Part shown: positions 1-64,000 of the stretch, piece after piece
Layout: the number at the start of each line of letters is the position of its first letter
How positions within the stretch are numbered: position 1 is the stretch's first letter
Virus record (IMG/VR): IMGVR_UViG_3300027771_001853
Location: 124,001-188,000 of that record
Direction: 5' to 3' (one strand)
Length of the DNA: 64,000 nt
Made by a program: the position numbers and the translations under genes
The notes under the pieces: generated by a model
Database searches by the model: none
The model's input: only the letters and a program-made list of their open reading frames with translations
Told to the model about the DNA's origin: nothing

Positions 1-1
1 C

Positions 2-706
2 ACTGACATTAAAGACGTTTAATTTTGACCTGTATGACGAGGAACCAATACTATAGACTGGTATCTGTGCAGGCATGTTGGTGGTAAAGGTGTATGCTCC
101 GTGAAAGTTTATTTCAACAAACTCCCCTTCATTTAATCCGTGTGGTGCACCACAATGAAATCTAATTAATTCTTTACCGTTTACACTAACATTTTCCACC
201 CTAAACGGTATACCGTCAGAAGCCAGAAAATTTAAAGTGGTATCACCAATTAAGTCACCGTCACTATCTATTTGGTAGGCCATTGGTTCGTCCGGAGCAC
301 ACGAATCTGGGTAACTCACATGGATATTCCAATTAGTTTTATCGGCAGAATACTCATCCATATCATCCCTTACTAAAGAAAATTCTTTGAATTGTGGGAA
401 TCCTGGCCATGGTGTTTGTGGTGGGTCATTATAATATAATTCTTGGAATATCGATGTTTGTGAGGGGTCTGACGTACCAGAGTAAGTATTATTTAACAAA
501 CTGTAAAATTTACCATACACTCTATAAATGCTAGTAGACTGTCTCTCAATGTAAAACCTTTGCGATTGAGCTACATCTACCGTCCTATCCCCTTGGATTA
601 ATTCCCTATATTGTGTCTCTAGTGGAGCATTAACTATAATGTTTTCATCCTGTGAACCAACATATTTCTTACTCCCTACTTGTATTTTTAATTTATTACT
701 ATTCAT
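2..706 (-). CDS. Hypothetical virion structural protein, 3'-truncated by the window edge (not in the ORF track)
   Basis: ATG at 706 overlaps the TAG of the 1144-aa gene. The frame reads MNSNKLKIQVGSKKYVGSQDENIIVNAPLETQYRELIQGDRTVDVAQSQRFYIERQSTSIYRVYGKF... towards the window start. Confidence 0.75.
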   Translation of the reverse strand, partial: MNSNKLKIQVGSKKYVGSQDENIIVNAPLETQYRELIQGDRTVDVAQSQRFYIERQSTSIYRVYGKFYSLLNNTYSGTSDPSQTSIFQELYYNDPPQTPWPGFPQFKEFSLVRDDMDEYSADKTNWNIHVSYPDSCAPDEPMAYQIDSDGDLIGDTTLNFLASDGIPFRVENVSVNGKELIRFHCGAPHGLNEGEFVEINFHGAYTFTTNMPAQIPVYSIGSSSYRSKLNVFNVS

Positions 707-3700
707 CTGTAACCGGTAAATAACGTCTTCTTAGATTATCATAAGCACTTGCACCTCTTCTTAAACCAAAATAGTATTGGTGAAAATGACTTAGTCTATA
801 TTCATTTACCGATGTGTTAGCTGTGAAACCCATATATATGGGGTCAACACCTTGAACAGCAAAATTTCCTGGTTGGCTGAAATCTCCGAATATCTGGGTC
901 ACATTCCAATTATTATCCCAATCACCATAACCTCCTGTACCTGGAAGTTTCCATTGGTAGTACGGTATAGTTTGTGATTTAAGGTACCCTTCCGGTGGGC
1001 CTAGTAAACAATCCCTTAAACTTGGGTTATTTTGTATAAGATTAAATCGTGACCTTCTTTCGGTTACGTGATTACCAGCATTACCTATTAAGTCGAAACC
1101 ATAAGGGACACCACTTGTTGTACCTATAGAGTAGAATGGGTTAGATGGGTTTTCTTGTGGGTTTTCAAATGGAGCGTTACCAAATTCACAATTTTGTGCT
1201 ATTAATTGTGTAATATCACCATCCAATAATCTATTTTTTCTATTGTTACCTGAACCACCCCATATAGGTGAAGGGCCAAACCATCTATTTATATTAGTAA
1301 ATTGTAATTGCCAAAAATCCAGTTTATTTAATTTCCAATTAAATGTATGTTCTATAATTTCAGAAAAGTCTTGGTGGCTACTCGTTCTTATTTCTTCTAA
1401 TAAATAACATTCTGTGTCCCCAGTTAAACATTCTAGACAGTCATTTGTAGCACAAAAAGTTAAAGGACCTAGTTCCACAATTGTTGTTGGGAATAATATT
1501 CTACTTTCTACTATACCACCATTGGTTTTTTGGAACCCGTCGAAAGGTCCATCTAAAGCGGTAAGTAAACTGGTTGAGGATAACATCTCTGCTGGGGTAG
1601 AACGGTAGTAATATGTCCCTCCAGATACTGGTAAAGTAGGGTCTTTCCATATTAAAGAATCACAATATTCTTCGGTTGGGAGACCGTTACTCATATACCT
1701 ATTATTTTTAAAATTAAAGTGGTATAAACTACCTCTTAACCATGTATTAGATAATGTTCCGTTTGGGACTCCTTGACATAACCCATCATAAATATTTCTT
1801 CTTACTCTCCACTCATTTATAGCAAAGAATAATCTAGTCAAATTAGTCATTAATGTTATCATCATTACAATCTTCCCAGCCATAATACCGTAATAAGCCG
1901 TTTGCCATCCAACAGCTGCGGTAAACGGAATAAAAGCTAACGCAGTACATACTACTAAGTAAGCAAACATTGTGTTAACTACACTAGAGGGACCATCACC
2001 ACACATAAAACTATAACACCCTCTAGGTTTTAAAGATTCACCAAGTACACTATTACCATACTGATTCATCCATGAACTTTGGTCATTAAACCCCCACCCT
2101 TGGTCGACGTAAGGGTCGTTGTCTCTTAAAGAAACAACACCACTACAATCTGGTGCATCAACAGTATCATCACCTGTTTCAAATGCCTCATCAGCCATTT
2201 CACCACCAGTATTGAATATGTCGGCAATTATATCTGTTAAAAACCCTACAATCCCTGGTGTTTTAAAAGTATAAAAATCACCACAACTACATGATTCACA
2301 TTCTGGGTAATTCACTAAAGGTAAGTTCCATCTAGTGTTATTTATCACAGCCTGAATCATAATAAAGTTTAAGTTATTAATAACAAATTGTAAGGCTGTC
2401 CATATAATCATTAACGCAAGATTAACGATAGAAGAAACGGCCGCAGCTAAACCTACAACTACAGTCCCAGCCGCATAACTAGCAATTTGTGATAACCCAG
2501 TTAAGATGTCATTCATGTATACCGTAAAAGCGTTATAATAAACAAAGAATACGGTGAAAAAGCTAAAAAATATTGTAACCCCTTGTGCTATGGTTTGGAA
2601 TTGGATGACTGTAAATAAGTAAGTACCACCCCTAAAAGCATCATTAGCTGGTATTTCGTTAGTTGCGTCAGTACATTTAGACTCTATAGATGGGTTTATA
2701 CTTTTTATACCTAAAAATTTCCACCTATTATAATTTCCACCCCCTCTCCATCTATCTATAAAACCACTAACGGTATATACTTTATCGGAATAAAATTCAT
2801 AAAAATAGTCTTTACCTGTAGCTACAACACCAGTTTGCCAGGCGGCGGGTGGTGAACCACAATAATCGTCTATATTATCACTAAAAGCGTAAGAACATCC
2901 GTGTACTTTAGATGATGGGTCAGCAGTTGAGCTAAGTCCCGCCACATTATATTCATGAATGTTAGGTACTAAATATTTCGCTTTTCTTTTACCCCCCACT
3001 GAAGAACTATCAAGACCAATTCTGAATCGGTATTTCCCTCTAGTTGGGATTCCTACGGAATCATCTAAGGAGATAATTTCATCACCAAATTCATTAGTTA
3101 TTATATAATCTAAGTTCATGGGTACTTGTACAGTAAATGCCCCACCACTATCTATAACTTTAGCTGTACCTTCTAAATTAAAATATTCTAAATGTGGTTT
3201 ACCGTCTTCTAACCCAGTAACTGGGTCTTTTCTATTAAAAATAGTAAATCTTACCGATTCTATAGTACCAGGTCCTGTAGTTAAAGAACACATTTCACCT
3301 TGATACCTACTTACTGCACCATTTACGTTTACAGAAGCAGCATTATCATCACTAAATATGGCCCCCATCAAAGTAGATGTAGGTTGTATTTCAACCCCAG
3401 AATCTCTTAAGTCAAAATCAACTCTAGTAATCCCTATATTACATAAATCTTTACTACCCCAAAACGGTGTAATTTCAATAGATTTTTCTTGTATAATAAC
3501 TTGTGGTAAAGTATCTAGGTTTGACGATGCCTTAAACTCCGAATAACTTTTAAATTTATCTGGAGACACTCCTTTTACGATAAAATCGATAGGTTTCATT
3601 GAATGACACCCTATATCACCCACATCCACAGAAAGATGTATTTTTTGTACACCAAGTGGGAGGCCCCATATCATGTAATCACCACTTTTATTTGTTTTAA

Positions 3701-4133
3701 CGGTAAACTTGTAGTATTTGTCATACACCTCTAATAATAGAGGGTCTAGTAAGAACTGTTCTTCTGTTGGTAGGCTTCCTGTTGGTGTATGGCAATTACC
3801 TTGTTTAGCTGAACTAAGTAAGTTATATCTATAACCTAAACCATTCTTATCTGTAGTCTCTTTGTAAGGGTATAATTCTGCAATTAGTGGGTCTGCAGTG
3901 TCTATATCCGATAAAGGGATAAAAATAGCTACTTTAGCGTTTGGGATACCGTACCCACCATTTGCGAGTACCCTACCAACTACAACACCAAAATCAGCAC
4001 ATAGTCTTGAGTATACCTCAGACTGTGTTAGTTTAAGACTTAGAATTTCTAATAAATCAAAATCTTGCTCTAATGTAACATTTATATTTTGGTCAACACC
4101 AGGTGTTGTTCTAATTCTATGGCTTTTCTGCAT
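699..4133 (-). CDS. Large baseplate-associated structural protein with central hydrophobic (membrane-like) helices
   Basis: 1144-aa ORF directly downstream of the gp6-like wedge. Beta-rich N-terminus (GVVVGRVLANGGYGIPNAKVAIFIP), long hydrophobic stretches at about aa 500-600 and 720-770, TATTTAT motif upstream. Confidence 0.55.
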   Translation of the reverse strand: MQKSHRIRTTPGVDQNINVTLEQDFDLLEILSLKLTQSEVYSRLCADFGVVVGRVLANGGYGIPNAKVAIFIPLSDIDTADPLIAELYPYKETTDKNGLGYRYNLLSSAKQGNCHTPTGSLPTEEQFLLDPLLLEVYDKYYKFTVKTNKSGDYMIWGLPLGVQKIHLSVDVGDIGCHSMKPIDFIVKGVSPDKFKSYSEFKASSNLDTLPQVIIQEKSIEITPFWGSKDLCNIGITRVDFDLRDSGVEIQPTSTLMGAIFSDDNAASVNVNGAVSRYQGEMCSLTTGPGTIESVRFTIFNRKDPVTGLEDGKPHLEYFNLEGTAKVIDSGGAFTVQVPMNLDYIITNEFGDEIISLDDSVGIPTRGKYRFRIGLDSSSVGGKRKAKYLVPNIHEYNVAGLSSTADPSSKVHGCSYAFSDNIDDYCGSPPAAWQTGVVATGKDYFYEFYSDKVYTVSGFIDRWRGGGNYNRWKFLGIKSINPSIESKCTDATNEIPANDAFRGGTYLFTVIQFQTIAQGVTIFFSFFTVFFVYYNAFTVYMNDILTGLSQIASYAAGTVVVGLAAAVSSIVNLALMIIWTALQFVINNLNFIMIQAVINNTRWNLPLVNYPECESCSCGDFYTFKTPGIVGFLTDIIADIFNTGGEMADEAFETGDDTVDAPDCSGVVSLRDNDPYVDQGWGFNDQSSWMNQYGNSVLGESLKPRGCYSFMCGDGPSSVVNTMFAYLVVCTALAFIPFTAAVGWQTAYYGIMAGKIVMMITLMTNLTRLFFAINEWRVRRNIYDGLCQGVPNGTLSNTWLRGSLYHFNFKNNRYMSNGLPTEEYCDSLIWKDPTLPVSGGTYYYRSTPAEMLSSTSLLTALDGPFDGFQKTNGGIVESRILFPTTIVELGPLTFCATNDCLECLTGDTECYLLEEIRTSSHQDFSEIIEHTFNWKLNKLDFWQLQFTNINRWFGPSPIWGGSGNNRKNRLLDGDITQLIAQNCEFGNAPFENPQENPSNPFYSIGTTSGVPYGFDLIGNAGNHVTERRSRFNLIQNNPSLRDCLLGPPEGYLKSQTIPYYQWKLPGTGGYGDWDNNWNVTQIFGDFSQPGNFAVQGVDPIYMGFTANTSVNEYRLSHFHQYYFGLRRGASAYDNLRRRYLPVTDE

Positions 4134-4207
4134 ACAAAGTCTTTCCTGATAAATAGTTTATGTCTTAGAATCAAAATTAAATTAAAGCCTACCTATGTAA
4201 ACTATTA

Positions 4208-6049
4208 TTACGATATATTAGTTTGGTCGGCGTTTTTTAATCTAACTACTATGTCTTTGTCTGGATATCTAACTTGGAAAGTTTGATTTGGTTGGGCAAA
4301 TATGGTCTGGTCTATTAAACTAATTTGTCTAGTTGTCGCATTAGAGTAAGGTTGTGAGACTTGTCCATCCGAATATTGACCACCTAATTCATTATATAAT
4401 TCTATTTCAATTATATTAATTACCCCATCTAATTGTGCCAATTCTTTACTTAATTCACCAAGAAAAATGTCTTGACCTAACTCTCTTTTACTCGGTACAA
4501 AGAAATCCGCTGTAGTATTAATCACATTAGTCACTATTTGACCTTGGTTAAACCCTTTATCTGTGTATAAGTAAATTTCTAACCTTAGGTCTATAACTTC
4601 AGCAGAACCCACAGATATATAATCGTTTAACATCCTATAATCAGATAAATAATTAGCTACGTTTTGAGATAGGACACTGGGAACACTAGAAGTTAGTGCC
4701 CCTTCTGGAGTATAAGATAATAACTTAACCAATACTTTATTTTCTTCCTCTACAACCCCCACCTTTGCTGGAGCTCCGAATTCACTAGGCATTTTTCTTA
4801 TCTGGGCGATGTAATCATTAATTGTTACTGCTCTATTTTGTGCTGCAAAATTAAAGGAAACATAATTTCTAACTTCTTCTATGGAAGGCATACTAGCTCC
4901 ACCAATAGCTGCTGTTATATTCGTTACCTTTAAGGAGTTATCTACTGAGTTATTGATATTACCGTTAGGACCATTTAATGAAAAATTATACAACCCTAAT
5001 GTATTAATAACGTTATTACCTAAATTAGTGTTTTTTCCACCACCTACCCTATATTGTATAAAAAGGGTGGTATTAGCTTTAGGTGCTAACCCTAAAGATA
5101 GGTTGTCCATGTATTTGTTTAAATCTAGGTTATAACCAGTCTGATTCATAAAATCATCTAGCGTTGATTGGTTAGAGGATAATCCACCACCAAAAGTTAA
5201 GTAGAAAAAACCTTCTGGTGTATATTCTGTCATATAACGATTATCGGTGGTTATATATTTCCCTACCTTTATACCCGCTTTACCCGTAGGTTTAGTGGAA
5301 TCAACTATAAAAACTTTATCATCTACTAACGCATCCACTTTATACCATTTATTAGGTGATGATATAAATTCACTTGGGTTTGGTAGTGCTTGGACATTAT
5401 TACCGTCTTTTTGTATCACACTAACAACACCAAGAACATTTCTTTCTGGTAAATAAACTTTTAAAAACGGTTTAACGTCAGTATCGGTAATTACCCTTTT
5501 AAATACCTTTGTAACACCATTTACCACAACTTCTCTCTTAGTTAAGGTATAATCTACAATATTCCCGTTTGAGTCGAAATTGGGGACTTTTGTTCTGTTT
5601 GGGAACCCACTTGAGTCGTATGGTGAAGCAAAATTAACATCACTTGCTGTTTCAAAAACCTGTCCAGCCCCCTTACATTGTGCACCTCTTTGTAGGGTAC
5701 CCAAATACCTTGCATCTTCTTTATCACCCCTTACTGGGACATTTATACTAAAGTCCACTACCGACACTGAAGGTCGATTACCTGGTATTTTTAAACCGTA
5801 GGTTCTTGCTATATTATAAAGAGAACTTCTTTCTTGAGCAAATTGTAGAACGGTTTCTTGGACACTTCTATCGATATGATAATGTAAGTTATCCGCTACC
5901 GCAGCATTTAAATCTAAAAATACAGAAAATAATGAAGCGTCGTTAGCGTTTTGAATTAAATCAGGGTAATAGTCGTTTGTGTACCTTAATAGTTCGTTCC
6001 TTAACCCTAAAAAATCTCTTTCAGTGTATGATATTTTTTTCTCTGCCAT
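4208..6049 (-). CDS. Baseplate wedge subunit (T4 gp6 / baseplate J-like)
   Basis: N-terminal YTERDFLGLRNEL...YPD, then YRVGGG and FAAQNRAVTINDY, typical of gp6-like wedges. Adjacent to the gp25-like gene. Confidence 0.85.
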   Translation of the reverse strand: MAEKKISYTERDFLGLRNELLRYTNDYYPDLIQNANDASLFSVFLDLNAAVADNLHYHIDRSVQETVLQFAQERSSLYNIARTYGLKIPGNRPSVSVVDFSINVPVRGDKEDARYLGTLQRGAQCKGAGQVFETASDVNFASPYDSSGFPNRTKVPNFDSNGNIVDYTLTKREVVVNGVTKVFKRVITDTDVKPFLKVYLPERNVLGVVSVIQKDGNNVQALPNPSEFISSPNKWYKVDALVDDKVFIVDSTKPTGKAGIKVGKYITTDNRYMTEYTPEGFFYLTFGGGLSSNQSTLDDFMNQTGYNLDLNKYMDNLSLGLAPKANTTLFIQYRVGGGKNTNLGNNVINTLGLYNFSLNGPNGNINNSVDNSLKVTNITAAIGGASMPSIEEVRNYVSFNFAAQNRAVTINDYIAQIRKMPSEFGAPAKVGVVEEENKVLVKLLSYTPEGALTSSVPSVLSQNVANYLSDYRMLNDYISVGSAEVIDLRLEIYLYTDKGFNQGQIVTNVINTTADFFVPSKRELGQDIFLGELSKELAQLDGVINIIEIELYNELGGQYSDGQVSQPYSNATTRQISLIDQTIFAQPNQTFQVRYPDKDIVVRLKNADQTNIS

Positions 6050-6050
6050 C

Positions 6051-6509
6051 TTATAAATTTATTATTATGAAATCTCTGGTTTCAAATGCACTCTCTGTTA
6101 TTGTAAACTCTATTAATACCTTCGCGGTGTATTCATCAGTACCAGCACCAGCTACCCTATACACCCTATCATCGTTAGTTGTAACTAAAGTCCCTTCAGT
6201 ATCTTCCGCTTCCGCTGCGTGAGTAATTGTTATTTTATCTATTTTTAAATTAGGGATGTATTTTTGAACAGAATCTCTAATTTCAGCTTCTATAGCATCA
6301 AAGGTACGACCATCCATAGGTTCAAAAATGAATTGGTATAGCCTTGTACCAAAATCAGGAAGAAAATACCTTGTACCTTTTCTAGTTAACAATAAATGTA
6401 TAAAATCAGCTCGTATTTCTGCCGCTGGAGATTCTGTCATATCCATATAGTACCCCTTCGCACTATCACGAAAAGGAAAATTTATACCAAATGTACCGTT
6501 AGTTGCCAT
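6051..6509 (-). CDS. Baseplate wedge / sheath initiator, gp25 (GPW_gp25) family
   Basis: GINFPF...LLLTRKGTRYFLPDFGTRLYQFIFEP signature. Confidence 0.9.
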   Translation of the reverse strand: MATNGTFGINFPFRDSAKGYYMDMTESPAAEIRADFIHLLLTRKGTRYFLPDFGTRLYQFIFEPMDGRTFDAIEAEIRDSVQKYIPNLKIDKITITHAAEAEDTEGTLVTTNDDRVYRVAGAGTDEYTAKVLIEFTITESAFETRDFIIINL

Positions 6510-6522
6510 AGTTTATTTTATT

Positions 6523-6529
6523 ATAAATA
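6523..6529 (-). promoter_or_regulatory. TATTTAT putative late promoter motif (representative copy)
   Basis: Same motif on the coding strand at 4149, 6523, 10263, 14779, 26717, 28881, 30393, 31123, 33818, 37310, 39203, 52674, 55636, 57598 and 63557 (minus strand) and 41001 (plus strand), 5-39 nt before start codons. Confidence 0.75.
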
Positions 6530-6539
6530 CCTTAAAGGT

Positions 6540-6770
6540 TTATTCTTTATCTTTATAAGTTCCTATACCTTCCCTTAATTGTGTATTCATTTTTTGGTTG
6601 GGTGGTGAAAAAGGACAATGTCTACACCCACTACCACAACAAGTACCTCTTTTCACATGGTATTGTTCCGTCATTATAACATCTCCGTTTTCTAAATAAT
6701 AATCTTTTTTTGTTTCTAGAAAACAAAACTGGTGATATGAATTTGTTATCAAATCGTCACTTCTTTTCAT
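6540..6770 (-). CDS. Small Cys-rich protein, DUF5522-like
   Basis: DYYLENG...TEQYHVKRGTCCGSGCRHCPF motif. Confidence 0.7.
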   Translation of the reverse strand: MKRSDDLITNSYHQFCFLETKKDYYLENGDVIMTEQYHVKRGTCCGSGCRHCPFSPPNQKMNTQLREGIGTYKDKE

Positions 6771-6972
6771 CTTTTATCTCCTTTATTCCTTCTTTGTACC
6801 CACAATGAGGACATATTAATAAATTAGGTACCTTTTCTTTGTTTTTTGGTACGTCTTTAGAAAAGAAATGGTAGTCAGCTATTGACCACCATTTACTACA
6901 TTCACCACAGTTAAAGTGATATAATGTTTCTTTACTATATTTGTGTTTCACCAATTTCTTTTGTAGAACCAT
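6757..6972 (-). CDS. Small zinc-ribbon protein
   Basis: CGEC...CPHC pairs. Overlaps both neighbours in an operon-like arrangement. Confidence 0.6.
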   Translation of the reverse strand: MVLQKKLVKHKYSKETLYHFNCGECSKWWSIADYHFFSKDVPKNKEKVPNLLICPHCGYKEGIKEIKDEKK

Positions 6973-8854
6973 CTTTACTCAATTCTTTTAAATCAACATC
7001 AATTTCACAACTACCACCTGCACAAGCTAATTCACCAGATAAATCAGTATTATCGTCTAATTCAACAACTCTAGATAAATCTATATCAATTAATGTTTTC
7101 AACATCTCTTTATATTTCTCTTCGGTTATATCTTCGAATGGTGCTTGTATATAAGAACCTCCATCATAAGGTAATACCGATAAACCATTGTAGTGTTTTC
7201 TATTGGCCCACATCCATTCTCCTGCCAAATCCCATTCGTCTTCCTTTAATGATATGGTAGCCGATACATTGTGAGAATTAGAACCTTTTCTATGTCCTGA
7301 CCTTACCCATTCAGTAGCGACTTTTTTTACTCTTTCTAATAAATCAAATGGTGATTCAGTTCTTAGTATGGAATTTTTTGGTGCTTTTTGTGGTATACTA
7401 ATGACTGCTGTGTCATGTGGTCTAAAGTAATCATCCTCTAGAAGTTCTGGGTGATTAATGTTTAAGTAAGAATAAATAGCTTCATTTTTACCCACCCTAA
7501 CTCTTCGAATATAATGTTCGTTATGCCATGCATGAATACCAGATGATGTACCTAATGTTAATGATGTTGTTCCTGCAGGTTTAACTGTTGTGGTTCTTGC
7601 TGCCTGATTTATCCCTAATAACTTAGACACTCTTGTGTTTTCTCTCTTAACCAAACTTGCGGCTTTTTTCATATCATACTTTAATACTTTACCAGAACCA
7701 ATACCCGTCATTGATACACCAATTAAAGCCTCTTTTTCTGTTGTTTCTCTCCACACGTCTCTTAGATAATGAAATTCAGTATACCCTGCTTGTAGTGTAC
7801 CGATAAATGCTGCTGTTTTTACTCTCTCATTTAGGTCTTCTTGGGATTCAATATTTGAGACATTAACTTCACATAGGTTACAGAATTGGTATGGTCTTAA
7901 GGCAATTTCACAACATGGGTTTGTTCCCCAATCTTTGTCATTGTTTAAATAAATTCCAGGTTCCCCTGCTCCAGATAATTCAACCCTCTTCCATAACTCC
8001 ATAAAGAATTCTTTAGTGATTTTATGTCTCATTAAACAAGCTGAGTTGTTTGCTCTACCTCTTTGTGGGTTAAGTTCCCACCAATTACCTGATTTACAAC
8101 CAATCATTGAGTCGTCATCAGCTGAGAATAAACTAATTAGTGCGGCTCTCCTAATACCACCAGCTAATACAGCATCTGCTATATAACAAATAATGTCATG
8201 AACTTCTAATGTAGATAACCTATCCCCATTTTCTTTTTGGGATAGTGTACCTTCAATCTTAACCAGACATTCTTTTAGTGGTTGTGGTCCTGGTGCTTTA
8301 CCTCCTGAGGTAATTAATCTAGCTCCTTTTGGTCTTACGTCCGAATAATCAAATTCTATTTTACTACCACCACCATTCATATATGATTTCATTAAAACTT
8401 TAATTGCGTCTGCCCACCCTTCAATAGAGTCCCCAATCAAAAATCTTCTTTTTTTCTTTGGGTACGGTTTTTGAATTACTGGTAATTTTAATACGTGATG
8501 TCTTTGTACTGAATAACCTACCCCTGTACCACCTAACAATAAGAACATTGTTTCTGAAAATGAATCCACGTGGTCTATAGGTAGATAAGCACAGTTATAA
8601 ATTCTGTTTGGGGATATCTCAATTGGTTTACCACCGAATTGCATACTCCTCATTGATGGTAGAACTTTTTTATTATATACCAATTTATATTTTTCTTCGA
8701 TATCATCCACTAGGTGTGGGTATCTTTTTATATGCATATTTTTATTACGTGTTACCAATTCTTCCCATGTCTCTCTTCTATTTAACTCCGGGATGTACTT
8801 CGCATACTTCATATAAACAGTGATGTCTGATAAAATTTTATTTGATACTTCCAT
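6935..8854 (-). CDS. nrdJ: Class II (adenosylcobalamin-dependent) monomeric-type ribonucleotide reductase
   Basis: KYAKY...RRETWEE, YNCAY, GGIRRAALI, TNPCCEI (radical Cys), FCNLCE, TTVKPAGT and C-terminal LACAGGSCEI. No beta-subunit gene alongside. Confidence 0.9.
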   Translation of the reverse strand: MEVSNKILSDITVYMKYAKYIPELNRRETWEELVTRNKNMHIKRYPHLVDDIEEKYKLVYNKKVLPSMRSMQFGGKPIEISPNRIYNCAYLPIDHVDSFSETMFLLLGGTGVGYSVQRHHVLKLPVIQKPYPKKKRRFLIGDSIEGWADAIKVLMKSYMNGGGSKIEFDYSDVRPKGARLITSGGKAPGPQPLKECLVKIEGTLSQKENGDRLSTLEVHDIICYIADAVLAGGIRRAALISLFSADDDSMIGCKSGNWWELNPQRGRANNSACLMRHKITKEFFMELWKRVELSGAGEPGIYLNNDKDWGTNPCCEIALRPYQFCNLCEVNVSNIESQEDLNERVKTAAFIGTLQAGYTEFHYLRDVWRETTEKEALIGVSMTGIGSGKVLKYDMKKAASLVKRENTRVSKLLGINQAARTTTVKPAGTTSLTLGTSSGIHAWHNEHYIRRVRVGKNEAIYSYLNINHPELLEDDYFRPHDTAVISIPQKAPKNSILRTESPFDLLERVKKVATEWVRSGHRKGSNSHNVSATISLKEDEWDLAGEWMWANRKHYNGLSVLPYDGGSYIQAPFEDITEEKYKEMLKTLIDIDLSRVVELDDNTDLSGELACAGGSCEIDVDLKELSKDGSTKEIGETQI

Positions 8855-8859
8855 ATATT

Positions 8860-10248
8860 TTAACTTTTATTTTTATTAATTATTTGTTCTCTTCTCTGTA
8901 GAGCCTGAGAGACCCTATCTCTATTTCTTTGTTCCTTATCCTCTTCTACACCTAGGAAAGTTTGTGATTGTGCGGTATCTATTTCCAAAAACTCGTTATC
9001 AAACTTACAGTTTTCAAATACGATACCGTCTTGACCTATCCTTGACTTAGTTATTGCAATAGTCGCTAACCCTAATTCTTTTTGTTGTAATGTCTTAGCA
9101 ATAGATATGATTACGTGACCAACTTGTGCTTTTTTTATCGACCCACCCATCATATCTGTCGTTACAACATCAGAACCTATAGAAGTTCTATTTCCTTGTG
9201 CTGCTGTCCAACCCACCATATCCATTTCTGTGCACATAGTTTCGAACTGTCTCATAACTGCCCCCTCACCTTTCCATTCATTTTCAAAACTTTTACTAGG
9301 TATAACACAATCTATATAATCTAAAACTATCACATCAAATTTATTACCTTCTGATACTAATTTTCTTATTTTATTTTTTATGTTATTCATTGTAATACTA
9401 TCTGATGGTAATTTTTCCAATATTAACCTACCTTTTGTCCTACTTTTATCTAATAGTTCTAAAACCTCTTCTTTTTTTGCTGATTGTTGTTTTGATGGTA
9501 TTTTCGTCCAACAAGTTATATGTTTACGTTGTATAATTTTAGGGTTATCTTCAAAAAATATTTGTAATACATTATACCCAGCATTATAAGCTTCATTAGC
9601 TATTTTAGTTAACATTGTTGTTTTACCAACCCCGGTTGGTGCTAAAAAAACACCTATTTCACCTTTAGCTAAACCACCATCTAATAAATTATCTATACCA
9701 GTTATTCCTGTCGGTACTGGGTGTCTAAAATCTTCTTGTAGTGCCTCATCTAACTTAGAAAACACATCCATAGCTCCTTCACCATCCTCACCTACCTGAA
9801 TGGCATCCCTTATATACTCTTCACATTTATCATAGGATTCGAAATCCCCCTTCTCTAAAATTTTATTAACTTTTTTAATAGCTTTTTTTAATTCTTGTTG
9901 TTTACAGAATTTAAGAGATTTTTCTTGTACCCATAAATGGTCTTCATATGATATTTTTTTAATTTCCACCAACATATCAAATATATTTCTTTGTGCCATT
10001 TCAGAAGTCACTTCTATTCTAGTGATTTGGTCTAAAGCCTCGAAAGAAGGTGTGGTTTGATACTTCTCATAGTATTCTTTTACCATCTGCATAATCAATC
10101 TATAATATTGATTATCAAAATAGCGAGAATCTATAACATCGAGAATTATCGCTGCAAATTTTTTGTCGGTTATTATTTGATTAATTAGTTTGAGTTGGAA
10201 GTTATTTCCTAGGTATCCAAAATTTTCATTAGTAGTAGTCATGTGCAT
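8860..10248 (-). CDS. Replicative DnaB-like (T4 gp41-like) helicase
   Basis: Walker A APTGVGKT, VIVLDYID, WTAAQGNR and KSRIG. Confidence 0.9.
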   Translation of the reverse strand: MHMTTTNENFGYLGNNFQLKLINQIITDKKFAAIILDVIDSRYFDNQYYRLIMQMVKEYYEKYQTTPSFEALDQITRIEVTSEMAQRNIFDMLVEIKKISYEDHLWVQEKSLKFCKQQELKKAIKKVNKILEKGDFESYDKCEEYIRDAIQVGEDGEGAMDVFSKLDEALQEDFRHPVPTGITGIDNLLDGGLAKGEIGVFLAPTGVGKTTMLTKIANEAYNAGYNVLQIFFEDNPKIIQRKHITCWTKIPSKQQSAKKEEVLELLDKSRTKGRLILEKLPSDSITMNNIKNKIRKLVSEGNKFDVIVLDYIDCVIPSKSFENEWKGEGAVMRQFETMCTEMDMVGWTAAQGNRTSIGSDVVTTDMMGGSIKKAQVGHVIISIAKTLQQKELGLATIAITKSRIGQDGIVFENCKFDNEFLEIDTAQSQTFLGVEEDKEQRNRDRVSQALQRREQIINKNKS

Positions 10249-10291
10249 CTTTTAGTGTAACAATAAATAGTTTTAGTATGTGTATTCTCTG

Positions 10292-10750
10292 CTAATAATA
10301 GCTAAGTTGTTTACGTGACAAAGTGTCCGATAACTCATTCAAGATTCTAGGTATGATAGGTCTAATGTCCACAGTATATCTTACCTTGGGTGGGTATATC
10401 CCTGCAGGTAAAATTCTGTGGTATACCTCGTTTCCATTTAGCTTTAAAATAAGATGAAATTTTTCATCCCATAATGTAGGTTTATCAACAATAGTCAGTT
10501 TGTCATCAGATTCTTTCTTAAACCGATAAGGGTTATATTCGTCATAAAGTCTGTCAATAGACTTATTTATGAGCTCTTCTTCTAGCCCGCTTGATATGTC
10601 ACACATGGTATCATGCACATCAATACTGTCCATTGTTTTTGAGTTATATTTCCTAACATTGAAGTATCTTTGACAAATAATGTTGTCGTCAATGGTTAAT
10701 AGAAACTCAAATTTTGTTATATCTTTTAAATTATCATTCTTAATTTTCAT
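10292..10750 (-). CDS. Hypothetical protein in the replication operon
   Basis: 152-aa ORF tightly packed between the exonuclease and the helicase. No family recognised. Confidence 0.75.
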   Translation of the reverse strand: MKIKNDNLKDITKFEFLLTIDDNIICQRYFNVRKYNSKTMDSIDVHDTMCDISSGLEEELINKSIDRLYDEYNPYRFKKESDDKLTIVDKPTLWDEKFHLILKLNGNEVYHRILPAGIYPPKVRYTVDIRPIIPRILNELSDTLSRKQLSYY

Positions 10751-10758
10751 AGCATTGT

Positions 10759-11766
10759 TTATTTTAATTTTTTATATTTTTTCTTTTCTGTTCTTCCTAA
10801 TATTATAAAAGGTTGTAAGTATTCTGACCAACCATCGTCTTTTTTTGGTAGAAACCTAAATAACCCATCTTCCATCATTAATTTCATAACGTTTTTCCAG
10901 TGTCTCCCTGTTGGGTCCAGTGGTGAGTTAATCAATTCGTCTATTTCCTTCTTACTTTCTTCTTTTAGTATAGGTTTTTTTAAATCTATTAATTTAGTCC
11001 CCATAGAATAAAAATCCAAACCAAACTCACCTTCTCTACTTTTACCATTAAGGATGTTATTAGCTATAACATTCTTAGGAGATTCATTAATAATTTCCTT
11101 ACTAATATCAAAAATATAATCAAAATTAATGTATTCTTCTACAACTTTTGGAAACATTTTTAATAAAGTTTTTTCACCTAACTTTTCTATACCACCAAAA
11201 TTATCTGAACTATCACCTACCAAAATTTTAACTAAAGGTATATTACATGGTGGTACAGAAATATGTCTTAAAGGTATTTTATCTTTATATGTTAGTTCAG
11301 TTTTTGTAGACGCAAGATACACTTTCACATCTTCCGATATTAATTGTGTTAAATCTTTATCTACAGTATAAATTGTCTTTTTTTCTTCTGGGGAGTTTTG
11401 ACAATAGTACGCTATACAGTCATCTGCTTCCGCATATTCATACTCTCCTTGTCTTATAAATAAATCTTCTAGGTATTCTTTAACTCTGTTGTGTTGGTAT
11501 TGGAAGGATTCACTATCTTCTCTGACCATATCCCGTTTTCTCCCAACTTTATAAGGTGGGTACAGTTCTCTTCGTTTAACATTGTGTTTTTGTCCATCCC
11601 AAAAAACAACAACCTTATCGTATCCATCATCTATCAAACTTTTTTTAATTGTGTTGACAAAATGAAAGATAGCCCCCACATGTTGTTCGTCATTGTAAAA
11701 GTTTTTTACACCATGGAACCCTATTTTAAATAGGGAATTTCCGTCAATAATAAGAGTGTGTATCAC
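10759..11766 (-). CDS. 5'-3' exonuclease / flap endonuclease (T4 RNase H / PolI N-terminal-like)
   Basis: LIIDGNSL, VFWDG, YPPYK, EADDCIA, DKDLTQL and the helix-hairpin GDSSDNFGGIEKLGEKT. GTG start. Confidence 0.9.
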   Translation of the reverse strand: MIHTLIIDGNSLFKIGFHGVKNFYNDEQHVGAIFHFVNTIKKSLIDDGYDKVVVFWDGQKHNVKRRELYPPYKVGRKRDMVREDSESFQYQHNRVKEYLEDLFIRQGEYEYAEADDCIAYYCQNSPEEKKTIYTVDKDLTQLISEDVKVYLASTKTELTYKDKIPLRHISVPPCNIPLVKILVGDSSDNFGGIEKLGEKTLLKMFPKVVEEYINFDYIFDISKEIINESPKNVIANNILNGKSREGEFGLDFYSMGTKLIDLKKPILKEESKKEIDELINSPLDPTGRHWKNVMKLMMEDGLFRFLPKKDDGWSEYLQPFIILGRTEKKKYKKLK

Positions 11767-11796
11767 TGGTAATTTTTTATAGGTTAAACAACATTT

Positions 11797-12792
11797 TTAG
11801 TACAACTCTCCAGTCTCTTCATCAGAGATGTTGAATCCACCTTCACTACCTATAATCCTATTCCAATATGAGGAATTTTGTTCTTTATACGTATCAATAG
11901 ATTCCTTTTCGTCTTTTTTGTCTCTACCTTTTAAAAACCCGTGTGCTACTATTAAAATCTTACCATCGTCGTATCCTAACCCATTAACGTGGTTTTTCAT
12001 AACAGAAACTTTACTTCTAGTAGCAAATTTAATCTTTCTTTTTTCTTTTGTGGCCGTTATTTTCCCTATACCAGCGTTTTTTTGATTCCCAAATAGGAAA
12101 ACTAGAGTTGAGTTTAACCAAAGAGCTTCACCTCCTTTAGCTTTTATTTTTGGTTGACCGAATGGGTTGTCTGGTAGTTCAACCCAGGGTTGATTTACTA
12201 CCACTAGTGTGTTCATGTATTTCGCACTTTCCTTTCTACTCCCTGAAATTCTTTGGTTAATCCCCATGCCCACTTTATCAGCTAATGCGGCCGCGTTATG
12301 CATTTTCCCACCTTTACCTTCAAAAGTCATTTGACAAGGTACAGAACCAACAGAATCCCATAAAAACAATAAGTCGTATTCTAACTCACCTTTAAGTTGA
12401 GCGTCGATAAGTTCGTTAATATAGTCGGTAATCTGTTCTATGTATTGGAAGTCGTTATTAAAGAGGAAAAATCCGTCCCATTCCCCAGTCTCAGTTTTTT
12501 CACAATCTAGACCCATTAATTTAGCGTGGTCGAAATCCCATTTTTGTTCAGTGATTAAAAAAACTGGTAATATGTTTTTTTTCTGGGCATCAACAGCTGT
12601 TTTAACTAATGCTGTGGTCTTACCAGTATCACTATGTCCTAACATCATATTGATGTGCCCCATAGCCGGACCGGGTAATCCGGTCGCGTCTATAAAGGCT
12701 TCACCCAAATCAAAAAACCTATCTGCTTTGTATATTGCTTTCTTAGAAAACTTTTGTTTAATCTCTGAAAAATTCTTTTTCTTTATTGCCAT
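11797..12792 (-). CDS. uvsX: RecA/UvsX-like recombinase
   Basis: Walker A GHSDTGKT, WDSVGS, VVNQPW and KGGEAL. Confidence 0.85.
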   Translation of the reverse strand: MAIKKKNFSEIKQKFSKKAIYKADRFFDLGEAFIDATGLPGPAMGHINMMLGHSDTGKTTALVKTAVDAQKKNILPVFLITEQKWDFDHAKLMGLDCEKTETGEWDGFFLFNNDFQYIEQITDYINELIDAQLKGELEYDLLFLWDSVGSVPCQMTFEGKGGKMHNAAALADKVGMGINQRISGSRKESAKYMNTLVVVNQPWVELPDNPFGQPKIKAKGGEALWLNSTLVFLFGNQKNAGIGKITATKEKRKIKFATRSKVSVMKNHVNGLGYDDGKILIVAHGFLKGRDKKDEKESIDTYKEQNSSYWNRIIGSEGGFNISDEETGELY

Positions 12793-12801
12793 ATCTTTTT
12801 A

Positions 12802-13671
12802 TTAAAATGGTAAATCCTCATCTTGTGGGGAATTACTTTGTGGGTCCGTAATTTCTTTTTCTGTTTCTGTTTGTTTTGTATCAGTATTCATCTCTGTTTG
12901 TTCTGAGCCTGAATACACATATTTTTTAAGTTCACTATCCCACTCTGGTGTTTCACCTTTTGAGATAGCTTCTAAGTACTCTACAGTTTTCTGTGCGTAA
13001 ACATCTTTCCAAACTTCGTCATTACCTAACCACTCTTCCCTTGAAGTCGCGTCATCACTTAATGTTGATGGGTCTTCTGTCATAATAGTACTTACTGACG
13101 TATATGTTACACCGTTTGGTGATTTAACTTGTTTAAGGATTAGTGTGATGTCTCTACCTTCTTTTTGGTCTGTAATATCACCCCTTTTTTGGAATAGTGG
13201 TACTAGTTTATCCATAATACCGTCACCTTTATAATTGTGTTTAAATCTCCAGAATTTAACACCATCTTCTTCATTTTGTCTATCTACAACTTTAACTATG
13301 TAAAACTTTCTAGACCTGTATTGTCTAGCTAAATCTTTATCTTGTGCATTACCAGTAAGTTTTAAAGCCTCTTCAACATCATTTAAAGGACTTCTATCTC
13401 CAGTAGGTGACCCATCTGCGTTTTTACCTGGGTCGTATAATTTTTGCCATCTTCCTTGAATTTGAACTTCATGGAACCACACTTCTTTAAATGGTGATGA
13501 CCCGTCTTTTGTCGGTAGAATTCTTACTTGTTTTTCACCATCTTTTTGTCCTTTAGGTAGGAAAGCGGCAAAGTATTTTTTTAATCTATCTTCGTTACTC
13601 ACAAATTTCTTTTGTGTGTTTGGTGTCTGGTTTTTCTCGTACTGGTTAAGGATTGCGTCTAAGCTACTCAT
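12802..13671 (-). CDS. Single-stranded DNA-binding protein (T4 gp32-like)
   Basis: VRILP...PFKEVWFH, GVKFWRF and GDITD...GRDI, with an acidic tail ending DEDLPF. Confidence 0.8.
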   Translation of the reverse strand: MSSLDAILNQYEKNQTPNTQKKFVSNEDRLKKYFAAFLPKGQKDGEKQVRILPTKDGSSPFKEVWFHEVQIQGRWQKLYDPGKNADGSPTGDRSPLNDVEEALKLTGNAQDKDLARQYRSRKFYIVKVVDRQNEEDGVKFWRFKHNYKGDGIMDKLVPLFQKRGDITDQKEGRDITLILKQVKSPNGVTYTSVSTIMTEDPSTLSDDATSREEWLGNDEVWKDVYAQKTVEYLEAISKGETPEWDSELKKYVYSGSEQTEMNTDTKQTETEKEITDPQSNSPQDEDLPF

Positions 13672-13730
13672 AATTTTGTTTTTTTTTAATTAGTTAATTT
13701 TATATTCGAATTTTTATTTAAAATATAGAC

Positions 13731-13760
13731 AAAAAAAAAGACGAGGTAAAGTCCCCGTCC
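13731..13760 (-). terminator. Rho-independent terminator
   Basis: Minus strand GACGGGG-ACTTTA-CCTCGTC followed by T9, downstream of the 257-aa gene. Confidence 0.75.
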
Positions 13761-13791
13761 AATTATTTTAAATTATTTTTTGTCGAGAATA

Positions 13792-14565
13792 TTATCTAAA
13801 CACTTTTAACTTTCTTTCATAATCGTTTTCATTAGTTTCTTCTTTCTCTGGACCATCTAAACTAGCTTCTATTTCAGCGTCATTATAATTTTCTACGTCT
13901 TCTTGTGTTAAAACATACTCATTTTTTCCTGACTTTTCCATCTCTGGCTTTTTTTCTGCAAAAAAGTCATCTGGTGTTTGGTTAAATGGCCCACTATCCA
14001 ATGACCTCATTTCTAATCTTTCTTTTGGGGTTGGGGGTCTTAGTGATTCAATTTGACCTTCAAGGGCTTCTATATTAGCCATAACTTGGTCCATATCACC
14101 TAATTTAGATTCTAAGTTATCTAATTTAGACAATAAACTATCGATTTTTCCACTTTGTTTATCTATCCCCTCAGATGCTTTACCAGCCTTATCACTTGCT
14201 TCTTTCGCTGTATCCACAATATCAGTAACATCCACTTCTTCGGTACCACCGGAATCGTCAGTAGTTTCAGTCTCCATTTCTTCATCACCACCTTCAACAT
14301 CCATATCCATGTCCATGTCCATTTCTTCGTCACCACCAGGTACTTCTACCGATGACATCTCTAAGTCATCTCCACCTTCAGTATCTTCTAAATCCATATC
14401 TTCTTCAGGAGCATCAGTTTCTTGTTCACCTAATTCAGTTTTACCCCAAGGGTTTGCCGCGGCAAAACCTAAAGTCATTTCGTCTAGGTTGTTTACGTAC
14501 CCACCTATCTCATTAAACCTTTTAATTTCTTCTGTTAAAATTTTATCTACTTTCATATTAGCCAT
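13792..14565 (-). CDS. Acidic, partly coiled-coil protein (possible prohead core / internal protein)
   Basis: D/E/M-rich low-complexity middle, a heptad segment (IDSLLSKLDNLESKLGDMDQVMANIEALEGQI) and N-terminal ILTEEIKRF. Confidence 0.55.
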   Translation of the reverse strand: MANMKVDKILTEEIKRFNEIGGYVNNLDEMTLGFAAANPWGKTELGEQETDAPEEDMDLEDTEGGDDLEMSSVEVPGGDEEMDMDMDMDVEGGDEEMETETTDDSGGTEEVDVTDIVDTAKEASDKAGKASEGIDKQSGKIDSLLSKLDNLESKLGDMDQVMANIEALEGQIESLRPPTPKERLEMRSLDSGPFNQTPDDFFAEKKPEMEKSGKNEYVLTQEDVENYNDAEIEASLDGPEKEETNENDYERKLKVFR

Positions 14566-14764
14566 TTAAAAGAGTCCTACCATCTTCTGTTATCATTGTT
14601 TTATTAACCTTTTCTACTAAGCCATCTTTAGTTTTGATTGTGTGACATTCCCCTGTCTCCAAATCACAAACTTCAGTCATACCATTACCTAGGTTGGTTT
14701 CTTTAATTCTTCTTTTCTCGTTACCAAGAAAATTGTTTAATGTGTTTTCTAATTTTTCTGACAT
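14558..14764 (-). CDS. Small hypothetical protein
   Basis: 68-aa ORF (VCDLETGEC) with TATTTAT 14 nt upstream, translationally coupled to the next gene. Confidence 0.7.
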   Translation of the reverse strand: MSEKLENTLNNFLGNEKRRIKETNLGNGMTEVCDLETGECHTIKTKDGLVEKVNKTMITEDGRTLLNG

Positions 14765-14804
14765 AATTGCTTTTTATTATAAATATACAGTTATTAAACA
14801 AATG

Positions 14805-17800
14805 TTAAGTTATATCTCTTCTATTTTCCCATGTGAAATCCCCATCCTTATAAAACACTGGTTTTGGACTGTTAACGGTCCATCCACCCATAAAAGGTAA
14901 ATAGGTAAATCCGTTATCGGTGTAAAACGACGTAGCTTCCGTCTCATTTAAAGGATTCCCTTTTGCGTCTATTTTCATACTACTATCACCGTAACTTGTT
15001 GTCCAACTAACAGCCGCTGACATATATTCCATAATTTTATTTTGTAAATCAGTACCGAAATTACCATTTAAAGCGTCAGGTACTTTAAAACACGGACATC
15101 TTTTACTAGCGAATTGGTTATGACCATAAATTACTTTCTTTAAATAACTTACTGGTATTGGATTCGTATCAGCTTGTTTGTGTTCTTGGTCAGTATCATC
15201 CGGGAAAAATATCCTTAGAGTTGAACCTGACTCGTCCCTCAATAACCCCGGCATTGCTTGGCCATACACAACAATTAAAATCCTAGATTTAAATAAAAGA
15301 TAAACTAATAGATTAACTAAAGACTCTTTCTGGGCTGTAGTAGCATAAGGGTTAGTACCAGTAGGTGTGGAATCGTATGTACCTTTTTTTGCACAATTCG
15401 CTACCATTGATATCCCATAACTTATACTATTTTTACCTCTAGTGTGTGCCCCTACCTTATCTGAAGGTCTTCCCGCCATAATAACTCCGTCTGGTTGACT
15501 ACCTCCGGTCCCTCTAGATATTAGGTAGTGATAACCTATCCCCGAGAAACCTCGATTTATATGTTGTCGGTTTATCTCTATAACCGGATTAGGTCCATAA
15601 TCTTCTCCCGCTGTAACATGTACAACTATCATTCTAATAGAACCGTTTGGTCCTGGTTTACTTGAACTTGTAAACCCTGGTGGGTCAGTGTATTTTGTAC
15701 CTTCAGGGTTAAATCCACCTTGTGACCTCTCTATCTCTCTCTTTTTCTTAACTCTATTTAGGTAACTTTTGTTAACTCTAGCAACTAGGTTTGAAATGTC
15801 TGGTAATTTATAGAAAGGTGACCTTACCCCCTCAAAACTAGTATTCATATCATTAGGTGTAATACTATGTGTTACTTTTGTTATTAGATATGGACCATTA
15901 AACATTGGTACATGTCTTAACATAAAATACATTGTTGGTTGTATGGTAGCATTACCCATAGCTTCTACTTTACACGTATAAGACCTACTTCTATATACAT
16001 TAAATAAACTAGTACCTTGTGTTGCTATATCTCTACCACTCTGAGAATCTGCGATTTGTTGTGTTAGTGAAAAAGTTTCCGAGGTATTTTGGAAGTCTGC
16101 TTGGTCCAAACTTATTCCTTTAAACATGTTTTGATTCTCCAAACCAAAATCCACAGCAAAAGCTACAACTTTATTACATTTCCCAGGATTGTCACACACA
16201 TTAAATAAAGGGTTATCAGCTGTACGACCTAATAAGAAAGAATCAGTCTTATATCTATATTGGTCTGTTTGCATATCTGGATGTTGTGACCTTTCACCAA
16301 CATACATACAAATAAATTTAGGTCCAGTATCTACCGTATCAACCTCTAAGTGTGTCCCAAATAAACTATTAGCTTCCTCAGTACTAGTAAATCTAGATAA
16401 GGCTTCATTATTTACTGTTTGGGTACCGTAAAAATTAATATAGGTCGGTAGTGGTAGGAATAAGAAATAATTACTATCTAGTAAGGAACCTAATAAGTTA
16501 TAGAATGAGGCACCAGCATTTTCGGGGTTAGTGAAAGACTTTAATGCGTACACATCCATTATGGCTGTGGACCCAATATCTCTATTAGCCCTATCTAAAA
16601 ACATAAAGTCTTCAAAAATAGTTTTATTTTGTACATCAGTACCGGAAATCCATTTATTGTTTAGTGTCTGGAATTGTAGATATAATTCTAATTTTTGTTC
16701 ATCACTCTCCAACATACTTTGAAATTCCCCAACTTTTTCTTCTGGTGTGTCAGGCATTACTTCTTTTACCTTCAAAAAAGTCTCTTCCAGCATTTGTATT
16801 TGTCCTTGGTATAGGTCATCTAATCCAGTACTAAGGTAACCAATAAATTCTGTTCTAGTTATGGGACCATTTAAAGTAACATATGTGATATATTGTCTTA
16901 TAATGGTATACAACCTTTCTATATTAGGTGTTGAGAATTCAACGTCCATAACCCTAAAGAAATCAAACACATACGAACCAGTATCCGAATATTTTAAAAA
17001 GTCGTCACTAAAGAAACCTAGTTTAGTCCTTAAAGCTCTAAACTCTAAAGTGTTACTTGTTTCTGATGCTGCTAATGTAATATCTGGTGGTAAATTATAA
17101 CCATACGTACCAAAATCATAATAATCTGTTTCACCAACAAAAGACCTTAGACTTAGTAAATCTAGTTGGTTTGGGTTGGATAGTCTTAGGGCGACATTTA
17201 TCCCTAAAAATAACTTTAACTTTTCATGTAGTTTCTTGGTTTGTGCATTAGCTAATTGTTTACCAAAATCAGTACTATTATTACTAGGTGCACCTACCCT
17301 ATCTTTCTCTAATATAATAAAACTCCTCATTAGTGACTGGAAGTTTTTTATATCCCCAGACCCAAAGTTACCATATGGTGTCGTAATCGTAGTACCACTA
17401 TTTGGGTTACCAGGATTAAGACCAGCCATATTATTATTAAATTTACTAGAAGATGATGAGAAGTTTAAGAAGTATTCTTCAAAATTATCTAATATGTTAT
17501 CATCAAATATGTCAAATATTTCTTCTATAGTGTCATAACATTCGTTATCGTTTTCACAAAATAATATATCAAAATCATCTTGTGAATTATGCTTTGTGTC
17601 TATTTTTTTAATATATCTATCTGGTGGTGGAAAACTAGTCTCATTATGCTCGAAGAACCCATAAGGTGATAATCCCCACGCGAATCTAGTTGCTCCATTA
17701 TGGGTAGATTTCGACCCATATATTTCTTTTTTTAATGTACCTACGGAATCAAAAAACTCATTTTTAGTTTGAGCGTATTTTAATCCTCCAGTTGAGGGGT

Positions 17801-20800
17801 ATAGTAGGTATGAGGATGAGTGCCCAGAATACAGACTATCTTTTTCCATATCGTAGTAACTATACCAAAACGAACAACTCATATCTCTTTGTGGGTTACT
17901 GGTATCAAAACCAGGATTGGCTAGTATGGTAACACCATCACTTCTTTTAACATTTAATAAGTCATTGTTAATGTAAAAATCTATTTCTGGACTTGTGTAA
18001 TTAGTACTAAATAATAAAGAACCCGTTACGAAGTAATTGGTTAGATTTATCATTTCTGGATAAAACCCTAAATCTATTTTTTCAAAATTACCACCTATAG
18101 GTCTTTCTGAACTGAACAATATTTGTGTTCCACCATTACCTAGACTTAGTGTGTATTGGTGTGATAGTTGTGGTGCTACACTATTAGGGTTAAAGGCTTT
18201 TGCTGCGTCGAAATCTTTCCATACACTAGTTAAAGTATCCGTACCAAAATTAACATGTTGTTTGTATCTATGCCATAATGCACCATACTTTAGAATCCAC
18301 GCATATGGTATTCTGTGTACAGCTGCTAGTTGATTTAGGTTAGCGAAGGCATAATCACCGTAAGTGATTTTTCTGTCATTAATAATATTAACATCATCTA
18401 TAGATTCTAATAATTTTTCTCTAGTTGTCGGTACTGGTAATGAATTTACAAATAAGAAAGCTGCATTTTTGTACGCATATGGCGAGTCATTCATTTCGTT
18501 TATAGTACCCTCTTTTATAGCATTTGTAAAATAAGGAGTATTCAACATAGAAGCTATTTGTGTACCCAATCTAGAAAACTCTGTTTCCACACCTGGTGAA
18601 TCAGTTTCTGGGACACCAGCACCTATCTTATAAGTTATCTTTCCTTCAGTTAAGAACCTCAACTGATTTTTACCCTTTGTGGTATTACCCAATGTGTTCC
18701 ACCCTAAAACAGTATCTTTATAGTATTTCGGCCAATTAGCGTATAACCCTGGGGTTATCAATTCATTACGTCTACTTATTAGACTGGTCCAATTTTTAAA
18801 GAAATTATCAGTATAATATGTGGAGTTTTGTGTTTTGTTACCGTCTATTTTTAATTGTGTATCTGTGAAAAAACCATACTTATTAAACTCTGTATCTATA
18901 TCTATATTTTTATCTATGTTATAAAACTCTTGGTAACTTGGTTTAACATACCCTGATTGTGCTTCACAATTTGCTAAATTATTCTTTATCCAATCACCTA
19001 CCGCTACTTGTGGGTCTAGTGGGTAAACAAAAGGATACGTATCGTATATTTGTTTATCGTTTCTAATTTTAGGTTTAGATATAAACTTTTTTATTAGTGT
19101 CAAAGAATCATCTTCTTTTACTCTATTCCTGTACTTTTTAAAATCATCAATCGAAGTTATACTAAAATTCCTCTCCAAAATCTCCTCCCTAATGTAAGGT
19201 GTACTGTAGTTATTCCTCACCAATAAAGGCCAATTTGTTAATGGTGATATTTCTCTTAGGTAATCTAGAAATGTTTGGTAATCGAAATTTTGGTTTTTTA
19301 ATTTTTCTTGTAAATTATAACTAGTGGTGGATAGTTTGGATATATTGACCGACTCTAAACCCCCTAAAGCTCTCATAGTTAAAAGTGAAGAGTCTGAAGC
19401 TAGTCTTGTGTTAATACCACTAAAGAAAGAACACATTACAGACCTATCATATATCTCATACATAAACGGTGCTTGTGATATATTATCATAAAAATTCTCG
19501 TCTAACCCATACCCTATAGCTGTAACAGGTCCATAACCTGAAGATTCACCACTTTCTTGGTCTAACCCAAGATTTGGTGTTTTGCCCCTTAGGGTTGAAG
19601 CTCGTAAATATTCTTCGACAAACCCGACCTCTGGCCACTTTTCAAATTTATAAGCTTCGGTTTGTCTAATAACACTTCTAGCTGCGGGATATGTTAAAAC
19701 AAAATCTTGTCCCCCATTTTCATTTTCTTGCCTAACGTAATAACTAGGCCATGGATACACAAAATTATCTTTAGGTAGTATAGGTTCCACACTAGTGGTA
19801 CCCATAGTATTAACAACTTCTAACCTTTTTTTATCATCCCTAACAGACATAGAATCCGTATGTACATCATCCATAAGTCTAAGGAATGTATCTACAGACG
19901 CACATAACATCCCAAAAACATTTCTTATGGTTGGGGAAAAACCTAGGCCTTTATCACTTTCCACTATAGCGTTTATTCTTTTAGAAACGTCCTTTTCTAA
20001 AGATTGTCTTTTTTTATTAAATTCTTCATAGATGTTAGCTAATTTTTCATCAAAACTATTAGGGTCCAAAGTAAATAAAAAATATTCTACGTTCTCTGGA
20101 GCACCATCAATAGTGTCCGCACCTAAAAATATATCCTCAAAACTTATATCCACATCTATTTTTAATGTTTGTTTCTTACCATCAATGTTAACTTTTTTAC
20201 CTATCCCAAATGTAGCGTTTTTTTCTAGTCTCCCGACGCCTTCACTTATAATAGTTTTTAGTTCATCTAACGAGTCTTTTCTTTTTTGTGGGTCTTCACC
20301 TATTTTATCTTTCCAAGTATAGTAGAGAGCACCTGTACCAATACTAGTGTAGTTTGGTGGTTCGGTTGTAGCCATATTTCTATAACTCCAACTAGCTGGA
20401 CCGATTATTCTAGCTCTTAAGGAGTCAATATGTGCTTCATAAGATTTTACGTCGTCTAATGAGTCCATCTCAACATCATCTAACCCTTCTTCTATCGCTT
20501 TCTCTAAAGAGTCTATCCTTTGTACTAATTCCGATATTGTAAGTTCTGGTAGAGCGTCAGGTAATATATCTTTTCTTTTATATATCTGATATATTTCTTT
20601 CATTGTTTGGTAACCTCTTGTACTAACCAAACTCTTTTTATTTTCATCATCCTCAGACGCAAAATCATATGTTCTAGAGTACATATAAGGAGCGTTTAAA
20701 ATCTCTGCCGCTGTAATATCAGATAAAAGAGCGTAAGTCCTACCTACAAAATTACAGGTAACTTTATAATTTCCACTTCCTGGGTCAAAACTAGCATTAA

Positions 20801-21422
20801 ATTTATGCATCATTAGTTGATAGGTCACTGCCTTACCATAAAAACCCTTAATAGTTAATAAAAATAAAGGGTAAGGCATATGGAAAAATACAGAGTATGG
20901 TGAGTTAGCACCTTGTTCGAATAAGGTTTTACCTCTAACATCAACAAAATTAATAGTGACAGTTGGTATCCATGCAGAATTCATACTAATTTGTATGCTT
21001 TCTATACCAAATGAACCAGTATCTAATTTATTATCAATCTGTACTCTTGGTACCTGTTGTTGGGTATTTGGGTCTGTGGTGTTAACTACTTTCTGTTGGT
21101 TGACTTCTGGGTTGGTGAATTGTTCTGTCCAATCACTGGTCATGTATTGTCTAGGTTGTCCTGCTTTTTGTTCACGTAAAAAACTAACTTCCCCATCAAA
21201 TAAATCCACAAATGATTCCGCTTGTACCGCATCACCAACTATAATTTTACTTCTAGGTACTATCTTAGCTCTTAAATTAGCGTAGATAACCAAATTTTCG
21301 TGTCGAGCAAGGCGTGCCTCAGGCTTACCATCCTTAACAACCTTATTGGGGTCACATAGTATTATATTATTCTCGTTAAACTCAACAAGAATATTTTCCG
21401 AATTAATTATTTCATCTGCCAT
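14805..21422 (-). CDS. Giant baseplate hub-like protein with C-terminal Zn N-acetylmuramoyl-L-alanine amidase (Amidase_2 / T7 lysozyme-like)
   Basis: N-terminus FGIESIQI...FVDVRGKTLF. Hub-like C-terminal segment YTCKVEAMGNATIQPTMYF...GPYLITKVTHSI, then IVVHVTA, GIGYHYLI, GAHTRGKNSISYGI and GHNQFASKRCP. Confidence 0.75.
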   Translation of the reverse strand: MADEIINSENILVEFNENNIILCDPNKVVKDGKPEARLARHENLVIYANLRAKIVPRSKIIVGDAVQAESFVDLFDGEVSFLREQKAGQPRQYMTSDWTEQFTNPEVNQQKVVNTTDPNTQQQVPRVQIDNKLDTGSFGIESIQISMNSAWIPTVTINFVDVRGKTLFEQGANSPYSVFFHMPYPLFLLTIKGFYGKAVTYQLMMHKFNASFDPGSGNYKVTCNFVGRTYALLSDITAAEILNAPYMYSRTYDFASEDDENKKSLVSTRGYQTMKEIYQIYKRKDILPDALPELTISELVQRIDSLEKAIEEGLDDVEMDSLDDVKSYEAHIDSLRARIIGPASWSYRNMATTEPPNYTSIGTGALYYTWKDKIGEDPQKRKDSLDELKTIISEGVGRLEKNATFGIGKKVNIDGKKQTLKIDVDISFEDIFLGADTIDGAPENVEYFLFTLDPNSFDEKLANIYEEFNKKRQSLEKDVSKRINAIVESDKGLGFSPTIRNVFGMLCASVDTFLRLMDDVHTDSMSVRDDKKRLEVVNTMGTTSVEPILPKDNFVYPWPSYYVRQENENGGQDFVLTYPAARSVIRQTEAYKFEKWPEVGFVEEYLRASTLRGKTPNLGLDQESGESSGYGPVTAIGYGLDENFYDNISQAPFMYEIYDRSVMCSFFSGINTRLASDSSLLTMRALGGLESVNISKLSTTSYNLQEKLKNQNFDYQTFLDYLREISPLTNWPLLVRNNYSTPYIREEILERNFSITSIDDFKKYRNRVKEDDSLTLIKKFISKPKIRNDKQIYDTYPFVYPLDPQVAVGDWIKNNLANCEAQSGYVKPSYQEFYNIDKNIDIDTEFNKYGFFTDTQLKIDGNKTQNSTYYTDNFFKNWTSLISRRNELITPGLYANWPKYYKDTVLGWNTLGNTTKGKNQLRFLTEGKITYKIGAGVPETDSPGVETEFSRLGTQIASMLNTPYFTNAIKEGTINEMNDSPYAYKNAAFLFVNSLPVPTTREKLLESIDDVNIINDRKITYGDYAFANLNQLAAVHRIPYAWILKYGALWHRYKQHVNFGTDTLTSVWKDFDAAKAFNPNSVAPQLSHQYTLSLGNGGTQILFSSERPIGGNFEKIDLGFYPEMINLTNYFVTGSLLFSTNYTSPEIDFYINNDLLNVKRSDGVTILANPGFDTSNPQRDMSCSFWYSYYDMEKDSLYSGHSSSYLLYPSTGGLKYAQTKNEFFDSVGTLKKEIYGSKSTHNGATRFAWGLSPYGFFEHNETSFPPPDRYIKKIDTKHNSQDDFDILFCENDNECYDTIEEIFDIFDDNILDNFEEYFLNFSSSSSKFNNNMAGLNPGNPNSGTTITTPYGNFGSGDIKNFQSLMRSFIILEKDRVGAPSNNSTDFGKQLANAQTKKLHEKLKLFLGINVALRLSNPNQLDLLSLRSFVGETDYYDFGTYGYNLPPDITLAASETSNTLEFRALRTKLGFFSDDFLKYSDTGSYVFDFFRVMDVEFSTPNIERLYTIIRQYITYVTLNGPITRTEFIGYLSTGLDDLYQGQIQMLEETFLKVKEVMPDTPEEKVGEFQSMLESDEQKLELYLQFQTLNNKWISGTDVQNKTIFEDFMFLDRANRDIGSTAIMDVYALKSFTNPENAGASFYNLLGSLLDSNYFLFLPLPTYINFYGTQTVNNEALSRFTSTEEANSLFGTHLEVDTVDTGPKFICMYVGERSQHPDMQTDQYRYKTDSFLLGRTADNPLFNVCDNPGKCNKVVAFAVDFGLENQNMFKGISLDQADFQNTSETFSLTQQIADSQSGRDIATQGTSLFNVYRSRSYTCKVEAMGNATIQPTMYFMLRHVPMFNGPYLITKVTHSITPNDMNTSFEGVRSPFYKLPDISNLVARVNKSYLNRVKKKREIERSQGGFNPEGTKYTDPPGFTSSSKPGPNGSIRMIVVHVTAGEDYGPNPVIEINRQHINRGFSGIGYHYLISRGTGGSQPDGVIMAGRPSDKVGAHTRGKNSISYGISMVANCAKKGTYDSTPTGTNPYATTAQKESLVNLLVYLLFKSRILIVVYGQAMPGLLRDESGSTLRIFFPDDTDQEHKQADTNPIPVSYLKKVIYGHNQFASKRCPCFKVPDALNGNFGTDLQNKIMEYMSAAVSWTTSYGDSSMKIDAKGNPLNETEATSFYTDNGFTYLPFMGGWTVNSPKPVFYKDGDFTWENRRDIT

Positions 21423-21732
21423 AAAAGAAGAAGTGGTTTTCGACTGCCTGCTTATAGTCTTGTAAAGAAGCTACTAGAGGATAAGGAATAATCAATATTC
21501 TTCCGTCAGGAATATTCCACTCTAACCCACCGTATGTAGGGTTAGCTGCCATTATCAACCAACCAAAGTATGGGGAACCGTAATATTCTTCACTAAATTT
21601 ATCCATTCTACTTTTTCCCATTTTATATATAACCTTCTTATCGGTAGTTTTAGATGGTAAAGTAACAAATGGCACTGTTTGTGATTGTCCATTGATGGAA
21701 AATTGTGCGTATCTATTGTAGTATTGTGACAT
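21412..21732 (-). CDS. Small baseplate protein, LysM-like (gp53 / tail-X-like)
   Basis: RMDKFSEEYYGSPYFGWLIMAANP...IPDGRILIIP. Confidence 0.75.
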   Translation of the reverse strand: MSQYYNRYAQFSINGQSQTVPFVTLPSKTTDKKVIYKMGKSRMDKFSEEYYGSPYFGWLIMAANPTYGGLEWNIPDGRILIIPYPLVASLQDYKQAVENHFFFYGR

Positions 21733-24700
21733 TATGGTATATATTTAAAGTTAAAATTATCAGTTGTAGTTTGATTCTCTTCCGCTATTTTTGTTATAGA
21801 TTCTTCACAAGAAGGACTACTGGTAGTTCCATAATTAAATTTATGTTTAGCATCTTCAGCTATTTTCGCTAATTCTGAAGACTCGTCAGGTGTTGTTAAT
21901 CCGTTTGGTACTTTATTGTCTGATGTCACAAATCTATCTTTTAAATTCTTTTCAAATAATTCTAATTGGTCAAACCAATATTTTTCTTGTTTAGGGTATT
22001 CTGTAGACCATAACAGTATCTGACTATCCCAAACATTACCTGACTGTACTTTATCTTTTATAGCTTCCCACACACTATCATCCATATCTACTGCCCAATT
22101 ACCGTCATCACCAAAATACTCACTAGGTGTAATGTCTGTGTCTACTAATTTTTTTCCTATAGTAAGATATAACCCACCAACCGAAGAAAGTGAAGACGAC
22201 CAGTGAAAATCTGGTGAAGTTACCCAAGATGTTGGACTTTGGTAGTTTCCTTCTTTAAGAAACTCTACTGGAGCATAACACTGTGGTGGGTCATCAGAAC
22301 ATAACCCTATTACCCCATTTAATGTGTCTGTGAAGTAATTCATTAAATTAGCTAAAAGTTTATAGTCGTGTCCTAATTCACAATCTGTACTGGTTTGGTT
22401 ACTTGTACTAAACACATCTGTAGTTCCAGATAGTTTATATGATGTGTGGCTACCGTCATTGATAAACCCATCACATAAATTATTAACAGTATTTATTTTA
22501 TCTACTAATTTAGTGTACTCTACTTGTGCCTCATTAATCTTGTATGCACTAGAGTCTAAGTCAAGAATAACACTATCTCTAATTTCTTCTACCTGTTCTT
22601 TTAATAATCGTCTTAACTTTCTTTTTTTACTATTACTAGGAGAAACCTCATTAATGTATGTTGTCTGTATTATAGTACCATCACCTTTTATCGTATCAAG
22701 AACCTCATCGAATAAATTGTTACCTCGTTCTTCCCCCATAATCTTACCTATCAATTTCCCATTAAAAGGTGTTAGTGTAGCGGAACCTGAACTACAATCT
22801 ATACAATCGTAATTACCTGTCACATATTCTCTTTGAGCGAACATTAACTGAACCACACCATACCCGTGGGTCCTTTGTATCATTTTTATCTCATTTATGA
22901 CAGTACTGATGTATCCACCAGCTTTACTAACCATATCGTTAAACACTAGATTATATTCTATGTCACCAGTTTCACCACTAGTGGTTAGGGTTGGGTTCAT
23001 TTTATTACCTATTGGTTGACCATCATTAGGTGTAGTATCTTCATCGGCCACGGCTTCCTGTTCCTCCTCTAATCCATTACCTTGGGTACCTAGATTATCA
23101 TATAAATCCTGTAAGAAAGCTTTTTCATCTGGGTCACTGTCGAAAACAGTAAATTGAGCTCTATCATCAAAGGTTTCTGTATTTGCGTAGTAGTTGAATG
23201 ATAGGGCGTTTTGTAGTCTTTCTACCGGTTGTTTAAGTCCTTGACCCCCAATATATTTAAAGTTCATACTTACATTAGCAATCATTGGTTGAACCCCTAT
23301 ACCTTCTGGGTTTAAATCCCAAACTAGTGGGTCATAACTAATTGATACATTATCTATAATAATTTTAGTATTATAAAAATCACCAATTCTAAGTACACAT
23401 ACTGGTGGTGCACCAAAAGCTGTATTAGATGCTTGTTGATTGGAGGATACGTTATCGTCACTCCCCTTTACTGGTATTGTTTTACCTGGTCTTAAACATT
23501 GTTGTAAAAATGTCAATCTAGTATTAAGACCTTCTGGTGTGGTAGAGTGAAAAGCTGGTGAAAAATACTTTAATTTTTCTTTCATACTCGCAAAAGCTAT
23601 CTCATCTTCACCTCTTATCATTTTAAAATAAGAACATTCATCCACACCTAACACTTGTTTAGTTATTTTTCTACGAAGATTACCCGGTACTTTGTCTTTG
23701 GTTATAGTTGGTCTATATGTAGGTCTCTTTGTTGGTTTTTTTGTTATTGTTACCTTACGTTCAATTTTAATTGTTTCTACGTGTACTCTTCTACAGTAGG
23801 CCGCGTTAATAGAATATACTGAATCTGGTAATGATAAATCAGCTGTACAATTAATTCCGTTTATATTAATCTCTTCTCCTGAAGCTTGGGACTCTGGAAA
23901 CCTTAAATCCGCTTTATCATATGCTTTTCGGAATGGGAACTTACCACCTAGTTGGTAGGCTAGTAACATTTTCCTAACCGAATCTATCCTTCTTTTGGAT
24001 AAGTCCACATTATAATCTTTAGTGTTAGGGGAACTTGCACTCCCAATAAAAGATATATCCACCGTAAACTCACCACTAGATAACACTTCCTCCAATTTAA
24101 CCATTAGTTCTGGGAAATTAACATTATACTCTTCTGTTGCTTCAGTAAAGAATGCTTGTAATGCCTCCTGTTTTTGTGTATCTGGTTGTTTTTGATAATA
24201 TACCTTAAGTGTTCCGACATTTCTATCATCTCCAAGATAACTCCCCCATTTGGAACCACCTGCTTCAGCTAAGCTACTATAAGGTACTGTAGATGTCGTT
24301 CTACGGGTACCTGGGTCTGGGTAATCGTTCTCGAAATAAAAACTAAGATTATCATAAGCTGATAAATCCGGTATTTGACTTCCACTATCTTCTGTAAAAG
24401 TTTCTGGTTGTCCTTCTTGAAAGGCCACGAACTCCAGTTCTTCTTTTATCGGTGGGTTTTGGTTTATTATTGTTAGTATGGTTTCCAACTCTGTTCTATC
24501 AAAATCCGGGTAAGTCCTAGATAAATCAAAAATATCATATTCGTAACATCCAGCAAAAAACGAATTAAGAACCTCATTTTCTTGTTCTGTCGTTAACCCA
24601 CCTAATTCTTTATCCACTATTCTGTTTAATACTGAAGGGTGGTCAACAACCACTTTAAATCTAAGATTTCCAATCCTTTCAGTATAGTTGTAAGTGTATA

Positions 24701-26699
24701 TAGGTTCTGGTCTACCTAAGAAGTTATTAGATGACCAACTAATTGAACTATTATCATCAATCGCGATATCATAAGGTGGGAACCACATTACCCTACCACC
24801 ATTAGGCCCTCTTTCACACACAGCTAAATCACTATACGATAAACCTGGGTCGTTAGATGTTCTCCATGCTAAATTTTCTAAAGAGAACATATATTTTTTT
24901 ACATGTGATACACCCCCATCTTGTGGGTTATTGATTATGTTGGTTGAGTCTTCGTCGTTGTAAGGAGCTATATTTAAATTATATGGACTGTCTAAGACCG
25001 AATAACTTTCTTTTCTAATGTTTTGTTGTGTCTTTTGTAACCTATCGTATGTGTAAAATGGTGTGTCCTTAGTGAATATTCTACAGTATTCCGCTCCTTT
25101 ATAAGAACCATTACTGTCTACGTATTTTCTTACCCTTGACCCTTTAGTTAATTCTTTATACCCATCATTAAAAACTTTAGATACTTGGTCTATGGCGTGC
25201 CCAACATGCCCTAAGCGGGCCCCACCAACTTCAGGTACAGATTCGACCAATCTTTGTGTAACGTCTAAAATACTACCAGGTCTAAATAACTTATCAGTAC
25301 CTGACCTAGAATTATTATATTGGTCATCTGGTAAAGCGTAACTCCTAAAATCCGGATTATTATCTACTTCTTCACCAGCGGATGCACCATTAGGTCCTAC
25401 CGTTTGTCCTGGTCTTGGGTTTTTATCCTTACCGTACCAAGTCCAACCGGCAGATACACCACCCCCATCAGCGATAGCTTTTCCAGCCAAACCAAAATTA
25501 TGGGTTCTCCATGCCTCATTACCATCAAAATTTTCAAACTCTTTAGCTAATGCGTCAGGTCCATATACTGGAGTATTAATTAATTCCCCAAATTCGTTTT
25601 GTGGTAAAGCTTCGTTTGGTCCTGGTATATTTTTTGGGTCATTCTTTCTCGTCCCAACATAGTATTGTCCTTGTGGTGGTTGAGTACCTAGAACTGATTT
25701 TACTACCCCAACACCTACTTGTACCAACCTACCTAGAGAGGTAGAAGCTTCCATTGTTGCGGATTTCCTATATTCAGGTTTATATTTGTTGTATGTTAAA
25801 TTACGAAACATCACCGACTTTTGTCCACTACCCGTAAAATCTATAAGTCTGTCACTCATAGTTAACGGTACCACTGGTCTACGTTGTACCCCTATTACGT
25901 TACCTACTAGTGCTGTTGCATCTTGCCAAATTTTACCCATTAAAGATTGGGCTTCAGGTCTAACGTTTCTCCCTTGTTGTGGGTTAGCTTCTTGACCAAA
26001 GAATTGTCCTGGTATTATAGATACCGGTAAATACAACCCTTGTAGTCTAGCTACAAAATCCAAACCCTTACCCACTAACGTTCTAGGCATCGTGAGTTTC
26101 CATTGTTTTTCTACTAGACTTTCTCTACCTGATAATATACTAACAGCAGCAAACGGGTCTTGGAAGGCATCTAAGACATTAAGTCTACCTACTGTTTCAG
26201 CATAAAGTTCTTGAGATACTCTAGCGTTGTAAGCCTTTTTTAGTTCTCTAGCTGCTAATTGTGCTAGTTGACTATCGTCATCAATTCCAGGTAATAAAGC
26301 TGTGTTTAATTGTCCTTCAGAGTTAACACCTAACAATATACCCATTACGGTATATGTGTTACAATAAAAACCAGAAAAATATGGATAAGCCATTCTTTTA
26401 TCCACTTCCAACCTAATAACATTAATGTCTATACTGTCCTCATAACCACCTGGTGGTCCATACCTATTATCTAGATACCTCTTTTCTATGAATGGAGCCG
26501 CCATTTCTTCAGCGGATAACTGGTTGACTACTTGAAACTCATTTTGTTTACTTAACCTATAGGAGTTTTCACCAAATTGTATTGGTAACGTATCTGAAAC
26601 TTCATATGGACTAGGCAAATTTTTAGTTAAAAGTGTTTCTCTTAACTGATTAGTTGCTATAAAGGATAAAGATGATGCGTCTCTTGGTGCAAGTGCCAT
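21732..26699 (-). CDS. Large baseplate / tube-initiator-like protein with an inserted OmpA-like peptidoglycan-binding domain
   Basis: WFPPYD...FLGRPEPIYTY and PPVCVLRIGDFYNTKIIIDNVSISYDP tube-initiator-like segments flank FYFEND...GSASSPNTKDYNVDLSKRRIDSV...CRRV. Confidence 0.65.
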   Translation of the reverse strand: MALAPRDASSLSFIATNQLRETLLTKNLPSPYEVSDTLPIQFGENSYRLSKQNEFQVVNQLSAEEMAAPFIEKRYLDNRYGPPGGYEDSIDINVIRLEVDKRMAYPYFSGFYCNTYTVMGILLGVNSEGQLNTALLPGIDDDSQLAQLAARELKKAYNARVSQELYAETVGRLNVLDAFQDPFAAVSILSGRESLVEKQWKLTMPRTLVGKGLDFVARLQGLYLPVSIIPGQFFGQEANPQQGRNVRPEAQSLMGKIWQDATALVGNVIGVQRRPVVPLTMSDRLIDFTGSGQKSVMFRNLTYNKYKPEYRKSATMEASTSLGRLVQVGVGVVKSVLGTQPPQGQYYVGTRKNDPKNIPGPNEALPQNEFGELINTPVYGPDALAKEFENFDGNEAWRTHNFGLAGKAIADGGGVSAGWTWYGKDKNPRPGQTVGPNGASAGEEVDNNPDFRSYALPDDQYNNSRSGTDKLFRPGSILDVTQRLVESVPEVGGARLGHVGHAIDQVSKVFNDGYKELTKGSRVRKYVDSNGSYKGAEYCRIFTKDTPFYTYDRLQKTQQNIRKESYSVLDSPYNLNIAPYNDEDSTNIINNPQDGGVSHVKKYMFSLENLAWRTSNDPGLSYSDLAVCERGPNGGRVMWFPPYDIAIDDNSSISWSSNNFLGRPEPIYTYNYTERIGNLRFKVVVDHPSVLNRIVDKELGGLTTEQENEVLNSFFAGCYEYDIFDLSRTYPDFDRTELETILTIINQNPPIKEELEFVAFQEGQPETFTEDSGSQIPDLSAYDNLSFYFENDYPDPGTRRTTSTVPYSSLAEAGGSKWGSYLGDDRNVGTLKVYYQKQPDTQKQEALQAFFTEATEEYNVNFPELMVKLEEVLSSGEFTVDISFIGSASSPNTKDYNVDLSKRRIDSVRKMLLAYQLGGKFPFRKAYDKADLRFPESQASGEEININGINCTADLSLPDSVYSINAAYCRRVHVETIKIERKVTITKKPTKRPTYRPTITKDKVPGNLRRKITKQVLGVDECSYFKMIRGEDEIAFASMKEKLKYFSPAFHSTTPEGLNTRLTFLQQCLRPGKTIPVKGSDDNVSSNQQASNTAFGAPPVCVLRIGDFYNTKIIIDNVSISYDPLVWDLNPEGIGVQPMIANVSMNFKYIGGQGLKQPVERLQNALSFNYYANTETFDDRAQFTVFDSDPDEKAFLQDLYDNLGTQGNGLEEEQEAVADEDTTPNDGQPIGNKMNPTLTTSGETGDIEYNLVFNDMVSKAGGYISTVINEIKMIQRTHGYGVVQLMFAQREYVTGNYDCIDCSSGSATLTPFNGKLIGKIMGEERGNNLFDEVLDTIKGDGTIIQTTYINEVSPSNSKKRKLRRLLKEQVEEIRDSVILDLDSSAYKINEAQVEYTKLVDKINTVNNLCDGFINDGSHTSYKLSGTTDVFSTSNQTSTDCELGHDYKLLANLMNYFTDTLNGVIGLCSDDPPQCYAPVEFLKEGNYQSPTSWVTSPDFHWSSSLSSVGGLYLTIGKKLVDTDITPSEYFGDDGNWAVDMDDSVWEAIKDKVQSGNVWDSQILLWSTEYPKQEKYWFDQLELFEKNLKDRFVTSDNKVPNGLTTPDESSELAKIAEDAKHKFNYGTTSSPSCEESITKIAEENQTTTDNFNFKYIP

Positions 26700-26754
26700 A
26701 TATTTTTTCTTTTTACATAAATAGTTTTGTATATAAAACTATAACATATAAAGG

Positions 26755-28860
26755 TTATGTTGTGGTACCATAGTTTGCGAATGCGTTGCCCCCTTGTGAT
26801 ATCCTTTCTCCCACTTGTGACATTAACCACATTTGGAATTGGTTTTCCCCCATAATTTCTTGTAGTTTCTGTGCTGTAACGTCAGTAGTTATCCCCTTCA
26901 TATCTAATACCGCCCTACCTGTCATATTTAAATTAATATCTATTGGTCCCGTCTTTTGTACTGTTTGGTTATTGGTGTTATTAAACGTGTTAACGGCACT
27001 ATTAACTTCGGTCATTGCTGGCATAGCTCGGAAATTTTGTTCTTTAACTCCAACTACTAAATCATTTGCTGCGAATTTCTCAAATGAACCTGGTCGAGAT
27101 ATAAAATCTTGTGCAATCGGTGCACCACCAGTATTTGTCCCCAGTAATAGTTCTTGTATGACACCATTTAGTAAAGGTAAATCGGTAAGTAATCCCTCTT
27201 CTAAACTTGTCCCTACTTTTTCTAAGTTTTTTGCCAATCTTGTAAATTGTTTTAACATTTCTTCTTCGTTACCACTGATTACAGCCTCAGCGACTCCAGC
27301 ACCTGCCCTTCCAATAGTTGTGGCTAATTCTTTCATTATAGGACCACCTATCGCTTTTTCAACTGTACTTAACATCCCGTCTATGTAACCTCTCATCTCA
27401 CTTCCCTCACCCATAGCACCTAAAGTAACACCACCTATCATAGCTTTAGTGTTGTTAGCTATTTTTTCTTGTTGTGATAACTGACTAATAGCTATATCTT
27501 GTGTGGTCATCCCCTGTTGGTCTTGTAGTTTCCTTAAAGCCTCTAATTCTGATTTTGTGTCTATATCCTGAAGTGCTATTTCCCCTATTTCTGGTAAGTC
27601 AATCATGAATTTACCACCTTTCATTTGGGACATATTGGCAGCAAATTCTTTTAGGTCTTCTCCAGATTTGGGGTCAATAAGTTCTATCCCACCCATTTGT
27701 TTCATGGCCATGGTATGGGATTTAGATTTCTTCGCTGCTGTAACAAAATCTTCCAGACTCATACCTAACTGGTCTGCCATTGCTTTCATCCTTCTTAACT
27801 CTGTTGAGGAAATATCAAATTCTCCTGTCTCATTATTAAACATGACACTAGCTTCGGCAGCACCTACTATCGCGTCTTGTAAACCACCTATATCATTTGT
27901 AGCTAGATACATTAATCTAAATGGGTCAGTTAAATCACCCATAGCTCCACCCATAATTTGGAAATTAGCTGCCATATCTATTGCAGCTTCAGGGTCAAAT
28001 AAATCTGTCGCCATTTTACTTATTTGACTCATATCGAAATGTAATCGTTGAGCTTGTGCAGCCATTCTTGTAAACCCTTGTACACCATCTCTAAACTTAA
28101 AGGTATTTGCCATTTTTAAGTTACCAGCAACACTACCCATAAATTTACTTACGTTAAGACCCATACCTCTAGCGACCTTAGACATTTCTTCAATCTGACC
28201 AGTGGCACCTTCTACACCGATACCCATTATGTCAAATTGTTTAACTAAAGAACTTAAATCTGAAGAAGACATATCTAAACCTACCCTTAAAGCGTCTAGA
28301 CTAGCCATAGCTTTTGGTGATATCTGGAACGCTCTACCCATATCGGAAGATAAGGCTCCCATTGTTTTTGCTAAATCTTCTGAAGTACTTCCCCACTTTA
28401 ATGTCTCTAATTCCGCTTGCATTAGGTCAGCGGTCATCATTTTTGTAGCAACACCGGTAGTGTTAATCTGTTCTATGATGTATTCTCTAGTATCAGCTTC
28501 TTTTTGTAAGAAATCAAAAGCCTCTTGGGCTAAAGCCAACATAGCTGTTCCAGGGTCAGCATTTTGTAACGCATTAAGTGCGTCCTTATAATTTTTAATG
28601 GCCTCGGTTCCTGATTTGAAATTTCTTTCAGCAAACGTCCATAGTTTGGATTGTTCTTTAGTGGATTCGGTAATAGAAGCGTTAAGGTCATCGACACCCT
28701 TATTACCCTTAGCGATTTCCGTCTGGGTTTCTTTTATTTGCTTTTGTAACTTCTTGTATTCAGATGTATTGGCGGCGGTATTGGCCAATATCTCATTTTG
28801 GTGATTTAGAAAATCTGATGCTGAACCGTACGTATTACCATCGGGTGCTGTATATGCCAT
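26755..28860 (-). CDS. Tail tape measure protein
   Basis: 701 aa, A/M/Q/G-rich and helical (AAQAQRL, AMADQLGMS). Lies downstream of the tail chaperones and upstream of the hub genes. Confidence 0.75.
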   Translation of the reverse strand: MAYTAPDGNTYGSASDFLNHQNEILANTAANTSEYKKLQKQIKETQTEIAKGNKGVDDLNASITESTKEQSKLWTFAERNFKSGTEAIKNYKDALNALQNADPGTAMLALAQEAFDFLQKEADTREYIIEQINTTGVATKMMTADLMQAELETLKWGSTSEDLAKTMGALSSDMGRAFQISPKAMASLDALRVGLDMSSSDLSSLVKQFDIMGIGVEGATGQIEEMSKVARGMGLNVSKFMGSVAGNLKMANTFKFRDGVQGFTRMAAQAQRLHFDMSQISKMATDLFDPEAAIDMAANFQIMGGAMGDLTDPFRLMYLATNDIGGLQDAIVGAAEASVMFNNETGEFDISSTELRRMKAMADQLGMSLEDFVTAAKKSKSHTMAMKQMGGIELIDPKSGEDLKEFAANMSQMKGGKFMIDLPEIGEIALQDIDTKSELEALRKLQDQQGMTTQDIAISQLSQQEKIANNTKAMIGGVTLGAMGEGSEMRGYIDGMLSTVEKAIGGPIMKELATTIGRAGAGVAEAVISGNEEEMLKQFTRLAKNLEKVGTSLEEGLLTDLPLLNGVIQELLLGTNTGGAPIAQDFISRPGSFEKFAANDLVVGVKEQNFRAMPAMTEVNSAVNTFNNTNNQTVQKTGPIDINLNMTGRAVLDMKGITTDVTAQKLQEIMGENQFQMWLMSQVGERISQGGNAFANYGTTT

Positions 28861-28888
28861 AAGTCAAATGTTTATATACTATAAATAC

Positions 28889-29047
28889 TTATTTTTTGTT
28901 TTTGGATTTTTCTATGTTTTGTTGACGCTTTTGGAATTCTTCTAGCAGTTTTTCAACATAGAATCTCCTTTCAAAAACAGGCATTTTCATAATGTCACTG
29001 TGGGAAAAATTGGCGTGTCTGACGAGATAGTAAATCTCTTCGAGCAT
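28889..29047 (-). CDS. Small tail / baseplate assembly chaperone (gp51-like); possibly the C-terminal extension of the upstream gene via frameshift
   Basis: EIYYLVRHANFSHSDIMKMPVFERRFYV motif. First ATG at 29047, and the frame stays open upstream across the end of the gp26-like ORF. Confidence 0.7.
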   Translation of the reverse strand: MLEEIYYLVRHANFSHSDIMKMPVFERRFYVEKLLEEFQKRQQNIEKSKNKK

Positions 29048-29054
29048 ACCTCTC

Positions 29055-29810
29055 CTATAATCCGAAGAAAGGACGAAAAAAGGCAGTCCCAAACTGTAGC
29101 TTGGTCTTAACCACACTACCGGACGGTGTTTTTACAGGAATTTCTAAATCTAAACCTGGTTCTGTCTTTGTTATATATTTTCTTAACTCTTGGGAATCTC
29201 TAATAGGCATAGAAGGAATCATTGTAGATATTTTTTCCCTATCTCTCATACCGTCTAGTTCAGTTATAGATAATTCTAAAAATTTAGTTTTTACTGGAGC
29301 GTACTCCAACCCTTTGTAGGCTTTTTCTAAATCCGCGAGTTCTCCAACTTCCTTACCAGTTAATAGTTTAAATTTTACCTTTTTATTGGAAACCGGTAAC
29401 GCAAAACTAAATTCACCATTGTCATCAGGTACAGTATCTATTTTTTTAAAATCTAAAGAAGATAGGTCCACTGTTGTAGGGAATTCTTTTTTTGTTCCTG
29501 GGTCTATTAAGTTAATATCGTATTCCGGACCGTAAGCTGTATTTCTTAAAAACACTAAGATAGCTTCTTTATCACACTCTAACAAGGTATCAACGTTAAT
29601 ATCCCTATCAACTATCTTAGTTCTTATAAGTGTATCTATTAATCTACCAGAATTAATAATATTAGGACTAGTTAATATATTTTCGTCTGAAGCGGTCAAA
29701 TAAGTAACCTTAACACTACTTTTATTAGTAGCGTAGAAAAGTCCCCTTGATGGAAGTTCTACAACATCATAAGGGACTTGTGGTTCATATGTAGGCATTG
29801 TGCTATCCAT
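29055..29810 (-). CDS. Tail / baseplate hub assembly chaperone (T4 gp26-like)
   Basis: VELPSRGLFY, LTASDENIL, LRNTAYGPEY, FALPVS...KFKLLT and C-terminal AFFRP. Located between tube and tape measure. Confidence 0.75.
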   Translation of the reverse strand: MDSTMPTYEPQVPYDVVELPSRGLFYATNKSSVKVTYLTASDENILTSPNIINSGRLIDTLIRTKIVDRDINVDTLLECDKEAILVFLRNTAYGPEYDINLIDPGTKKEFPTTVDLSSLDFKKIDTVPDDNGEFSFALPVSNKKVKFKLLTGKEVGELADLEKAYKGLEYAPVKTKFLELSITELDGMRDREKISTMIPSMPIRDSQELRKYITKTEPGLDLEIPVKTPSGSVVKTKLQFGTAFFRPFFGL

Positions 29811-29865
29811 TTATTACTTTCTTTAACACTAACATACTATGTATTTTGTAATTGTCAACAATATA

Positions 29866-30354
29866 TTAGTAAACTAATATACATCTGTCTGGTCTTAGTG
29901 TTGCTGTAATATCAGCAATACCATCATTACTATAATCTAAATCATTAAAGTTAACATCCGTTAAGAAACACCCTTGTAGTATCCATTTTTCAACAACAAC
30001 ACCTGTAGGGTCTAACATTTCTAGGTCACAATCTTTTTTGTACCCAGCTGCGTAACCCATTCTACCAGTTACTGACTCGGCATGTAATCTAACCCACTCC
30101 ATTAAAGCTTGTGAAGCAGAAGGACCGATTGGGTCCCTGAATGTAACATTTATAGTATTCCAGACAAATCTACCCCCAACATACGTAGAAGTATTAAGGA
30201 AAGGTATCTCCACTGCATTAACTGTAACTTGTGGTCTAGTAGTCGTAGAAACGTACCACTCGTTAATACCAAGTGATGACGGGAATCTCATAATAAACCT
30301 ATTCTTCTTTTTTGGTTCGTAAGGAATAGGCATTTTCATCAATAAATCGGCCAT
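29866..30354 (-). CDS. Tail tube protein (T4 gp19-like)
   Basis: YEPKKKNRF, WNTINVTFRDPI, LDPTGVVVEKWILQGCF and LRPDRC. Confidence 0.9.
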   Translation of the reverse strand: MADLLMKMPIPYEPKKKNRFIMRFPSSLGINEWYVSTTTRPQVTVNAVEIPFLNTSTYVGGRFVWNTINVTFRDPIGPSASQALMEWVRLHAESVTGRMGYAAGYKKDCDLEMLDPTGVVVEKWILQGCFLTDVNFNDLDYSNDGIADITATLRPDRCILVY

Positions 30355-30427
30355 TGTCTAATTTTTTTTTTTAATTTAATCTTTTATTACCTATAAATAT
30401 ACATTAATAGTATTTTTTCCACTAATT

Positions 30428-31117
30428 CTACTTAGCTGTCATAACATAAAGCTTATTTTTTTCTTCATCAGGTAAATGTCTCTTCATTTCCTTTATAGCT
30501 TTTATATTCTTTATGTCGTCATCTATAAATATTATCTGGTCAAATGTGTCTAGTAGCGTTTTAACCACCTCCGCTTTTTTCTCATAGTCTGTACCCCCAC
30601 CTAACTCCTTAACTCTTTCAATATCATTTATGGCAAATACCAAATCTCTCGATAATTTATCACCAATTTTTATTAACTCACCATTTTTATTTTTATACAT
30701 TAAAAATTCTTTTAAACCCTCAAAAACAGTGTCTTCCATCCCTCTAGCAGTCAAAATACCTAACTTATAACCCCTAGTTAACAAATCATCCATAATCTCT
30801 AAATTAGCTACTATTGGTTTTCCTGTGGTTATTGAGTTCTTTATAGAGTCTACGTCTTCAAAATCTCTATAATCATAATACTGTCTAGTTTCTGAACTAA
30901 CGTCTTCTTTAGCGTACTCATGTGGTGTTAAGGATACTTCTTCCTCGTCAGTAGGTAATTGTCTATATATGTAAATGCCTTGTGCGGTCACTAAAGTATC
31001 GTCCACATCTAATAATATCAATCTATTAACTGAAGCTATTTCACTTAGATTTTTTTTATTTTTAATATTTTCTACTAAAAATAACAATTGTTTGTTATTA
31101 ATTACTATGTTTTTCAT
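30428..31117 (-). CDS. HAD-superfamily phosphatase-like protein
   Basis: Motif I LLDVDDTL, motif II ILTARG, motif III Lys (EKKAE) and motif IV FIDDD...N. Confidence 0.75.
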   Translation of the reverse strand: MKNIVINNKQLLFLVENIKNKKNLSEIASVNRLILLDVDDTLVTAQGIYIYRQLPTDEEEVSLTPHEYAKEDVSSETRQYYDYRDFEDVDSIKNSITTGKPIVANLEIMDDLLTRGYKLGILTARGMEDTVFEGLKEFLMYKNKNGELIKIGDKLSRDLVFAINDIERVKELGGGTDYEKKAEVVKTLLDTFDQIIFIDDDIKNIKAIKEMKRHLPDEEKNKLYVMTAK

Positions 31118-31142
31118 CCCCTATAAATATACCAAATATAAG

Positions 31143-31173
31143 TTGTGTATTAAATAAAAATTTATTATCTTTG
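31143..31173 (+). promoter_or_regulatory. Bacteroidota-type primary sigma promoter (-33 TTG / -7 TAnnTTTG)
   Basis: TTG at 31143-31145, a 20-nt spacer, then TATCTTTG at 31166-31173, 30 nt before the ATG at 31204. Confidence 0.65.
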
Positions 31174-31203
31174 TAGTATTAACTAACTAAACCCACAAAT
31201 AAC

Positions 31204-32211
31204 ATGAAAAAACTATTATCACTACTTATTCTCTTACTTTCCTTTAATACCTTAGTTAAATCACAATTTTCCCCCAACCCGATGGTAACCACGGTAACGA
31301 TAAATAATAGTGTTACCTGTGTTGGTTTGGCGGATGGTAAAGTTACTGTTTATTCGACATATGGTGGTGGTGGTGGTTACCATTACACATTAGAAAGATG
31401 GATGGACTCTACCTTCGGTTGGGTACCTTTAGGACAGAGTCCTTTAAGTACTTTGAACCCTAATGGTAGTTTTACTATGAATTTCACATACGATACTGTT
31501 GTTTTTACAAACTTAGGTGGGGACACAAGTGGATTAACCCATTACAGGGTAATAACACACGACAACTATTGGCCTGGGGTATTTGTATCTAATAACGACA
31601 CCAATTATTTTGACATATATGATTTTACTTTAGTTAATAATCTACCCGTTGGACCTCCACCATCACCATATCAATCACATTACGACTGGTGGGTCGACAC
31701 AACTGGTATGTACCCACCTAATACGATTTTATTCGATTCTTGGAACACCAACACTTACAACCCAGATTGGGACCCGTTTGGGTGTTGGACCGTCTGGATT
31801 ATTAAAGACCCAGTTAATGGTACTTTAATTGATAGTTGTTTATCTATTGGTGGGTGTGGGGGTTACTGGTACACATGGCCTACAACTGGACTCTACTTTG
31901 AAGTCTGTGTGGTAACATGTGGTTACTATATTGATTGGTCTTGTGTATACGATTCTACCGGAATTATGATTACTCCACCACAATATTTCACTAGAGATAC
32001 TTTTTGTCTAACTGTTGGTGTGGGTGGTGTCACGAGTATAGTAGAAGACCAGTCGGAAGAGTCTACTGAGTACAACCCTAATATTTATTTTAATGGAGAG
32101 ACTATCCATGACTTATTAGGTAGGAGATATAATTGTTCTTACTTTGACCTACCTAGAGGTACCTACATAATAAAAAGAAATGAGGAAGTGTGGAAAATTC
32201 ACAAAATTTAG
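31204..32211 (+). CDS. Secreted protein with signal peptide and putative T9SS C-terminal sorting domain
   Basis: Signal peptide MKKLLSLLILLLSFNTLVKS|Q, SprB-like VTCVGLADGKVTV...GGGGYHY, and C-terminus TSIVE...IHDLLGRR...LPRGTYIIK...KIHKI. Confidence 0.65.
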   Translation: MKKLLSLLILLLSFNTLVKSQFSPNPMVTTVTINNSVTCVGLADGKVTVYSTYGGGGGYHYTLERWMDSTFGWVPLGQSPLSTLNPNGSFTMNFTYDTVVFTNLGGDTSGLTHYRVITHDNYWPGVFVSNNDTNYFDIYDFTLVNNLPVGPPPSPYQSHYDWWVDTTGMYPPNTILFDSWNTNTYNPDWDPFGCWTVWIIKDPVNGTLIDSCLSIGGCGGYWYTWPTTGLYFEVCVVTCGYYIDWSCVYDSTGIMITPPQYFTRDTFCLTVGVGGVTSIVEDQSEESTEYNPNIYFNGETIHDLLGRRYNCSYFDLPRGTYIIKRNEEVWKIHKI

Positions 32212-32269
32212 TAACCTAACACCAAAAAGTAACGTATAATATAATATAACCCTTAAAACATAAAAAAAA

Positions 32270-32560
32270 ATGGACTACTTAATAGGATACATCATCATCT
32301 CAATACTTCTAATGATTGTTTTTATCGAAATGAATAAAAATGAACTATATCAAGACATGTGTGACATAAACACAAGATATAACAATAGGTTATTAGAACT
32401 AGTAAAAAATGGAGAATTAACTAATTCTAGATATGAAAGAATGTGTAGAAAGGTAGGGTCTGGTTTTAATCTATATGTGGTCGTACATTTTATAAAAGCC
32501 CCCTTCTTTGCTCCAATGATTTTTATCCTATTTCTATATAACGGCGGAAAACTTCTTTAA
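32270..32560 (+). CDS. Small membrane protein (2 predicted TM segments)
   Basis: Hydrophobic N- and C-terminal segments. Followed by a terminator. Confidence 0.6.
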   Translation: MDYLIGYIIISILLMIVFIEMNKNELYQDMCDINTRYNNRLLELVKNGELTNSRYERMCRKVGSGFNLYVVVHFIKAPFFAPMIFILFLYNGGKLL

Positions 32561-32562
32561 AA

Positions 32563-32588
32563 AAAAAAGACCCATAAGGGTCTTTTTT
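32563..32588. terminator. Bidirectional Rho-independent terminator
   Basis: AAAAAAGACCC-ATAA-GGGTCTTTTTT between convergent genes. Confidence 0.8.
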
Positions 32589-32606
32589 ATTATAACTATA
32601 TTTTTT

Positions 32607-33797
32607 TTATGTTCGTGCTCCTGAATTATCTGTAGCTCCGTCATCTCCAGAAGGTAATCCTTCTTCTTCGTCTTCTACATCCATTTCAGTTCCTTCCATA
32701 TTCATGTCCATATCAACCTCGTAAAACTCAGCACTATTTCCATGTTCTTCATAAAATTCTCCACCATCAACGGCTCTTTTTAAACCAGCTTCACTTTCTG
32801 GAGAAGCGTATTCCATACCCTCACCTTCGTCATCTGAGATACCAGTCCCTAACTCTTCATCGTCTTCACCTAGACCAATTTTATCACTCGCTTTACTAGC
32901 TAAAGCTGTACCAAAGGCTGTACCAACTGCATTTCCAACTACTCTTTGCCATTGTTCACTCATTAGTTTTATTTCTTTTTCTACAGATTCGGACATTCCT
33001 TTAGCTGCTTTCTTCATAGATTCTTTTTTGTTACCATCACCATCTAAGTCTAAGTAATCTGGTTTAGGTTTTTTACCTTCTTCCATATCTTCTTCCATAC
33101 CGTCCATATCTTCGTCATGCATTCCATACATTTCTCCCATATCTTCATCAGAACCATCATCTACCATAGACTCTAACATTTCATCATTGTCCATATAACC
33201 CGTTTCATGTTCAGGATAAGGTATGTCTTGTAGAATATCTGAGTCTGGTCTTACACCTCTTTGGTCTTTTCCAGCACCCATAAGTTCTGCAGTCTTTGTC
33301 ATAAAATTAGAAAGTTTTACTATACTATTTTCTAGTTTTTGTTTTGTTGATGGGTCTTTAATATATTCCCACGCTTTTTTAACATGGTTAATTATATTTT
33401 CTATACCTTCTCCAGCTGCAACTCCAGGGTCTCTATTGTATTGTCCTTGCTCTAAAAGTGTGATTTTTTCAGTTTTTATAGCTTCACTAATTAAACTGTA
33501 AGCTTCATTCACTATTTCATCTAATTCGTCTTCTTCTTCTAGACTCAAAACAATTGTGTCATCAACCATTTCTTCACCATCATTGTCTCCACCTTCCATT
33601 CCGTTAGGGTCCATCATCATACCATCTAAATTAGCAAAACCTTCTGGACCACCTAAACATTGTTCCATTAATCTTTCAAATTGTGATTCAGTTACAACAA
33701 TATTTTGTGGTAAGTCGGAGAACGTTTTTTCACCTTCTTGTAATTTTCCACTAGTTTTTTCTACAATTTCCTCTTTTGAGTACTTAAAATCTTTCAT
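32607..33797 (-). CDS. Highly acidic low-complexity protein, probable head-internal / core protein
   Basis: D/E/M/G-rich, with NIVVTESQFERLME, KPDYLDLDGDGNKKESMKKA and many [ILM]-x-E sites. Confidence 0.55.
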   Translation of the reverse strand: MKDFKYSKEEIVEKTSGKLQEGEKTFSDLPQNIVVTESQFERLMEQCLGGPEGFANLDGMMMDPNGMEGGDNDGEEMVDDTIVLSLEEEDELDEIVNEAYSLISEAIKTEKITLLEQGQYNRDPGVAAGEGIENIINHVKKAWEYIKDPSTKQKLENSIVKLSNFMTKTAELMGAGKDQRGVRPDSDILQDIPYPEHETGYMDNDEMLESMVDDGSDEDMGEMYGMHDEDMDGMEEDMEEGKKPKPDYLDLDGDGNKKESMKKAAKGMSESVEKEIKLMSEQWQRVVGNAVGTAFGTALASKASDKIGLGEDDEELGTGISDDEGEGMEYASPESEAGLKRAVDGGEFYEEHGNSAEFYEVDMDMNMEGTEMDVEDEEEGLPSGDDGATDNSGART

Positions 33798-33833
33798 AAT
33801 TTCTTTTTTGTTTACAAATAAATATAAATTAAT

Positions 33834-33862
33834 AAGAAAGAGGGCCTAAGCCCTACTTTCTT
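33834..33862 (-). terminator. Probable terminator after the tail sheath gene
   Basis: AGAAAG(T)AGGGC-TTAG-GCCCTCTTTCTT hairpin immediately after the stop codon. Confidence 0.55.
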
Positions 33863-36800
33863 TTATATATCTTCAAAGTTAGCACCTGTTGGTGTTATTA
33901 AGAATTCTATGTCTATAAATTCTAATGACCTTGTTGGTTTGATATATATTTTACCTGATAGGGTATTTTGGTCTATCAATGATGGGTCATCCGAAAGTAC
34001 AACTCTAAAGTCCGTTAATCCCCTTTCTCTTCTTATAGAGTCTAAAATTGGGTTAACTAAATCTAGGAATTCGTTTCTTACTTGTTCGTCATTTTGTTCG
34101 AATAGTAATCTAACAGCTACTGCCGATATTAATTTTCTAGCTTGTAGTAACAATCTTCTAACATTAATTCTATCTAAAGCTGATTCTCTAACTTGTAGTG
34201 TTTTATTACCCCAAATTATAGTACCCACATCAGAATAAGTAGCGATTGGATTGATTCTACCTTTGTATAATATGTCTCTCTCGTCTAAAGTCAATTTCTT
34301 TCTAGCTTTAACCGCGTTTACTATACCTCTTGTATAACCTGCCGATGCGAACCATGGGAAGGCTATATTATCTGTTAATGCTATATTCCTCATTACGTCA
34401 TACGTTGGTGGGAGATATAACTGAACATTATTATCATTATCCCTAAGTTGTACCCAAGGATAGTAAGTTGCTGTATAGTTTGAATCTATCCCTGTAGCGT
34501 CTAGATTATCTACAGCTTCTTGTGGTTGTACAATATTAGTTACATTAAACGTATTAGCGTTCATACTATAGTCTGGTGTTGTAGTAACATATAACGAATC
34601 TGCTCTATCAGCTTCTATCATTTCTATAGTTTCTTCAACTAAGTTACTATGGTTAATGTAGTCAATACCTGGTGTAGCGAATACATTTATGTTCACAGCT
34701 TCTGGGTTTTGGAATGTATTGATAGCGTCTAAATAAGCGTAGTAATCTGTATTCGCTGCATCTGTTCCTCTAGTTCTAAATATACCCCAACCTGAAGCGT
34801 TTGGATATTGTGACGTTGAACATGCCCCGTAGTTCCATCCACTTTGTGACAACATGTAAGTGTCTTCATTACTTCTTGTTTTTCTGTATATATCCCATCC
34901 ATCAAACCCACCATATGGTAAGAACGTGAATTTACGTGAGAATAAGTTATAGTATGGATGGTTTGACTGTGTAGGTTCTGTAGCTAAAGAAGCGTTACCA
35001 ACTTCAAACATCGATGTTCCAGTTATACTTGCTGGAGCTGGAGAAGTGAATTTAACAACTGTTGCTCCACTATCCATATGATAACCTTTACAAAGCATCG
35101 ACCAATCATTTAATGTCTGGTTTGTACATAGATTACCGTTAGCTGGCATCGGTTTACCTTTATATTGTAAGAAGTCACTATCTATCCCCATATTATCTGA
35201 GAACCCAAGATATATCCTTCTAAACTTATCACCTGAACTATATGTTGGTGCTGCAAATGGTGGGTCCTGAACTAATTCACCTGGTTGGTCGTAGTGGGTT
35301 TTATATATCGGACAAACACCATCACAACCATTAGCTCTAGTTATGTAACCTTTAAACCCTTCTGGTACCGCGTTCCATCTAGTATCATCATCTTCATGAT
35401 AGTCAGCTACTTGTAACATAATGTACCTACTAAGAAGTTCGTACTCCCCATTAGATGTACCTACTCTTTTAGCCACATAAGAGTTAAGTGTTGGGTTCAT
35501 ACTACAACGTGTGTATTTTTCTAATACTATCGGGTTTGCGTCTGTGTCATAGAAATCACGAACTTGTATATCAAACTCTCTTCTTTCTAGACTTATATTA
35601 ATTATAGATATTTTAACTGTTGTGTTAGCTGCGTCACCATCAGGTATTGTAATAACTCTAAATAGGTCATACACATTTGTACCCCTTAATTCAGAAACAA
35701 CATATGGTGTAGCTGGTGTTTGGAATTCTTCTAAGTAGTACCCCATAGAGTTGGAACCACCTTCTTGTACTGATGGTGAAAACAATGCCTCACATCTTAT
35801 TCCTTTAATCTTACCTTGATTATAACTGTGTGTTAACCAATTTGGGTATATTTCTTCAACAAAAATTGGGACTTCTTTTCTATCTTTATCAAAAGGAGCT
35901 CTACCTAACACTCTTGGTAGGTAATCAGCGTTTCCTTGACCCATAGAAACTTTAAAAGCAAAATTAGTTCCATCATCATTCATAACATCCAAACCAAACG
36001 AAGCGAATGGGTTAGATTGTGATGCGTTATATGTACCACCTGTACAATTATACGTTACACCTGTACTAGAGATACCTGGACTTCCAGCTCCACCACCATA
36101 TTTTGGGTGTGCCCAAGCAGCGTTTGTAGGTACTTCATATACTGGACCACCAGAATCTAGACTACTAAGACCACGAGACCTTAAGGTCGCTACTGTCTTT
36201 CCATCAAAATCTTTAAATGAATGTCCAGAGAATGCACATGTTGAGAACTGTACTGTACCTGAGAATATACCTGTTGAACCAGACCAACTACCATCAGTCA
36301 TTCCGGAAACAGACATATTAAACCCTATACCGTCGTAATTACTATCCGAATTATAATTAAATAACCCGTATAACCATGGTTCGGATGCTGTTGAACACCA
36401 ATCGTCACAGTTAGTACTAAGAGCGTTCTGAGCAGTAACACCACTATAGTAAGGACTCATACCACCACCTTGGAATACTTCTTCTAAACTATCACCTGAT
36501 GATGTACAACCAAAAGTGTAAGAGGCTGTAGCAGCACTAACGAATTTATCGTATTGGGGTGTACCCGGTAAATTAATTGGTTGGTTTGGATAATTTGCTG
36601 GGTCACCAGATACTGAAGGGTCGAAACCTCCTGGGTGACTAGCTTCACTACATAACTCATCAAAGAAAGCAGTTATTTCTTTTCTTAATGATGTTGCTCC
36701 CCCATCAGCTAATGGTATGTTATTATCTATACTTCTAGCGATTAGATTCGTAGAATAGTCTCCAGCTGTTGAAGACCCACCACTAAACATCCATAACCAT

Positions 36801-37270
36801 TCATTTATACCAGTATAAATTTTACCGTCACTTAATCCTACCACTGTACATGGTGAACCTGAAAGTACAAATGAAACCGAACTAGCTGAACATGTTAGAC
36901 CAGTTACTGAATTACAATCTACAGCCCCTTGTGTACATAATTGCCACGCTGGACCTGCATCATAACCAGTGTAACCCAATACCCTAGTTACGAATAACTG
37001 GTTGGATTGGGTTAGATAACTCTTTGCTATGTAAGGTAACTCATACTTTGGGAATGTTGTGTCCACATACTTTTCAGCACTTGTAGCACCAAAATAAGAT
37101 GAGAACTCACTCCAATTAGTTATAAAAATAGGTTCAAAAGCTGGACCTCTTAAAGTCTCACCTGCTAAACCTAATGTTGTTACACCAACACTCTGTGCTA
37201 CGAATGTTAAGTCTTTTTCCGAGGTATACACACCTGGAGATACGAATACTCTATTACTGTTACTTGCCAT
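33863..37270 (-). CDS. Contractile tail sheath protein (gp18-like) with large insertions
   Basis: VSPGVYTSEKD, GPAFEP, SNYTATYYPW, PWFASAGYTRG, RINPI, WGNKTLQ...SALDRINVRRLL and IKPTRSLEFI. Confidence 0.95.
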   Translation of the reverse strand: MASNSNRVFVSPGVYTSEKDLTFVAQSVGVTTLGLAGETLRGPAFEPIFITNWSEFSSYFGATSAEKYVDTTFPKYELPYIAKSYLTQSNQLFVTRVLGYTGYDAGPAWQLCTQGAVDCNSVTGLTCSASSVSFVLSGSPCTVVGLSDGKIYTGINEWLWMFSGGSSTAGDYSTNLIARSIDNNIPLADGGATSLRKEITAFFDELCSEASHPGGFDPSVSGDPANYPNQPINLPGTPQYDKFVSAATASYTFGCTSSGDSLEEVFQGGGMSPYYSGVTAQNALSTNCDDWCSTASEPWLYGLFNYNSDSNYDGIGFNMSVSGMTDGSWSGSTGIFSGTVQFSTCAFSGHSFKDFDGKTVATLRSRGLSSLDSGGPVYEVPTNAAWAHPKYGGGAGSPGISSTGVTYNCTGGTYNASQSNPFASFGLDVMNDDGTNFAFKVSMGQGNADYLPRVLGRAPFDKDRKEVPIFVEEIYPNWLTHSYNQGKIKGIRCEALFSPSVQEGGSNSMGYYLEEFQTPATPYVVSELRGTNVYDLFRVITIPDGDAANTTVKISIINISLERREFDIQVRDFYDTDANPIVLEKYTRCSMNPTLNSYVAKRVGTSNGEYELLSRYIMLQVADYHEDDDTRWNAVPEGFKGYITRANGCDGVCPIYKTHYDQPGELVQDPPFAAPTYSSGDKFRRIYLGFSDNMGIDSDFLQYKGKPMPANGNLCTNQTLNDWSMLCKGYHMDSGATVVKFTSPAPASITGTSMFEVGNASLATEPTQSNHPYYNLFSRKFTFLPYGGFDGWDIYRKTRSNEDTYMLSQSGWNYGACSTSQYPNASGWGIFRTRGTDAANTDYYAYLDAINTFQNPEAVNINVFATPGIDYINHSNLVEETIEMIEADRADSLYVTTTPDYSMNANTFNVTNIVQPQEAVDNLDATGIDSNYTATYYPWVQLRDNDNNVQLYLPPTYDVMRNIALTDNIAFPWFASAGYTRGIVNAVKARKKLTLDERDILYKGRINPIATYSDVGTIIWGNKTLQVRESALDRINVRRLLLQARKLISAVAVRLLFEQNDEQVRNEFLDLVNPILDSIRRERGLTDFRVVLSDDPSLIDQNTLSGKIYIKPTRSLEFIDIEFLITPTGANFEDI

Positions 37271-37404
37271 TTAATTTGTTTTTTGTCTAAAAATTTAATT
37301 CTACTTTAGATAAATATTGAACAAAATTCAAAAAAACCGTCTTAAAGTAGGATAATATCTAATAAGTGGGAATTAAATAATACTTTTTTCATACTTATTA
37401 AAAA

Positions 37405-37572
37405 ATGTTAGATTTGAAGACGATAAGAACAAAAAATATTAAAATAAAACCTAGGGTTCACAAGCTCCTAAAAGAGTATTGTGATAAACACGGTCTAAAG
37501 ATGTTTGCTTTTGTAGAAAAACTCATATCTGAAAAATGTGAACAAAAAAAAGATGTATACGGAGATTATTAG
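37405..37572 (+). CDS. Small ribbon-helix-helix-like DNA-binding protein (not in the ORF track)
   Basis: 55 aa, MLDLKTIRTKNIKIKPRVHKLLKEYCDKHGLKMFAFVEKLISEKCEQKKDVYGDY. Alternating beta strand followed by two helices. Confidence 0.65.
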   Translation: MLDLKTIRTKNIKIKPRVHKLLKEYCDKHGLKMFAFVEKLISEKCEQKKDVYGDY

Positions 37573-38663
37573 TCTAAAGTGACTTTAAGTCTCTGTAAAG
37601 CATCTTCCGTAATATCACTTTTAGTTATGTCCATTTGTAGTAAATCACCAGAATTTATATATAATGGTAAACTAACCCCTATTTGAGCACCACCTTGTGG
37701 TTTAATAAAAACATTGTTTATTACACCTATGTTTGAGGCCTCATCTATGTCTATTTTACAAGTAAAATCAAATAAGTAATAAGCCGTAGTTATATTATCA
37801 CCAAAACTCAACCCAATATATATTGTTTTTGGGTTATCACTTTCTGGGACTTTGTGTTTTTCTCCCTTATGTACTTTTGTGTTTACCTCAAATAATGTCA
37901 ATGTACGACTGATTGCTGGACTTATTTCAAACTCATCTTCATCTATCAAAAATCCCTGCATTTGGAATTGGTAGGTTTGACTGTAGAATTTTCTACTTTC
38001 TAAGTCTGTTAGTTGGGAACTGTCTGTTATATTTTCCAATACTATCGGGATGTAGTGCCCTTTAACAAAAGTGTAGGCTTGTCGTGAAGTGAACCTTTGC
38101 ATAACAACCCTGTTAAATAAATTAACTTCTCTCATCCTATTACAAATAACTCTTACGTCGTAAACAATATCTACAGGTACCGGTTGTGGTATCTTATACA
38201 AATCCATCCCTTTTCTTTGTCCGTCCCATGTTGGGACTTTTGCGTAATGAAATTGTTTACGATTAGGTATGGTGTACTTTAATGAAGGATTACTACCAAA
38301 ATTAACATCTGGTCTTCTAACTACCGATATAAAAGGTAACTTAATATTTTTATCTAAATCAGAAAATTTCCAAGTCTGTGTAAATTCACCCCATCTTTGA
38401 GCTGTTAGAATCCTGTCTATTACTGGTATCTCTTTACCATTGATTGTCGACTCTAATTTATCTTTAACGAATTCTAACATCCCTAAATCTAAATCTTCGT
38501 GTAACACACTTTTTGGTAAGAAAGTACCGTCATCTTGTATAAACTCTGCTAATTGTTGTCTTCTTTTTGGCGTAGTTCTACCATCATACCCATGAGGGTA
38601 TTCGTTTTGTCCCTTAACTGTCGGGTACGGATTTAATGTTTTTTTAACTTTTTTTGGTAACAT
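37569..38663 (-). CDS. Tail terminator / sheath-stabilising protein (gp15-like), tentative
   Basis: Likely start is the ATG at 38663 (MLPKK), just after the upstream stop. IKLPFISVVR and PQPVPVDIVYDV motifs. Position between neck and sheath genes. Confidence 0.55.
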   Translation of the reverse strand: MLPKKVKKTLNPYPTVKGQNEYPHGYDGRTTPKRRQQLAEFIQDDGTFLPKSVLHEDLDLGMLEFVKDKLESTINGKEIPVIDRILTAQRWGEFTQTWKFSDLDKNIKLPFISVVRRPDVNFGSNPSLKYTIPNRKQFHYAKVPTWDGQRKGMDLYKIPQPVPVDIVYDVRVICNRMREVNLFNRVVMQRFTSRQAYTFVKGHYIPIVLENITDSSQLTDLESRKFYSQTYQFQMQGFLIDEDEFEISPAISRTLTLFEVNTKVHKGEKHKVPESDNPKTIYIGLSFGDNITTAYYLFDFTCKIDIDEASNIGVINNVFIKPQGGAQIGVSLPLYINSGDLLQMDITKSDITEDALQRLKVTLD

Positions 38664-38664
38664 A

Positions 38665-39183
38665 TTATATTCCTTTAAATTCGTTTTCTGATACTGGGGT
38701 ACAAATAATACTTCTAAAAAAAGCTTTATACCCACCCATAGTATGTGCATTATCATTTTGTATTCTACCATCATCCGCCACCACAAAATATCTCACCCTA
38801 TCTTCTTTTTCTGGATAACCCACATAATCACCATAACTAATATTGATGGACAATTCTTTTAAATGTTTATCATAAACAGAGAATGTTAAATTTCCGGATT
38901 CTTTATACTCCACTAAACCATCCGCGTATGAAGTGTTTTTAGGTGTATCAATCTTTAGGGACCCCACATTAAACTCTACAGGTGGAAAAAACCTTATTTC
39001 CTCTGGTCCTGATTCAGCATACACAGCATCAACATCACTCTTTTTTCTATCAACCCTAAACAACACTAAAGTAAAATTTAAATCACCATCAACATATTCT
39101 TTACCCATATCGATATTAATATCAAAATCTTCTTTAGAAAAAAACTTGTTTAATCTTTTAATTGGTATTTTCTTTTGTTCCAT
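38665..39183 (-). CDS. Neck / head-closure protein (gp14-like), tentative
   Basis: VLFRVD...VYAES...FFPPVEF and ISYGDYVGY. Context next to gp13- and gp15-like genes. Confidence 0.55.
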   Translation of the reverse strand: MEQKKIPIKRLNKFFSKEDFDINIDMGKEYVDGDLNFTLVLFRVDRKKSDVDAVYAESGPEEIRFFPPVEFNVGSLKIDTPKNTSYADGLVEYKESGNLTFSVYDKHLKELSINISYGDYVGYPEKEDRVRYFVVADDGRIQNDNAHTMGGYKAFFRSIICTPVSENEFKGI

Positions 39184-39244
39184 AATTAAATTTATCTATA
39201 TTATAAATAGTTTGTTTTTTAGTCTTGATTAGTTATACTTGGAT

Positions 39245-40999
39245 ATGTCTATAGATAGTAATATACCGGAACATAAAGCGCTAGCTATTTTAAAGGAGTA
39301 TAGTGGTGCTAATAACTACATCTTACAGATGAAGAAAAACCTTTTTACCTATAGTAGATGGAAGATGGGGACAGGTCAAAGAGATTACATACTTACCCAC
39401 CACGAAACAACACCAAAAGTAGCGAAAAAATGGGTAGAGATAGATTCTTATTTTGGTGAGCAGTTACAAGAAACCAGACTACTAACATACAAACCAAAAG
39501 AATTATACATAGAAAAACTTCTAACTCAAACAGATAAAGCTTACCACGTATATGGTAAAGTGTTTTCAGCTGACACACTAAATTGTTTATGGGTACCTAA
39601 ATCACAAATAGTTTCAGACACATCAAAACCTATAGATGTGGATTATGAACCATTTAAACATAGAGAACCTTTTATACACCAAAAAGAAGCTATAGAAAAA
39701 CTAGTAGCGAATGAAAAATATATCCTAGCTGACGATATGGGTCTTGGTAAAACAACTTCAGCTGTAATCGCCTCTATAGTTAAAGAATTTAAAAAAATAT
39801 TAGTAATATGTCCAGCTTCATTAAAAATTAACTGGGAAAGGGAGATTAGGAACTACAGTGATGATTCAATATCACTGGTTGAGGGTAAGAAATGGCAGTC
39901 ATCAAAATACATAATAATAAATTATGACATATTAAAAAACTTTCACTCTATACCTAAAAAAGATGAGGTAGTTACGAGTCAGATATTGGAAGAAGATTTT
40001 GATTTAATCATAATAGATGAAGCCCACTACATTTCTAATGGAAAAGCTCAAAGAAGTAAAATAGTTAATGATATTTGTAAAAAAGTACAACACGTATGGT
40101 TACTTAGTGGTACACCTATGACATCAAGACCAATTAATTACTATAACTTACTAAAAATAGTAGGCAGTAGGGTTTCCGCAAACTGGCGTTCTTATGTACT
40201 AAGGTACTGTGAAGGTAGACAATTTAGAGCTCACGGTGGTAGAAAAATATGGAACGTTAATGGGGCCTCTAATCTAGAAGAATTAAGAGATAGGACCAAT
40301 AATAAAGTATTAAGAAGATTAAAGGAAGATGTGTTAGATTTACCAGACAAAATTATAACACCAATATATCTAGATTTAAAATCTAAAGATTATGAAAAGG
40401 AGGTCGGTGAGTATCTGGATTGGAATACCAGAACTTCTAACCAAAGTATAACCGTTCATTTATCTAAATTAACAAAAATTAGACAAATACTAGCTTGGAA
40501 CAAATTAGACTATACCTGTGAACTTATTGACCAAGCTATAGAGCAAGAAAAAAAAGTAATTGTTTTTTGTAACTTTACTGACCCTTTACTGGAATTAGGT
40601 AGGAGGTATGAAAAAAATTCTGTCCTTTTATACGGACAAATGAGTAAAGAAGATAGACAAAAAAGTGTAGATTCTTTCCAAACTGACCCAAACACCCAAA
40701 TATTCATATCCAACATTAAAGCTGGTGGGGTGGGTATTACTTTGACAGCTGCTGAAGCGGTAATAATGAATGATTTATCATTTGTTCCTTCTGACCATTC
40801 CCAAGCAGAAGATAGAGCATTTAGGATAGGCCAAAAAAAGAATGTTTCTTGTTTTTACCCAATATTTGATAATACGATAGAGAGGGTAATTTATAATATT
40901 CTCGCAAACAAAAAACGAGTAATAGATACGGTTATGGGTGACAATATACCCGAAGAAGACATATTTACTGAGATACTATCGGAAATCCAAACACTTTAG
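39245..40999 (+). CDS. SNF2-family ATPase / helicase (SMARCAL1/HARP-like)
   Basis: ADDMGLGKT, CPASLKINW, IIDEAHY, LSGTP, GVGITLTAA and QAEDRAFRIGQ. The ATG at 39245 is preferred over the TTG at 39239. Confidence 0.9.
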   Translation: MSIDSNIPEHKALAILKEYSGANNYILQMKKNLFTYSRWKMGTGQRDYILTHHETTPKVAKKWVEIDSYFGEQLQETRLLTYKPKELYIEKLLTQTDKAYHVYGKVFSADTLNCLWVPKSQIVSDTSKPIDVDYEPFKHREPFIHQKEAIEKLVANEKYILADDMGLGKTTSAVIASIVKEFKKILVICPASLKINWEREIRNYSDDSISLVEGKKWQSSKYIIINYDILKNFHSIPKKDEVVTSQILEEDFDLIIIDEAHYISNGKAQRSKIVNDICKKVQHVWLLSGTPMTSRPINYYNLLKIVGSRVSANWRSYVLRYCEGRQFRAHGGRKIWNVNGASNLEELRDRTNNKVLRRLKEDVLDLPDKIITPIYLDLKSKDYEKEVGEYLDWNTRTSNQSITVHLSKLTKIRQILAWNKLDYTCELIDQAIEQEKKVIVFCNFTDPLLELGRRYEKNSVLLYGQMSKEDRQKSVDSFQTDPNTQIFISNIKAGGVGITLTAAEAVIMNDLSFVPSDHSQAEDRAFRIGQKKNVSCFYPIFDNTIERVIYNILANKKRVIDTVMGDNIPEEDIFTEILSEIQTL

Positions 41000-41000
41000 A

Positions 41001-41007
41001 TATTTAT
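41001..41007 (+). promoter_or_regulatory. TATTTAT putative late promoter motif upstream of the plus-strand neck gene
   Basis: TATTTAT 15 nt before the ATG at 41023. Its orientation flips with the gene strand. Confidence 0.7.
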
Positions 41008-41022
41008 TAGTAAACAACTAAT

Positions 41023-42141
41023 ATGGCTAATATCGATAGTACAGCAAGAAATAGATTATATACCCAAGCAAAGCATTTATTAGGTGCTCCTATAAGGGGT
41101 ATTGAATTGGAGGAGGAGATGATGGACACTCTACTAGATTTATCTATTTTAGATTATGGGATGTATGTACAGGATTGGTTGATAGAAAATCAATGGGCTG
41201 GGGTAGCTGGTATTAATGTTAGTGAAGTAGATTTAGCTTCGGCATTCCTAACCAGAAGTTTAGATTTTGAAACCTCATTTACTTACGCGTATTCTAAGAT
41301 AGCTGGTTTACAGGCTGGGGGACCGTGGGAATTAAAAAAAGATTTTGTTATGTTATCTCCAGGACAACAAATTTACCAAATACCAAAATGTAGAGAAGTG
41401 AATGAAGTTTTATGGTTTGCTAGGGCCGAACTTGATAGTATGATGATTGACCCGTTTCTTGGTGGGTTTGGTGGAATGGGTGGTATTGGTCAAGGTGGTG
41501 GAATGGGTGGAGCCCAGATGGGTGTTATGGGGTCTTATTATATGATGCCAGCTTTCGATATCCTATTAAGGATGGGTGACCGTAACCTTAAAAATCGTTT
41601 AATCGGTGGTGACTTAACTTATAGAATAACAGCAGGACCTGAAGGTACTAAATTTTTACATCTATATTCCACTCCAGGTGGTAGATTTGATTTCGGTAAT
41701 ATGGAAAGAAACCAATCTAAGGTTTGGTATTGGTATTATGAAACTTGTACTGATAGAGATAACTGTTTAAGTGACAATCCTGATGTGGTGAGATTACCTT
41801 CTGATGTACCTATTGATGACATACAATGGAATGAGTTAAATGCTCCAGCTAGAGCATGGGTAAGACGTTACTTCTTTGCGATGTGTAAAGAAACACTTGG
41901 TAGGGTTAGGGGTAAGTACCAGGGTGCTTTAAAGGTACCTGACGCTGATTTAACCATGGATTGGGACACATTACTTACTGAAGCTAAGGATGAGAAATCA
42001 AAATTAATTGAGGAGCTTATGGCAAGATTAGAAAGATTACGTAATGACAAGATGTTGGAACGTAAGGCTTCAGAAGCTGAAAATTTAAATAAATCTCTCG
42101 GGTACAGACCTATGAATCCGGGAAGTATATACGTGATATAA
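41023..42141 (+). CDS. Neck / head-tail adaptor protein (gp13-like)
   Basis: LLGAPIRGIEL...WVRRYFFAMCKETLGRVRGKY...L.MDWDTLLTEAKDEK, typical of gp13-like adaptors. Confidence 0.75.
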   Translation: MANIDSTARNRLYTQAKHLLGAPIRGIELEEEMMDTLLDLSILDYGMYVQDWLIENQWAGVAGINVSEVDLASAFLTRSLDFETSFTYAYSKIAGLQAGGPWELKKDFVMLSPGQQIYQIPKCREVNEVLWFARAELDSMMIDPFLGGFGGMGGIGQGGGMGGAQMGVMGSYYMMPAFDILLRMGDRNLKNRLIGGDLTYRITAGPEGTKFLHLYSTPGGRFDFGNMERNQSKVWYWYYETCTDRDNCLSDNPDVVRLPSDVPIDDIQWNELNAPARAWVRRYFFAMCKETLGRVRGKYQGALKVPDADLTMDWDTLLTEAKDEKSKLIEELMARLERLRNDKMLERKASEAENLNKSLGYRPMNPGSIYVI

Positions 42142-43010
42142 TGGCATTCAGAACAAAAGCAGATTTTTCAAGACAAATATACCAAAGATGTGGTACAACC
42201 GCTATCATGTCAGGGTCCACCTATATGGGTGATAATTTAAGTGTGGGTTATTTTAGTGGTGAAACTTATAATTTTAGTGTAACCGAAACAACAAGTGGAT
42301 TAACTGAGGTAGCTGGTATCCATACAGGTGTAACCACAGTACTCGCTGTTAATATGGCCCCGGTACTAAGTGGTAGGTCTTCAATACAAATAAACCCAAC
42401 ATCGGTAAGGACTGGTACAGCTCAAGACGATATGACACTAGAAAGTAATGGTGATGTTAGAATTACTGTGTCTTCTAGAAGGTTTAAAACTAACATAGAA
42501 CCACACACTTTTTCTAATTTAGATAATTTATTATTATTAGAACCTAAGCTTTTCAATTACAAACAAACAGGTGAGGAGGACTTTGGGTATATTGCGGAAG
42601 AGGTGGAGGACCTAGGTCTTAAAGATTTTGTAAGTTATGAATTAGATGGGGTAACACCTAGAAACGTAAAATACAAATATCTAGCTATAGGACTTATAGA
42701 GTTACTAAAAAAAGATGTTATTAATTTTAACCAAAATAAGGTTACTAAAGTTATTAGTGGGGAACATACTTCTGAAGGTGAAGACTATATTATAACCAAA
42801 GGAAGTGGTGCCACAATATTGTTAGATGATAAGAAAAATGGTAGGATTTACATAAAATCCATGACCACTACCATGGTAAAACCTTTAAGTGGTTTAATCG
42901 ACGAAAAATGGTCGGAGATTGAATTAGGTGAGGAGAGTAGTGTAGAACTGGTTCACCATGAAAATAACTGGTATATTTTATCTTCTGACGGAATTAAGGA
43001 GTCTAATTAG
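42141..43010 (+). CDS. Fibre-like protein with intramolecular chaperone (peptidase S74-like) domain
   Basis: VSSRRFKTNI...LEPKLFNYK...FGYIAEEVE...VKYKYLAIGLIE. Confidence 0.75.
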   Translation: MAFRTKADFSRQIYQRCGTTAIMSGSTYMGDNLSVGYFSGETYNFSVTETTSGLTEVAGIHTGVTTVLAVNMAPVLSGRSSIQINPTSVRTGTAQDDMTLESNGDVRITVSSRRFKTNIEPHTFSNLDNLLLLEPKLFNYKQTGEEDFGYIAEEVEDLGLKDFVSYELDGVTPRNVKYKYLAIGLIELLKKDVINFNQNKVTKVISGEHTSEGEDYIITKGSGATILLDDKKNGRIYIKSMTTTMVKPLSGLIDEKWSEIELGEESSVELVHHENNWYILSSDGIKESN

Positions 43011-45711
43011 TTATTACTTCTAAGAACGAGTCTTCAGACAACCCCATCTTATCCCAAAATATTTTTTCTTCTTTAGAGACACTCATTACCTCTTCGAACG
43101 TATCTTGGTCAAACTCTCTTCTAGGTATACCTTTTATTAATTCACATTGTTTACTAGTAAAAAATTGTCTATCTTCTGGTTTTTTAACTAATAAAGATTC
43201 TCTAACATCAGGGTGAAAAACAACTAATAATGGTTCCACTCTTTTATTAAATACATTAATGTATCTAGCTATGTTATACTCCCCCGTCAATTCAGGATTT
43301 TTATCTAATTCGTCTTTATCTATCAAATAACACCTTAATAAAATTTCTACACTACCATCTTTAGCTTTTTTTCTTTGTACGTCACCATGAGACATAGCTG
43401 TACCATTATTTATATAATAGATTGTTTGTCCTAAATCTACCTGTACATTTTCTCTAATAACTAATTCCATGTGTGCTTGTCTAGACATAGGGTTTCCAGA
43501 CTTAGTAACCTGTAAACACCTTTTTTTATAATCTGGTATTTTTAATTTAATTCTAGCTTTATTGGCTATTTTAATTAATGGTATCTGTTTATTGTATATT
43601 TTTTCAAAATGTTCATAATAATATTCTATAAAATCTTGACCTTTACCAGCTAAAAGTAACCTTAAACCTTTATCTATAAACTCTTCCAAATACCCTTGTA
43701 GTTTTTTAGATTTTATGGAATTACCTGTCAACTTTACACCACCAGTATCCGTTAATAATGCGTAATTTTTTCTCGCTACATTTATAGCTGCTGGCCAAAC
43801 ACCGTCAGTGTCTAACCCCATTTCGTCTTTCATAAATAAATCATTATACTCAGCTACATGTGCCTCGGTACCCAAATATTCTTTATCTTTCACTACAAGT
43901 TCATTTAACCCCTTCCCTACATATTTTAATTCCGATACGTTATCTGGTGCTGAAAAATTCACACCATCCGTATCCAACACTAATGGTTCGTAACCTCTGT
44001 CATCAAAAAATTTAATCATATGTCTTAGGTATTGTCTACCAGTACATGTGATTTTTTCACCCATATCCATATCACCCCAAGGGAAGACCTGTGGTGCTGA
44101 CAATGAACCAAACATAGAGTTAATAAAGATTTTTATTGGTAGTTGTTTAGCTCCAAACGATTTCGATAGTTTTGGGTCACTCTTGTAGTGTTTTGATGCC
44201 AAATTTTTATACATGATACGAGTATCTCTAAAATATTTTAACATCCCTTTCATAGCCCCCGTAACATCACATTCTGGAAAAACATCGTGAACTAATTGTA
44301 TGGAGGGGTATAGAGAACTAAAATCTAATTTAAGTACGTTAACCGCGTAACCAACCTTTAACAATCTAGATAAACCACCAACAAAAGGTCTTTTTTCTTT
44401 TTTCTTAGGGATAGCCAAACCTTTACCGTACGACCAAGTTAACATTAACATTTTCCATAATGTCGCTGTACCCATTGTAGATACCCTTTCATATGTTGTT
44501 GGTACTAGTCCAGCTAATAAAAATGAAGCCTGGTTATATTCGGCATCAACAACTTGGGTTTCCCACAAATCATCCATAAGGTACCTTTCTACGATATATT
44601 CACCATTAACTCTTTTATATTTATCAGGAAATCTCATTTGTAGATTTTCCAATCCTGGTGTGTCAATATCTTTATACACCCCAGTTTCTGGGTTTAAATA
44701 AAATTCTTTATTTTCTCTGTATGTCGAAGCAATCTTATCCCCTTCTAGATAAATCCTGTTAGGTTTACTAGCTCCAATATATTCTGTTATATACTTTAGT
44801 CCCCAACTTTTTATGTCTGAATTAATGGTTTGAGCTCTCCTTACCGAATGTGCTACATCAATACTATTGTACCCCCATATTTTTATTTGGTTATAATCTT
44901 CTACTTCAGCTCCTAATTTTAACATCCCTGATTTAATCGATATAGGGGTATTTGGGTTTAATGTTTTTGCTATTTTTTTTATGTCTAGACCTAGAATCTC
45001 AGCTCTTTCGAATATCCAATTCCAGTCAAAGTTGGATGAGTTGTACCCACCTATTATTGAGGGTTTTAGTTTGTCTATAGTATCAAAAAATTCTATGATT
45101 CCTTTTCTTTCACTTTCATCGTCAATGGCTTCCACAACCTTTTCAAACCCTCTATTATCCTTCATACCGAACATAAAGATTCTACCATCTTTAGGGTCTA
45201 AAGATGTTGTTTCTAAATCAAATATAAACCTATGTACTTCATCATAATCACTAAAGCCTTTAAATAATCTTTTTTGTTTTTGTATAAGGTATTGTTCTAC
45301 TGGTGTTAGTAATGTTATTGAATCTCTATTTTCCTTTGCCCAAGGGTCCACACCACCTTGTTTAAAAAATGAGACTAAATCCCTATATGTCTTTGTGGAT
45401 TTAACTAAAAATGTAAGTCCTTGTTCTAACCTTTCGTTCCCATGGGTATCCAACTTCTCAATAACTATTCCATATTTGGATATGGCCTCTTTTTGTTGTT
45501 GTTTGTTACCCCTATAAAAATTCTTATCTTTTAAGTCACCAACCCAACAAAACGGGATAAAGGTATCTGAAATTATTTTCTTACCGTGTTCAGGGTCTTC
45601 TATTACTTTATAGATTTTATTGGTTCTCCAACCATACTCTACAGCGACAATATACTTTTCAGGGTCTTTACCTTGTAAAAATTCTTCTATTTCTTTTGGT
45701 GTGGGATTCAT
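43003..45711 (-). CDS. DNA polymerase, family B
   Basis: Exo I FDLETT, Exo II YNSSNFDW, Exo III YLMDD, and polymerase motifs LDFSSLYPS, KIFINSMFG, DTDG and KNYA. Confidence 0.95.
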   Translation of the reverse strand: MNPTPKEIEEFLQGKDPEKYIVAVEYGWRTNKIYKVIEDPEHGKKIISDTFIPFCWVGDLKDKNFYRGNKQQQKEAISKYGIVIEKLDTHGNERLEQGLTFLVKSTKTYRDLVSFFKQGGVDPWAKENRDSITLLTPVEQYLIQKQKRLFKGFSDYDEVHRFIFDLETTSLDPKDGRIFMFGMKDNRGFEKVVEAIDDESERKGIIEFFDTIDKLKPSIIGGYNSSNFDWNWIFERAEILGLDIKKIAKTLNPNTPISIKSGMLKLGAEVEDYNQIKIWGYNSIDVAHSVRRAQTINSDIKSWGLKYITEYIGASKPNRIYLEGDKIASTYRENKEFYLNPETGVYKDIDTPGLENLQMRFPDKYKRVNGEYIVERYLMDDLWETQVVDAEYNQASFLLAGLVPTTYERVSTMGTATLWKMLMLTWSYGKGLAIPKKKEKRPFVGGLSRLLKVGYAVNVLKLDFSSLYPSIQLVHDVFPECDVTGAMKGMLKYFRDTRIMYKNLASKHYKSDPKLSKSFGAKQLPIKIFINSMFGSLSAPQVFPWGDMDMGEKITCTGRQYLRHMIKFFDDRGYEPLVLDTDGVNFSAPDNVSELKYVGKGLNELVVKDKEYLGTEAHVAEYNDLFMKDEMGLDTDGVWPAAINVARKNYALLTDTGGVKLTGNSIKSKKLQGYLEEFIDKGLRLLLAGKGQDFIEYYYEHFEKIYNKQIPLIKIANKARIKLKIPDYKKRCLQVTKSGNPMSRQAHMELVIRENVQVDLGQTIYYINNGTAMSHGDVQRKKAKDGSVEILLRCYLIDKDELDKNPELTGEYNIARYINVFNKRVEPLLVVFHPDVRESLLVKKPEDRQFFTSKQCELIKGIPRREFDQDTFEEVMSVSKEEKIFWDKMGLSEDSFLEVITN

Positions 45712-45737
45712 ATTTGGTTATTTCATTATACTCAGTA

Positions 45738-45766
45738 AGTATAACACAATAACTTCAATACGTCAA
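45738..45766 (-). promoter_or_regulatory. Sigma70-like early/middle promoter of the DNA polymerase gene
   Basis: Minus strand TTGACG-N17-TATACT, 26 nt before the ATG. Confidence 0.55.
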
Positions 45767-46153
45767 TTAACAGGAGCAGTTGCTTTCCACAAAACTATCA
45801 TTAATATTAATAAACAAATCGTCCCTTACCGGAACTATTAATTCTGAACAATCTTCTATAAATTTAATAGCGAACTGTCCTTGGTACCTACCTGTAAATT
45901 CTGTGTCACTAGATTGCCATCTATAGTAAATGTAATACTCTGGTGGGTCTGTTTCATGTATAGTAGTTTTAGCGACTATTCCTGCAGCTTTATTTAAAAG
46001 TACATAAGCTCCATTCTCAACATCCCTCATTGAAAAACGAATATCAGCATTCGCTAATTTATCATGAAAGTGTTTAAAGTCACTTCTCCCATCCTGAATC
46101 AATTGCATCTTCAGTATCGGTTCATTACTATTTTTTCTTACAAAAAATTCCAT
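45767..46153 (-). CDS. Small beta-sandwich structural protein (BppU-N-like), tentative
   Basis: FFVRKNSNEPILKMQL...YYRWQSSDTEFTGRYQGQFAIKF...LIVP. Confidence 0.5.
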   Translation of the reverse strand: MEFFVRKNSNEPILKMQLIQDGRSDFKHFHDKLANADIRFSMRDVENGAYVLLNKAAGIVAKTTIHETDPPEYYIYYRWQSSDTEFTGRYQGQFAIKFIEDCSELIVPVRDDLFININDSFVESNCSC

Positions 46154-46154
46154 T

Positions 46155-47687
46155 TTAGAATGAGCTTAAGGCTGTTCTTTTCCAACCAGCCTGTGTTTTA
46201 ACATATATATAATCTTCGGTCCAACTTATACTTCCTATTGGTGACGTAGGATGGTCATTAGTATACGTTACATTCACAGGATAGGTAATACAAAATAAAG
46301 GTGTTGATGGGTATCCATCTGTTGTTATCTTTACCATACCATTAGGTTGAGTAGGGCTCGGACTGTTAACGGTCATTACAATTACCCCAGCATTCATGCT
46401 AAGAGAGCTTGTTGGATTCCAGGGCGAAGTCTTTCCAATCTGTATATTATCTGCTTTAATCGCAAACTGACTAATATTACTTGTTGGTGGAAGTAACGGA
46501 TAACCTCCCCCTATAGAAATATACCCTCCATTTGTACAAGGTAAAATATCTTGTGTTGATAATTGACATGTTTGTGTAGTTGCTGTCATACCAGTTGACG
46601 ATACCCAAGTAGTCATTCCCGTATTACCACTATAATCACAACAACAATTTTGTGTAAATTGATACGAGGTAGCCCCTGAACAATTAGCACCGAATGCTGC
46701 TATTTGGTCTGCGTAAGCGTTATAACTACCACCTTCTCCTGAGAAAGTTGTTGAACCCCAACATCCAAATGTAGCTAATGGATTGTAATTTATTGCGACC
46801 GTATCTGTACAACCTGAAATACCAAATGTAGCTCCTGTTGTTGTTCCTGTTGAAGCACTGTATTGACAACAATTGTTATAAGCCCAACTCCATTGGTTAC
46901 CTGGGCCGTAACTATAACCACCACAATCAGCAAGTGCAAATGGATTATAATTAAGAGCTGTATTATCTGTACAACCAGTTACTTGTACTGTATTTCCAGT
47001 CATAGTATATGGTCCTGGGTCAATTGTCATCTCTCGGATGGCTTGTTCTCCTATAGCAAAACCAACTTTACTTACTACCTCCCAAACTTGTGGTGGGTTC
47101 GCTTGTTGGTCTCTCATACCATCATAAATCCCTGGGAAACAATTAGAACAACTAGTTGTGTGTTCACCTGCTCTAACACTTCCCTCTACTCCTGGATTTT
47201 CTGATGACCAGTGAGTTAATAAACACTTATAATAAGTTCCTACCTTCGCACCATAATTCCATTTGTTGGTTGAGACATCTTCAGCGTAAACAATATCACC
47301 TACAACATATCTGGTAGCTGAAGCCCATGTAACACCTGAATACAACTTCTGACCTTTGAATTGTTTTTCGTATGTCATCCCACTCCACGTTAATGTCATA
47401 CTAATCCCAGAAGTCATTCCAGAATTTGTAGCTCCAGTCATTTTTATATAACCACCTTTAATTTGTGTTACTTTTTTATCAGAATTATCTGTTAAGTCTT
47501 CTATCTTAACACCATCACTATTGTTAGCCATTGTCATGGTTCTAACATTTGTACCATCAGATGTTCTAAAATAGAGTTGGTCTAACCCATTATCGTTACC
47601 ATTACCCACAAACATTGTAAGTTGGCTGGCCTGACTCGGTGTTGTAATTCCGCTAAACGCTTCTTTTGTAAATTTAATTGCTCCCAT
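46155..47687 (-). CDS. Fibre / decoration-like protein with GCTD..A.NYNP.A repeats
   Basis: Two GCTDxxAxNYNPxA repeats, a carbohydrate-binding-like WASATRYVVGDIV...YYKCLLTH segment and C-terminal GSISWTEDYIYVKTQAGWKRTAL. Confidence 0.55.
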   Translation of the reverse strand: MGAIKFTKEAFSGITTPSQASQLTMFVGNGNDNGLDQLYFRTSDGTNVRTMTMANNSDGVKIEDLTDNSDKKVTQIKGGYIKMTGATNSGMTSGISMTLTWSGMTYEKQFKGQKLYSGVTWASATRYVVGDIVYAEDVSTNKWNYGAKVGTYYKCLLTHWSSENPGVEGSVRAGEHTTSCSNCFPGIYDGMRDQQANPPQVWEVVSKVGFAIGEQAIREMTIDPGPYTMTGNTVQVTGCTDNTALNYNPFALADCGGYSYGPGNQWSWAYNNCCQYSASTGTTTGATFGISGCTDTVAINYNPLATFGCWGSTTFSGEGGSYNAYADQIAAFGANCSGATSYQFTQNCCCDYSGNTGMTTWVSSTGMTATTQTCQLSTQDILPCTNGGYISIGGGYPLLPPTSNISQFAIKADNIQIGKTSPWNPTSSLSMNAGVIVMTVNSPSPTQPNGMVKITTDGYPSTPLFCITYPVNVTYTNDHPTSPIGSISWTEDYIYVKTQAGWKRTALSSF

Positions 47688-47726
47688 ATGTCCTTTATAT
47701 ATTAAATATCATTTAATTGTGTCTTT

Positions 47727-48425
47727 TTACCAAGCTATCTGGTCTAAATATGCTCCCGCACCTAATACTAGTACTCCCGCTCCCACATCAAAAGCTCCAA
47801 CTAGACTTGTATTATGTGTTAGTATGTTATTTTTTGGTATTTCCATAATATCCCCTGATTCCAGAGAATACTTATAATTTCCTTGATTTATAGCTACTTT
47901 ACCAATATCGTGTAACTTATCAATAGCAGCTTCTATATTACCTGTTTGGTACCCTGTCGCTGCTGAAACAGTACCATTGACTGTGACTGTGTACCTATTT
48001 GCCCCGGTTAAAGTATCAACAACAAATGTTGATGCTGATAAACTACTTCTAACTTCAAATCTACCCCTACTAGCGTTTAGATGGTAAAAATTATTAGTAT
48101 TCCCTATGTTAAACTCACCACTTCTATCAATCCCAAATTGTAAATTATGTGTAGTACCAGTAAAATCGTTAGACCATACACTAAAGGCTCTATTATTTCC
48201 ACTATCAACAGATGACCTAATAGTCACAGGAATACCAACACCAGTACTACCAGTTGTGATTGGGTAGGTTTGTGTTTGGGACTCACTTAGATTAGCGTAT
48301 ATTGGTTCTAAAAAATACACTTGACCGGTTTCTGTCCCTCCGGATGTAGGCAAATATAAACCATTCAGACTTTTAAAAGCCTGATTCAAATATTTTACAC
48401 TAACTAAAGAAGAAGTACGTATCAT
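47727..48425 (-). CDS. Putative tail fibre / virion structural protein
   Basis: YLPTSGGTETG fibre-type motif; S/T/G-rich beta sequence. Confidence 0.5.
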   Translation of the reverse strand: MIRTSSLVSVKYLNQAFKSLNGLYLPTSGGTETGQVYFLEPIYANLSESQTQTYPITTGSTGVGIPVTIRSSVDSGNNRAFSVWSNDFTGTTHNLQFGIDRSGEFNIGNTNNFYHLNASRGRFEVRSSLSASTFVVDTLTGANRYTVTVNGTVSAATGYQTGNIEAAIDKLHDIGKVAINQGNYKYSLESGDIMEIPKNNILTHNTSLVGAFDVGAGVLVLGAGAYLDQIAW

Positions 48426-48437
48426 TATTATTTATTA

Positions 48438-49187
48438 TTAACTAGATGTTATTGTCTCCCAAGATGCCGAAGTTTTAATCATTAATTTACCGTTACCGGT
48501 ACCACCATCTGTTGCATAAACAACCATCCCCGCTGTTGGGCCTACTATTGAGTTCATTTGAGCCGTAGTCATTCTAGGTACTGACATTCCTTTTGTTGTA
48601 GACGAAACATCCAGTATACTAGTAACTCCAGGTGATGATGTCCCTATACCGACACTGTCGTTAGCGGCATCAACATAAAACGTATCATTACTGTTTATAG
48701 TTCTAATGACAAAATCTATATCTAAATTATCTTTATTAGCTTCTATCGCTGTTGTTGTAAGAGTTAGGTGTGTTTTATTACCAGCAGAAAAATTAATAGA
48801 ATTAGTGGAAAAAGCTATTTTAGTATCAGTATCACCCAAATGTACGATATCATTTTGGACGTATATCCCTTTACCAAATGTAGCGTATTCAGCGAATCTT
48901 GATGTCGCACTAACCGCTAAATTATCACTAGAACTATTACCTATGGTAACATTCCCATTAAAATCAACATTACCAGCAAATGGTAATCCAGCTGAATTTG
49001 TTATATCATCTTCTATTAACCATTGACCTGCACGTTTTAACGTACCATTATCAAGTTTAAGTGTTATATGGTCATTATAGTCTATTCCTGATACTACGTC
49101 AAACCCTACCATTATAGTAGCGTTGCCACTAGGTGGTGTTGTTATACCACTAGGGTCTTCTTTTTTGATTCTAATAATTGCTGGCAT
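48438..49187 (-). CDS. Putative tail fibre protein
   Basis: HLGDTDTKIAF and VGIGTSSP...ILDVSSTTKGMSVPRMTTAQMNSI..PTAGMVVY, a repeat common in Bacteroidota and phage fibres. Confidence 0.6.
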   Translation of the reverse strand: MPAIIRIKKEDPSGITTPPSGNATIMVGFDVVSGIDYNDHITLKLDNGTLKRAGQWLIEDDITNSAGLPFAGNVDFNGNVTIGNSSSDNLAVSATSRFAEYATFGKGIYVQNDIVHLGDTDTKIAFSTNSINFSAGNKTHLTLTTTAIEANKDNLDIDFVIRTINSNDTFYVDAANDSVGIGTSSPGVTSILDVSSTTKGMSVPRMTTAQMNSIVGPTAGMVVYATDGGTGNGKLMIKTSASWETITSS

Positions 49188-49206
49188 TTTTTCTTATTTT
49201 TATTTT

Positions 49207-49497
49207 TTATACAAAGTCTGTTCCGTAAAGTACTAGTTCACCATCTATACCTAAAGTACCACCTTGATTTATATATTCATCCGCATGAAATGTTTGCATG
49301 TTTTCAAAGATGCAATAGGTGTCCCCAACTTTGAGTGGGGATGGGTGAGCTCCTAGACTTAACATTTTTAGTAAGTCTTTAGTTCCCGCTACAGTGTGAC
49401 ATAACTGAGTTAACGTCACGCTAGAATAGAAAGTAGTTGGTAGGGGTATGTCCCCACCTTGGAAAACTTCTATTATATTTTTACAATTACAACTCAT
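49207..49497 (-). CDS. Small hypothetical protein
   Basis: 96-aa ORF translationally coupled to the 1051-aa gene. Confidence 0.6.
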   Translation of the reverse strand: MSCNCKNIIEVFQGGDIPLPTTFYSSVTLTQLCHTVAGTKDLLKMLSLGAHPSPLKVGDTYCIFENMQTFHADEYINQGGTLGIDGELVLYGTDFV

Positions 49498-52400
49498 TAC
49501 TTATATAGGTTACCTATTAATGTAGCACTCGCTTTTTTATTGGTGTCTACTCTATTAATAATTATTTGCACTATATCGTTTGGCCCAACGCAGAACGGTA
49601 AAGTTTCTACTATAACATCAGTAATTACCGAATTGGGGTATCTCTTGATGGTAAATGCACTTACATTGTCCACTAAAATCGATTTAAATTTAATACCTTC
49701 ATGCTTCGTAACGTCTATATAAGTGTCAAATCCATCAAAATCTAAGACTGTTGTTGGTACTGGAAAGTTTAACATTACGTCAACAGAATCACCTTCAGTA
49801 TAGTATACCGCTCTTCCTTGGTTACACGGTGTTTCACCACACTGACAGTCTATAAGACCATATCTATCTTTTTCTACTAAGAAATTATGTTGTATTTCAT
49901 CCACACCTAAAGGTTTTAAATAATACCTAAACTGTGATATTGCCCCCATAAATGTCCCTGCAAAATTTTCTGTTATACAATCTACCTCGGAATCCACAAT
50001 TATATCACAACCATCACAACCATCAAACCTAAAAGATTCTAATAAACCTTGTGAACCACCACCCCAACTAATATTAAATGGTACCCCAACTTGTAATTGA
50101 TTTGCTGTATTAAGTTGTCTTGGTATCACTTCTTCAAAATTTCTATCCACGAAAACTGGTCTACCATTAACATAAATTGTTAATGTACCCATTCTAAATT
50201 TCTTTTCCTGTACCCATTTTTTTGTAAAATTTAAATAGGTAGGTAGTTCTATATCATTATACCCAAATACCGAATCTACTCCAGGTATCGGTTCGTGTAT
50301 TAAATCATTTACACCACCTTTATTTTCTAAATCACAACAATCCCAACAATAGTCTCTTTCAAATACAGCACTAACGTAAAGCCAAGGTGCTTCTGTTTGT
50401 CCGGTAAAATCACATATAATATCATCACTAAAACGATTTACTACAGTACATGCTGTTATGTAGGTAAAAGCTGTACCACAATTAGGGTTACCAGAACCTA
50501 CTTTATATGGGTGACCACATCTATCGTAATGTATTGTTTCGTCGGTAGTTCCCGTAACAACACAACCACCAGAGAAATATAAAGCCCTATATCCCACCCT
50601 ATAACCTGTTTCACAATCACCACTTAACATTAGAGCAAAATTATTACTACAACAATCAACATAGTAAGGGTACGTTGAAGCTGAAACACAATCTTCATGT
50701 ACGTTCCCACAGTTATCAGTATGGGTACTACATCCCGCAGTTTGTAGTGTTATAGAATCACCGGAACAAGACGGTTCACAAGTTTCTATACAATTTTCTC
50801 CAGAATAGGGTATCCTAAATTTATTCTCAGCTCTTGTACCCATATAAAAGAATATCCCTTTATTTTCTGGGAACAAATCATTTAATGTGTACCCATCACA
50901 TATATTATTACACCTAGGCCTAATAATGGTTTCCACCGTCCATCCACACTCCACTCTTGTTGGTAGTACCTCATATGGGTAACCTTGTAATTTGTAGAAT
51001 CCTTGATAGAACCCACCATTTAATTCATTATAATAACCTTCACAACTACCAGTAGCACTAGTTATACTGTAATTAATATTATAACTACTATAACCAGTAA
51101 CTGGTTTTAATTTTAAACGACAGTCATAATCGTACGGACTATGTGTTAATCCACTTGGTAGTATGGACCATATATTCATTACGTCATTAGCTGTCCTTGC
51201 ACTTTGTGTTACCACATGCACTGTAACGTCAGATTCATAATAACTACAAGTTGTAGTTTCTGTAACTGGTGAAGTTGTTGTGGTTGTAAATGGTGGCCAA
51301 GCGGTTGTTGTCGTTGTTGTTTCCCCTATCCATCCTTGGTCACAATGAGTACAAGAACTAAATACACCAGCAATTATGGTAGCTTGGCTACCTCCCCAAC
51401 CGGTTGTCCCACTAATTACCCTATAACAATCCGTAGAACAGTCAGGCCATCCCGACTCTAAACGATAATAGCTGTCAGCGGATAATGTTATGTCTAAACA
51501 AGATGAACCCGTTAGAACGACTGTAATCGTCCCACCTGTACTTACACATGGTTCTACCTTATACAATAATTTACATGTTGTTGTAGTTGTGGTTGTTGGT
51601 ACTAATGTGGTAGAACTTGTTGTTGTGGTGAGGTGGGGGTTGTATGTCGTGGTTGTAGTTGTTGGACACAAATCCGAACACACCCCACTAGATGTAGGGT
51701 CACAGCACCCACTAAAAGGACCATTAATCACCAACCCTTGGATGTTAGAACCTATAGTTTGCCCACAACCACTAATAATTTGTCTACAGTGTTCTATACC
51801 ATTAGAGTTTGGTGGTGATAAGACCTCGTAATAACTCCCACCTAATAGTGTGGATGCTGATAAAATCTGGTCAAATTGTACGACATTACCGTTCGCTGAA
51901 CAATTTCTCATCGTATAACAATATCCTGTTATCGGAGGTGAGGTTGTTGTGGTTGTTGTTACCGCTGACCATGGCATTGTTGTACATCCAGAACTTAAGG
52001 ACATAAACGTACTAGCTGTACCCCCAGTAAAATCGGTAACAGTTAATTTGACCCTTGATGGTCCTTTGTAAGTTTGTGCGTATGTATTATCAAAAAATCC
52101 GTACACGGTATCCCCTGTACCAACAAATTGGTATGATTGACCACTGTAACCACCCCAAGAATCACTAGAAGTGTATGCGGTACCAAATGTAGCTAGATTA
52201 AAAGTAGTTCCAGTATATGGGTAAGCTTGTTGTTCCCATTCGTAAGTATATGGTCCGGTACCACCACTTGTAACCCCAGATAACGTGTGGGTAAACGCGG
52301 AACCATTAGTATACTCACAGGCCTTTAACCAATGCATGGTACGTATTGCGTGGTCAAATTGGGAGTGTGCTGGTTGACCGAACCTAAGTGTATTCCAATT

Positions 52401-52652
52401 TGCCGCGGAAACATATAGTCCACCATCACCTCCAGTATCACCAGACATTTTTATTGTATCACCAATAAAGTAATATCCTTCATCGAAAAATGGTGGTTGG
52501 TACCCAAATGCGTTACTAGCATTATTGTAAATATAAGTCAGTGAACCCCCTGGTTGTAGTGGGTTTTCTTGGTCTGATGCCCATATAGCCCCCGGATTAC
52601 AGTAATCTGGATTAGCATATAGTGAAACATGTACGTTACCTGTATAGGCCAT
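49497..52652 (-). CDS. Cys-rich structural protein with poly-Thr linkers and a C-terminal LamG/ConA-like region
   Basis: Several T4-T8 runs. C-terminus GWTVETII...GTLTIYVNGRPV...ISWGGG...FMGAISQFRYYLKPL...EIQHNF. Confidence 0.6.
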   Translation of the reverse strand: MAYTGNVHVSLYANPDYCNPGAIWASDQENPLQPGGSLTYIYNNASNAFGYQPPFFDEGYYFIGDTIKMSGDTGGDGGLYVSAANWNTLRFGQPAHSQFDHAIRTMHWLKACEYTNGSAFTHTLSGVTSGGTGPYTYEWEQQAYPYTGTTFNLATFGTAYTSSDSWGGYSGQSYQFVGTGDTVYGFFDNTYAQTYKGPSRVKLTVTDFTGGTASTFMSLSSGCTTMPWSAVTTTTTTSPPITGYCYTMRNCSANGNVVQFDQILSASTLLGGSYYEVLSPPNSNGIEHCRQIISGCGQTIGSNIQGLVINGPFSGCCDPTSSGVCSDLCPTTTTTTYNPHLTTTTSSTTLVPTTTTTTTCKLLYKVEPCVSTGGTITVVLTGSSCLDITLSADSYYRLESGWPDCSTDCYRVISGTTGWGGSQATIIAGVFSSCTHCDQGWIGETTTTTTAWPPFTTTTTSPVTETTTCSYYESDVTVHVVTQSARTANDVMNIWSILPSGLTHSPYDYDCRLKLKPVTGYSSYNINYSITSATGSCEGYYNELNGGFYQGFYKLQGYPYEVLPTRVECGWTVETIIRPRCNNICDGYTLNDLFPENKGIFFYMGTRAENKFRIPYSGENCIETCEPSCSGDSITLQTAGCSTHTDNCGNVHEDCVSASTYPYYVDCCSNNFALMLSGDCETGYRVGYRALYFSGGCVVTGTTDETIHYDRCGHPYKVGSGNPNCGTAFTYITACTVVNRFSDDIICDFTGQTEAPWLYVSAVFERDYCWDCCDLENKGGVNDLIHEPIPGVDSVFGYNDIELPTYLNFTKKWVQEKKFRMGTLTIYVNGRPVFVDRNFEEVIPRQLNTANQLQVGVPFNISWGGGSQGLLESFRFDGCDGCDIIVDSEVDCITENFAGTFMGAISQFRYYLKPLGVDEIQHNFLVEKDRYGLIDCQCGETPCNQGRAVYYTEGDSVDVMLNFPVPTTVLDFDGFDTYIDVTKHEGIKFKSILVDNVSAFTIKRYPNSVITDVIVETLPFCVGPNDIVQIIINRVDTNKKASATLIGNLYK

Positions 52653-52681
52653 AAAGTAATTATTTATTTATATATAAATAA

Positions 52682-53653
52682 TCAGTAAGGTCGTTTCGAC
52701 TCAACGAATCGCTTTATTTCTTCTACATATTTTATTGCACCGAAATCTGGTGAGTAATTTTGGAACTTTTCTGGGTTATTTTTGTACTCTGTGAATGGAC
52801 ATTTATTAATAAATTCACCCTTATAAAACTTTTCTCCTTTCATCTCATCTAGTATTCCAGCTAAATGAAATATGTTTTTTTCTTCATATCTAGAAACTGG
52901 GTCAGTGGCCCAACTAAAAGCCAATTCAGGGTGTAAAGCTGTTTCTTTTTCAAAATACCACATATTCCATAATATGGACCACATTTCCGCAGTCCAGAAT
53001 TGTATGTGAGCGGGAATTGGGTGTTTGTCCCCAAACTTCTTAGTAGCGTCATATATCCTATTACAATCAATATCTACCTTATGCCAAAAATGATAATCAG
53101 TATCCTTTATAAGATATTGTGCTCCCCCAGATTTACTATTATTTTGTTTTATTACATCCACTGATACACCAACCTTATCTGCCATATCTTCCAATAATTC
53201 GATATCACCTAGTTGTGGGTGCTGTGATTTATACCTATCACAACAACCTTTTATGTAATTATAATCTATGTAACCAGGACATTCAGAAACATAACTTATA
53301 TCATCAAGTAACATTGACCCAAAATCCGGTAGTTTCCTAAATAAAATATCTGAATCAGTTAAGAATATACACTTACCATCTTGTGGGTATTCCTTTAAAT
53401 AGTGTTTTACTAAGTGTGGTTTAATACTTGGGATGTACGACCTATTTGTTCTAGTATCTTTATAAAAATGAATATTATCAGGGTAGTCTCTTAGTAACTT
53501 TTTTAACCCTTCACTTGGTTCTTGAGCTCCATTCATTAAACCAAATATAGCTCTACATTTTTTAATAATCCCAAATTTCTCAAAATTAAAGAATAACATT
53601 CTTATTTGCCAATGAAAGTATGGTACGTCTGGTTGTGCACAGATAAAAATCAT
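52682..53653 (-). CDS. GT-A fold glycosyltransferase resembling peptidyl O-glycosyltransferases (SERGT1/HPAT-like)
   Basis: PYFHWQ, YIPSIKPHLVKHYL, DxD motif FLTDSDILF, GGAQYLI, WTAEMWS and IFHLAG. Confidence 0.7.
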   Translation of the reverse strand: MIFICAQPDVPYFHWQIRMLFFNFEKFGIIKKCRAIFGLMNGAQEPSEGLKKLLRDYPDNIHFYKDTRTNRSYIPSIKPHLVKHYLKEYPQDGKCIFLTDSDILFRKLPDFGSMLLDDISYVSECPGYIDYNYIKGCCDRYKSQHPQLGDIELLEDMADKVGVSVDVIKQNNSKSGGAQYLIKDTDYHFWHKVDIDCNRIYDATKKFGDKHPIPAHIQFWTAEMWSILWNMWYFEKETALHPELAFSWATDPVSRYEEKNIFHLAGILDEMKGEKFYKGEFINKCPFTEYKNNPEKFQNYSPDFGAIKYVEEIKRFVESKRPY

Positions 53654-53704
53654 ATATATTTTTTATATAAAATTAAATTGTTTTTACCTATAGTAAATGG
53701 ATTA

Positions 53705-55627
53705 TCAAATAGAAGAATTACATGACGCACAATCCGTGTAAGAAGCGTCTATAGTGTGTTGTATAGGTCTGGTAGTACTTCCTGCATTATAGTAACACTT
53801 GTCATTAACTTTTATATAATTAGATGAGGTAGGAGCTACCACTAAAGAACCATCCCATGAAGAAATGTTTAATTTAGATTCTACCTCATCTATACGATTG
53901 GCAATACCAATAAACCCATTAGGCCAAATACTATTTATATCTCCAGATGAAGCTCCACAACACATATACCTTGGGTAATTACCAGCAAAATTAATTCCGA
54001 CTATTTTTAATGCTCCACCTACACAACATAAAATCGCTGCACCGGAATCACCTCCGACACCAGGAGATGGGTCACCATCACCAGCTGATTTGAATAATAT
54101 TTGTTGGTCGTACATAAAATTAGGGTTACCTAATTTTATATTAGCAGCATTAACTGTTATTATTACTACGTCAGGATAACTCACACTTAAGATGTTACCA
54201 CTACTTCTACCTACTTTATAAACATAACTCCCCACCAACCCATTTACTTCTGCTGTTGTAGCGTGTTGGTATGGTCCCCAAGCTAGACCTAATATAGTTG
54301 TTGTTGGCTCTTCTGTTAATTCTATAAGTGCAGCGTCTACTTTATTTTGTGTGTAGTTATAACATAGTGGGTGGAATCTTTTCACTGAACCCATCTGTAC
54401 TCCCGCACTTGAATTTCCATTATCAGGATAACTAGGTTGTTGTGTTACGTACCCTGTTGACCAATTTGCTCCTTGTAACCCACCATTAGCAGTTGCACCA
54501 GCGGCAGAACCACAATCTATACCAGGATAATTAATTGGGTCCGCGTTTAGCCCAGCTGAAGCAAAATTATAACCTATAACATGATTATTAGTCACACCAA
54601 CTATTTTATCATCGGTATTATCGTAGGCTAACCACCCTAAAGTACCACTACCCGAACCACCCATAGATGGTGGGACTAAGGTTGTACCAATACTAACACC
54701 ACCAGGAATAGCTCTTTGGTTACTACTAGGTGTATAATAAGCGACACCATGGTCTGAACACGCAGGAACACTAATAGATGTTATATTACCACTGCAATAA
54801 CCTAGATTACCTGGACCATAATTAGGACTACATTGTGTACTTTCAGCTAGTATTAAAGCTTTATCATACACACATGTAGAATGTAATACTATCTCACTTG
54901 AAGTTGATATATCTGTTGGGATACCTCCTAGTTCTGACGGCAATAATTCACTATTACTTAATTCACTTAGGTTTTTCTTTTCTATTACATTTAAAGTAAT
55001 ACAATAAATTTCAGTATCCACATTATTTGTAATTTTTCGTCCCACGTACATAGATGTTAGACCTGTGGAAGTGAATGTACCAGAATATTTGTTTACCACA
55101 TAATCATGATAGGATTGGTGTTCAATTCCGTTAGAGTCGGTATAACCAGAATATATAGGGTCACTAGATATTGTGGCTCCTTTAACTCTGACTGTTGGTT
55201 GGACGTTTATAGTCATTTGTATTCTACCACCACCCCCTACGATTGATGGTGTTATAATATTTCCAGGTGTACACCCACTTTGACCATCACATGGTCTAAA
55301 TAATGTAGAAGTTGTTGGTGGTGAGTATGTTGTTGTCGTTGTGGTACCTGGTTGTGTTGTAGTTGTCGTAGTAGCTGGAGCTGCGGTTGTGGTCGTAGTA
55401 GTAGTAAAACAAGTATCGATTATCAAATCAGAACAGCTTGTACATCCAGAAGCATCTATTATTTGTAATCCGTATGTACCACAACATGCTGTAAAATACA
55501 CACAATCGTAATTTGTTGTAGCTACATTATTACACCCAGTTTCACATCCTTGGTTACAAAGACTTACACTATAAGGTGATACCCCACCACCCATACTAAT
55601 TGTTATACCTGTTAAATTACATGCCAT
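53705..55627 (-). CDS. Cys-rich / poly-Thr protein with trypsin-like (S1) serine protease domain
   Basis: GTLG...VTNNHV (His), VDAALI (Asp), KVGRSSG, GGDSGA (Ser) and VGINFAG. Confidence 0.8.
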   Translation of the reverse strand: MACNLTGITISMGGGVSPYSVSLCNQGCETGCNNVATTNYDCVYFTACCGTYGLQIIDASGCTSCSDLIIDTCFTTTTTTTAAPATTTTTTQPGTTTTTTYSPPTTSTLFRPCDGQSGCTPGNIITPSIVGGGGRIQMTINVQPTVRVKGATISSDPIYSGYTDSNGIEHQSYHDYVVNKYSGTFTSTGLTSMYVGRKITNNVDTEIYCITLNVIEKKNLSELSNSELLPSELGGIPTDISTSSEIVLHSTCVYDKALILAESTQCSPNYGPGNLGYCSGNITSISVPACSDHGVAYYTPSSNQRAIPGGVSIGTTLVPPSMGGSGSGTLGWLAYDNTDDKIVGVTNNHVIGYNFASAGLNADPINYPGIDCGSAAGATANGGLQGANWSTGYVTQQPSYPDNGNSSAGVQMGSVKRFHPLCYNYTQNKVDAALIELTEEPTTTILGLAWGPYQHATTAEVNGLVGSYVYKVGRSSGNILSVSYPDVVIITVNAANIKLGNPNFMYDQQILFKSAGDGDPSPGVGGDSGAAILCCVGGALKIVGINFAGNYPRYMCCGASSGDINSIWPNGFIGIANRIDEVESKLNISSWDGSLVVAPTSSNYIKVNDKCYYNAGSTTRPIQHTIDASYTDCASCNSSI

Positions 55628-55659
55628 ATCTTTATATAAATACTTTAATTAATCTTATT

Positions 55660-57570
55660 TTACAAACAACTCCCATCATCTAAATTAGCTCCAGGATAAT
55701 AATTCGATGCTCCAGGAGGACCTATCGGTGAATTATATGAAGGTGCATTTGGCCCACCCATTGGACACAACCCATATACACCAAAGAACCCACCAGTACA
55801 AGTATCACCAACAAGTGGGTCTGGTGCTATACCGGTCGTACAACAACCACCATCCATACAACCATAAATAAAAGCTATACAAGAACCGTCCTCACAAGTA
55901 GCTGATGGGTCATAATTGAATGAGGTAGCGTCTGTACATCCAAATACACATACTGTTGTAGTGGTTGTCACTATAGCACCACAACAAGAAGTATCCCCAA
56001 CATTCCCATTCCATTGCAAAGTATTAATATTCATTTGTAATGCACCAGCACAATCAATATAAAGCCCATTTATCATAGTGGGTAACGATGGTGGTGGTAC
56101 ACCTATTTCTCCAGTGAAATTATAATTAGCACCATTTGGGTCTAAACAATTACAATAACCAAAACAAGTTCCTAAATCTATTTGAGCACCAGCATAGTAG
56201 TTATATGCTTCACAACCAGGGTAAGGTGACGTAAACCAACCAGTGGGGTTAGTACAACTGCCCGCATTTGGACAATTTGTCCCTACACAATTTCCACCAT
56301 CCATACAACCGTATACAAGTGCTACACATGAACCATCATCACATATCGCATTTGGGTCATAGTTACATGCTTGACTATCTGTACAACCGTCAGGTAAAAT
56401 ACATGAACCATCATCAATAATTGCGGTTGGGTCATAGTTACATGCTGTTGGGTCTGTACAACCGTATATACTTGACGTGGTTGAGGTTGTGGTACAAAGA
56501 CATAAATCACCATTCATCCCAGTATCAACCGGTTGTCCAGCTGGTGGTGGTAAGGTTGGTGGGAACCATTGGTATATATCCCCGACTTGGTTACATTCAT
56601 ATTGTGTCAGACAAAGATTACAACCATCAATAGCTCCTGGTTGGGTGGACCACACTGGTGGGGACAAAGTAATTAAAGGAGAACCACTACATGGTGGACC
56701 AATTAGTTTATAACATTCTTGTAACCCAGTACCATTTAAATTATTCCATGATTGAGCCAAAAACACCGTTCCTGGAACCATACCAGATATGATAGCCGTC
56801 CAATCATACGGGAAGTTCACTTCTACTCTATAGATTGAACCGTCACAACACTTTTCCACACACCAATATGGGTTAGGTGGTTGTGTTGTTAGGGTTGTAG
56901 TGGTACACACATCACCAGGTGGAATAGTACAGCTCTTACACGTTACCGGGGTAGGGTTTATAAGTGTACCGTCAGCTTCAGCACATACATAATTCGCTGT
57001 AAATTCTATAATCTCCCAACAAGCTCTATAGTGAGTAATACTACCATCGAAAAAGCTAACATAAGTCACATCCAATTCTAAGATTGTACCAATAGGGTAT
57101 GACCATACTATAGCATATAAGGTTGGTCCACCTGTTGCTGTTGCCATAAATTCTAGTGTCCCAAATTGTGGACACATTTTTACACCCCTATTTACCACTA
57201 TTGTTGTTGTGGTTGTTGTAGTTTGGTTGCATCCATCACAACATCTACAATATAAAGAAACCTCCGAATCACAAGGTGGACCTGGTGTTGAAGAGGTACA
57301 GTATTGACATATCGCGTCTCTGGCTGATGGTAATAGACTTAACCAATAAGAGTAATTACATGGTTCACCTTGGTCTAAACCACCACAACAAGAGTCTAAG
57401 TTACTTGTACCCGGTTGGTTGGCATTGTTACAACAAGACGTATTATCTTGACACAATTGTTGTGTAGCATAAATTGTATTATTAATTGGAGCTATCCCAA
57501 AGACACAACACGGATAAGGTGTTTGTATTGGGTTAGCTAAAGTTAATTCTGTGGGACAGTACCAAGACAT
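55660..57570 (-). CDS. Cys-rich repeat protein (GCTD..A.NYDP.A..DDGSC repeats) with poly-Thr linkers
   Basis: Three near-complete GCTD...DGSC repeats plus GCMDG variants with insertions. Very high Cys content. Confidence 0.75.
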   Translation of the reverse strand: MSWYCPTELTLANPIQTPYPCCVFGIAPINNTIYATQQLCQDNTSCCNNANQPGTSNLDSCCGGLDQGEPCNYSYWLSLLPSARDAICQYCTSSTPGPPCDSEVSLYCRCCDGCNQTTTTTTTIVVNRGVKMCPQFGTLEFMATATGGPTLYAIVWSYPIGTILELDVTYVSFFDGSITHYRACWEIIEFTANYVCAEADGTLINPTPVTCKSCTIPPGDVCTTTTLTTQPPNPYWCVEKCCDGSIYRVEVNFPYDWTAIISGMVPGTVFLAQSWNNLNGTGLQECYKLIGPPCSGSPLITLSPPVWSTQPGAIDGCNLCLTQYECNQVGDIYQWFPPTLPPPAGQPVDTGMNGDLCLCTTTSTTSSIYGCTDPTACNYDPTAIIDDGSCILPDGCTDSQACNYDPNAICDDGSCVALVYGCMDGGNCVGTNCPNAGSCTNPTGWFTSPYPGCEAYNYYAGAQIDLGTCFGYCNCLDPNGANYNFTGEIGVPPPSLPTMINGLYIDCAGALQMNINTLQWNGNVGDTSCCGAIVTTTTTVCVFGCTDATSFNYDPSATCEDGSCIAFIYGCMDGGCCTTGIAPDPLVGDTCTGGFFGVYGLCPMGGPNAPSYNSPIGPPGASNYYPGANLDDGSCL

Positions 57571-57606
57571 ATTTTTATATTATTTTATTCATTAGTGATA
57601 AATAGT

Positions 57607-60600
57607 TTAGAACGGTAGACTTTGGCAGCTAGCTGGAATTGGCACCAACAACCCAGCATTACATTCAGTACAATTTGCCCATGTTTGGTTTAACGTAGTA
57701 TACCCGTCTGTATCTAGGTATGACATAGAGGTAGGTATAACTTGGTAACATTGTGATTGTAATGCGCTACCACCTACCGGTAATAAGATTAATTCTATTA
57801 CCGTACCAACCACAAATGAAGTTAATAAATTTTCTAAATTACTCCCCGTAGTAGGTTTATATTCCTGGTAATAAAGAGTACCTAGTTTTGGACAACACGC
57901 TCTAATTAAAAGATTACTAGATACTGGTTCAGTTGTGGTGGTTGTGGTACCTGGACAACATCCCTCTGCTAACTCAGTATAACCATGACCTGGTGGGTTA
58001 TAACTGATTAAATGGGCACTTAACTGGCTACAAGAATGGGGAGAAGGGTTACAGATAGTAACAAAACTATTAACGTTAACTAAAGTAGTAGCATTACCTA
58101 TAACCTCCACACAAAGAATTTTATCTCCAACCACAGGAATATTGAAGGTACCCGCAAAGGTATCTCCCACATTCAGTCCTTGGATGTATGTTAGTAGTGA
58201 CCCTGTTGCGGTATAGTGTTTATATGGTGCACAACACATTCTAATACCTAATACCACTGCAACTGATGTGGTTGTGGTGGTATTACCTAAACAACAGTCT
58301 GGGTCTGAAGCTGCACCCCAAACCCATAGTGGTGGGTTAGGTACGGTCTGGAGTGATGAACCAGCACTTATTGAACTAGAAGTTACATATATAGGATAAA
58401 TGTCTTTGTCTTGGGTAACACCATAAATGTTTTGGTTATAACAATATAACCCAAAGGTTACAACCCCACCCATATTAACCGTACCTAATAGAACACCAGT
58501 ATTCAAATCATAATAAGCTAATTCACTTCCTGTACTAGTTGCTAAAGCGACTATTAATGTATTACTCCCCGCTAAGTATAATATATCCCCCTGAACAACA
58601 TCACTCCCTGTTAAAGCTATAGAACTAGATAGTACAGCTGTATTGGTGGTTATATCTATGCTACATATATCCCCCATACATGGTGTAGCGTTCCAAGAAC
58701 TACCCCCAATTAAAGTAGTAGAATCTATAGCCGTTAAACCATTACCTATTTGAGCTGGAGTCGTAATCTCTCTGTTCCATGTAACATTACAAGTAACGGG
58801 GTCTATAATATATTCTTGAATTTTTATACTATAATATACCCATATTAGATTACCATACCTTGCTATATCTGCACTATAGCCTAGATTTTGTGTCGCTGTA
58901 AATAATAAATTAGTCTGATTTGTCGTATGGTTATAATTGTAAATGCCTGGTGGATTTGAACCATCTACAAATAATACACCACAAGAATCACATAGAGCTG
59001 TGGTTGTGGTGGTTGTTGTTGGTGACGTGGTGGTTGTGGTAGTTGGGCAACAAGTACCTAAATTATTATTACCAAGGAAAGCATCTAACTCGATACAGTC
59101 ATTCTGCATTGAGTATCCTACCGCGGTATCAACTATAAGACCACTAGGGTTAGTTATGATATTCCAACAAAGATTAGGTGTAGTTACCGAAGCACTACTT
59201 AAACTACCATAAAAGGCTTGGCCTATATTGTAACTTTGAATAAACGCTAATAGGTTACCTGTGACCACATACTGAGTAAAAGGGTAACAACATTCTTCTA
59301 GCCCTAACAAACTTGATGAGGTTGTGGTTGTGGTAGCTGGACAACAACCATTTAAAAGGTCTGGGAAACCATAACCGTTGTAAAGTTGTGTGTTACCATT
59401 TAAATCAGTACAGTCATTTGAGTATACCGTAGGACTAAAAAGCCATTCAAACTGACCCGTTTGTACTTGAGGGGAAGATAAAGGTATATTCATATCCATC
59501 TCCATACAAGCTGTAAGGTCCGTCCCATTAGGTAATGTTATTGTCATTACAAAAGCTCTAGTAAATGGTGGAAGACTATAGTCTATAAGGTTATAAAGTG
59601 AACTATTATAAATTACCTCATATTCCGTATAAGGGTCACAACACAATTTAAGACCAACTAAAGCACTAGTAGTTGTAGTTGTTGTTGGTGGTGAGTATGT
59701 TGTTGTTTCACAACATGGTGTAGCGTTCGCTGATACCAGACAATCTGGTTCGTATTGGTAAATACAGTTAGGTCCTGAACTACAGGGTTGACAAAAACAA
59801 TTAACCGTACAAAGACACAAACGTCCAGCCCAAGATAACATATCGTTAGGTGCATTATTGTGCATTTTTCCTATCACTTGACTCCAGTGGTCACTATAAA
59901 GAAAATCTTGAGGCCATGAATTAGTTGTGTTTATTACATTTAACGCGTCTATTAACATTTCCCAATGAGCGTTAATTGTTACTGGTCCTGATAAAAAATA
60001 TGACCCATTTGATGCGGATGAAACAAAACCGTTAATTTTATAATAATACCCGTCACCATTATATAAAGAACCAGTATTTTCACATATGTAACTTTGACCG
60101 ACAACAATACTAGGGTTTATAAAGAAATAGTTATCGAAGATTTCACTAGTTCCGTATGTAGCAACCAAGTAATCTGTATATATTTGATTATTAGTGTATT
60201 GTCCATTAACTGTCGTAATACCAGGTGGTGTAAGTTCAGTATCACTGCTATCACAACCTATCGCGTCTACACCTGGAACTGGTGTAAGTGACGAAACACA
60301 TTCCCACCACTGTGTTGTAGTTGTTGTTACTGAACATTGAAAGTACCATGGTGATTGAGCAATCCAACTTAAACAGGTAACACAGTTAGGTTGACCTGTT
60401 GTCCAATCGGCGGGTGGGAGTGGTGGTGTTGTAAAACCACCCGTAAGTATTACCCAACTTGGGCAAGAGGTATCTATAATTTTAAAGCAAGAAGTGAAGA
60501 CAACCCCTGCAGGGTCCGATACTGTCAACGCAAGAACCGTTTGTCCTGGAGTGTAAGCAGCATTTGCTATTATAACATATAAAGGACTACCCAATGTGAC

Positions 60601-63540
60601 CGTATATTGGTTGTATGGTGAACAACAATCTTCTAACCCCAGTCTGTCACAAATAATTGTTGTTGTGGTTGTTGTTACTGGTAGACAACATGGGTTTCCT
60701 TGAGCTGCTACATCACATAACACGTAACTACTATAGACACAATTTAATGCAGGTGGTACACAGGGTTGACAAAAACAAGGGTTAAAGCAACCACATTCTA
60801 CAACATTTATTAATAACGTATCTCCAGCGGCATTGTTAGTCATTCTTACAATAACTTGGTCCCAAGTATCTGACGTTACGAAATCTTGAGCCCATCCATT
60901 AGTTTGGTTTATACCGTTTAGAATCGTTATAAGCATAGCCCAAGTAGATAATGTGGTTGTTTGACCTGAGAAGACGTAGGAAATATTAGCATTACTTAAT
61001 TGTATCTCACCCACCTTTTCATGTCTACCTAAACCACTATACAACAAACTTAAATTTTCACAACCAGCTAGTGATAGTGTGGCTGTTGGGTTTATATAGT
61101 GATAGAACATGTATAGTGCTGCAGCACCAAAATTCTGGGTAATATGGTTAACAGCCTCAACTCTATTTTGGTATGGTGTATTTCCACCATTAATCCCGGC
61201 TGGTATAACGTATGTTGTTGGGAATTGGTCCCCACACCAGTTTGCGTCTATACCGGGTACAAGTGGTGGTGGTGTAATACATTCGTGCCAATCATCTGGA
61301 GGACAACACCCTAATTCCATACCTGGAAAATAATACGTTCCTGCCACTATAGCGATATTAAAATCAATACAACCCATATCGGTAGTAGGTGATAACCACA
61401 AAAACCCATTATTTATTACATTTATGGGTGATGGATTATTGATTACTTCAGCACAAGTTTGTATTACCGAACCGTCAGGTAAAGTCAACTCGAATATATG
61501 AGCACTACCAATACTAAGCCCTTGTATTAAACTATATAAGAAATTACCACTAGGGATAATATATTGGTCATAAGGTGGACAACAAAGTTCCACACCTATC
61601 GCTAGTGTCGTAGTTGTGGTTGTTGTTGGTCCTGGTGTTGTGGAAGTTGTTGTTACTGGTTGACAACATGGTATTGCGTTAGCAGCGATATCACAAATAC
61701 TAAAATCATTAAATATACAAGGTGTGACCCCAGGTGTGAAACATGGTTGACAAAAACAAGGTGGTTGGTTACATGTACAAGGTCCCCCATAGGTATTCCA
61801 TGACTCCGACATGTTATTTGACTCCTGTTGTATTAACATAACAACCGTGAATCTAGAATCGATATAAGTAAAAACTCCTGGTGTGATACTATTAAGATAA
61901 TCTATAAACGATTGCCAGTTGTTGATGGCACCACTACCGACATAAAGCACATTTGCAGCGTTAGTTATAATATGTGTAGCTTTACTATAACCCATACCTC
62001 CCTGTGCGTATGGGTTTGTTGATGGAACAGACACACATTGGTTTGCCAAGGTATTCGGTGGAGTACCGGTTTCATGATAAAAGCTGCCCCAGGTTACATT
62101 AATGGGGATATTCCCATTTATTTGTTCATCCATTAAATATTCACACGCTCCAATAATGGAGATAGAAGCATGTGGTTTTAGGGTTAAACTATCACAGGAG
62201 GAACCATTAGTGATAGTTGCTAATGGTGGTGTTATGCATTCGTACCACACTGTAGTTGTAGTTGTTGTTAGTGGTCCGGTAGTGGTTGTTGTGGTTGGGG
62301 TACTAGTAGTGGTTGTGGTTGTTTGACCAGGTAACGTGGTGGACGTGGTTGTTTGCCCTGGACAACAAGGTATACCATTAGCTGATATAAGTGCTATAGA
62401 TAACGCATTACAACCTAGCATATTTATTAGTCCGTTTGATGTTAGGTCCGATTGGGTCTCCACCATATTAGCGACAGGTATACCAACAATAGGGTTACAT
62501 AATGGTTTCCAACATTCATTTTGTACTATCCCACCTGACACTAATAAGTTTGGTATTTGGAAGGCATAATTATCATCACAATTAAGTGAATTAAGTAATA
62601 GTAATAAATTACCTGTGGCCCCATATTGTACTGGTACACCAGTACCCACACAACAACTTTCTATCCCACATGTCACACAAGGGTCACCAGTAGTTGTAGT
62701 GGTACAACAATTATAACATGTGGTTGTAGTTGTGGTTATAGGAGCTACTGTTGTGGTAGTAGTTGTTAGGGGTTGTATTCCAGTTGTAGTGATAGTGATA
62801 ATAGGGCACTGTTGACAATCGACAACACTACCAAGTAGTCCTCTTGTTGGTGGTGTTCCAAAAGTGTTTCCACACTGTCCTCCAACATACCCAGTATGCC
62901 AATCACCACTACCCGGATTATTACTTACATCTATATCATAACTGGTTGGTCTGGGACTGTCACCCTCATAGTACATACATGTACCATCAGATAATTGAAT
63001 AACATCACCCTGACTTATAGGCCCTATAGCAGCAGTTAACTGGTTATGGAATGCCTGATTATTTGTATCAGTATTTGGTAAAAAACATGAACCTAAAGGC
63101 GGGGCCCCTGGTGTAGGAACTACTGGTACTGGATTAAAAGCGAGTGAATTATCACAATAACGCCAAGAATGATTGAGTCCGAAAACGGATGGTTGGGTTT
63201 CACACGCATCACAATCACCATATGGTTCAATAAACCAACCAGAATTTTGTAAAGAATGACCACCAAGATATTCAACATGTATAGCTTCTGGTGTTGCGAA
63301 GTCCCCTATATACTCAAAACAAGTCCAAAATTGTGGATATGGAGTTGAGTATAGTCTAATAAAGTCCCCAGGTACTATTTGATGCCCTGCACTTTGTTGG
63401 TAATAATAATTCTGAAAATGTTCATTGTTAGCTATTGTATTTCCTGGAGGCGAACCGGATTTACCAATATTACAATCGAAAGGGACTGGTACACTAAAAG
63501 GTTCGCTAGTAAAACAAGCTCTATATTTTTTATATCCCAT
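57607..63540 (-). CDS. Giant modular Cys-rich protein with poly-Thr linkers
   Basis: 1977 aa. Seven G[LIV]xxCC.PY.QY modules, three W.EC...CFCQPC...PCC modules and a propeller-like segment (YSADIAR...IGNGLT...VVQGDILY...WGAAS), mostly separated by T-runs. Confidence 0.8.
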   Translation of the reverse strand: MGYKKYRACFTSEPFSVPVPFDCNIGKSGSPPGNTIANNEHFQNYYYQQSAGHQIVPGDFIRLYSTPYPQFWTCFEYIGDFATPEAIHVEYLGGHSLQNSGWFIEPYGDCDACETQPSVFGLNHSWRYCDNSLAFNPVPVVPTPGAPPLGSCFLPNTDTNNQAFHNQLTAAIGPISQGDVIQLSDGTCMYYEGDSPRPTSYDIDVSNNPGSGDWHTGYVGGQCGNTFGTPPTRGLLGSVVDCQQCPIITITTTGIQPLTTTTTTVAPITTTTTTCYNCCTTTTTGDPCVTCGIESCCVGTGVPVQYGATGNLLLLLNSLNCDDNYAFQIPNLLVSGGIVQNECWKPLCNPIVGIPVANMVETQSDLTSNGLINMLGCNALSIALISANGIPCCPGQTTTSTTLPGQTTTTTTSTPTTTTTTGPLTTTTTTVWYECITPPLATITNGSSCDSLTLKPHASISIIGACEYLMDEQINGNIPINVTWGSFYHETGTPPNTLANQCVSVPSTNPYAQGGMGYSKATHIITNAANVLYVGSGAINNWQSFIDYLNSITPGVFTYIDSRFTVVMLIQQESNNMSESWNTYGGPCTCNQPPCFCQPCFTPGVTPCIFNDFSICDIAANAIPCCQPVTTTSTTPGPTTTTTTTLAIGVELCCPPYDQYIIPSGNFLYSLIQGLSIGSAHIFELTLPDGSVIQTCAEVINNPSPINVINNGFLWLSPTTDMGCIDFNIAIVAGTYYFPGMELGCCPPDDWHECITPPPLVPGIDANWCGDQFPTTYVIPAGINGGNTPYQNRVEAVNHITQNFGAAALYMFYHYINPTATLSLAGCENLSLLYSGLGRHEKVGEIQLSNANISYVFSGQTTTLSTWAMLITILNGINQTNGWAQDFVTSDTWDQVIVRMTNNAAGDTLLINVVECGCFNPCFCQPCVPPALNCVYSSYVLCDVAAQGNPCCLPVTTTTTTIICDRLGLEDCCSPYNQYTVTLGSPLYVIIANAAYTPGQTVLALTVSDPAGVVFTSCFKIIDTSCPSWVILTGGFTTPPLPPADWTTGQPNCVTCLSWIAQSPWYFQCSVTTTTTQWWECVSSLTPVPGVDAIGCDSSDTELTPPGITTVNGQYTNNQIYTDYLVATYGTSEIFDNYFFINPSIVVGQSYICENTGSLYNGDGYYYKINGFVSSASNGSYFLSGPVTINAHWEMLIDALNVINTTNSWPQDFLYSDHWSQVIGKMHNNAPNDMLSWAGRLCLCTVNCFCQPCSSGPNCIYQYEPDCLVSANATPCCETTTYSPPTTTTTTSALVGLKLCCDPYTEYEVIYNSSLYNLIDYSLPPFTRAFVMTITLPNGTDLTACMEMDMNIPLSSPQVQTGQFEWLFSPTVYSNDCTDLNGNTQLYNGYGFPDLLNGCCPATTTTTSSSLLGLEECCYPFTQYVVTGNLLAFIQSYNIGQAFYGSLSSASVTTPNLCWNIITNPSGLIVDTAVGYSMQNDCIELDAFLGNNNLGTCCPTTTTTTSPTTTTTTTALCDSCGVLFVDGSNPPGIYNYNHTTNQTNLLFTATQNLGYSADIARYGNLIWVYYSIKIQEYIIDPVTCNVTWNREITTPAQIGNGLTAIDSTTLIGGSSWNATPCMGDICSIDITTNTAVLSSSIALTGSDVVQGDILYLAGSNTLIVALATSTGSELAYYDLNTGVLLGTVNMGGVVTFGLYCYNQNIYGVTQDKDIYPIYVTSSSISAGSSLQTVPNPPLWVWGAASDPDCCLGNTTTTTSVAVVLGIRMCCAPYKHYTATGSLLTYIQGLNVGDTFAGTFNIPVVGDKILCVEVIGNATTLVNVNSFVTICNPSPHSCSQLSAHLISYNPPGHGYTELAEGCCPGTTTTTTEPVSSNLLIRACCPKLGTLYYQEYKPTTGSNLENLLTSFVVGTVIELILLPVGGSALQSQCYQVIPTSMSYLDTDGYTTLNQTWANCTECNAGLLVPIPASCQSLPF

Positions 63541-63575
63541 AGTTTATTATTTAACAATAAATACCCACATCATGA

Positions 63576-63998
63576 TTAAATAGGCGTACATGTAGTTGTC
63601 GTTGTTACTGGACAACATGGTATCCTTAGTGTCGGGTCTTGGTTCTGATAAGGTAACCAAGCTTGGAGACCAGCACACGGTGTTGGTGCTGGTGGTGATA
63701 GTAGTACGGCCCCTGTCACTGTTGGTCCGGTTGGGCTATTTATTATTCTTGCACAAACCGGTACACCACTGATAATAAATAAGTGTGAGGAACCTAAACT
63801 TAAACCATTTATATCAGTAAGTAGTGTTCCAATTGCTACGTATTGTTGGAATACTCCGTTCGTATCAGAACAACACTCTTCCAAACCTCTACCAGTTACA
63901 TTTACAGTTGTTGTTGTTGTGGTTGGGCAACACCCGACTGATTGTCCTTTGTCTTCACATGTGTCACACTGGTCTGTCAACCCGGCTGGCCAAATAGG
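63576..63998 (-). CDS. C-terminal part of another Cys-rich / poly-Thr modular protein (5'-truncated)
   Basis: The frame is open to the window edge (PIWPAGLTDQC...). It contains a GLEECC...QQY module and two T-runs. Confidence 0.75.
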   Translation of the reverse strand, partial: PIWPAGLTDQCDTCEDKGQSVGCCPTTTTTTVNVTGRGLEECCSDTNGVFQQYVAIGTLLTDINGLSLGSSHLFIISGVPVCARIINSPTGPTVTGAVLLSPPAPTPCAGLQAWLPYQNQDPTLRIPCCPVTTTTTCTPI

Positions 63999-64000
63999 GA

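What the first reader, a model, noticed from the sequence alone, without database searches (positions are those of the whole stretch)
4149..63563. TATTTAT motif upstream of at least 16 genes: the reverse complement of the T4 late promoter core
Seen in sequence: ATAAATA on the plus strand sits 5-39 nt upstream of minus-strand starts (4149, 6523, 10263, 14779, 26717, 28881, 30393, 31123, 33818, 37310, 39203, 52674, 55636, 57598, 63557). TATTTAT sits at 41001 before the plus-strand neck gene, so the coding-strand motif is TATTTAT. Established knowledge: T4 gp55 late promoters read TATAAATA on the coding strand. Inference: a distinct late-promoter specificity, implying a divergent phage sigma or RNA polymerase elsewhere in the genome. 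It marks the Cys/Thr cluster, the HAD enzyme and, unexpectedly, the helicase as one regulon.
Basis: partly seen in the sequence, partly recalled or inferred. Interest (0 to 1): 0.6.

Follow-up and report, generated by a model that had tools for sequence, protein, structure and literature searches.

The report
Phage-specific TATTTAT promoter and its sigma
A strict 7-base word, TATTTAT, marks about a quarter of the gene starts of this 298-kb marine jumbo phage and its relatives; it is most likely a one-box promoter read by host RNA polymerase carrying a previously unnamed phage sigma factor, a counterpart of the T4 late-promoter system with a different recognition word.

Summary
All 16 listed sites exist, each in the sense orientation 12-46 nt before an ATG. 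The word is not enriched in the window overall (40 vs 43.6). It is the top-enriched upstream 7-mer genome-wide (81 vs 5 from genome frequency, 10.8 Markov-1, 22 Markov-3).

It behaves like a promoter:
- exact 7-mer, no -35 box
- fixed AAA patch 4-6 nt downstream
- a spacing class that puts the start on the A of ATG
- avoided inside genes on both strands
- kept in 21 of 23 orthologous upstream regions of a relative, against 0 of 16 controls

The predicted divergent sigma exists. It is a 232-aa protein (G000 212380-213078, outside the window) with a confident sigma-2 domain and at least 7,979 unnamed metagenomic homologues.

The motif and this sigma family also co-occur in two cultured T4-superfamily phages: Flavobacterium phage immuto and Microcystis phage Mel-JY01. 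Both lack the genome's second, canonical sigma-70-type gene.

The sigma-motif link, the transcript starts and the 'late' timing are inferred; no RNA data were available. The likeness to the reverse complement of the T4 late box is only formal. In register, the word is closer to the Bacteroidota -7 box.

Verdict: a new variant of a known kind.

The parts
4149..4155 (-). TATTTAT site, first base at -22 from the ATG of ORF 699-4133 (1144 aa, no family)
   Evidence: orthologue in G002 keeps the motif at -23
6523..6529 (-). TATTTAT site, -20 from ORF 6051-6509 (baseplate-assembly-like), which heads the baseplate wedge gene 4208-6049
10263..10269 (-). TATTTAT site, -21 from the DnaB-like helicase 8860-10248, followed without a gap by ribonucleotide reductase 6935-8854
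14779..14785 (-). TATTTAT site, -21 from small ORF 14558-14764
26717..26723 (-). TATTTAT site, -24 from ORF 21732-26699 (1655 aa), which heads the cluster with the 2205-aa amidase-bearing protein 14805-21422
28881..28887 (-). TATTTAT site, -27 from ORF 26755-28860 (701 aa)
30393..30399 (-). TATTTAT site, -45 from the tail tube gene 29866-30354
   Evidence: G002 orthologue has it at -41
31123..31129 (-). TATTTAT site, -12 from the PNK/HAD-like gene 30428-31117 (leaderless geometry: predicted start on the A of ATG)
33818..33824 (-). TATTTAT site, -27 from ORF 32607-33797 (396 aa)
33831..33857 (-). terminator-like GC hairpin plus T-run directly upstream of the 33818 site (terminator-promoter junction)
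   Evidence: sequence seen
37310..37316 (-). TATTTAT site, -46 from the tail sheath gene 33863-37270
   Evidence: orthologues keep it at -49 in G002 and -46 in G004
39203..39209 (-). TATTTAT site, -26 from ORF 38665-39183 (172 aa), in the divergent spacer shared with the SF2 helicase gene
41001..41007 (+). TATTTAT site, -22 from the neck/head-completion gene 41023-42141 (the only plus-strand site of the set)
   Evidence: orthologues keep it at -20 in G002 and -22 in G004
52674..52680 (-). TATTTAT site, -28 from ORF 49497-52652 (1051 aa)
55636..55642 (-). TATTTAT site, -15 from ORF 53705-55627 (640 aa, protease-like match)
57598..57604 (-). TATTTAT site, -34 from ORF 55660-57570 (636 aa)
63557..63563 (-). 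TATTTAT site, -23 from ORF 57607-63540 (1977 aa)
31143..31173 (+). contrast class: host-type two-box promoter (TTG, 20-nt spacer, TATCTTTG) before plus-strand gene 31204-32211
   Evidence: register from PMC6847099
45738..45766 (-). contrast class: sigma-70-type TTGACG-N17-TATACT before the DNA polymerase gene 43003-45711, which has no TATTTAT
29831..29858 (-). contrast class: TTGACA-N16-TATGTT before the baseplate hub gene 29055-29810

Best explanation
TATTTAT (extended form: non-T, TATTTAT, A/T, three free bases, AAA) is a one-box, -10-type promoter element. Transcription probably starts 5-6 nt after its last T.

It is most likely read by the host's core RNA polymerase carrying a phage-encoded sigma of a previously unnamed family. 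Here that sigma is the 232-aa product of G000 212380-213078, about 24 kb beyond the window's right end. This gives a phage-specific, non-early (middle/late) transcription programme.

That programme covers the virion genes (sheath, tube, neck, baseplate, terminase, prohead protease and the capsid operon) and also some replication genes.

About one site in six sits exactly 11-12 nt before the ATG, which would give leaderless mRNAs.

Shown: the motif, its position, stringency, conservation and avoidance inside genes; the existence and sigma-2 fold of the protein; and their co-occurrence across phages. Inferred: that this sigma reads this word, the start site, and the timing.
For: 1. Enrichment and position. 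81 sense-upstream copies against 5 / 10.8 / 22 expected. Peaks with the first base at -23 (range -21 to -25) and at -12/-11. 65 of 143 genes with an upstream gap of 25 nt or more carry it, against 10 of 149 genes without such a gap.

2. Shape. The 7 bases are invariant by construction, but one-mismatch variants are enriched at most 3.4-fold against 16-fold for the exact word. There is no -35-like column. The base before the word is non-T. In the 62 leadered sites, A is 73-79% at motif +11 to +13 against about 43% background.

3. Register. The Bacteroidota -7 box runs from T-12 to G-5 relative to the start (PMC6847099). Host-type TAnnTTTG boxes in this genome also peak at -12 from the ATG. One of them ends 6 nt before the phage tmRNA gene.

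4. DNA-level selection. Inside genes the word is depleted on both strands: 39 vs 80.2 +/- 8.7 sense and 54 vs 83.0 +/- 8.0 antisense. Five same-composition control words are not comparably depleted.

5. Conservation.
- An exact copy sits in the spacer after the sigma gene in all 21 related loci (sigma identity 50-100%), while the flanks diverge.
- 21 of 23 G002 orthologues keep it, mostly shifted by 1-4 nt, against 0 of 16 controls.
- It is the top de novo 7-mer in G002 (57 vs 5.6) and G004 (30 vs 3.3).

6. Pipeline control. T4 yields TATAAATA, 12 vs 0.5.

- The 232-aa protein matches Sigma70_r2 (20 bits) and phrog_234, the T4 gp55 family (E 4.7e-4).
- Its profile hits SigA region 2 in the PDB (E 0.0055).
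- Model residues 12-115 superpose on sigma-E sigma-2 bound to -10 DNA: Z 9.4, rmsd 2.9 A, 93 of 94 residues.

8. Co-occurrence. Flavobacterium phage immuto and Microcystis phage Mel-JY01 (complete genomes, hosts in different phyla) both show the word as a top upstream k-mer: 16 vs 1.2 for TATTTAT, and 9 vs 0.6 for ATATTTAT. Both encode this sigma family (E 6.9e-23 and 4.9e-17). Neither has a homologue of the genome's second sigma or any Pfam Sigma70_r2 match.

9. In immuto, about 20 two-box host-type promoters fill the early block, and the sigma gene lies downstream of the last of them.
Against: - There are no transcript data. No RNA run was listed, so no start site or timing is shown.
- The sigma-motif link rests on co-occurrence in a handful of genomes, plus the argument that there is no -35 box.
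- Similarity to T4 gp55 is weak, and no gp45-type clamp was found.
- The sigma's C-terminal half may be a sigma-4-like domain, which would normally imply a -35 box. The fold search was inconclusive: sigma-4 hits at Z 4.5-5.5 are tied with unrelated helical proteins.
- In this genome the sigma gene sits at the end of a 26-kb almost gapless cluster led by the capsid gene, with no recognisable promoter of its own. How it is first expressed is unexplained.
- The motif also precedes replication genes, so it does not mark a clean 'late' class.
- Gene starts come from my own simple ORF caller.
Confidence: 0.65

Rival explanations
1. TATTTAT is a promoter, but it is read by a different sigma: the host's primary sigma (as a variant of its -7/-10 box, perhaps with a phage co-factor), or the genome's second phage sigma (264 aa, regions 2 and 4, G000 85993-86787).
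For: In one register TATTTATW differs from the Bacteroidota TAHHTTTG box at only two positions. The 264-aa protein is a well-scoring sigma-70-family member (Sigma70_r2 55.6 bits, Sigma70_r4 50.9 bits, phrog_351 E 1e-51) and is conserved in G002 and G003.
Against: - The same genomes hold a separate, recognisable host-type class (TTG spacer TAnnTTTG; in immuto about 20 near-identical copies confined to the early block), distinct from TATTTAT.
- The word is also top-enriched in a phage of a cyanobacterium, whose host sigma reads TATAAT-type boxes.
- Immuto and Mel-JY01 have the motif but no homologue of the 264-aa sigma.
- A region-4-bearing sigma predicts a -35 box, and none is seen.
- A TTGAC-N17-19-TAnnnT class exists that fits the 264-aa sigma better: 12 sense vs 1 antisense.
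Confidence: 0.15
2. TATTTAT is the promoter of an unrecognised phage-encoded RNA polymerase, for example one hidden in one of the giant unannotated ORFs, rather than of host polymerase with a phage sigma.
For: Jumbo phages often encode their own polymerases (own knowledge). This genome has several huge ORFs with no family match: 4512, 3602, 2739, 1977 and 1655 aa. Short, strict, single-box promoters are typical of such enzymes.
Against: - No D[FYWLIVM]DGD or DFDGD catalytic motif appears in any of the six frames.
- The 160-kb immuto genome shows the same motif without comparable giant genes in its annotation.
- A conserved sigma-2-domain protein that travels with the motif has no role if host core polymerase is not used.
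Confidence: 0.08
3. The word acts at the RNA level (processing site, or AU-rich translation enhancer in hosts without Shine-Dalgarno pairing) rather than as a promoter.
For: It lies close to start codons in A/U-rich leaders that lack Shine-Dalgarno sequences.
Against: - It is avoided inside genes on the antisense strand too, which an RNA signal would not need.
- Its distance to the ATG drifts by 1-4 nt or more between orthologues and ranges from -8 to -56.
- In Mel-JY01 it lies 35-45 nt upstream, with a separate GGAG-type ribosome site between it and the ATG.
- It marks the heads of gene clusters, sometimes right after a terminator hairpin.
- In the -12 class it would leave only 5 nt before the ATG.
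Confidence: 0.05

Closest known systems
Phage T4 late promoters (TATAAATA) with gp55, gp33 and the gp45 clamp
   Same: Both have a single strict -10-type box without a -35 element, close to the start codons of virion genes, in a phage of the T4 structural superfamily. Sheath, tube, gp20-like portal, gp23-like capsid and baseplate wedge are all recognisable. [quoted passage not shown] T4 facts are from PMC7892883 and my own control.
   Different: The sense-strand word is TATTTAT, not TATAAATA. Likeness to the reverse complement is formal only. Orthology to gp55 is not shown (hhalign probability 7.6%). The protein is longer, with a C-terminal four-helix part that may be sigma-4-like. No gp45-type clamp was found. 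gp33 was not tested. Some replication genes carry the box.
Bacteroidota primary-sigma promoters (-33 TTTG / -7 TAnnTTTG)
   Same: The register relative to the start is the same (box from -12), with the same first two bases TA and T at -8 and -6. Leaders are A-rich and lack Shine-Dalgarno sequences. This class is itself present in the genome, before small genes, plus-strand genes and the tmRNA.
   Different: TATTTAT has A at -7 and A/T at -5 where the host box has T and an almost invariant G. It fixes TT at -10/-9 and has no -33 box. It also occurs in a phage of a cyanobacterium.
Sigma cascades of Bacillus phage SPO1 (gp28, gp33/34) and similar phage-encoded sigmas (own knowledge)
   Same: Phage-encoded sigmas redirect host core polymerase to phage-specific promoter words in temporal order. 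This genome has two phage sigmas and three promoter-like classes.
   Different: SPO1 promoters have two boxes and the sigmas are unrelated in sequence. No temporal data exist here.
Group 4 (ECF) sigma factors such as E. coli sigma-E
   Same: They give the best structural matches: 1or7_A Z 9.8 over 173 residues, and 4lup_C sigma-2 Z 9.4. The size is similarly compact, at about 200-230 aa.
   Different: ECF promoters have conserved -35 (AAC) and -10 (CGT-type) boxes (own knowledge). No Pfam ECF-type region 4 match was found, and the C-terminal fold is inconclusive.
'Moraphages', large aquatic phages of predicted Flavobacteriia hosts (PMC12619734)
   Same: Genomes of 200-307 kb, predicted Bacteroidota hosts, and a sigma factor among the core orthogroups.
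   Different: Membership could not be tested because no sequences were at hand. That paper places the lineage outside the T4 group and reports no promoter analysis.

Membership tests
T4-type late transcription system | Promoter is a single -10-type box with no conserved -35 element | tested here: met
   Logo of 81 sites shows no informative column upstream of -1.
T4-type late transcription system | Box reads TATAAATA on the non-template (sense) strand | tested here: not met
   The sense word is TATTTAT (81 sense vs 34 antisense). The same pipeline gives TATAAATA for T4.
T4-type late transcription system | Reader is a gp55 orthologue (sigma-R2 homology plus HLH motif plus clamp-binding tail, no sigma-4) | tested here: inconclusive
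   phrog_234 E 4.7e-4 over residues 65-163. hhalign to T4 gp55 gives probability 7.6%, E 0.0046. The sigma-2 fold is clear. The C-terminal domain is ambiguous. No gp55 chain was among the listed structural hits.
T4-type late transcription system | gp45-type sliding clamp and gp33 co-activator are present | tested here: not met
   phrog_223 found no match in the genome, and tblastn with T4 gp45 and gp44 found nothing. gp33 was not searched. A conserved small basic protein follows the sigma gene, but it matches no family.
Sigma-70 family | Sigma-2 domain (regions 2.1-2.4) that binds the clamp helices and the -10 element | tested here: met
   Sigma70_r2 at 20-22 bits, just under the cut-off of 24. 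PDB profile hit to SigA region 2, E 0.0055. Structural superposition Z 8-9.4 at rmsd 2.3-3.2 A on the sigma-2 domains of sigma-E, SigB, SigW, SigK and SigC.
Sigma-70 family | Sigma-4 domain (helix-turn-helix for the -35 box and the beta flap) | tested here: inconclusive
   No Pfam region 4 match. The isolated C-terminal model (pLDDT 79.8) hits sigma-H, sigma-E region 4, SigA region 4 and sigma-28 at Z 4.5-5.5, tied with unrelated helical proteins.
Bacteroidota primary-sigma promoter | -7 box TAHHTTTG with near-invariant T-7 and G-5, plus a -33 TTTG/TTG box | tested here: not met
   TATTTAT has A at the -7 position and A/T at -5, and no -33 box. A separate class in the same genome does meet the definition.
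Functional promoter (any class) | Primary transcript 5' ends at a fixed short distance downstream | not testable with these tools
   No RNA run was listed for this sequence. Only indirect support exists: the AAA patch at the predicted start, the leaderless spacing class, and the tmRNA register.

The most novel reading that the evidence does not exclude
A very large, unnamed family of phage sigma factors (at least 7,979 metagenomic members, with representatives in cultured phages of Flavobacterium and Microcystis) reads one strict word, TATTTAT, whatever the host phylum. That would define a portable, host-independent middle/late promoter system for a whole branch of the T4 superfamily. It would include a class of leaderless late mRNAs and, in the jumbo members, a three-tier cascade: host sigma, then a phage sigma-70-type sigma, then this sigma.
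Probability: 0.45. Interest if true: 0.7.

Novelty: new variant of a known kind. Interest (0 to 1): 0.6.

Why it matters
If confirmed, this gives the promoter word and the cognate sigma for an abundant, almost wholly uncultured clade of marine and freshwater phages of Bacteroidota and their relatives.

- It would allow operon and timing annotation of hundreds of metagenomic jumbo-phage genomes from sequence alone.
- It would name a 'hypothetical protein' family with thousands of members.
- It would show that the T4 principle of a one-box late promoter plus a minimal sigma has diversified in its recognition word.
- It would offer a compact orthogonal promoter/sigma pair for genetic tools in Bacteroidota, where E. 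coli parts do not work.

It is directly testable, because two cultured phages (immuto and Mel-JY01) carry both parts.

Tried and rejected
- Whole-window count of the word: not enriched. The signal is positional only.
- DNA similarity of the window to GenBank phages: none.
- tblastn of the 232-aa sigma against phages at E 1e-3: none. A profile search did find the immuto and Mel-JY01 homologues.
- phrog_12791, phrog_223 for the gp45 clamp, and tblastn with T4 gp45, gp44 and gp55: no match.
- Catalytic DFDGD-type motif of multisubunit or YonO-type polymerases in six frames: none.
- RNA runs: none was listed.
- Foldseek on the full sigma model: no hit at E <= 0.001, although sigma factors fill the top of the list.
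- C-terminal domain fold search: inconclusive.
- Terminator hairpins directly upstream of the motif: only 6 of 75, about 4 of them convincing, against 0 of 78 controls. This is supportive but minor.
- One-mismatch variants as weaker promoters: not supported.
- Plain TAnnTTTG counting: only weakly enriched (27 vs 16.6). The two-box form is more specific.
- Literature searches for TATTTAT, immuto, Mel-JY01, gp55 with Bacteroidetes, TAnnTTTG with phage, and marine jumbo phages found no report of this promoter.
- In Mel-JY01 the copy right after the sigma gene overlaps the next ATG and the downstream protein differs, so the sigma/small-basic-protein synteny does not extend that far.
- The big representative-protein search and complex prediction were not used, because the cheaper tools answered the question.
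Full report
**Setting**

The window is G000:C1:124001-188000 of a 297,623-bp IMG/VR phage record. The record is 93% complete by CheckV and has 34.7% G+C.

PHROG scans of the window's long ORFs give:
- a T4-like tail and baseplate set: wedge 4208-6049, hub 29055-29810, tube 29866-30354, sheath 33863-37270, neck 41023-42141
- replication genes: DnaB 8860-10248, ribonucleotide reductase 6935-8854, exonuclease, UvsX-like recombinase, SSB, family B DNA polymerase 43003-45711, SF2 helicase 39239-40999
- several giant ORFs with no family

The sheath's nearest cultured matches are Microcystis phage Mel-JY01, the Flavobacterium 'immuto' phages, Pelagibacter phage HTVC008M, cyanomyophages and Straboviridae. 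With immuto's proteins as probes, the head module was found at 236-246 kb: terminase, gp20-like portal, prohead protease, gp23-like capsid. So this is a jumbo member of the wider T4 structural superfamily with no close cultured relative.

**The observation**

The first base lies 12-46 nt before a long ORF's ATG.

The word is not enriched in the window as a whole: 40 vs 43.6 +/- 6.0. However, 16 of the 40 copies fall in the roughly 2% of strand-positions that lie just upstream of genes, where 0.8 are expected.

Genome-wide, with 292 ORFs from a simple longest-ORF caller, an unbiased k-mer ranking puts TATTTAT first. There are 81 copies before 75 genes, against 5.0 from genome frequency, 10.8 +/- 3.1 under a Markov-1 model and 22.0 +/- 4.8 under a Markov-3 model, both trained on the upstream regions themselves. 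No other T5A2 permutation exceeds 36.

Run on T4's late region, the same pipeline returns TATAAATA (12 vs 0.5). TATTTATA appears there only as the antisense mirror.

**Anatomy**

- The box is strict. One-mismatch variants reach at most 3.4-fold enrichment, against 16-fold for the exact word.
- The preceding base is non-T and the following base is A or T. No column further upstream carries information, so there is no -35-like box.
- Downstream there is a C-poor stretch. In the 62 sites with a leader, A is 73-79% at motif +11 to +13 against about 43% background.
- Spacing to the ATG has two peaks: first base at -23 (range -21 to -25), and at -12/-11 with 14 sites.
- In Flavobacterium johnsoniae the -7 box occupies T-12 to G-5 relative to the mapped start (PMC6847099). 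If TATTTAT sits in the same register, the AAA patch is at -1/+1/+2. The -12 class would then start transcription on the A of the ATG, giving leaderless mRNAs.
- Two observations support this register. Host-type TAnnTTTG boxes in this genome also peak at -12.
- In this register TATTTATW differs from TAHHTTTG only at -7 (A for T) and -5 (A/T for G).

**Promoter or something else**

- The word marks the heads of gene clusters: 65 of 143 genes with an upstream gap of at least 25 nt, against 10 of 149 without.
- Inside genes it is avoided on both strands: 39 vs 80.2 +/- 8.7 sense and 54 vs 83.0 +/- 8.0 antisense, under codon-order shuffles. Five same-composition words are not comparably avoided. 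Avoidance on both strands points to a DNA-level signal.
- Four to six sites sit directly behind a GC hairpin plus T-run, against 0 of 78 controls.
- The capsid gene has no copy of its own, but it follows a motif-bearing gene with a 28-nt gap.

**Conservation**

- In all 21 viral contigs that encode a relative of the sigma described below (50-100% identity), the spacer after that gene holds an exact TATTTAT 14-27 nt before the next ATG. The flanks are unalignable.
- Every related 20-kb locus has more sense-upstream copies than expected.
- In two larger relatives the word is again the top de novo 7-mer: G002, 246 kb, 57 vs 5.6, with the same -12 peak; and G004, 100 kb, 30 vs 3.3.
- Of the 23 G002 orthologues of motif-bearing genes that share the start codon, 21 keep the word. 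It is usually shifted by 1-4 nt, so the spacers drift and the word stays. None of 16 control orthologues has it.

**Who reads it**

No DFDGD-type polymerase motif exists in any frame. The genome encodes two sigma-like proteins.
- The first (264 aa, 85993-86787) is a canonical sigma-70-family member with regions 2 and 4. It lies in an operon behind a host-type TACTTTTG box.
- The second (232 aa, 212380-213078) matches Sigma70_r2 just below threshold and matches the T4 gp55 PHROG at E 4.7e-4.

For the 232-aa protein:
- It has at least 7,979 homologues in metagenomes, mostly marine, on contigs up to about 300 kb. None is named.
- A 20-sequence profile hits SigA region 2 in the PDB.
- In the AlphaFold model (pLDDT 77), residues 12-115 superpose on sigma-2 domains, the best being sigma-E sigma-2 bound to -10 DNA: Z 9.4, rmsd 2.9 A, 93 of 94 residues.
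- The C-terminal four helices may be sigma-4-like, but the search is inconclusive.
- Direct comparison with T4 gp55 is weak, so I call it a divergent phage sigma, not a gp55 orthologue.

**Which sigma goes with the word**

Two cultured phages with complete genomes settle this as far as sequence can.
- Flavobacterium phage vB_FspM_immuto (160 kb) shows TATTTAT as the top upstream 7-mer of its structural region, 16 vs 1.2. It encodes a homologue of the 232-aa sigma: gp118, annotated as hypothetical, E 6.9e-23.
- Microcystis phage Mel-JY01 (190 kb) shows ATATTTAT at 9 vs 0.6 and encodes a homologue at E 4.9e-17.
- Neither has a homologue of the 264-aa sigma or any Pfam Sigma70_r2 match. The same protein query did find homologues in G002 and G003.
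- The two hosts belong to different phyla. Mel-JY01's leaders carry GGAG-type ribosome sites between the motif and the ATG. So the word follows the phage sigma family, not the host's promoter dialect.
- In immuto, about 20 near-identical two-box promoters (aGTTGc, 19 nt, TATATTTAGgtat) are confined to the block of small genes at 60-77 kb. The sigma gene lies downstream of the last of them, as a cascade would need.

**Other promoter-like classes in this genome**

- Sixteen intergenic two-box host-type sites (TTG, 17-21 nt, TAnnTTTG) precede small genes, plus-strand genes and the tmRNA.
- Fifteen intergenic TTGAC-N17-19-TAnnnT sites precede, among others, the DNA polymerase and the baseplate hub. 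This class is 12 sense vs 1 antisense in upstream regions.
- Bacteroidota primary sigma does not use TTGACA/TATAAT (PMC6847099). The 264-aa phage sigma is therefore a natural candidate reader for the second class. That is inference only.

**What remains open**

- There are no transcript data, so the start site, the timing and the sigma-word link are inferred.
- The word also precedes DnaB-RNR, a PNK/HAD-like gene and many small genes. 'Late' is therefore too narrow, and 'phage-sigma-dependent, non-early' is what the data allow.
- In this genome the 232-aa sigma gene ends a 26-kb nearly gapless cluster led by the capsid gene, with no promoter of its own. How the first sigma molecules are made here is unexplained.
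- No gp45-type clamp was found.
- Literature searches found no report of this promoter. The 'moraphage' paper lists a core sigma factor in large phages of predicted Flavobacteriia hosts, but it analyses no promoters.

**Verdict**

It is best explained as a one-box promoter of a new recognition word, paired with an unnamed phage sigma family: a new variant of the T4-type late-promoter principle.

Noticed in passing
L019 18526-18935 (+) = G000 266,526-266,935 (outside the window): Phage-encoded tmRNA: Rfam RF00023, 89.6 bits, E 2.3e-35, full-length model. ARAGORN did not call it. A two-box host-type promoter ends 6 nt upstream.
   Followed up: partly
L013 5993-6787 (-) = G000 85,993-86,787 (outside the window): A second phage sigma of 264 aa with canonical regions 2 and 4. 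It is conserved in G002 and G003 and absent from immuto and Mel-JY01. It is a candidate reader of the TTGAC-N17-19-TAnnnT class that precedes the DNA polymerase gene (window 45738-45766) and the baseplate hub gene (window 29831-29858).
   Followed up: partly
window 31143-31173 (+); G000 46807-46837, 62445-62474, 266432-266463 and others: Host-type Bacteroidota promoters (TTG, spacer, TAnnTTTG) before small and plus-strand genes. Several sit 12 nt before the ATG, implying leaderless early mRNAs. They point to a Bacteroidota host.
   Followed up: partly
L069 about 300-16,250 (immuto record 60.3-76.2 kb): About 20 near-identical copies of a two-box promoter (aGTTGc, 19 nt, TATATTTAGgtat(c/a)aataattaaaa), one before almost every small gene of immuto's presumed early block. 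Its -7 box ends in AG rather than the textbook G.
   Followed up: no
L017 3975-4343 (-) = G000 211,975-212,343, and the matching gene in L026-L046: A small basic protein (122 aa, begins MPRPKKK) always follows the 232-aa sigma gene behind its own TATTTAT. It matches no family. It could be a co-factor in the manner of T4 gp33. Not tested, and the synteny does not extend to Mel-JY01.
   Followed up: no
G000 212,380-238,591 (outside the window): A 26-kb run of about 35 genes with almost no intergenic space. It is led by the capsid gene, includes PhoH and ends with the sigma gene. No recognisable internal promoter was seen, so how the sigma is first expressed is unexplained.
   Followed up: partly
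window 14805-21422, 21732-26699, 57607-63540; G000 187,576-201,114, 4,258-15,066 and 109,552-117,771: Giant ORFs of 1655-4512 aa with no PHROG match, except a C-terminal amidase domain in the 2205-aa protein.
   Followed up: no
L072 (Mel-JY01 record 12-54 kb): In the cyanobacterial phage, the motif lies 35-45 nt before the ATG with a GGAG-type ribosome site in between. The Bacteroidota phages instead have short A-rich leaders without such sites.
   Followed up: no

What the first reader, a model, noticed from the sequence alone, without database searches (positions are those of the whole stretch)
31143..32588. Counter-oriented moron encoding a phage cargo for the host type IX secretion system
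Seen in sequence: a two-gene plus-strand cassette is inserted between the sheath and tube regions, with its own TTG-N20-TATCTTTG promoter and terminator. Gene 1 has a Sec signal peptide with Gln at +1, an SprB-like N-terminal repeat and a C-terminal I.DLLGR...LP.G.YII...K segment. Established knowledge: the TAnnTTTG promoter, the +1 Gln rule and this CTD pattern are Bacteroidota hallmarks of T9SS substrates. Inference: the phage exports a protein to the infected cell surface via the host T9SS, for superinfection exclusion, receptor masking or altered adhesion, possibly helped by the 2-TM protein. This also points to a Bacteroidota host.
Basis: partly seen in the sequence, partly recalled or inferred. 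Interest (0 to 1): 0.7.

Follow-up and report, generated by a model that had tools for sequence, protein, structure and literature searches.

The report
Phage cargo with short T9SS signal
A marine jumbo phage carries a self-contained two-gene insert whose first protein has a signal peptide, an SprB-type repeat and a shortened form of the Bacteroidota type IX secretion tail, so it is probably exported through the host's secretion machine, although standard domain models miss the tail.

Summary
A plus-strand cassette (gene 1 at 31204-32211, gene 2 at 32270-32560) sits between the minus-strand sheath and tube genes. It has a conserved TTG-N20-TATCTTTG element and a conserved hairpin terminator.

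Gene 1 has a signal peptide with invariant Gln at +1 and one genuine SprB-type repeat.

But the last ~50-58 aa belong to a compact C-terminal module that is found on:
- two other signal-peptide proteins of this phage;
- proteins of related phage contigs;
- secreted proteins in 60 of 401 sampled Flavobacteriales genomes, nearly all of them small. All 20 checked have canonical CTD proteins; 17 have SprA, and PorV was found in the three searched.

Profile-profile comparison links this module to type A CTDs (94% probability). It has the layout of the "short CTDs" shown to be processed in Prevotella intermedia. A modelled complex with a Flavobacteriales PorV scores 0.90, against 0.00 for controls.

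The phage also encodes canonical type A and type B CTD proteins elsewhere.

Verdict: gene 1 is probably T9SS cargo and the host is a Flavobacteriales bacterium. The biological role (exclusion, masking) and any part for the 2-TM protein remain untested.

The parts
31143..31173 (+). Bacteroidota-type promoter candidate: -33 TTG (31143-31145), 20-nt spacer, -7 TATCTTTG (31166-31173)
   Evidence: Read directly from the sequence. It is the most conserved block of the intergenic region in 5 related loci. It is one of 10 such motifs that lie intergenic, correctly oriented and 4-43 nt before a start codon, out of 35 in the genome.
31204..32211 (+). Gene 1: a 335-aa exported protein, probable T9SS cargo
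   Evidence: ORF. Its full-length homologues are five proteins of 73-100% identity, all from phage-like contigs.
31204..31263 (+). Sec signal peptide (aa 1-20), predicted cleavage VKS|Q with Gln at +1
   Evidence: Sequence. Q21 is invariant. A hydrophobicity heuristic flags it. The Gln +1 preference of Bacteroidota signal peptidase I substrates is established knowledge.
31291..31590 (+). One SprB-type Ig-like repeat unit (aa ~30-129), with an insertion of about 22 aa
   Evidence: The profile search finds 58 other proteins (the ten scanned all carry SprB repeats), all matching only aa ~21-100, with E down to 5.5e-82. hhalign against an SprB-unit profile gives 95.9%, P 5.6e-9. Pfam PF13573 itself is below cut-off.
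31591..32034 (+). Orphan domain rich in Cys, Trp and Tyr (aa ~130-277)
   Evidence: No match in Pfam, NCBIfam, PHROGs, PDB sequences or 1.84 billion representative proteins. Most of the nine invariant cysteines lie here. AF2 predicts beta strands at low confidence.
32035..32208 (+). Short type-A-like T9SS C-terminal domain (aa 278-335). Putative cleavage motif VT|SI; motif B IHDLLGRR; motif D RGTYII; motif E VWKIHKI
   Evidence: Homologous to the tails of two other phage proteins and of Flavobacteriales proteins. The pooled tails match a type A CTD profile at 94.4%, P 9e-8, and at 92.3% with the tool's hhalign. The motif layout is that of the published short CTDs (PMC11969387). The PorV complex model scores 0.90 against 0.00 for controls.
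32270..32560 (+). Gene 2: a 96-aa protein with two predicted transmembrane segments, function unknown
   Evidence: ORF. It is co-conserved downstream of gene 1 in relatives. Only 76-100% identical homologues exist. There are no family matches above noise.
32563..32588 (.). Hairpin terminator (A-run, GACCC stem, T-run) between convergent genes; probably bidirectional
   Evidence: dG -14.2 kcal/mol, z -3.1. The stem is invariant and the loop varies in L002 and L003.
30428..31117 (-). Flanking HAD-like phosphatase or PNK-like gene. Like the cassette, it has no counterpart between sheath and tube in immuto phages.
   Evidence: PF11019 at 26.1 bits and phrog_415. Gene order in immuto.
32607..33797 (-). 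Flanking acidic 396-aa protein of unknown function, convergent with gene 2
   Evidence: ORF. No family match.
29866..30354 (-). Tail tube protein (gp19-like), one boundary of the inserted block
   Evidence: PF06841, E 3.9e-5. The only DNA-level match to immuto phages lies here.
33863..37270 (-). Tail sheath protein (1135 aa), the other boundary of the inserted block
   Evidence: PF04984 and PF17482.

Best explanation
Gene 1 encodes a secreted protein that the phage routes through the host's type IX secretion system (T9SS).

Proposed mechanism:
1. The cassette is transcribed as its own unit from a host-type (Bacteroidota sigma-A) promoter and ends at a hairpin terminator.
2. The Sec signal peptide takes the protein to the periplasm and is cut before Gln21.
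3. The last ~58 aa form a shortened type A CTD. It keeps the cleavage-site motif (VT|SI) and motifs B (IHDLLGRR), D (RGTYII) and E (VWKIHKI), but lacks the N-terminal YPNP strands of the canonical 70-80-aa domain.
4. This short CTD is recognised by the T9SS and PorV. The protein crosses the outer membrane and the tail is probably removed near T277.
5. What remains is a mature protein of about 257 aa, made of one SprB-type Ig-like repeat plus an orphan Cys/Trp-rich domain. It would be either on the cell surface or released.

The host is a T9SS-positive, small-genome marine member of the Flavobacteriales.

What is shown: the anatomy, the homologies, the conservation, and the presence of a T9SS in the candidate host group. 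What is inferred: transcription, export, cleavage, and every downstream role such as surface remodelling or exclusion.
For: The tail is a modular, strictly C-terminal unit, always paired with a signal peptide carrying Gln at +1:
- It occurs on three unrelated proteins of this phage: gene 1; a 432-aa thioredoxin-like protein at genome 35225-36523; and a 172-aa protein at genome 47581-48099.
- It occurs on further proteins of related phage contigs.
- It occurs on TlpA-like, BNR-like and small Cys-rich proteins of Flavobacteriales.

Homology:
- Gene 1 tails against the other phage tails: 95.6%, P 1.3e-8.
- Gene 1 tails against the bacterial tails: 98.1%, P 6.7e-14. Plain BLASTP also hits only the tail.
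- Pooled tails against a 35-sequence type A CTD profile: 94.4%, P 9e-8, score 37.0. The best of 200 column shuffles scores 17.3. The tool's own hhalign gives 92.3%. The same tails against an SprB-unit control give only 31%.
- In three T9SS-rich genomes, 3 of the 4 best in-frame hits of the tail profile fall inside canonical TIGR04183 CTDs.

T9SS in the carrier genomes:
- 20 of 20 have 24-51 canonical CTD proteins each.
- 17 of 20 have SprA.
- PorV is present in the three genomes searched.

Published precedent:
- P. intermedia short CTDs are 43-55 aa long, with cleavage motif PT/GI, motif B with Gly plus a basic residue, motif D GxY-I and a basic motif E. They are predicted to form one 3-stranded sheet, and mass spectrometry shows them cleaved and glycosylated (PMC11969387).
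- The last 22 aa of the Hbp35 CTD are sufficient for GFP secretion (PMC10202324).

Structure models:
- The AF2 model of the gene 1 tail has three short strands, with pLDDT 74-79 over residues 21-57.
- The modelled complex with PorV of a carrier genome has a median ipSAE of 0.90 against 0.00 for the best of 3 controls. That mark was reached by 58 of 80 solved complexes and 2 of 110 mismatched pairs. The runs agree in at least 92% of contacts and partner pLDDT is at least 77. The contacts centre on motifs B, D and E.

Phage context:
- The phage also encodes a canonical type A CTD protein (1321 aa, PF18962, 44 bits) and a type B CTD protein (176 aa, PF13585, 49.5 bits).
- The promoter and terminator are conserved.
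Against: - The curated models PF18962 and TIGR04183 do not match gene 1, even at E <= 10. My unfiltered CTD HMM gives noise.
- A profile of the gene 1 tail alone found no CTDs in three genomes. Its hhalign probability to CTDs is only 35-49%.
- Gene 1's tail is the most divergent member of the module. Its lead-in is longer (58 aa), and the spacing between motifs B and D is longer than in the P. intermedia short CTDs.
- The full-length AF2 model is poor (pLDDT 41.6). Foldseek with the tail model finds nothing.
- The PorV pass may reflect the model's memory of solved PorV-cargo complexes. It used my own alignment, and the PorV comes from a candidate host group, not the known host.
- No RNA data exist for this phage.
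- No short CTD has been tested outside Prevotella.
Confidence: 0.68

Rival explanations
1. Gene 1 is exported by Sec only and stays in the periplasm or on a membrane. The conserved tail is a small independent folding, anchoring or binding unit of streamlined Flavobacteriales. It shares ancestry with CTDs but is no longer a T9SS signal.
For: No curated CTD model matches. The N-terminal strands of the canonical domain are missing. The main bacterial carriers are TlpA/ResA-like thiol-disulfide oxidoreductases, which classically act in the periplasm. No experiment bears on this module.
Against: The tail keeps exactly the parts reported as needed for secretion and PorV binding: motifs B, D and E and the C-terminal basic residues. 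It always sits at the extreme C-terminus after a T|(G/A/S)-I lead-in that resembles the PorU cleavage motif. The PorV model passes its controls. P. gingivalis Hbp35, as I recall, combines a thioredoxin-like motif with a CTD, so a T9SS-secreted thioredoxin is not odd (my own knowledge, not tested here).
Confidence: 0.2
2. Gene 1 is a virion protein, such as an Ig-like decoration or tail accessory. Its place between sheath and tube reflects a structural role, and the hydrophobic N-terminus is not a cleaved signal peptide.
For: It lies inside the tail morphogenesis block. Ig-like domains are common on phage structural proteins. Weak SprB-like matches also occur in two long phage proteins; the one whose N-terminus I read has no signal peptide.
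Against: It is on the opposite strand, with its own host-type promoter and terminator. Immuto phages have no gene between sheath and tube. It has a textbook signal peptide with invariant Gln at +1, invariant cysteines that fit an oxidising compartment, and a tail shared with bacterial secreted proteins. There is no PHROG structural match.
Confidence: 0.07
3. The C-terminal resemblance is chance or compositional, for example a generic beta-hairpin L..G.Y motif that SprB repeats also have, and means nothing for sorting.
For: Gene 1 alone scores at noise level with HMMs. Its tail also aligns weakly to an SprB unit (P 0.004-0.007).
Against: None of 300 column shuffles reached the score of the gene 1 tail alone, none of 300 the nine-sequence pooled alignment, and none of 200 the enlarged pooled alignment. 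The tail is homologous to tails in 60 bacterial genomes, with E down to 1.9e-18. The CTD profile is matched far better than the SprB unit.
Confidence: 0.03

Closest known systems
Short type A CTDs of Prevotella intermedia T9SS cargo (Open Biol 2025, PMC11969387)
   Same: Length class (43-55 aa there; 43-58 aa here). A T|(G/A/S)-I lead-in like the PT/GI cleavage motif. Motif B with a conserved Gly followed by a basic residue, motif D GxY followed by Ile, and a basic motif E at the very C-terminus. A predicted three-stranded sheet. Predicted PorV binding through motifs B, D and E.
   Different: It is found here in marine Flavobacteriales and their phages, not in Prevotella; that paper calls P. 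intermedia the only species seen with short CTDs. The spacers between the cleavage motif and motif B, and between motifs B and D, are somewhat longer. Motif B has Phe or His as often as Tyr. No cleavage or glycosylation data exist.
Canonical T9SS type A CTD (PF18962 / TIGR04183)
   Same: C-terminal position after a Sec signal peptide. Profile-profile homology of 92-94%. Coexists with 24-51 canonical CTD proteins per genome in the carrier bacteria.
   Different: About 20-25 residues shorter. [quoted passage not shown]
Phage-encoded T9SS cargo reported from metagenomes: 'Cryophage' (Nat Commun 2020, PMC7468147) and crAss-BACON contigs (Viruses 2019, PMC6949934)
   Same: Phage genes that carry T9SS sorting domains and are proposed to hijack the host system, possibly for competition or superinfection effects.
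   Different: Those carry canonical type A domains that standard models detect. Here gene 1 has the short form, and the same phage combines short type A, canonical type A and type B signals. No case, including this one, has been tested experimentally.
SprB and SprB-repeat adhesins of gliding Bacteroidota (PF13573)
   Same: Gene 1 has one bona fide SprB-type repeat unit directly after the signal peptide. Metagenomic proteins P0025 and P0027 have the same layout: signal peptide, SprB repeats, then a type A CTD.
   Different: There is a single repeat with an insertion of about 22 aa, instead of tens of repeats. SprB itself uses a type B CTD (my own knowledge). The remainder of gene 1 has no relatives.
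Phage morons (independent promoter-gene-terminator units in lambdoid phages)
   Same: An autonomous transcription unit in opposite orientation, placed between morphogenesis genes that are adjacent in a relative.
   Different: It sits in a large, probably lytic myovirus with 28 such plus-strand islets. The cassette is conserved in position across the clade.

Membership tests
T9SS type A CTD (PF18962 / TIGR04183) | Match to the curated family HMM above its cut-off | tested here: not met
   No hit for gene 1 at E <= 1 (Pfam) or E <= 10 (NCBIfam). Six-frame searches of the genome with both models at E <= 10 hit other genes only. My own unfiltered CTD HMM scores -0.8 to 2.1 bits.
T9SS type A CTD (PF18962 / TIGR04183) | Domain at the extreme C-terminus of a protein that has an N-terminal Sec signal peptide | tested here: met
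   The tail ends at the stop codon. The signal peptide is MKKLLSLLILLLSFNTLVKS|Q with invariant Q21.
T9SS type A CTD (PF18962 / TIGR04183) | Conserved motifs B, D and E in order | tested here: met
   hhalign aligns IHDLLGRR, LPRGTYII and VWKIHKI with the corresponding CTD columns. The motif definitions come from PMC10202324 and PMC11969387.
T9SS type A CTD (PF18962 / TIGR04183) | Seven-stranded Ig-like beta-sandwich | tested here: not met
   Only ~50-58 aa are available. The AF2 tail model shows three short strands. Foldseek finds no PDB match.
Short type A CTD (P. intermedia type, PMC11969387) | 43-55 aa from a T/x|G/A/S-Ile cleavage-site motif to the C-terminus | tested here: met
   Gene 1 has GVT|SIVED followed by 58 aa, slightly long. 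Phage p172 has NPT|GIEEL and 43 aa. Bacterial tails have 47 aa. G275, T277, I279 and E281 are invariant in gene 1's family.
Short type A CTD (P. intermedia type, PMC11969387) | Motif B Gly followed by a basic residue; motif D GxY then Ile; a basic motif E | tested here: met
   DLLGRR, GTYII and KIHKI in gene 1. D, G and I are invariant, and R, P, G and K nearly invariant, across 22 tails.
Short type A CTD (P. intermedia type, PMC11969387) | Single three-stranded sheet that docks into PorV through motifs B, D and E | tested here: met
   The AF2 model has strands at tail residues 23-25, 43-45 and 51-53, with pLDDT 74-79. The PorV complex model scores 0.90 against 0.00 for the best of 3 controls; that mark was reached by 58 of 80 solved complexes and 2 of 110 mismatched pairs. 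Contacts are at tail residues 24-33, 39-46 and 51-57. These are models only.
Short type A CTD (P. intermedia type, PMC11969387) | T9SS-dependent secretion with removal of the CTD | not testable with these tools
   Needs expression in wild-type and T9SS-mutant strains, and mass spectrometry of the mature C-terminus.
SprB repeat (PF13573) | Match to the Pfam model above its cut-off | tested here: not met
   15.8 bits against a cut-off of 28. 20.3 bits in the six-frame search.
SprB repeat (PF13573) | Homology to repeat units of bona fide SprB-repeat proteins | tested here: met
   The profile of gene 1's family finds 58 other proteins through aa ~21-100 only; 9 of the 10 scanned carry SprB repeats. 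Their Pfam SprB scores reach 162 bits. hhalign to an SprB-unit profile gives 95.9%.
Phage moron | Own promoter and terminator, independent orientation, absent from the same position in a relative | tested here: met
   Transcription itself was not observed, because no RNA runs exist.

The most novel reading that the evidence does not exclude
The phage carries a whole T9SS secretome of at least five proteins: three with short type A tails, one with a canonical type A tail and one with a type B tail. Two of them are copies of host secreted proteins. During infection it uses this set to rebuild the surface of streamlined marine Flavobacteriales. In this reading gene 1 is a phage-specific SprB-like surface protein that masks or replaces the receptor and blocks superinfection. 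The short CTD would then be a general compact sorting signal, widespread in marine Flavobacteriales and invisible to current domain models. If so, the T9SS cargo sets of these abundant bacteria and their phages are systematically undercounted.
Probability: 0.25. Interest if true: 0.75.

Novelty: new member of a known kind. Interest (0 to 1): 0.58.

Why it matters
If gene 1 is T9SS cargo, three things follow.

- It adds to the few metagenomic hints that phages of Bacteroidota load their own proteins onto the host's type IX secretion system. No such case has been tested.
- Short CTDs, so far described only in Prevotella intermedia, would also occur in abundant small-genome marine Flavobacteriales and in their jumbo phages. 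PF18962 and TIGR04183 miss them, so cargo inventories built on those models are incomplete.
- It narrows the host of an uncultured 298-kb marine phage, seen in at least 20 marine metagenome runs, to T9SS-positive, small-genome Flavobacteriales.

It also gives a compact tail of about 45-58 aa that can be tested directly as a secretion tag.

Tried and rejected
- Curated HMMs (Pfam, NCBIfam, PHROGs) on gene 1 and gene 2: nothing useful beyond a sub-threshold SprB hit.
- tblastn of gene 1 against 50,697 phage records: no match.
- AF2 of full-length gene 1 with 5 sequences: pLDDT 41.6, unusable.
- Foldseek of the tail model against the PDB: no hit with E < 3.
- PDB sequence search with the family profile: noise.
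- ESM Atlas feature search of the tail and of the middle domain: leads only, scores 0.83-0.92. Por_Secre_tail clusters appear at rank 52 or lower.
- Profile of the gene 1 tail alone against three T9SS-rich genomes: the best hits were unrelated cytoplasmic proteins.
- Idea that the tail is half an SprB repeat: weaker than the CTD match. For the gene 1 tail alone, P is 0.004-0.007 against SprB and 2e-4 against CTD; for the pooled tails, 31% against 94%.
- Test for a CTD swap between the ~600-aa short-tail proteins and the ~640-aa canonical-CTD proteins of the same genomes: the two families are not homologous, so the test says nothing.
Relatives cannot be drawn for a virus record.
- TAnnTTTG alone as promoter evidence: not enriched genome-wide. 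The sigma-70 consensus scan is uninformative for Bacteroidota and missed the terminator.
- RNA evidence: no RNA runs hold the phage.
- A holin or spanin reading of the gene pair: rejected, because gene 1 has no lipobox and no lytic domain.
Full report
**Setting.** The window is bases 124001-188000 of a 297,623-bp virus record judged 93% complete, with 34.7% G+C. Its only DNA-level relatives among deposited phages are the Flavobacterium immuto phages, and the match lies in the tail tube gene. The same sequence is held by at least 20 marine metagenome runs from many studies, and by no RNA run.

- Gene 1 (31204-32211, +, 335 aa) and gene 2 (32270-32560, +, 96 aa) lie in a long run of minus-strand genes.
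- The flanking minus-strand genes are a 1135-aa sheath (33863-37270), an acidic 396-aa protein (32607-33797), a HAD-like protein (30428-31117) and a gp19-like tube protein (29866-30354).
- In immuto phages the sheath and tube genes are adjacent. So four genes, including the cassette, have been added in this lineage.
- The cassette sits in the same place in a 301.8-kb and a 29.7-kb metagenomic contig, so the insertion is old.
- Counter-oriented islets are common in this genome: 28 plus-strand blocks.

**Promoter and terminator.**
- TTG (31143-31145), a 20-nt spacer and TATCTTTG (31166-31173) lie 30 nt before the ATG.
- TAnnTTTG alone is at chance frequency in the genome.
- The two-part motif occurs 35 times against about 29 in shuffles. 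However, 10 of the 35 are intergenic, correctly oriented and 4-43 nt upstream of a start codon.
- In five related loci, the block from TTG to TATCTTTGTAGTA is the most conserved part of the spacer.
- The hairpin at 32563-32588 (dG -14.2 kcal/mol, z -3.1) keeps its stem in relatives while the loop changes. It lies between convergent genes and has A and T runs on either side, so it is probably bidirectional.

**Gene 1, N-terminus and middle.**
- The signal peptide MKKLLSLLILLLSFNTLVKS|Q has an invariant Gln at +1.
- An exhaustive profile search of 1.84 billion representative proteins found 58 proteins besides gene 1's own cluster. All of them match only aa ~21-100.
- Nine of the ten scanned carry SprB repeats. 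Some, such as P0025 and P0027, have the layout signal peptide, SprB repeats, Por_Secre_tail.
- hhalign of aa 21-130 to an SprB-unit profile gives 95.9%. Pfam's own model stays below its cut-off.
- The middle region (aa ~130-277), rich in Cys, Trp and Tyr, has no relatives anywhere.

**The C-terminus: the direct test fails.**
- PF18962 and TIGR04183 give no match for gene 1 at E <= 1 and E <= 10 respectively; the six-frame genome searches with both models ran at E <= 10.
- A CTD HMM that I built from 35 real CTDs and ran without filters gives -0.8 to 2 bits.
- Only hhalign of the last 50 alignment columns gave a weak signal: score 21.5, P 2e-4, 46% probability, reached by 0 of 300 column shuffles.

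**The turn.** A scan of the phage proteome for signal peptides showed two other exported proteins that end in the same way.
- p432 (genome 35225-36523): ...IFDVLGREWKVDFIDLPIGMYIINNNKIFKTK
- p172 (genome 47581-48099)...NPTGIEELMKNEGANNVMYDLMGREVINPTKGVMYIRNQKKFIIVK.

Related phage contigs carry the tail on further proteins.

A profile of nine tails (alignment A5) was then searched in 401 Flavobacteriales genomes.
- It matched 60 genomes, with E down to 1.9e-18.
- Nearly all the matching genomes are 0.9-2.2 Mb in size.

The bacterial carriers have these properties.
- They end exactly at the tail and have signal peptides with Gln at +1.
- They are TlpA/ResA-like thioredoxins, BNR-like proteins of about 600 aa, and a 176-aa protein that is 51% identical to phage p172.
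- The TlpA-like family is abundant in marine metagenomes. NCBI names it only as a disulfide reductase.
- The curated CTD models do not call these tails. The best case is one TIGR04183 hit of 12.8 bits against a cut-off of 23.

**Relation of the module to T9SS CTDs.**
- Gene 1 tails against the other phage tails: 95.6%, P 1.3e-8.
- Gene 1 tails against the bacterial tails: 98.1%, P 6.7e-14.
- All tails against the type A CTD profile: 94.4%, P 9e-8, score 37.0. Shuffles average 9 with a maximum of 17.3. The tool's hhalign gives 92.3%.
- The same tails against an SprB unit: 31%.
- In three T9SS-rich genomes the tail profile gave only E ~0.3-1 hits, but 3 of the 4 hits in real reading frames lie inside canonical TIGR04183 CTDs.
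- Carrier genomes have SprA (17 of 20), 24-51 canonical CTD proteins each and PorV.

**Literature.**
- A 2025 paper (PMC11969387) divides the T9SS cargo of Prevotella intermedia into long CTDs and short CTDs of 43-55 aa.
  - The short ones have a PT/GI cleavage motif, a motif B with an invariant Gly and a preferred basic residue, a motif D GxY-Ile and a basic motif E.
  - They are predicted to form one three-stranded sheet, equivalent to strands 3, 6 and 7 of long CTDs, that docks into PorV.
  - Mass spectrometry shows they are cleaved and glycosylated.
  - The paper calls P. intermedia the only species seen with short CTDs.
- A review (PMC10202324) notes that the last 22 residues of the Hbp35 CTD, which contain motifs D and E, are sufficient for GFP secretion.
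- The present tails have this anatomy. Gene 1 reads GVT|SIVED...IHDLLGRR...RGTYII...VWKIHKI and is 58 aa long. p172 has 43 aa and the bacterial tails 47 aa.

**Structure models.**
- AF2 of the gene 1 tail with 22 sequences gives three short strands, with pLDDT 74-79 for residues 21-57.
- A modelled complex of this tail with PorV from a carrier genome has a median score of 0.90 against 0.00 for the best of three controls.
  - That mark was reached by 58 of 80 solved complexes and 2 of 110 mismatched pairs.
  - The runs agree in at least 92% of contacts, and partner pLDDT is at least 77.
  - The tightest contacts are at motif B (tail residues 24-30), motif D (41-46) and motif E (51-57).
  - This shows likeness to known CTD-PorV binding. 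It does not show binding, and the model may be drawing on solved PorV-cargo structures.

**The phage as a whole.** Outside the window it encodes a 1321-aa protein with a canonical type A CTD (PF18962, 44 bits) and a 176-aa protein with a type B CTD (PF13585, 49.5 bits). Both have signal peptides. Phage-encoded T9SS sorting domains have been reported before from metagenomes (PMC7468147 and PMC6949934) but have never been tested.

**Conclusion.** Gene 1 most likely encodes T9SS cargo that carries a short type-A-like CTD (confidence about 0.68). The host is almost certainly a T9SS-positive, small-genome marine member of the Flavobacteriales. The main rival is that the short tail no longer works as a T9SS signal and gene 1 is simply a Sec-exported protein (about 0.2). 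A structural role (about 0.07) or chance resemblance (about 0.03) is unlikely. Nothing here tests what the mature SprB-like protein does. Nothing tests whether gene 2 takes part; its only relatives are in the same phage clade.

Noticed in passing
G000:C1:34671-48099 (outside the window; locus L054): A cluster of minus-strand genes for signal-peptide proteins: a 184-aa protein; p432 (thioredoxin-like WCGPC motif plus short CTD); a 445-aa protein; a 1321-aa protein with a canonical PF18962 CTD; and p172 (short CTD, 51% identical to a Flavobacteriales protein). It looks like a secretome island of the phage.
   Followed up: partly
G000:C1:290040-291744 (outside the window; locus L055): A 176-aa protein with a type B T9SS CTD (PF13585, 49.5 bits). 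It sits next to two other signal-peptide proteins, one of which has a PKD_6 domain. Type B cargo normally needs a cognate PorP/SprF-like partner, and I did not look for one.
   Followed up: partly
Proteins P0153, P0165, P0174, P0182 and others (homologues of L085:1501-2166): Homologous TlpA-like proteins of marine Flavobacteriales carry a second short C-terminal variant (..T(E/A)IKE..LLKITDLLGRETK..LFYIYDDGTVEKRIVIE) in place of the LPKGxYII..KVFKTK tail. So short tails are swapped between homologues.
   Followed up: no
401 Flavobacteriales genomes: Strong matches to the short tail are almost confined to genomes of 0.9-2.2 Mb. The few hits in genomes of 3.4 Mb or more are weak (E ~1e-3). The module may be linked to genome streamlining.
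   Followed up: no
Protein P0010 (165 aa, on a 1462-bp ENA contig): Its first 58 residues are identical to gene 1 (signal peptide and the start of the SprB repeat, up to GGGGG). After that the sequence is unrelated. It is either a chimeric assembly or a recombinant with a different cargo body.
   Followed up: no
window 33863-37270 (-): The sheath protein is 1135 aa, against 709 aa in the immuto phages (a 2130-nt gene). The Pfam sheath domains cover only residues ~838-1123, so there is a large N-terminal or internal expansion of unknown nature.
   Followed up: no
G000 genome-wide, e.g. 87387-87416 (-) and 23306-23335 (+): Ten intergenic TTG-N18-21-TAnnTTTG motifs lie 4-43 nt before start codons. 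Some share the TTGT.(C/T)ATTAAATAAA core with the gene 1 promoter. This may be a set of host-RNA-polymerase promoters of the phage.
   Followed up: partly
window 49497-52652 (-), and G000:C1:109353-109436 (-): Weak SprB-repeat matches (20-26 bits, below cut-off) in two long minus-strand proteins. The window protein starts MAYTG..., so it has no signal peptide. SprB-like Ig units may also be used in virion proteins of this phage.
   Followed up: partly
window 30428-31117 (-): A HAD-superfamily gene (DUF2608, or the phosphatase part of a polynucleotide kinase) lies between the cassette and the tube gene. That is an unusual neighbour for tail genes, and it too is absent from this position in the immuto phages.
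   Followed up: no

Follow-up and report, generated by a model that had tools for sequence, protein, structure and literature searches.

The window analyzed here is a stretch of 64,000 nucleotides (IMGVR_UViG_3300027771_001853:124001-188000) from the 298-kb genome of an uncultured aquatic phage. Positions 33,863 to 55,627 carry a series of genes, several of which contain many copies of a four-residue motif consisting of Ser/Thr, Gly/Ala, any residue and Thr. The features of this region are as follows.

33863..37270 (-): tail sheath gene (1135 aa), with a core made up of residues 1-99 and 792-1135 and an outer insertion of roughly 690 residues between them.
34898..36973 (-): sheath outer insertion (residues 100-791), carrying all 13 motif copies of the sheath.
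42141..43010 (+): 289-aa fibre protein with a Peptidase_S74 intramolecular-chaperone domain at residues 111-160 (Pfam PF13884, E 5e-9).
46155..47687 (-): 510-aa Cys-rich protein of unknown family, tail-fibre-like by weak feature matches only, with 18 motif copies and two GCTD..NYNP repeats.
47727..48425 (-): 232-aa protein of unknown family with 5 motif copies.
48438..49187 (-): 249-aa protein whose orthologue is marked PTL_trimer (PF26696).
49497..52652 (-): 1051-aa protein with 27 motif copies, most of them in a unique N-terminal half with poly-Thr linkers.
53705..55627 (-): 640-aa protein rich in S, T and G, with only a weak PHROG protease-like hit.

The sheath assignment rests on PHROG (E 1e-52) and Pfam hits on residues 818-1132 and on the alignment of residues 792-1134 to T4 gp18 residues 302-653 (E 3e-31), identifying C-terminal sheath domains homologous to gp18. 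The 510-aa protein has no Pfam or PHROG hit, its weak feature matches being to Mtd_N, PTL_trimer and T4_gp9_10_N, and five homologues at 69-83% identity keep all sites in the first ~400 residues. It shares an N-terminal SGITTP stretch with the 249-aa protein (E 0.015). The C-terminal half of the 1051-aa protein (from about residue 480) belongs to a large family of uncultured-phage proteins with a possible ConA/LamG-like domain, although LamG is only a lead. The 1051-aa protein has 611 relatives among 1.8 billion representatives searched and none in GenBank phages.

An earlier note, made from the sequence alone, had reported a recurrent [S/T]-[G/A]-x-[S/T] tetrapeptide across structural proteins of this range, and this observation is confirmed. 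Every tetrapeptide listed there is present. Sheath residues 123-410 hold TGLT, SASS, SGGS, SAAT, SGDS, SGVT, SGMT, SGST, SGHS, TGVT and TGGT with two more copies at residues 734 and 750. In the S74 protein, five copies lie at residues 24-80, upstream of the chaperone domain and spaced 10-15 residues apart in the stalk, and one lies at residue 222. The note had proposed counts against composition-preserving shuffles as the test of the motif, with a lack of enrichment counting against it, and we compared each protein with 5000 whole-protein shuffles. Observed versus expected counts were 13 vs 5.2 for the sheath (p 0.002), 6 vs 1.2 for the S74 protein (p 0.0008), 18 vs 4.6 for the 510-aa protein (p<0.0002), 5 vs 1.7 for the 232-aa protein (p 0.018; 5 vs 0.8 for the core motif defined below, p 0.0004) and 27 vs 6.1 for the 1051-aa protein (p<0.0002). 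Within the sheath, the outer insertion has 13 vs 4.0 with none in residues 1-99 and none in residues 792-1135. The excess survives shuffling inside 10-, 20- or 40-residue windows and dipeptide-preserving shuffles. In an unbiased scan of all gapped tripeptides in the genome, SGxT and SAxT rank directly behind poly-Thr runs. As the note had claimed, the motif is sparse in replication proteins, with the polymerase, SNF2 helicase, DnaB-like helicase, 5'-3' exonuclease, UvsX-like protein, gp32 SSB and RNR all at or below expectation, and the motif-bearing proteins are otherwise unrelated at BLAST level.

Three corrections to the earlier description are needed. First, the 640-aa protein that closes the range (5 vs 5.4) and the 249-aa protein (2 vs 2.1) are not enriched. 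Second, the motif is narrower than originally written. Position 4 must be Thr (SGxT 118 vs 19, SAxT 71 vs 10, TGxT 75 vs 24) while SAxS, TGxS and TAxS are at expectation, and a hydrophobic residue precedes the motif, giving a core of hydrophobic-[S/T]-[G/A]-x-T. Third, the motif is not confined to this range. Genome-wide the count is 478 vs 274, concentrated in 21 large proteins, while the other 247 proteins of the genome stand at 0.9x.

The motif is found across the clade and follows the same grammar in two unrelated protein families. In 149 non-redundant homologues of the 1051-aa protein it is 7-fold enriched (1484 vs 212), with SGxT at 9.6x, TGxT at 6.4x and SAxT at 7.0x but NGxT at 1.0, DGxT at 0.8, SSxT at 1.2, SGxS at 2.2, SGxV at 1.3 and SGxI at 0.8. 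In 119 sheath homologues it is 3.7-fold enriched in the outer part (1259 vs 339) and almost absent from the C-terminal core (3 vs 72), with SGxT at 4.2x, SAxT at 5.5x, NGxT at 0.9 and DGxT at 0.8 in the outer parts. Permuted patterns of the same composition sit at baseline, indicating that order and spacing are specific. In contrast, no enrichment is seen in T4 structural and fibre genes (37 vs 35) or in the Microcystis phage Mel-JY01 (18 vs 13.5), although a cultured Flavobacterium phage shows a mild excess in two fibre proteins.

Sites are conserved between close relatives but turn over between distant ones. At about 85% identity, 52 of 55 sites are kept, and all 5 sites of the 232-aa protein are kept in its 92%-identical orthologue. 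Identity at the three defined positions is 0.91, 0.96 and 0.98, compared with 0.79 and 0.86 for other S/T and G/A and 0.82 at x. At about 45-55% identity only 13 of 42 sites are kept, yet density stays high in both lineages. Similarly, 60 aligned sheaths average 11 sites spread over 124 different motif columns, all within residues 118-750. Codon usage at the sites equals background, so selection acts on the protein. The sites lie in variable, indel-rich stretches, their flanks being more variable (0.29 vs 0.43, p 2e-7) and more indel-prone than those of other Ser/Thr, and all sheath sites fall in the insertion that replaces the outer domains of T4 gp18. The motif is thus over-represented on parts that are likely exposed and almost absent from the buried sheath core, while the other proteins of the genome show no excess. 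Exposure is inferred here from gp18 homology and not computed from a model, the only predicted structure, that of the 510-aa protein, having a pLDDT of 30. Non-motif homologues carry Asp/Asn-Gly, turn-like residues at the same columns.

The genome also encodes a 17-kb cluster of soluble sugar-nucleotide and glycosyltransferase genes inside the late-gene block (genome 216.7-233.7 kb), co-oriented with and lying between motif-rich structural genes and the gp23-like capsid gene. The arrangement is the same in one relative. The cluster holds two GDP-mannose dehydratases, epimerase/reductases, DegT aminotransferases, a methyltransferase, sulfotransferases and at least 7 glycosyltransferases. None has membrane segments, no flippase-, polymerase- or priming-type protein is present, and there is no ThyA-type hydroxymethylase that would allow sugar-modified DNA. 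One GT2_5-type transferase is a single-copy gene in 17 of 19 large related contigs, the other two contigs ending beside the family gene, and is absent from the two outgroup phages tested. In loci chosen by this enzyme, neighbouring large ORFs are motif-rich. At least 8 soluble glycosyltransferase genes are present, but their acceptor is unknown and none could be tied to protein substrates by homology to known protein glycosyltransferases, so their presence leaves undecided whether a cognate transferase is among them.

The interpretation offered by the earlier note, a short linear signal selected on surface loops of virion proteins and plausibly the acceptor site of a phage glycosyltransferase or other modifier, is partly supported. 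A short linear signal under selection, as opposed to a domain repeat, is supported by the data above. All-against-all BLAST finds almost no shared segments, the pair-distance histogram is flat in this genome's proteins, the only SprB hit is below threshold in a single protein, and T9SS relatives of the GCTD repeat are not enriched. Location on outer, variable parts is supported indirectly, while the acceptor-site role is plausible but untested.

The motif is a short linear signal that selection keeps at high density on the variable, outward-facing parts of virion proteins, namely the sheath outer domains, fibre stalks and large Cys-rich fibre or baseplate proteins, across a widespread clade of uncultured aquatic jumbo myophages. 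We tentatively favor, at less than even confidence, a model in which it is a recognition and acceptor site (sequon) for the phage's own cytoplasmic O-glycosylation machinery. In this model, the clade-conserved soluble GT2_5-type transferase would start a glycan on a hydroxyl of the motif, the small residue after the first hydroxyl would let the peptide enter a narrow active-site cleft, and the Thr three residues on would be a recognition element. Lineage-specific transferases, sulfotransferases and a methyltransferase would then extend the glycan using 6-deoxyhexose and amino sugars made by the cluster, resulting in a variable sugar coat on the tail. Our analysis demonstrates the motif, its grammar, the selection on it, its distribution and the presence and conservation of the enzymes; that these enzymes act on these proteins, that the motif is their site, which hydroxyl is used and which enzyme starts the chain are inferences. 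That turn-forming Asn/Asp and beta-branched Val/Ile cannot replace the hydroxyl residues argues against a purely conformational role, and enrichment in mutually unrelated virion proteins indicates independence from fold.

Several findings weigh against this model. No mass, lectin or structural evidence of any modification exists, and covalent glycans were not assayed here. The residue preceding the motif is hydrophobic in about 55% of sites, which fits a strand end as well as an enzyme preference, the spacing in the S74 stalk resembles corners of a fibrous beta structure, and at semi-conserved columns the Gly often persists when Ser/Thr is lost, which suggests a turn. Glycosyltransferases are common in aquatic phages and Mel-JY01 has two GT2 genes without any motif excess. 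The link between the GT2_5 enzyme and the motif is confounded by shared ancestry, as no clade member was found that has one without the other. Poly-Thr and Thr-Pro linkers, which are also over-represented, are more conventional O-glycan sites, and some S/T/G-rich giant proteins with poly-Thr linkers show no excess, namely the 1977-aa protein (2 vs 11) and the 640-aa protein. The motif also matches no known sequon, with N-x-S/T, the Bacteroidota D-S/T-[AILMVT], chlorovirus NTxT and proteoglycan SGxG patterns at 0.80, 0.81, 0.67 and 0.81 in the 21 motif-rich proteins.

The main rival, which we consider less likely, is a lineage-specific structural loop or turn motif by which the beta-rich outer domains and fibre stalks of this clade close a strand and start the next one. 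Here, the hydroxyls would cap the backbone, the small residue would allow tight packing, no trans-acting enzyme would be involved and the glycan cluster would serve something else. The hydrophobic residue at -1, a weak hydrophobic preference after the Thr, the retention of Gly with Asp/Asn at the same columns in non-motif homologues, the S74 stalk spacing and the mild excess in the Flavobacterium phage are consistent with this reading. In addition, some copies belong to known structural repeats, an SprB-like SGGTxPYxY stretch and the xSGCTD..NYNP repeat. However, Asn/Asp at position 1 and Val/Ile at position 4, the usual turn and strand residues, are not enriched at all, and Ala is as enriched as Gly at position 2, which a positive-phi turn would not allow. 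There is also no beta-type alternation of hydrophobic residues upstream of the motif, positions turn over while density is held, and the same grammar appears in unrelated folds but not in the phage's other 247 proteins or in T4 or Mel-JY01 fibres and sheaths.

A linear motif with another function is improbable but possible. It could be the site of a different modification such as phosphorylation or direct sulfation, a docking site for an assembly factor, or a hydroxyl-rich surface binding water, ice or polysaccharide, like the near look-alike ice-binding motif of the Flavobacterium frigoris ice-binding protein. The grammar, surface bias and turnover apply equally to this reading, Lys, Arg, Asp and Glu are depleted around the sites giving uncharged hydroxyl-rich patches, and the cluster contains sulfotransferases. 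However, the sulfotransferase hits are to carbohydrate-type families, no ice-binding domain was found in any motif-rich protein, the spacing is irregular with no array one coil apart, and no kinase or other candidate modifier was looked for or found. Finally, a by-product of composition, low complexity, hidden domain repeats or a DNA-level signal is rejected, despite the S/T/G richness, poly-Thr runs and a few copies in repeated GCTD..NYNP units, by the shuffling controls, the permuted patterns, the 640-aa and 1977-aa proteins of similar composition without excess, the near lack of shared domains, the absence of periodicity and the background codon usage.

Native glycosylation of phage particles has been documented only in a few mycobacteriophages and no sequence rule for it is known. 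The broader proposal that this clade, with 500 or more contigs in IMG/VR, runs its own cytoplasmic O-glycosylation system, in which the GT2_5-type enzyme reads the sequon and lineage-variable transferases extend the glycan into an evolving sugar coat on the tail sheath and fibres, is held slightly more tentatively still, but would represent the first sequon known for phage virion glycosylation. If so, glycosylated virion proteins could be predicted from sequence across hundreds of environmental phage genomes, one conserved enzyme would be singled out for biochemical study, the large, variable sugar-gene clusters of aquatic jumbo phages would have an explanation, and a new cytoplasmic glycosylation tag might become available as a tool. 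Tail surfaces, and not only capsids, would appear to be shaped by selection for a sugar coat, which bears on host recognition, stickiness to marine polymers and evasion of defences. Even if structural, the motif is a strikingly specific, lineage-restricted piece of protein grammar that current domain libraries miss.

Virion glycosylation of mycobacteriophages (Freeman et al. 2023, as summarised in PMC12619734) similarly involves a tailed phage with glycosyltransferase genes in or beside its structural gene block, and the outcome proposed here is likewise glycans on Ser/Thr of virion proteins. In mycobacteriophages, the glycans sit on C-terminal extensions of the capsid and tail-tube subunits and were shown by mass spectrometry. 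In the present phage no glycan has been shown, the capsid protein is barely enriched (4 vs 2.1), C-terminal extensions were not examined, the candidate sites are an internal four-residue motif on the sheath outer domains and fibres, and the enzyme set is much larger and includes sugar-nucleotide synthesis. Chlorovirus PBCV-1 also encodes its own soluble glycosylation machinery, including GDP-mannose 4,6-dehydratase-type enzymes, and uses short, atypical virus-specific sequons (NTGT, NTET, NTAT and NIPG; PMC9614988), resembling the present motif in a pattern that ends in Thr. It is, however, a eukaryotic virus with N-linkage to Asn at a handful of fixed sites on one capsid protein.

Human peptide O-xylosyltransferase XT1 requires its acceptor Ser to be followed by Gly or Ala, the same two-residue rule, explained in XT1 by a constriction in the peptide cleft (PMC5992326), and the phage cluster also holds sulfotransferases and a weak beta4GalT7-like hit. 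XT1 is an animal Golgi enzyme of family GT14 that prefers acidic flanks and has no Thr at +3, and no XT1 homologue was identified. The T-A/G-X-T/N ice-binding motif of Flavobacterium frigoris FfIBP (PMC5334608) is an almost identical pattern from the phylum of the probable host. In FfIBP the motif recurs once per coil on one face of a DUF3494 beta-helix, while no such domain was found here, with no Pfam hit to it at E<=0.01 in any of 19 motif-rich or neighbouring proteins, and no regular spacing. Lastly, the shifting N-glycan sequons on surface glycoproteins of animal viruses show the same maintenance of site density with turnover of positions and the same concentration in variable exposed regions, but those viruses use the host's ER machinery and the universal N-x-S/T sequon.

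The genome is that of a distant T4-like myophage. The window covers bases 124001-188000 of a 297.6-kb IMG/VR virus record that is estimated to be 93% complete and has a G+C content of about 35%. Residues 792-1134 of the tail sheath align to residues 302-653 of T4 gp18, and the phage encodes a gp23-like capsid protein together with gp13- and gp32-like proteins, a family B polymerase, a DnaB-like helicase, a 5'-3' exonuclease, a UvsX/RecA-like protein and a ribonucleotide reductase. No cultured phage in GenBank matches its DNA or its 1051-aa protein. Features discussed below are located as follows.

Window 14805-21422, - strand: 2205-aa protein with an amidase/endolysin-like domain at residues ~1921-2045
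Window 46155-47687, - strand: 510-aa protein, with a repeated Cys-containing unit at residues ~236-250 and ~290-305
Window 48438-49187, - strand: 249-aa protein
Window 49497-52652, - strand: 1051-aa protein with poly-Thr linkers
Window 57607-63540, - strand: 1977-aa Cys-rich protein with many poly-Thr linkers
Window 63576-64000 onward (genome 187576-201114), - strand: open frame of about 4512 aa starting at the right edge of the window
Genome 201132-201974 (locus L006, 13132-13974), - strand, outside the window: 280-aa Cys-rich protein
Genome 216693-233729 (G000:C1, loci L015 and L016), outside the window: sugar-nucleotide and glycosyltransferase cluster
Relative G004:C1, 27616-32736 (locus L105), - strand: 1706-aa protein of a 326-kb relative

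The [S/T]-[G/A]-x-[S/T] motif is over-represented in five structural-region proteins but not in replication proteins. Every tetrapeptide listed in the earlier note is present. The comparison proposed there as a test, counting the motif in structural and replication proteins against composition-preserving shuffles, was carried out with 5000 shuffles per protein. The sheath contains 13 copies against 5.2 expected, all of them within residues 100-791 where 4.0 are expected, the S74 fibre protein (289 aa, + strand) contains 6 against 1.2, the 510-aa protein 18 against 4.6, the 232-aa protein 5 against 1.7 and the 1051-aa protein 27 against 6.1. In contrast, the 249-aa protein (2 against 2.1) and the 640-aa protein that closes the range given in the note (5 against 5.4) are not enriched. 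All replication and nucleotide-metabolism proteins of the window are at or below expectation. The observation made in the note is therefore real, although two of the proteins in its range do not share in it.

The excess is not an effect of composition. It survives shuffling within 20- and 40-residue windows as well as dipeptide-preserving shuffles. In a scan of all contiguous and gapped tripeptides over the 268 ORFs of the genome, SGxT (140 against 42) and SAxT (87 against 24) rank directly behind poly-Thr runs. Genome-wide, the motif as written in the note occurs 478 times against 274 expected, with the surplus located in 21 mostly large proteins, several of them outside the window. The highest density in the genome is found in the 280-aa Cys-rich protein (14 copies against 2.6), which would make a convenient test substrate, while the open frame of about 4512 aa is mildly enriched (45 against 27) and shares a repeated segment with the 1977-aa protein. 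The latter is depleted of the motif (2 against about 11 expected) despite a Thr content of 13%, with part of the expected value coming from its Thr runs, and has no family hit. The 2205-aa protein, probably a virion-borne cell-wall hydrolase inside a giant protein, is not enriched. BLAST finds almost no similarity among the motif-rich proteins, distances between copies show no periodicity, which rules out a regular solenoid, and codon usage at the sites equals that of other Ser, Gly and Thr codons, which rules out a DNA-level cause. The signal is therefore at the protein level and is not a hidden repeat.

Other over-represented elements accompany the motif. Poly-Thr linkers (runs of 5-7 Thr, often with Pro) separate Cys-rich modules in the 1051-aa and 1977-aa proteins and occur genome-wide, with TTT found 331 times against 60 expected, whereas relatives use Thr-Pro linkers instead (TPT 571 against 63). 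A repeated unit of the form x-S/T-G-C-T/M-D-x-x-A-x-N-Y-N-P, present in the 510-aa protein and elsewhere in the genome, accounts for the second group of over-represented tripeptides (GCxD 45 against 7, GCT, CxDP). The same unit gives weak hits to Bacteroidota T9SS-sorted surface proteins, which hints at a Bacteroidota host, but the T9SS proteins that share this GCTD..NYNP repeat are not enriched in the motif. The 510-aa and 249-aa proteins share an N-terminal stretch of roughly 50 residues with SGITTP at the same place (E 0.015 for the single comparison), potentially representing a common attachment module. Pfam and PHROG searches with 19 large proteins returned almost nothing, LamG being only a sub-threshold lead.

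The true motif is narrower than that given in the note. Position 4 must be Thr, with SGxT enriched about 6-fold, SAxT about 7-fold and TGxT about 3-fold while SAxS, TGxS and TAxS are at expectation. Position 2 is Gly or Ala only, position 1 is Ser or Thr with no substitution by Asn or Asp, and position 3 is free. The preceding residue is hydrophobic in about 55% of sites compared with a background of about 35%, and Lys, Arg, Asp, Glu and Pro are depleted nearby.

The motif is a clade-wide feature. The C-terminal half of the 1051-aa protein belongs to a large family of uncultured-phage proteins with 611 hits among 1.8 billion representatives and at least 562 contigs in IMG/VR. A profile search of this family against PDB sequences returned no hit. 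In 149 family members, none more than 50% identical to another, the core motif occurs 1484 times against 212 expected, with a z-score above 3 in 130 of them, and the excess is still 5.5- to 6.6-fold against 10-, 20- and 40-residue window shuffles. Permuted patterns of the same residues (T-x-[GA]-[ST], [GA][ST]xT, [ST]x[GA]T) count 200-251, which is baseline, and SGxT is the single most over-represented gapped tripeptide in the family, ahead of the family's own signature motifs. A second, unrelated family gives the same result. In 119 sheath homologues the motif occurs 1262 times against 408 expected, with 1259 against 339 in the N-terminal part plus insertion and 3 against 72 in the C-terminal 340-residue core. 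The grammar is the same (SGxT 4.2-fold, SAxT 5.5-fold, NGxT 0.9-fold, DGxT 0.8-fold, SSxT 0.9-fold) and a hydrophobic residue precedes 56% of sites against a 33% background. Outside the clade, no excess is found in T4 structural and fibre genes (37 against 35) or in the structural region of Microcystis phage Mel-JY01, whose sheath is the nearest cultured relative (18 against 13.5), while the cultured Flavobacterium phage immuto shows a mild excess (56 against 37) with two proteins above z 3.

Individual sites are conserved between close relatives and turn over between distant ones. Compared with a syntenic relative at about 85% protein identity (locus L018), 52 of 55 sites are kept in place and the three defined positions are 91%, 96% and 98% identical, whereas other Ser/Thr are 79% and other Gly/Ala 86% identical and the free position, at 82%, is no better than average. 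G004, the complete 326-kb relative, shares 114 proteins at 25-66% identity. The same orthologues are enriched in both genomes (the sheath has 8 against 2.3 here and 8 against 2.7 there; correlation of z-scores 0.57), but only 13 of 42 sites stay in the same column and the defined positions are no better conserved than other Ser/Thr/Gly/Ala. G004 also encodes a 1706-aa protein made largely of Gly-Thr-Ser triplet repeats that do not match the motif (10 against 58 expected). Across 60 aligned sheaths there are on average 11 sites per protein (range 1-22) using 124 different columns, all within residues 118-750, and only three columns are used by three quarters of the sequences. The ten residues on either side of a site are less conserved (0.29 against 0.43 identity, p 2e-7) and more often gapped than those around other Ser/Thr in the same proteins. 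An AlphaFold model of the 510-aa protein built from 6 sequences had a pLDDT of 30 and is unusable, so that the mapping of sites onto predicted structures proposed in the earlier note gave no measure of exposure. Where a family column usually holds the motif, the exceptions mostly hold Asp-Gly, Asn-Gly or x-Gly, that is, loop or turn residues. Overall, these data show purifying selection on existing sites, turnover of positions, maintained density and confinement to variable outer regions.

The genome encodes a 17-kb co-oriented cluster of soluble glycan-synthesis enzymes. The cluster (216.7-233.7 kb) is flanked on one side by further motif-rich structural genes and on the other by the gp23-like capsid gene at 236.8-238.6 kb. 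It contains two GDP-mannose 4,6-dehydratases, two epimerase/reductases, DegT-type aminotransferases, a methyltransferase, sulfotransferases, an asparagine-synthase-like amidotransferase and at least seven glycosyltransferases, namely two GT2, a GT2_5, a GT11, a GT7C/GT2_2 type, a TOD1/MUCI70-like protein and a weak NodZ/FUT8-like protein. An eighth GT2 gene lies at about 22 kb. None of the cluster proteins has a membrane segment, no flippase-, polymerase- or priming-type polytopic protein is present, and the genome has no ThyA-type hydroxymethylase of the kind needed for sugar-modified DNA. A soluble acceptor, most simply protein, is therefore the likeliest.

One transferase is conserved across the clade. 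Of 19 large related contigs, 17 carry two or more GT2 genes, usually 10-20 kb from the gene of the 1051-aa family, and the two contigs without them end right beside that gene. Most transferases of the cluster have no counterpart in G004. The GT2_5-type enzyme (448 aa here, about 545 aa in relatives, where it is fused to a C-terminal half that looks GT4-like in an alignment consensus) has exactly one orthologue in each of the same 17 contigs and none in Mel-JY01 or the Flavobacterium phage, and at least 509 IMG/VR contigs encode a relative of it. In 76 loci chosen by this enzyme, family homologues in the flanks are 6.8-fold enriched, other ORFs of 400 aa or more 2.1-fold and small ORFs 0.8-fold. 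Homology searches for an initiating enzyme gave only weak hits to beta4GalT7, a Rhodobacter GT of unknown role and PglI, nothing specific in NCBIfam and no hit to the O-FucT family, for which the control genomes were also silent; a complex of the transferase with a substrate fragment was not modelled. The association test with outgroups is weak, as Mel-JY01 has GT2 genes but no motif excess, immuto has GT2 genes and a mild excess, and T4 has neither. No genome was found with the motif but without the enzymes, or the reverse within the clade, and the link is confounded by shared ancestry. A conserved enzyme alongside a conserved motif grammar, with variable extending enzymes, makes GT2_5 the best candidate for the initiating transferase.

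The earlier note interpreted the motif as a short linear signal selected on surface loops of virion proteins and plausibly the acceptor site of a phage glycosyltransferase or other modifier, a view that our data support in part. The motif, its grammar, the selection acting on it and the presence and conservation of the enzymes are directly established by the sequence analysis, whereas a protein acceptor and initiation by GT2_5 are inferred, and no chemical evidence of modification exists. The grammar argues against a purely conformational motif. A turn would accept Asn or Asp at position 1 and would not accept Ala for a positive-phi Gly, and a strand start would accept Val or Ile for Thr, but none of these substitutes is enriched. 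Considering the grammar together with the precedents described below, we tentatively rank a glycosylation sequon first. Poly-Thr and Thr-Pro linkers, possible O-glycan sites in their own right, are alternative or additional glycan sites. Known sequons were tested and rejected, and literature searches returned nothing relevant on the motif and no sequon for phage virion glycosylation.

The main rival, which appears less likely, is a lineage-specific loop motif. It is supported by the hydrophobic residue before the motif, the persistence of Gly at some columns, the 10-15-residue spacing in the S74 stalk and the few copies that belong to SprB-like or GCTD..NYNP repeats. A different ligand-binding or modification role is unlikely. 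This includes the ice-binding look-alike T-A/G-X-T/N of FfIBP (PMC5334608), of which the defining domain and the regular spacing are lacking here. A composition artefact is excluded.

The sequon reading has precedents in other systems. Glycosylated phage virions are known from mycobacteriophages (summarised in PMC12619734). The same paper describes aquatic jumbo phages of Bacteroidota with four core glycosyltransferase families, a lineage to which membership of the present phage was not examined. The rule that a hydroxyl residue is followed only by Gly or Ala is exactly the one imposed by the active-site constriction of human xylosyltransferase 1 (PMC5992326), and a virus-specific four-residue sequon ending in Thr has a precedent in chlorovirus capsid glycosylation (PMC9614988).
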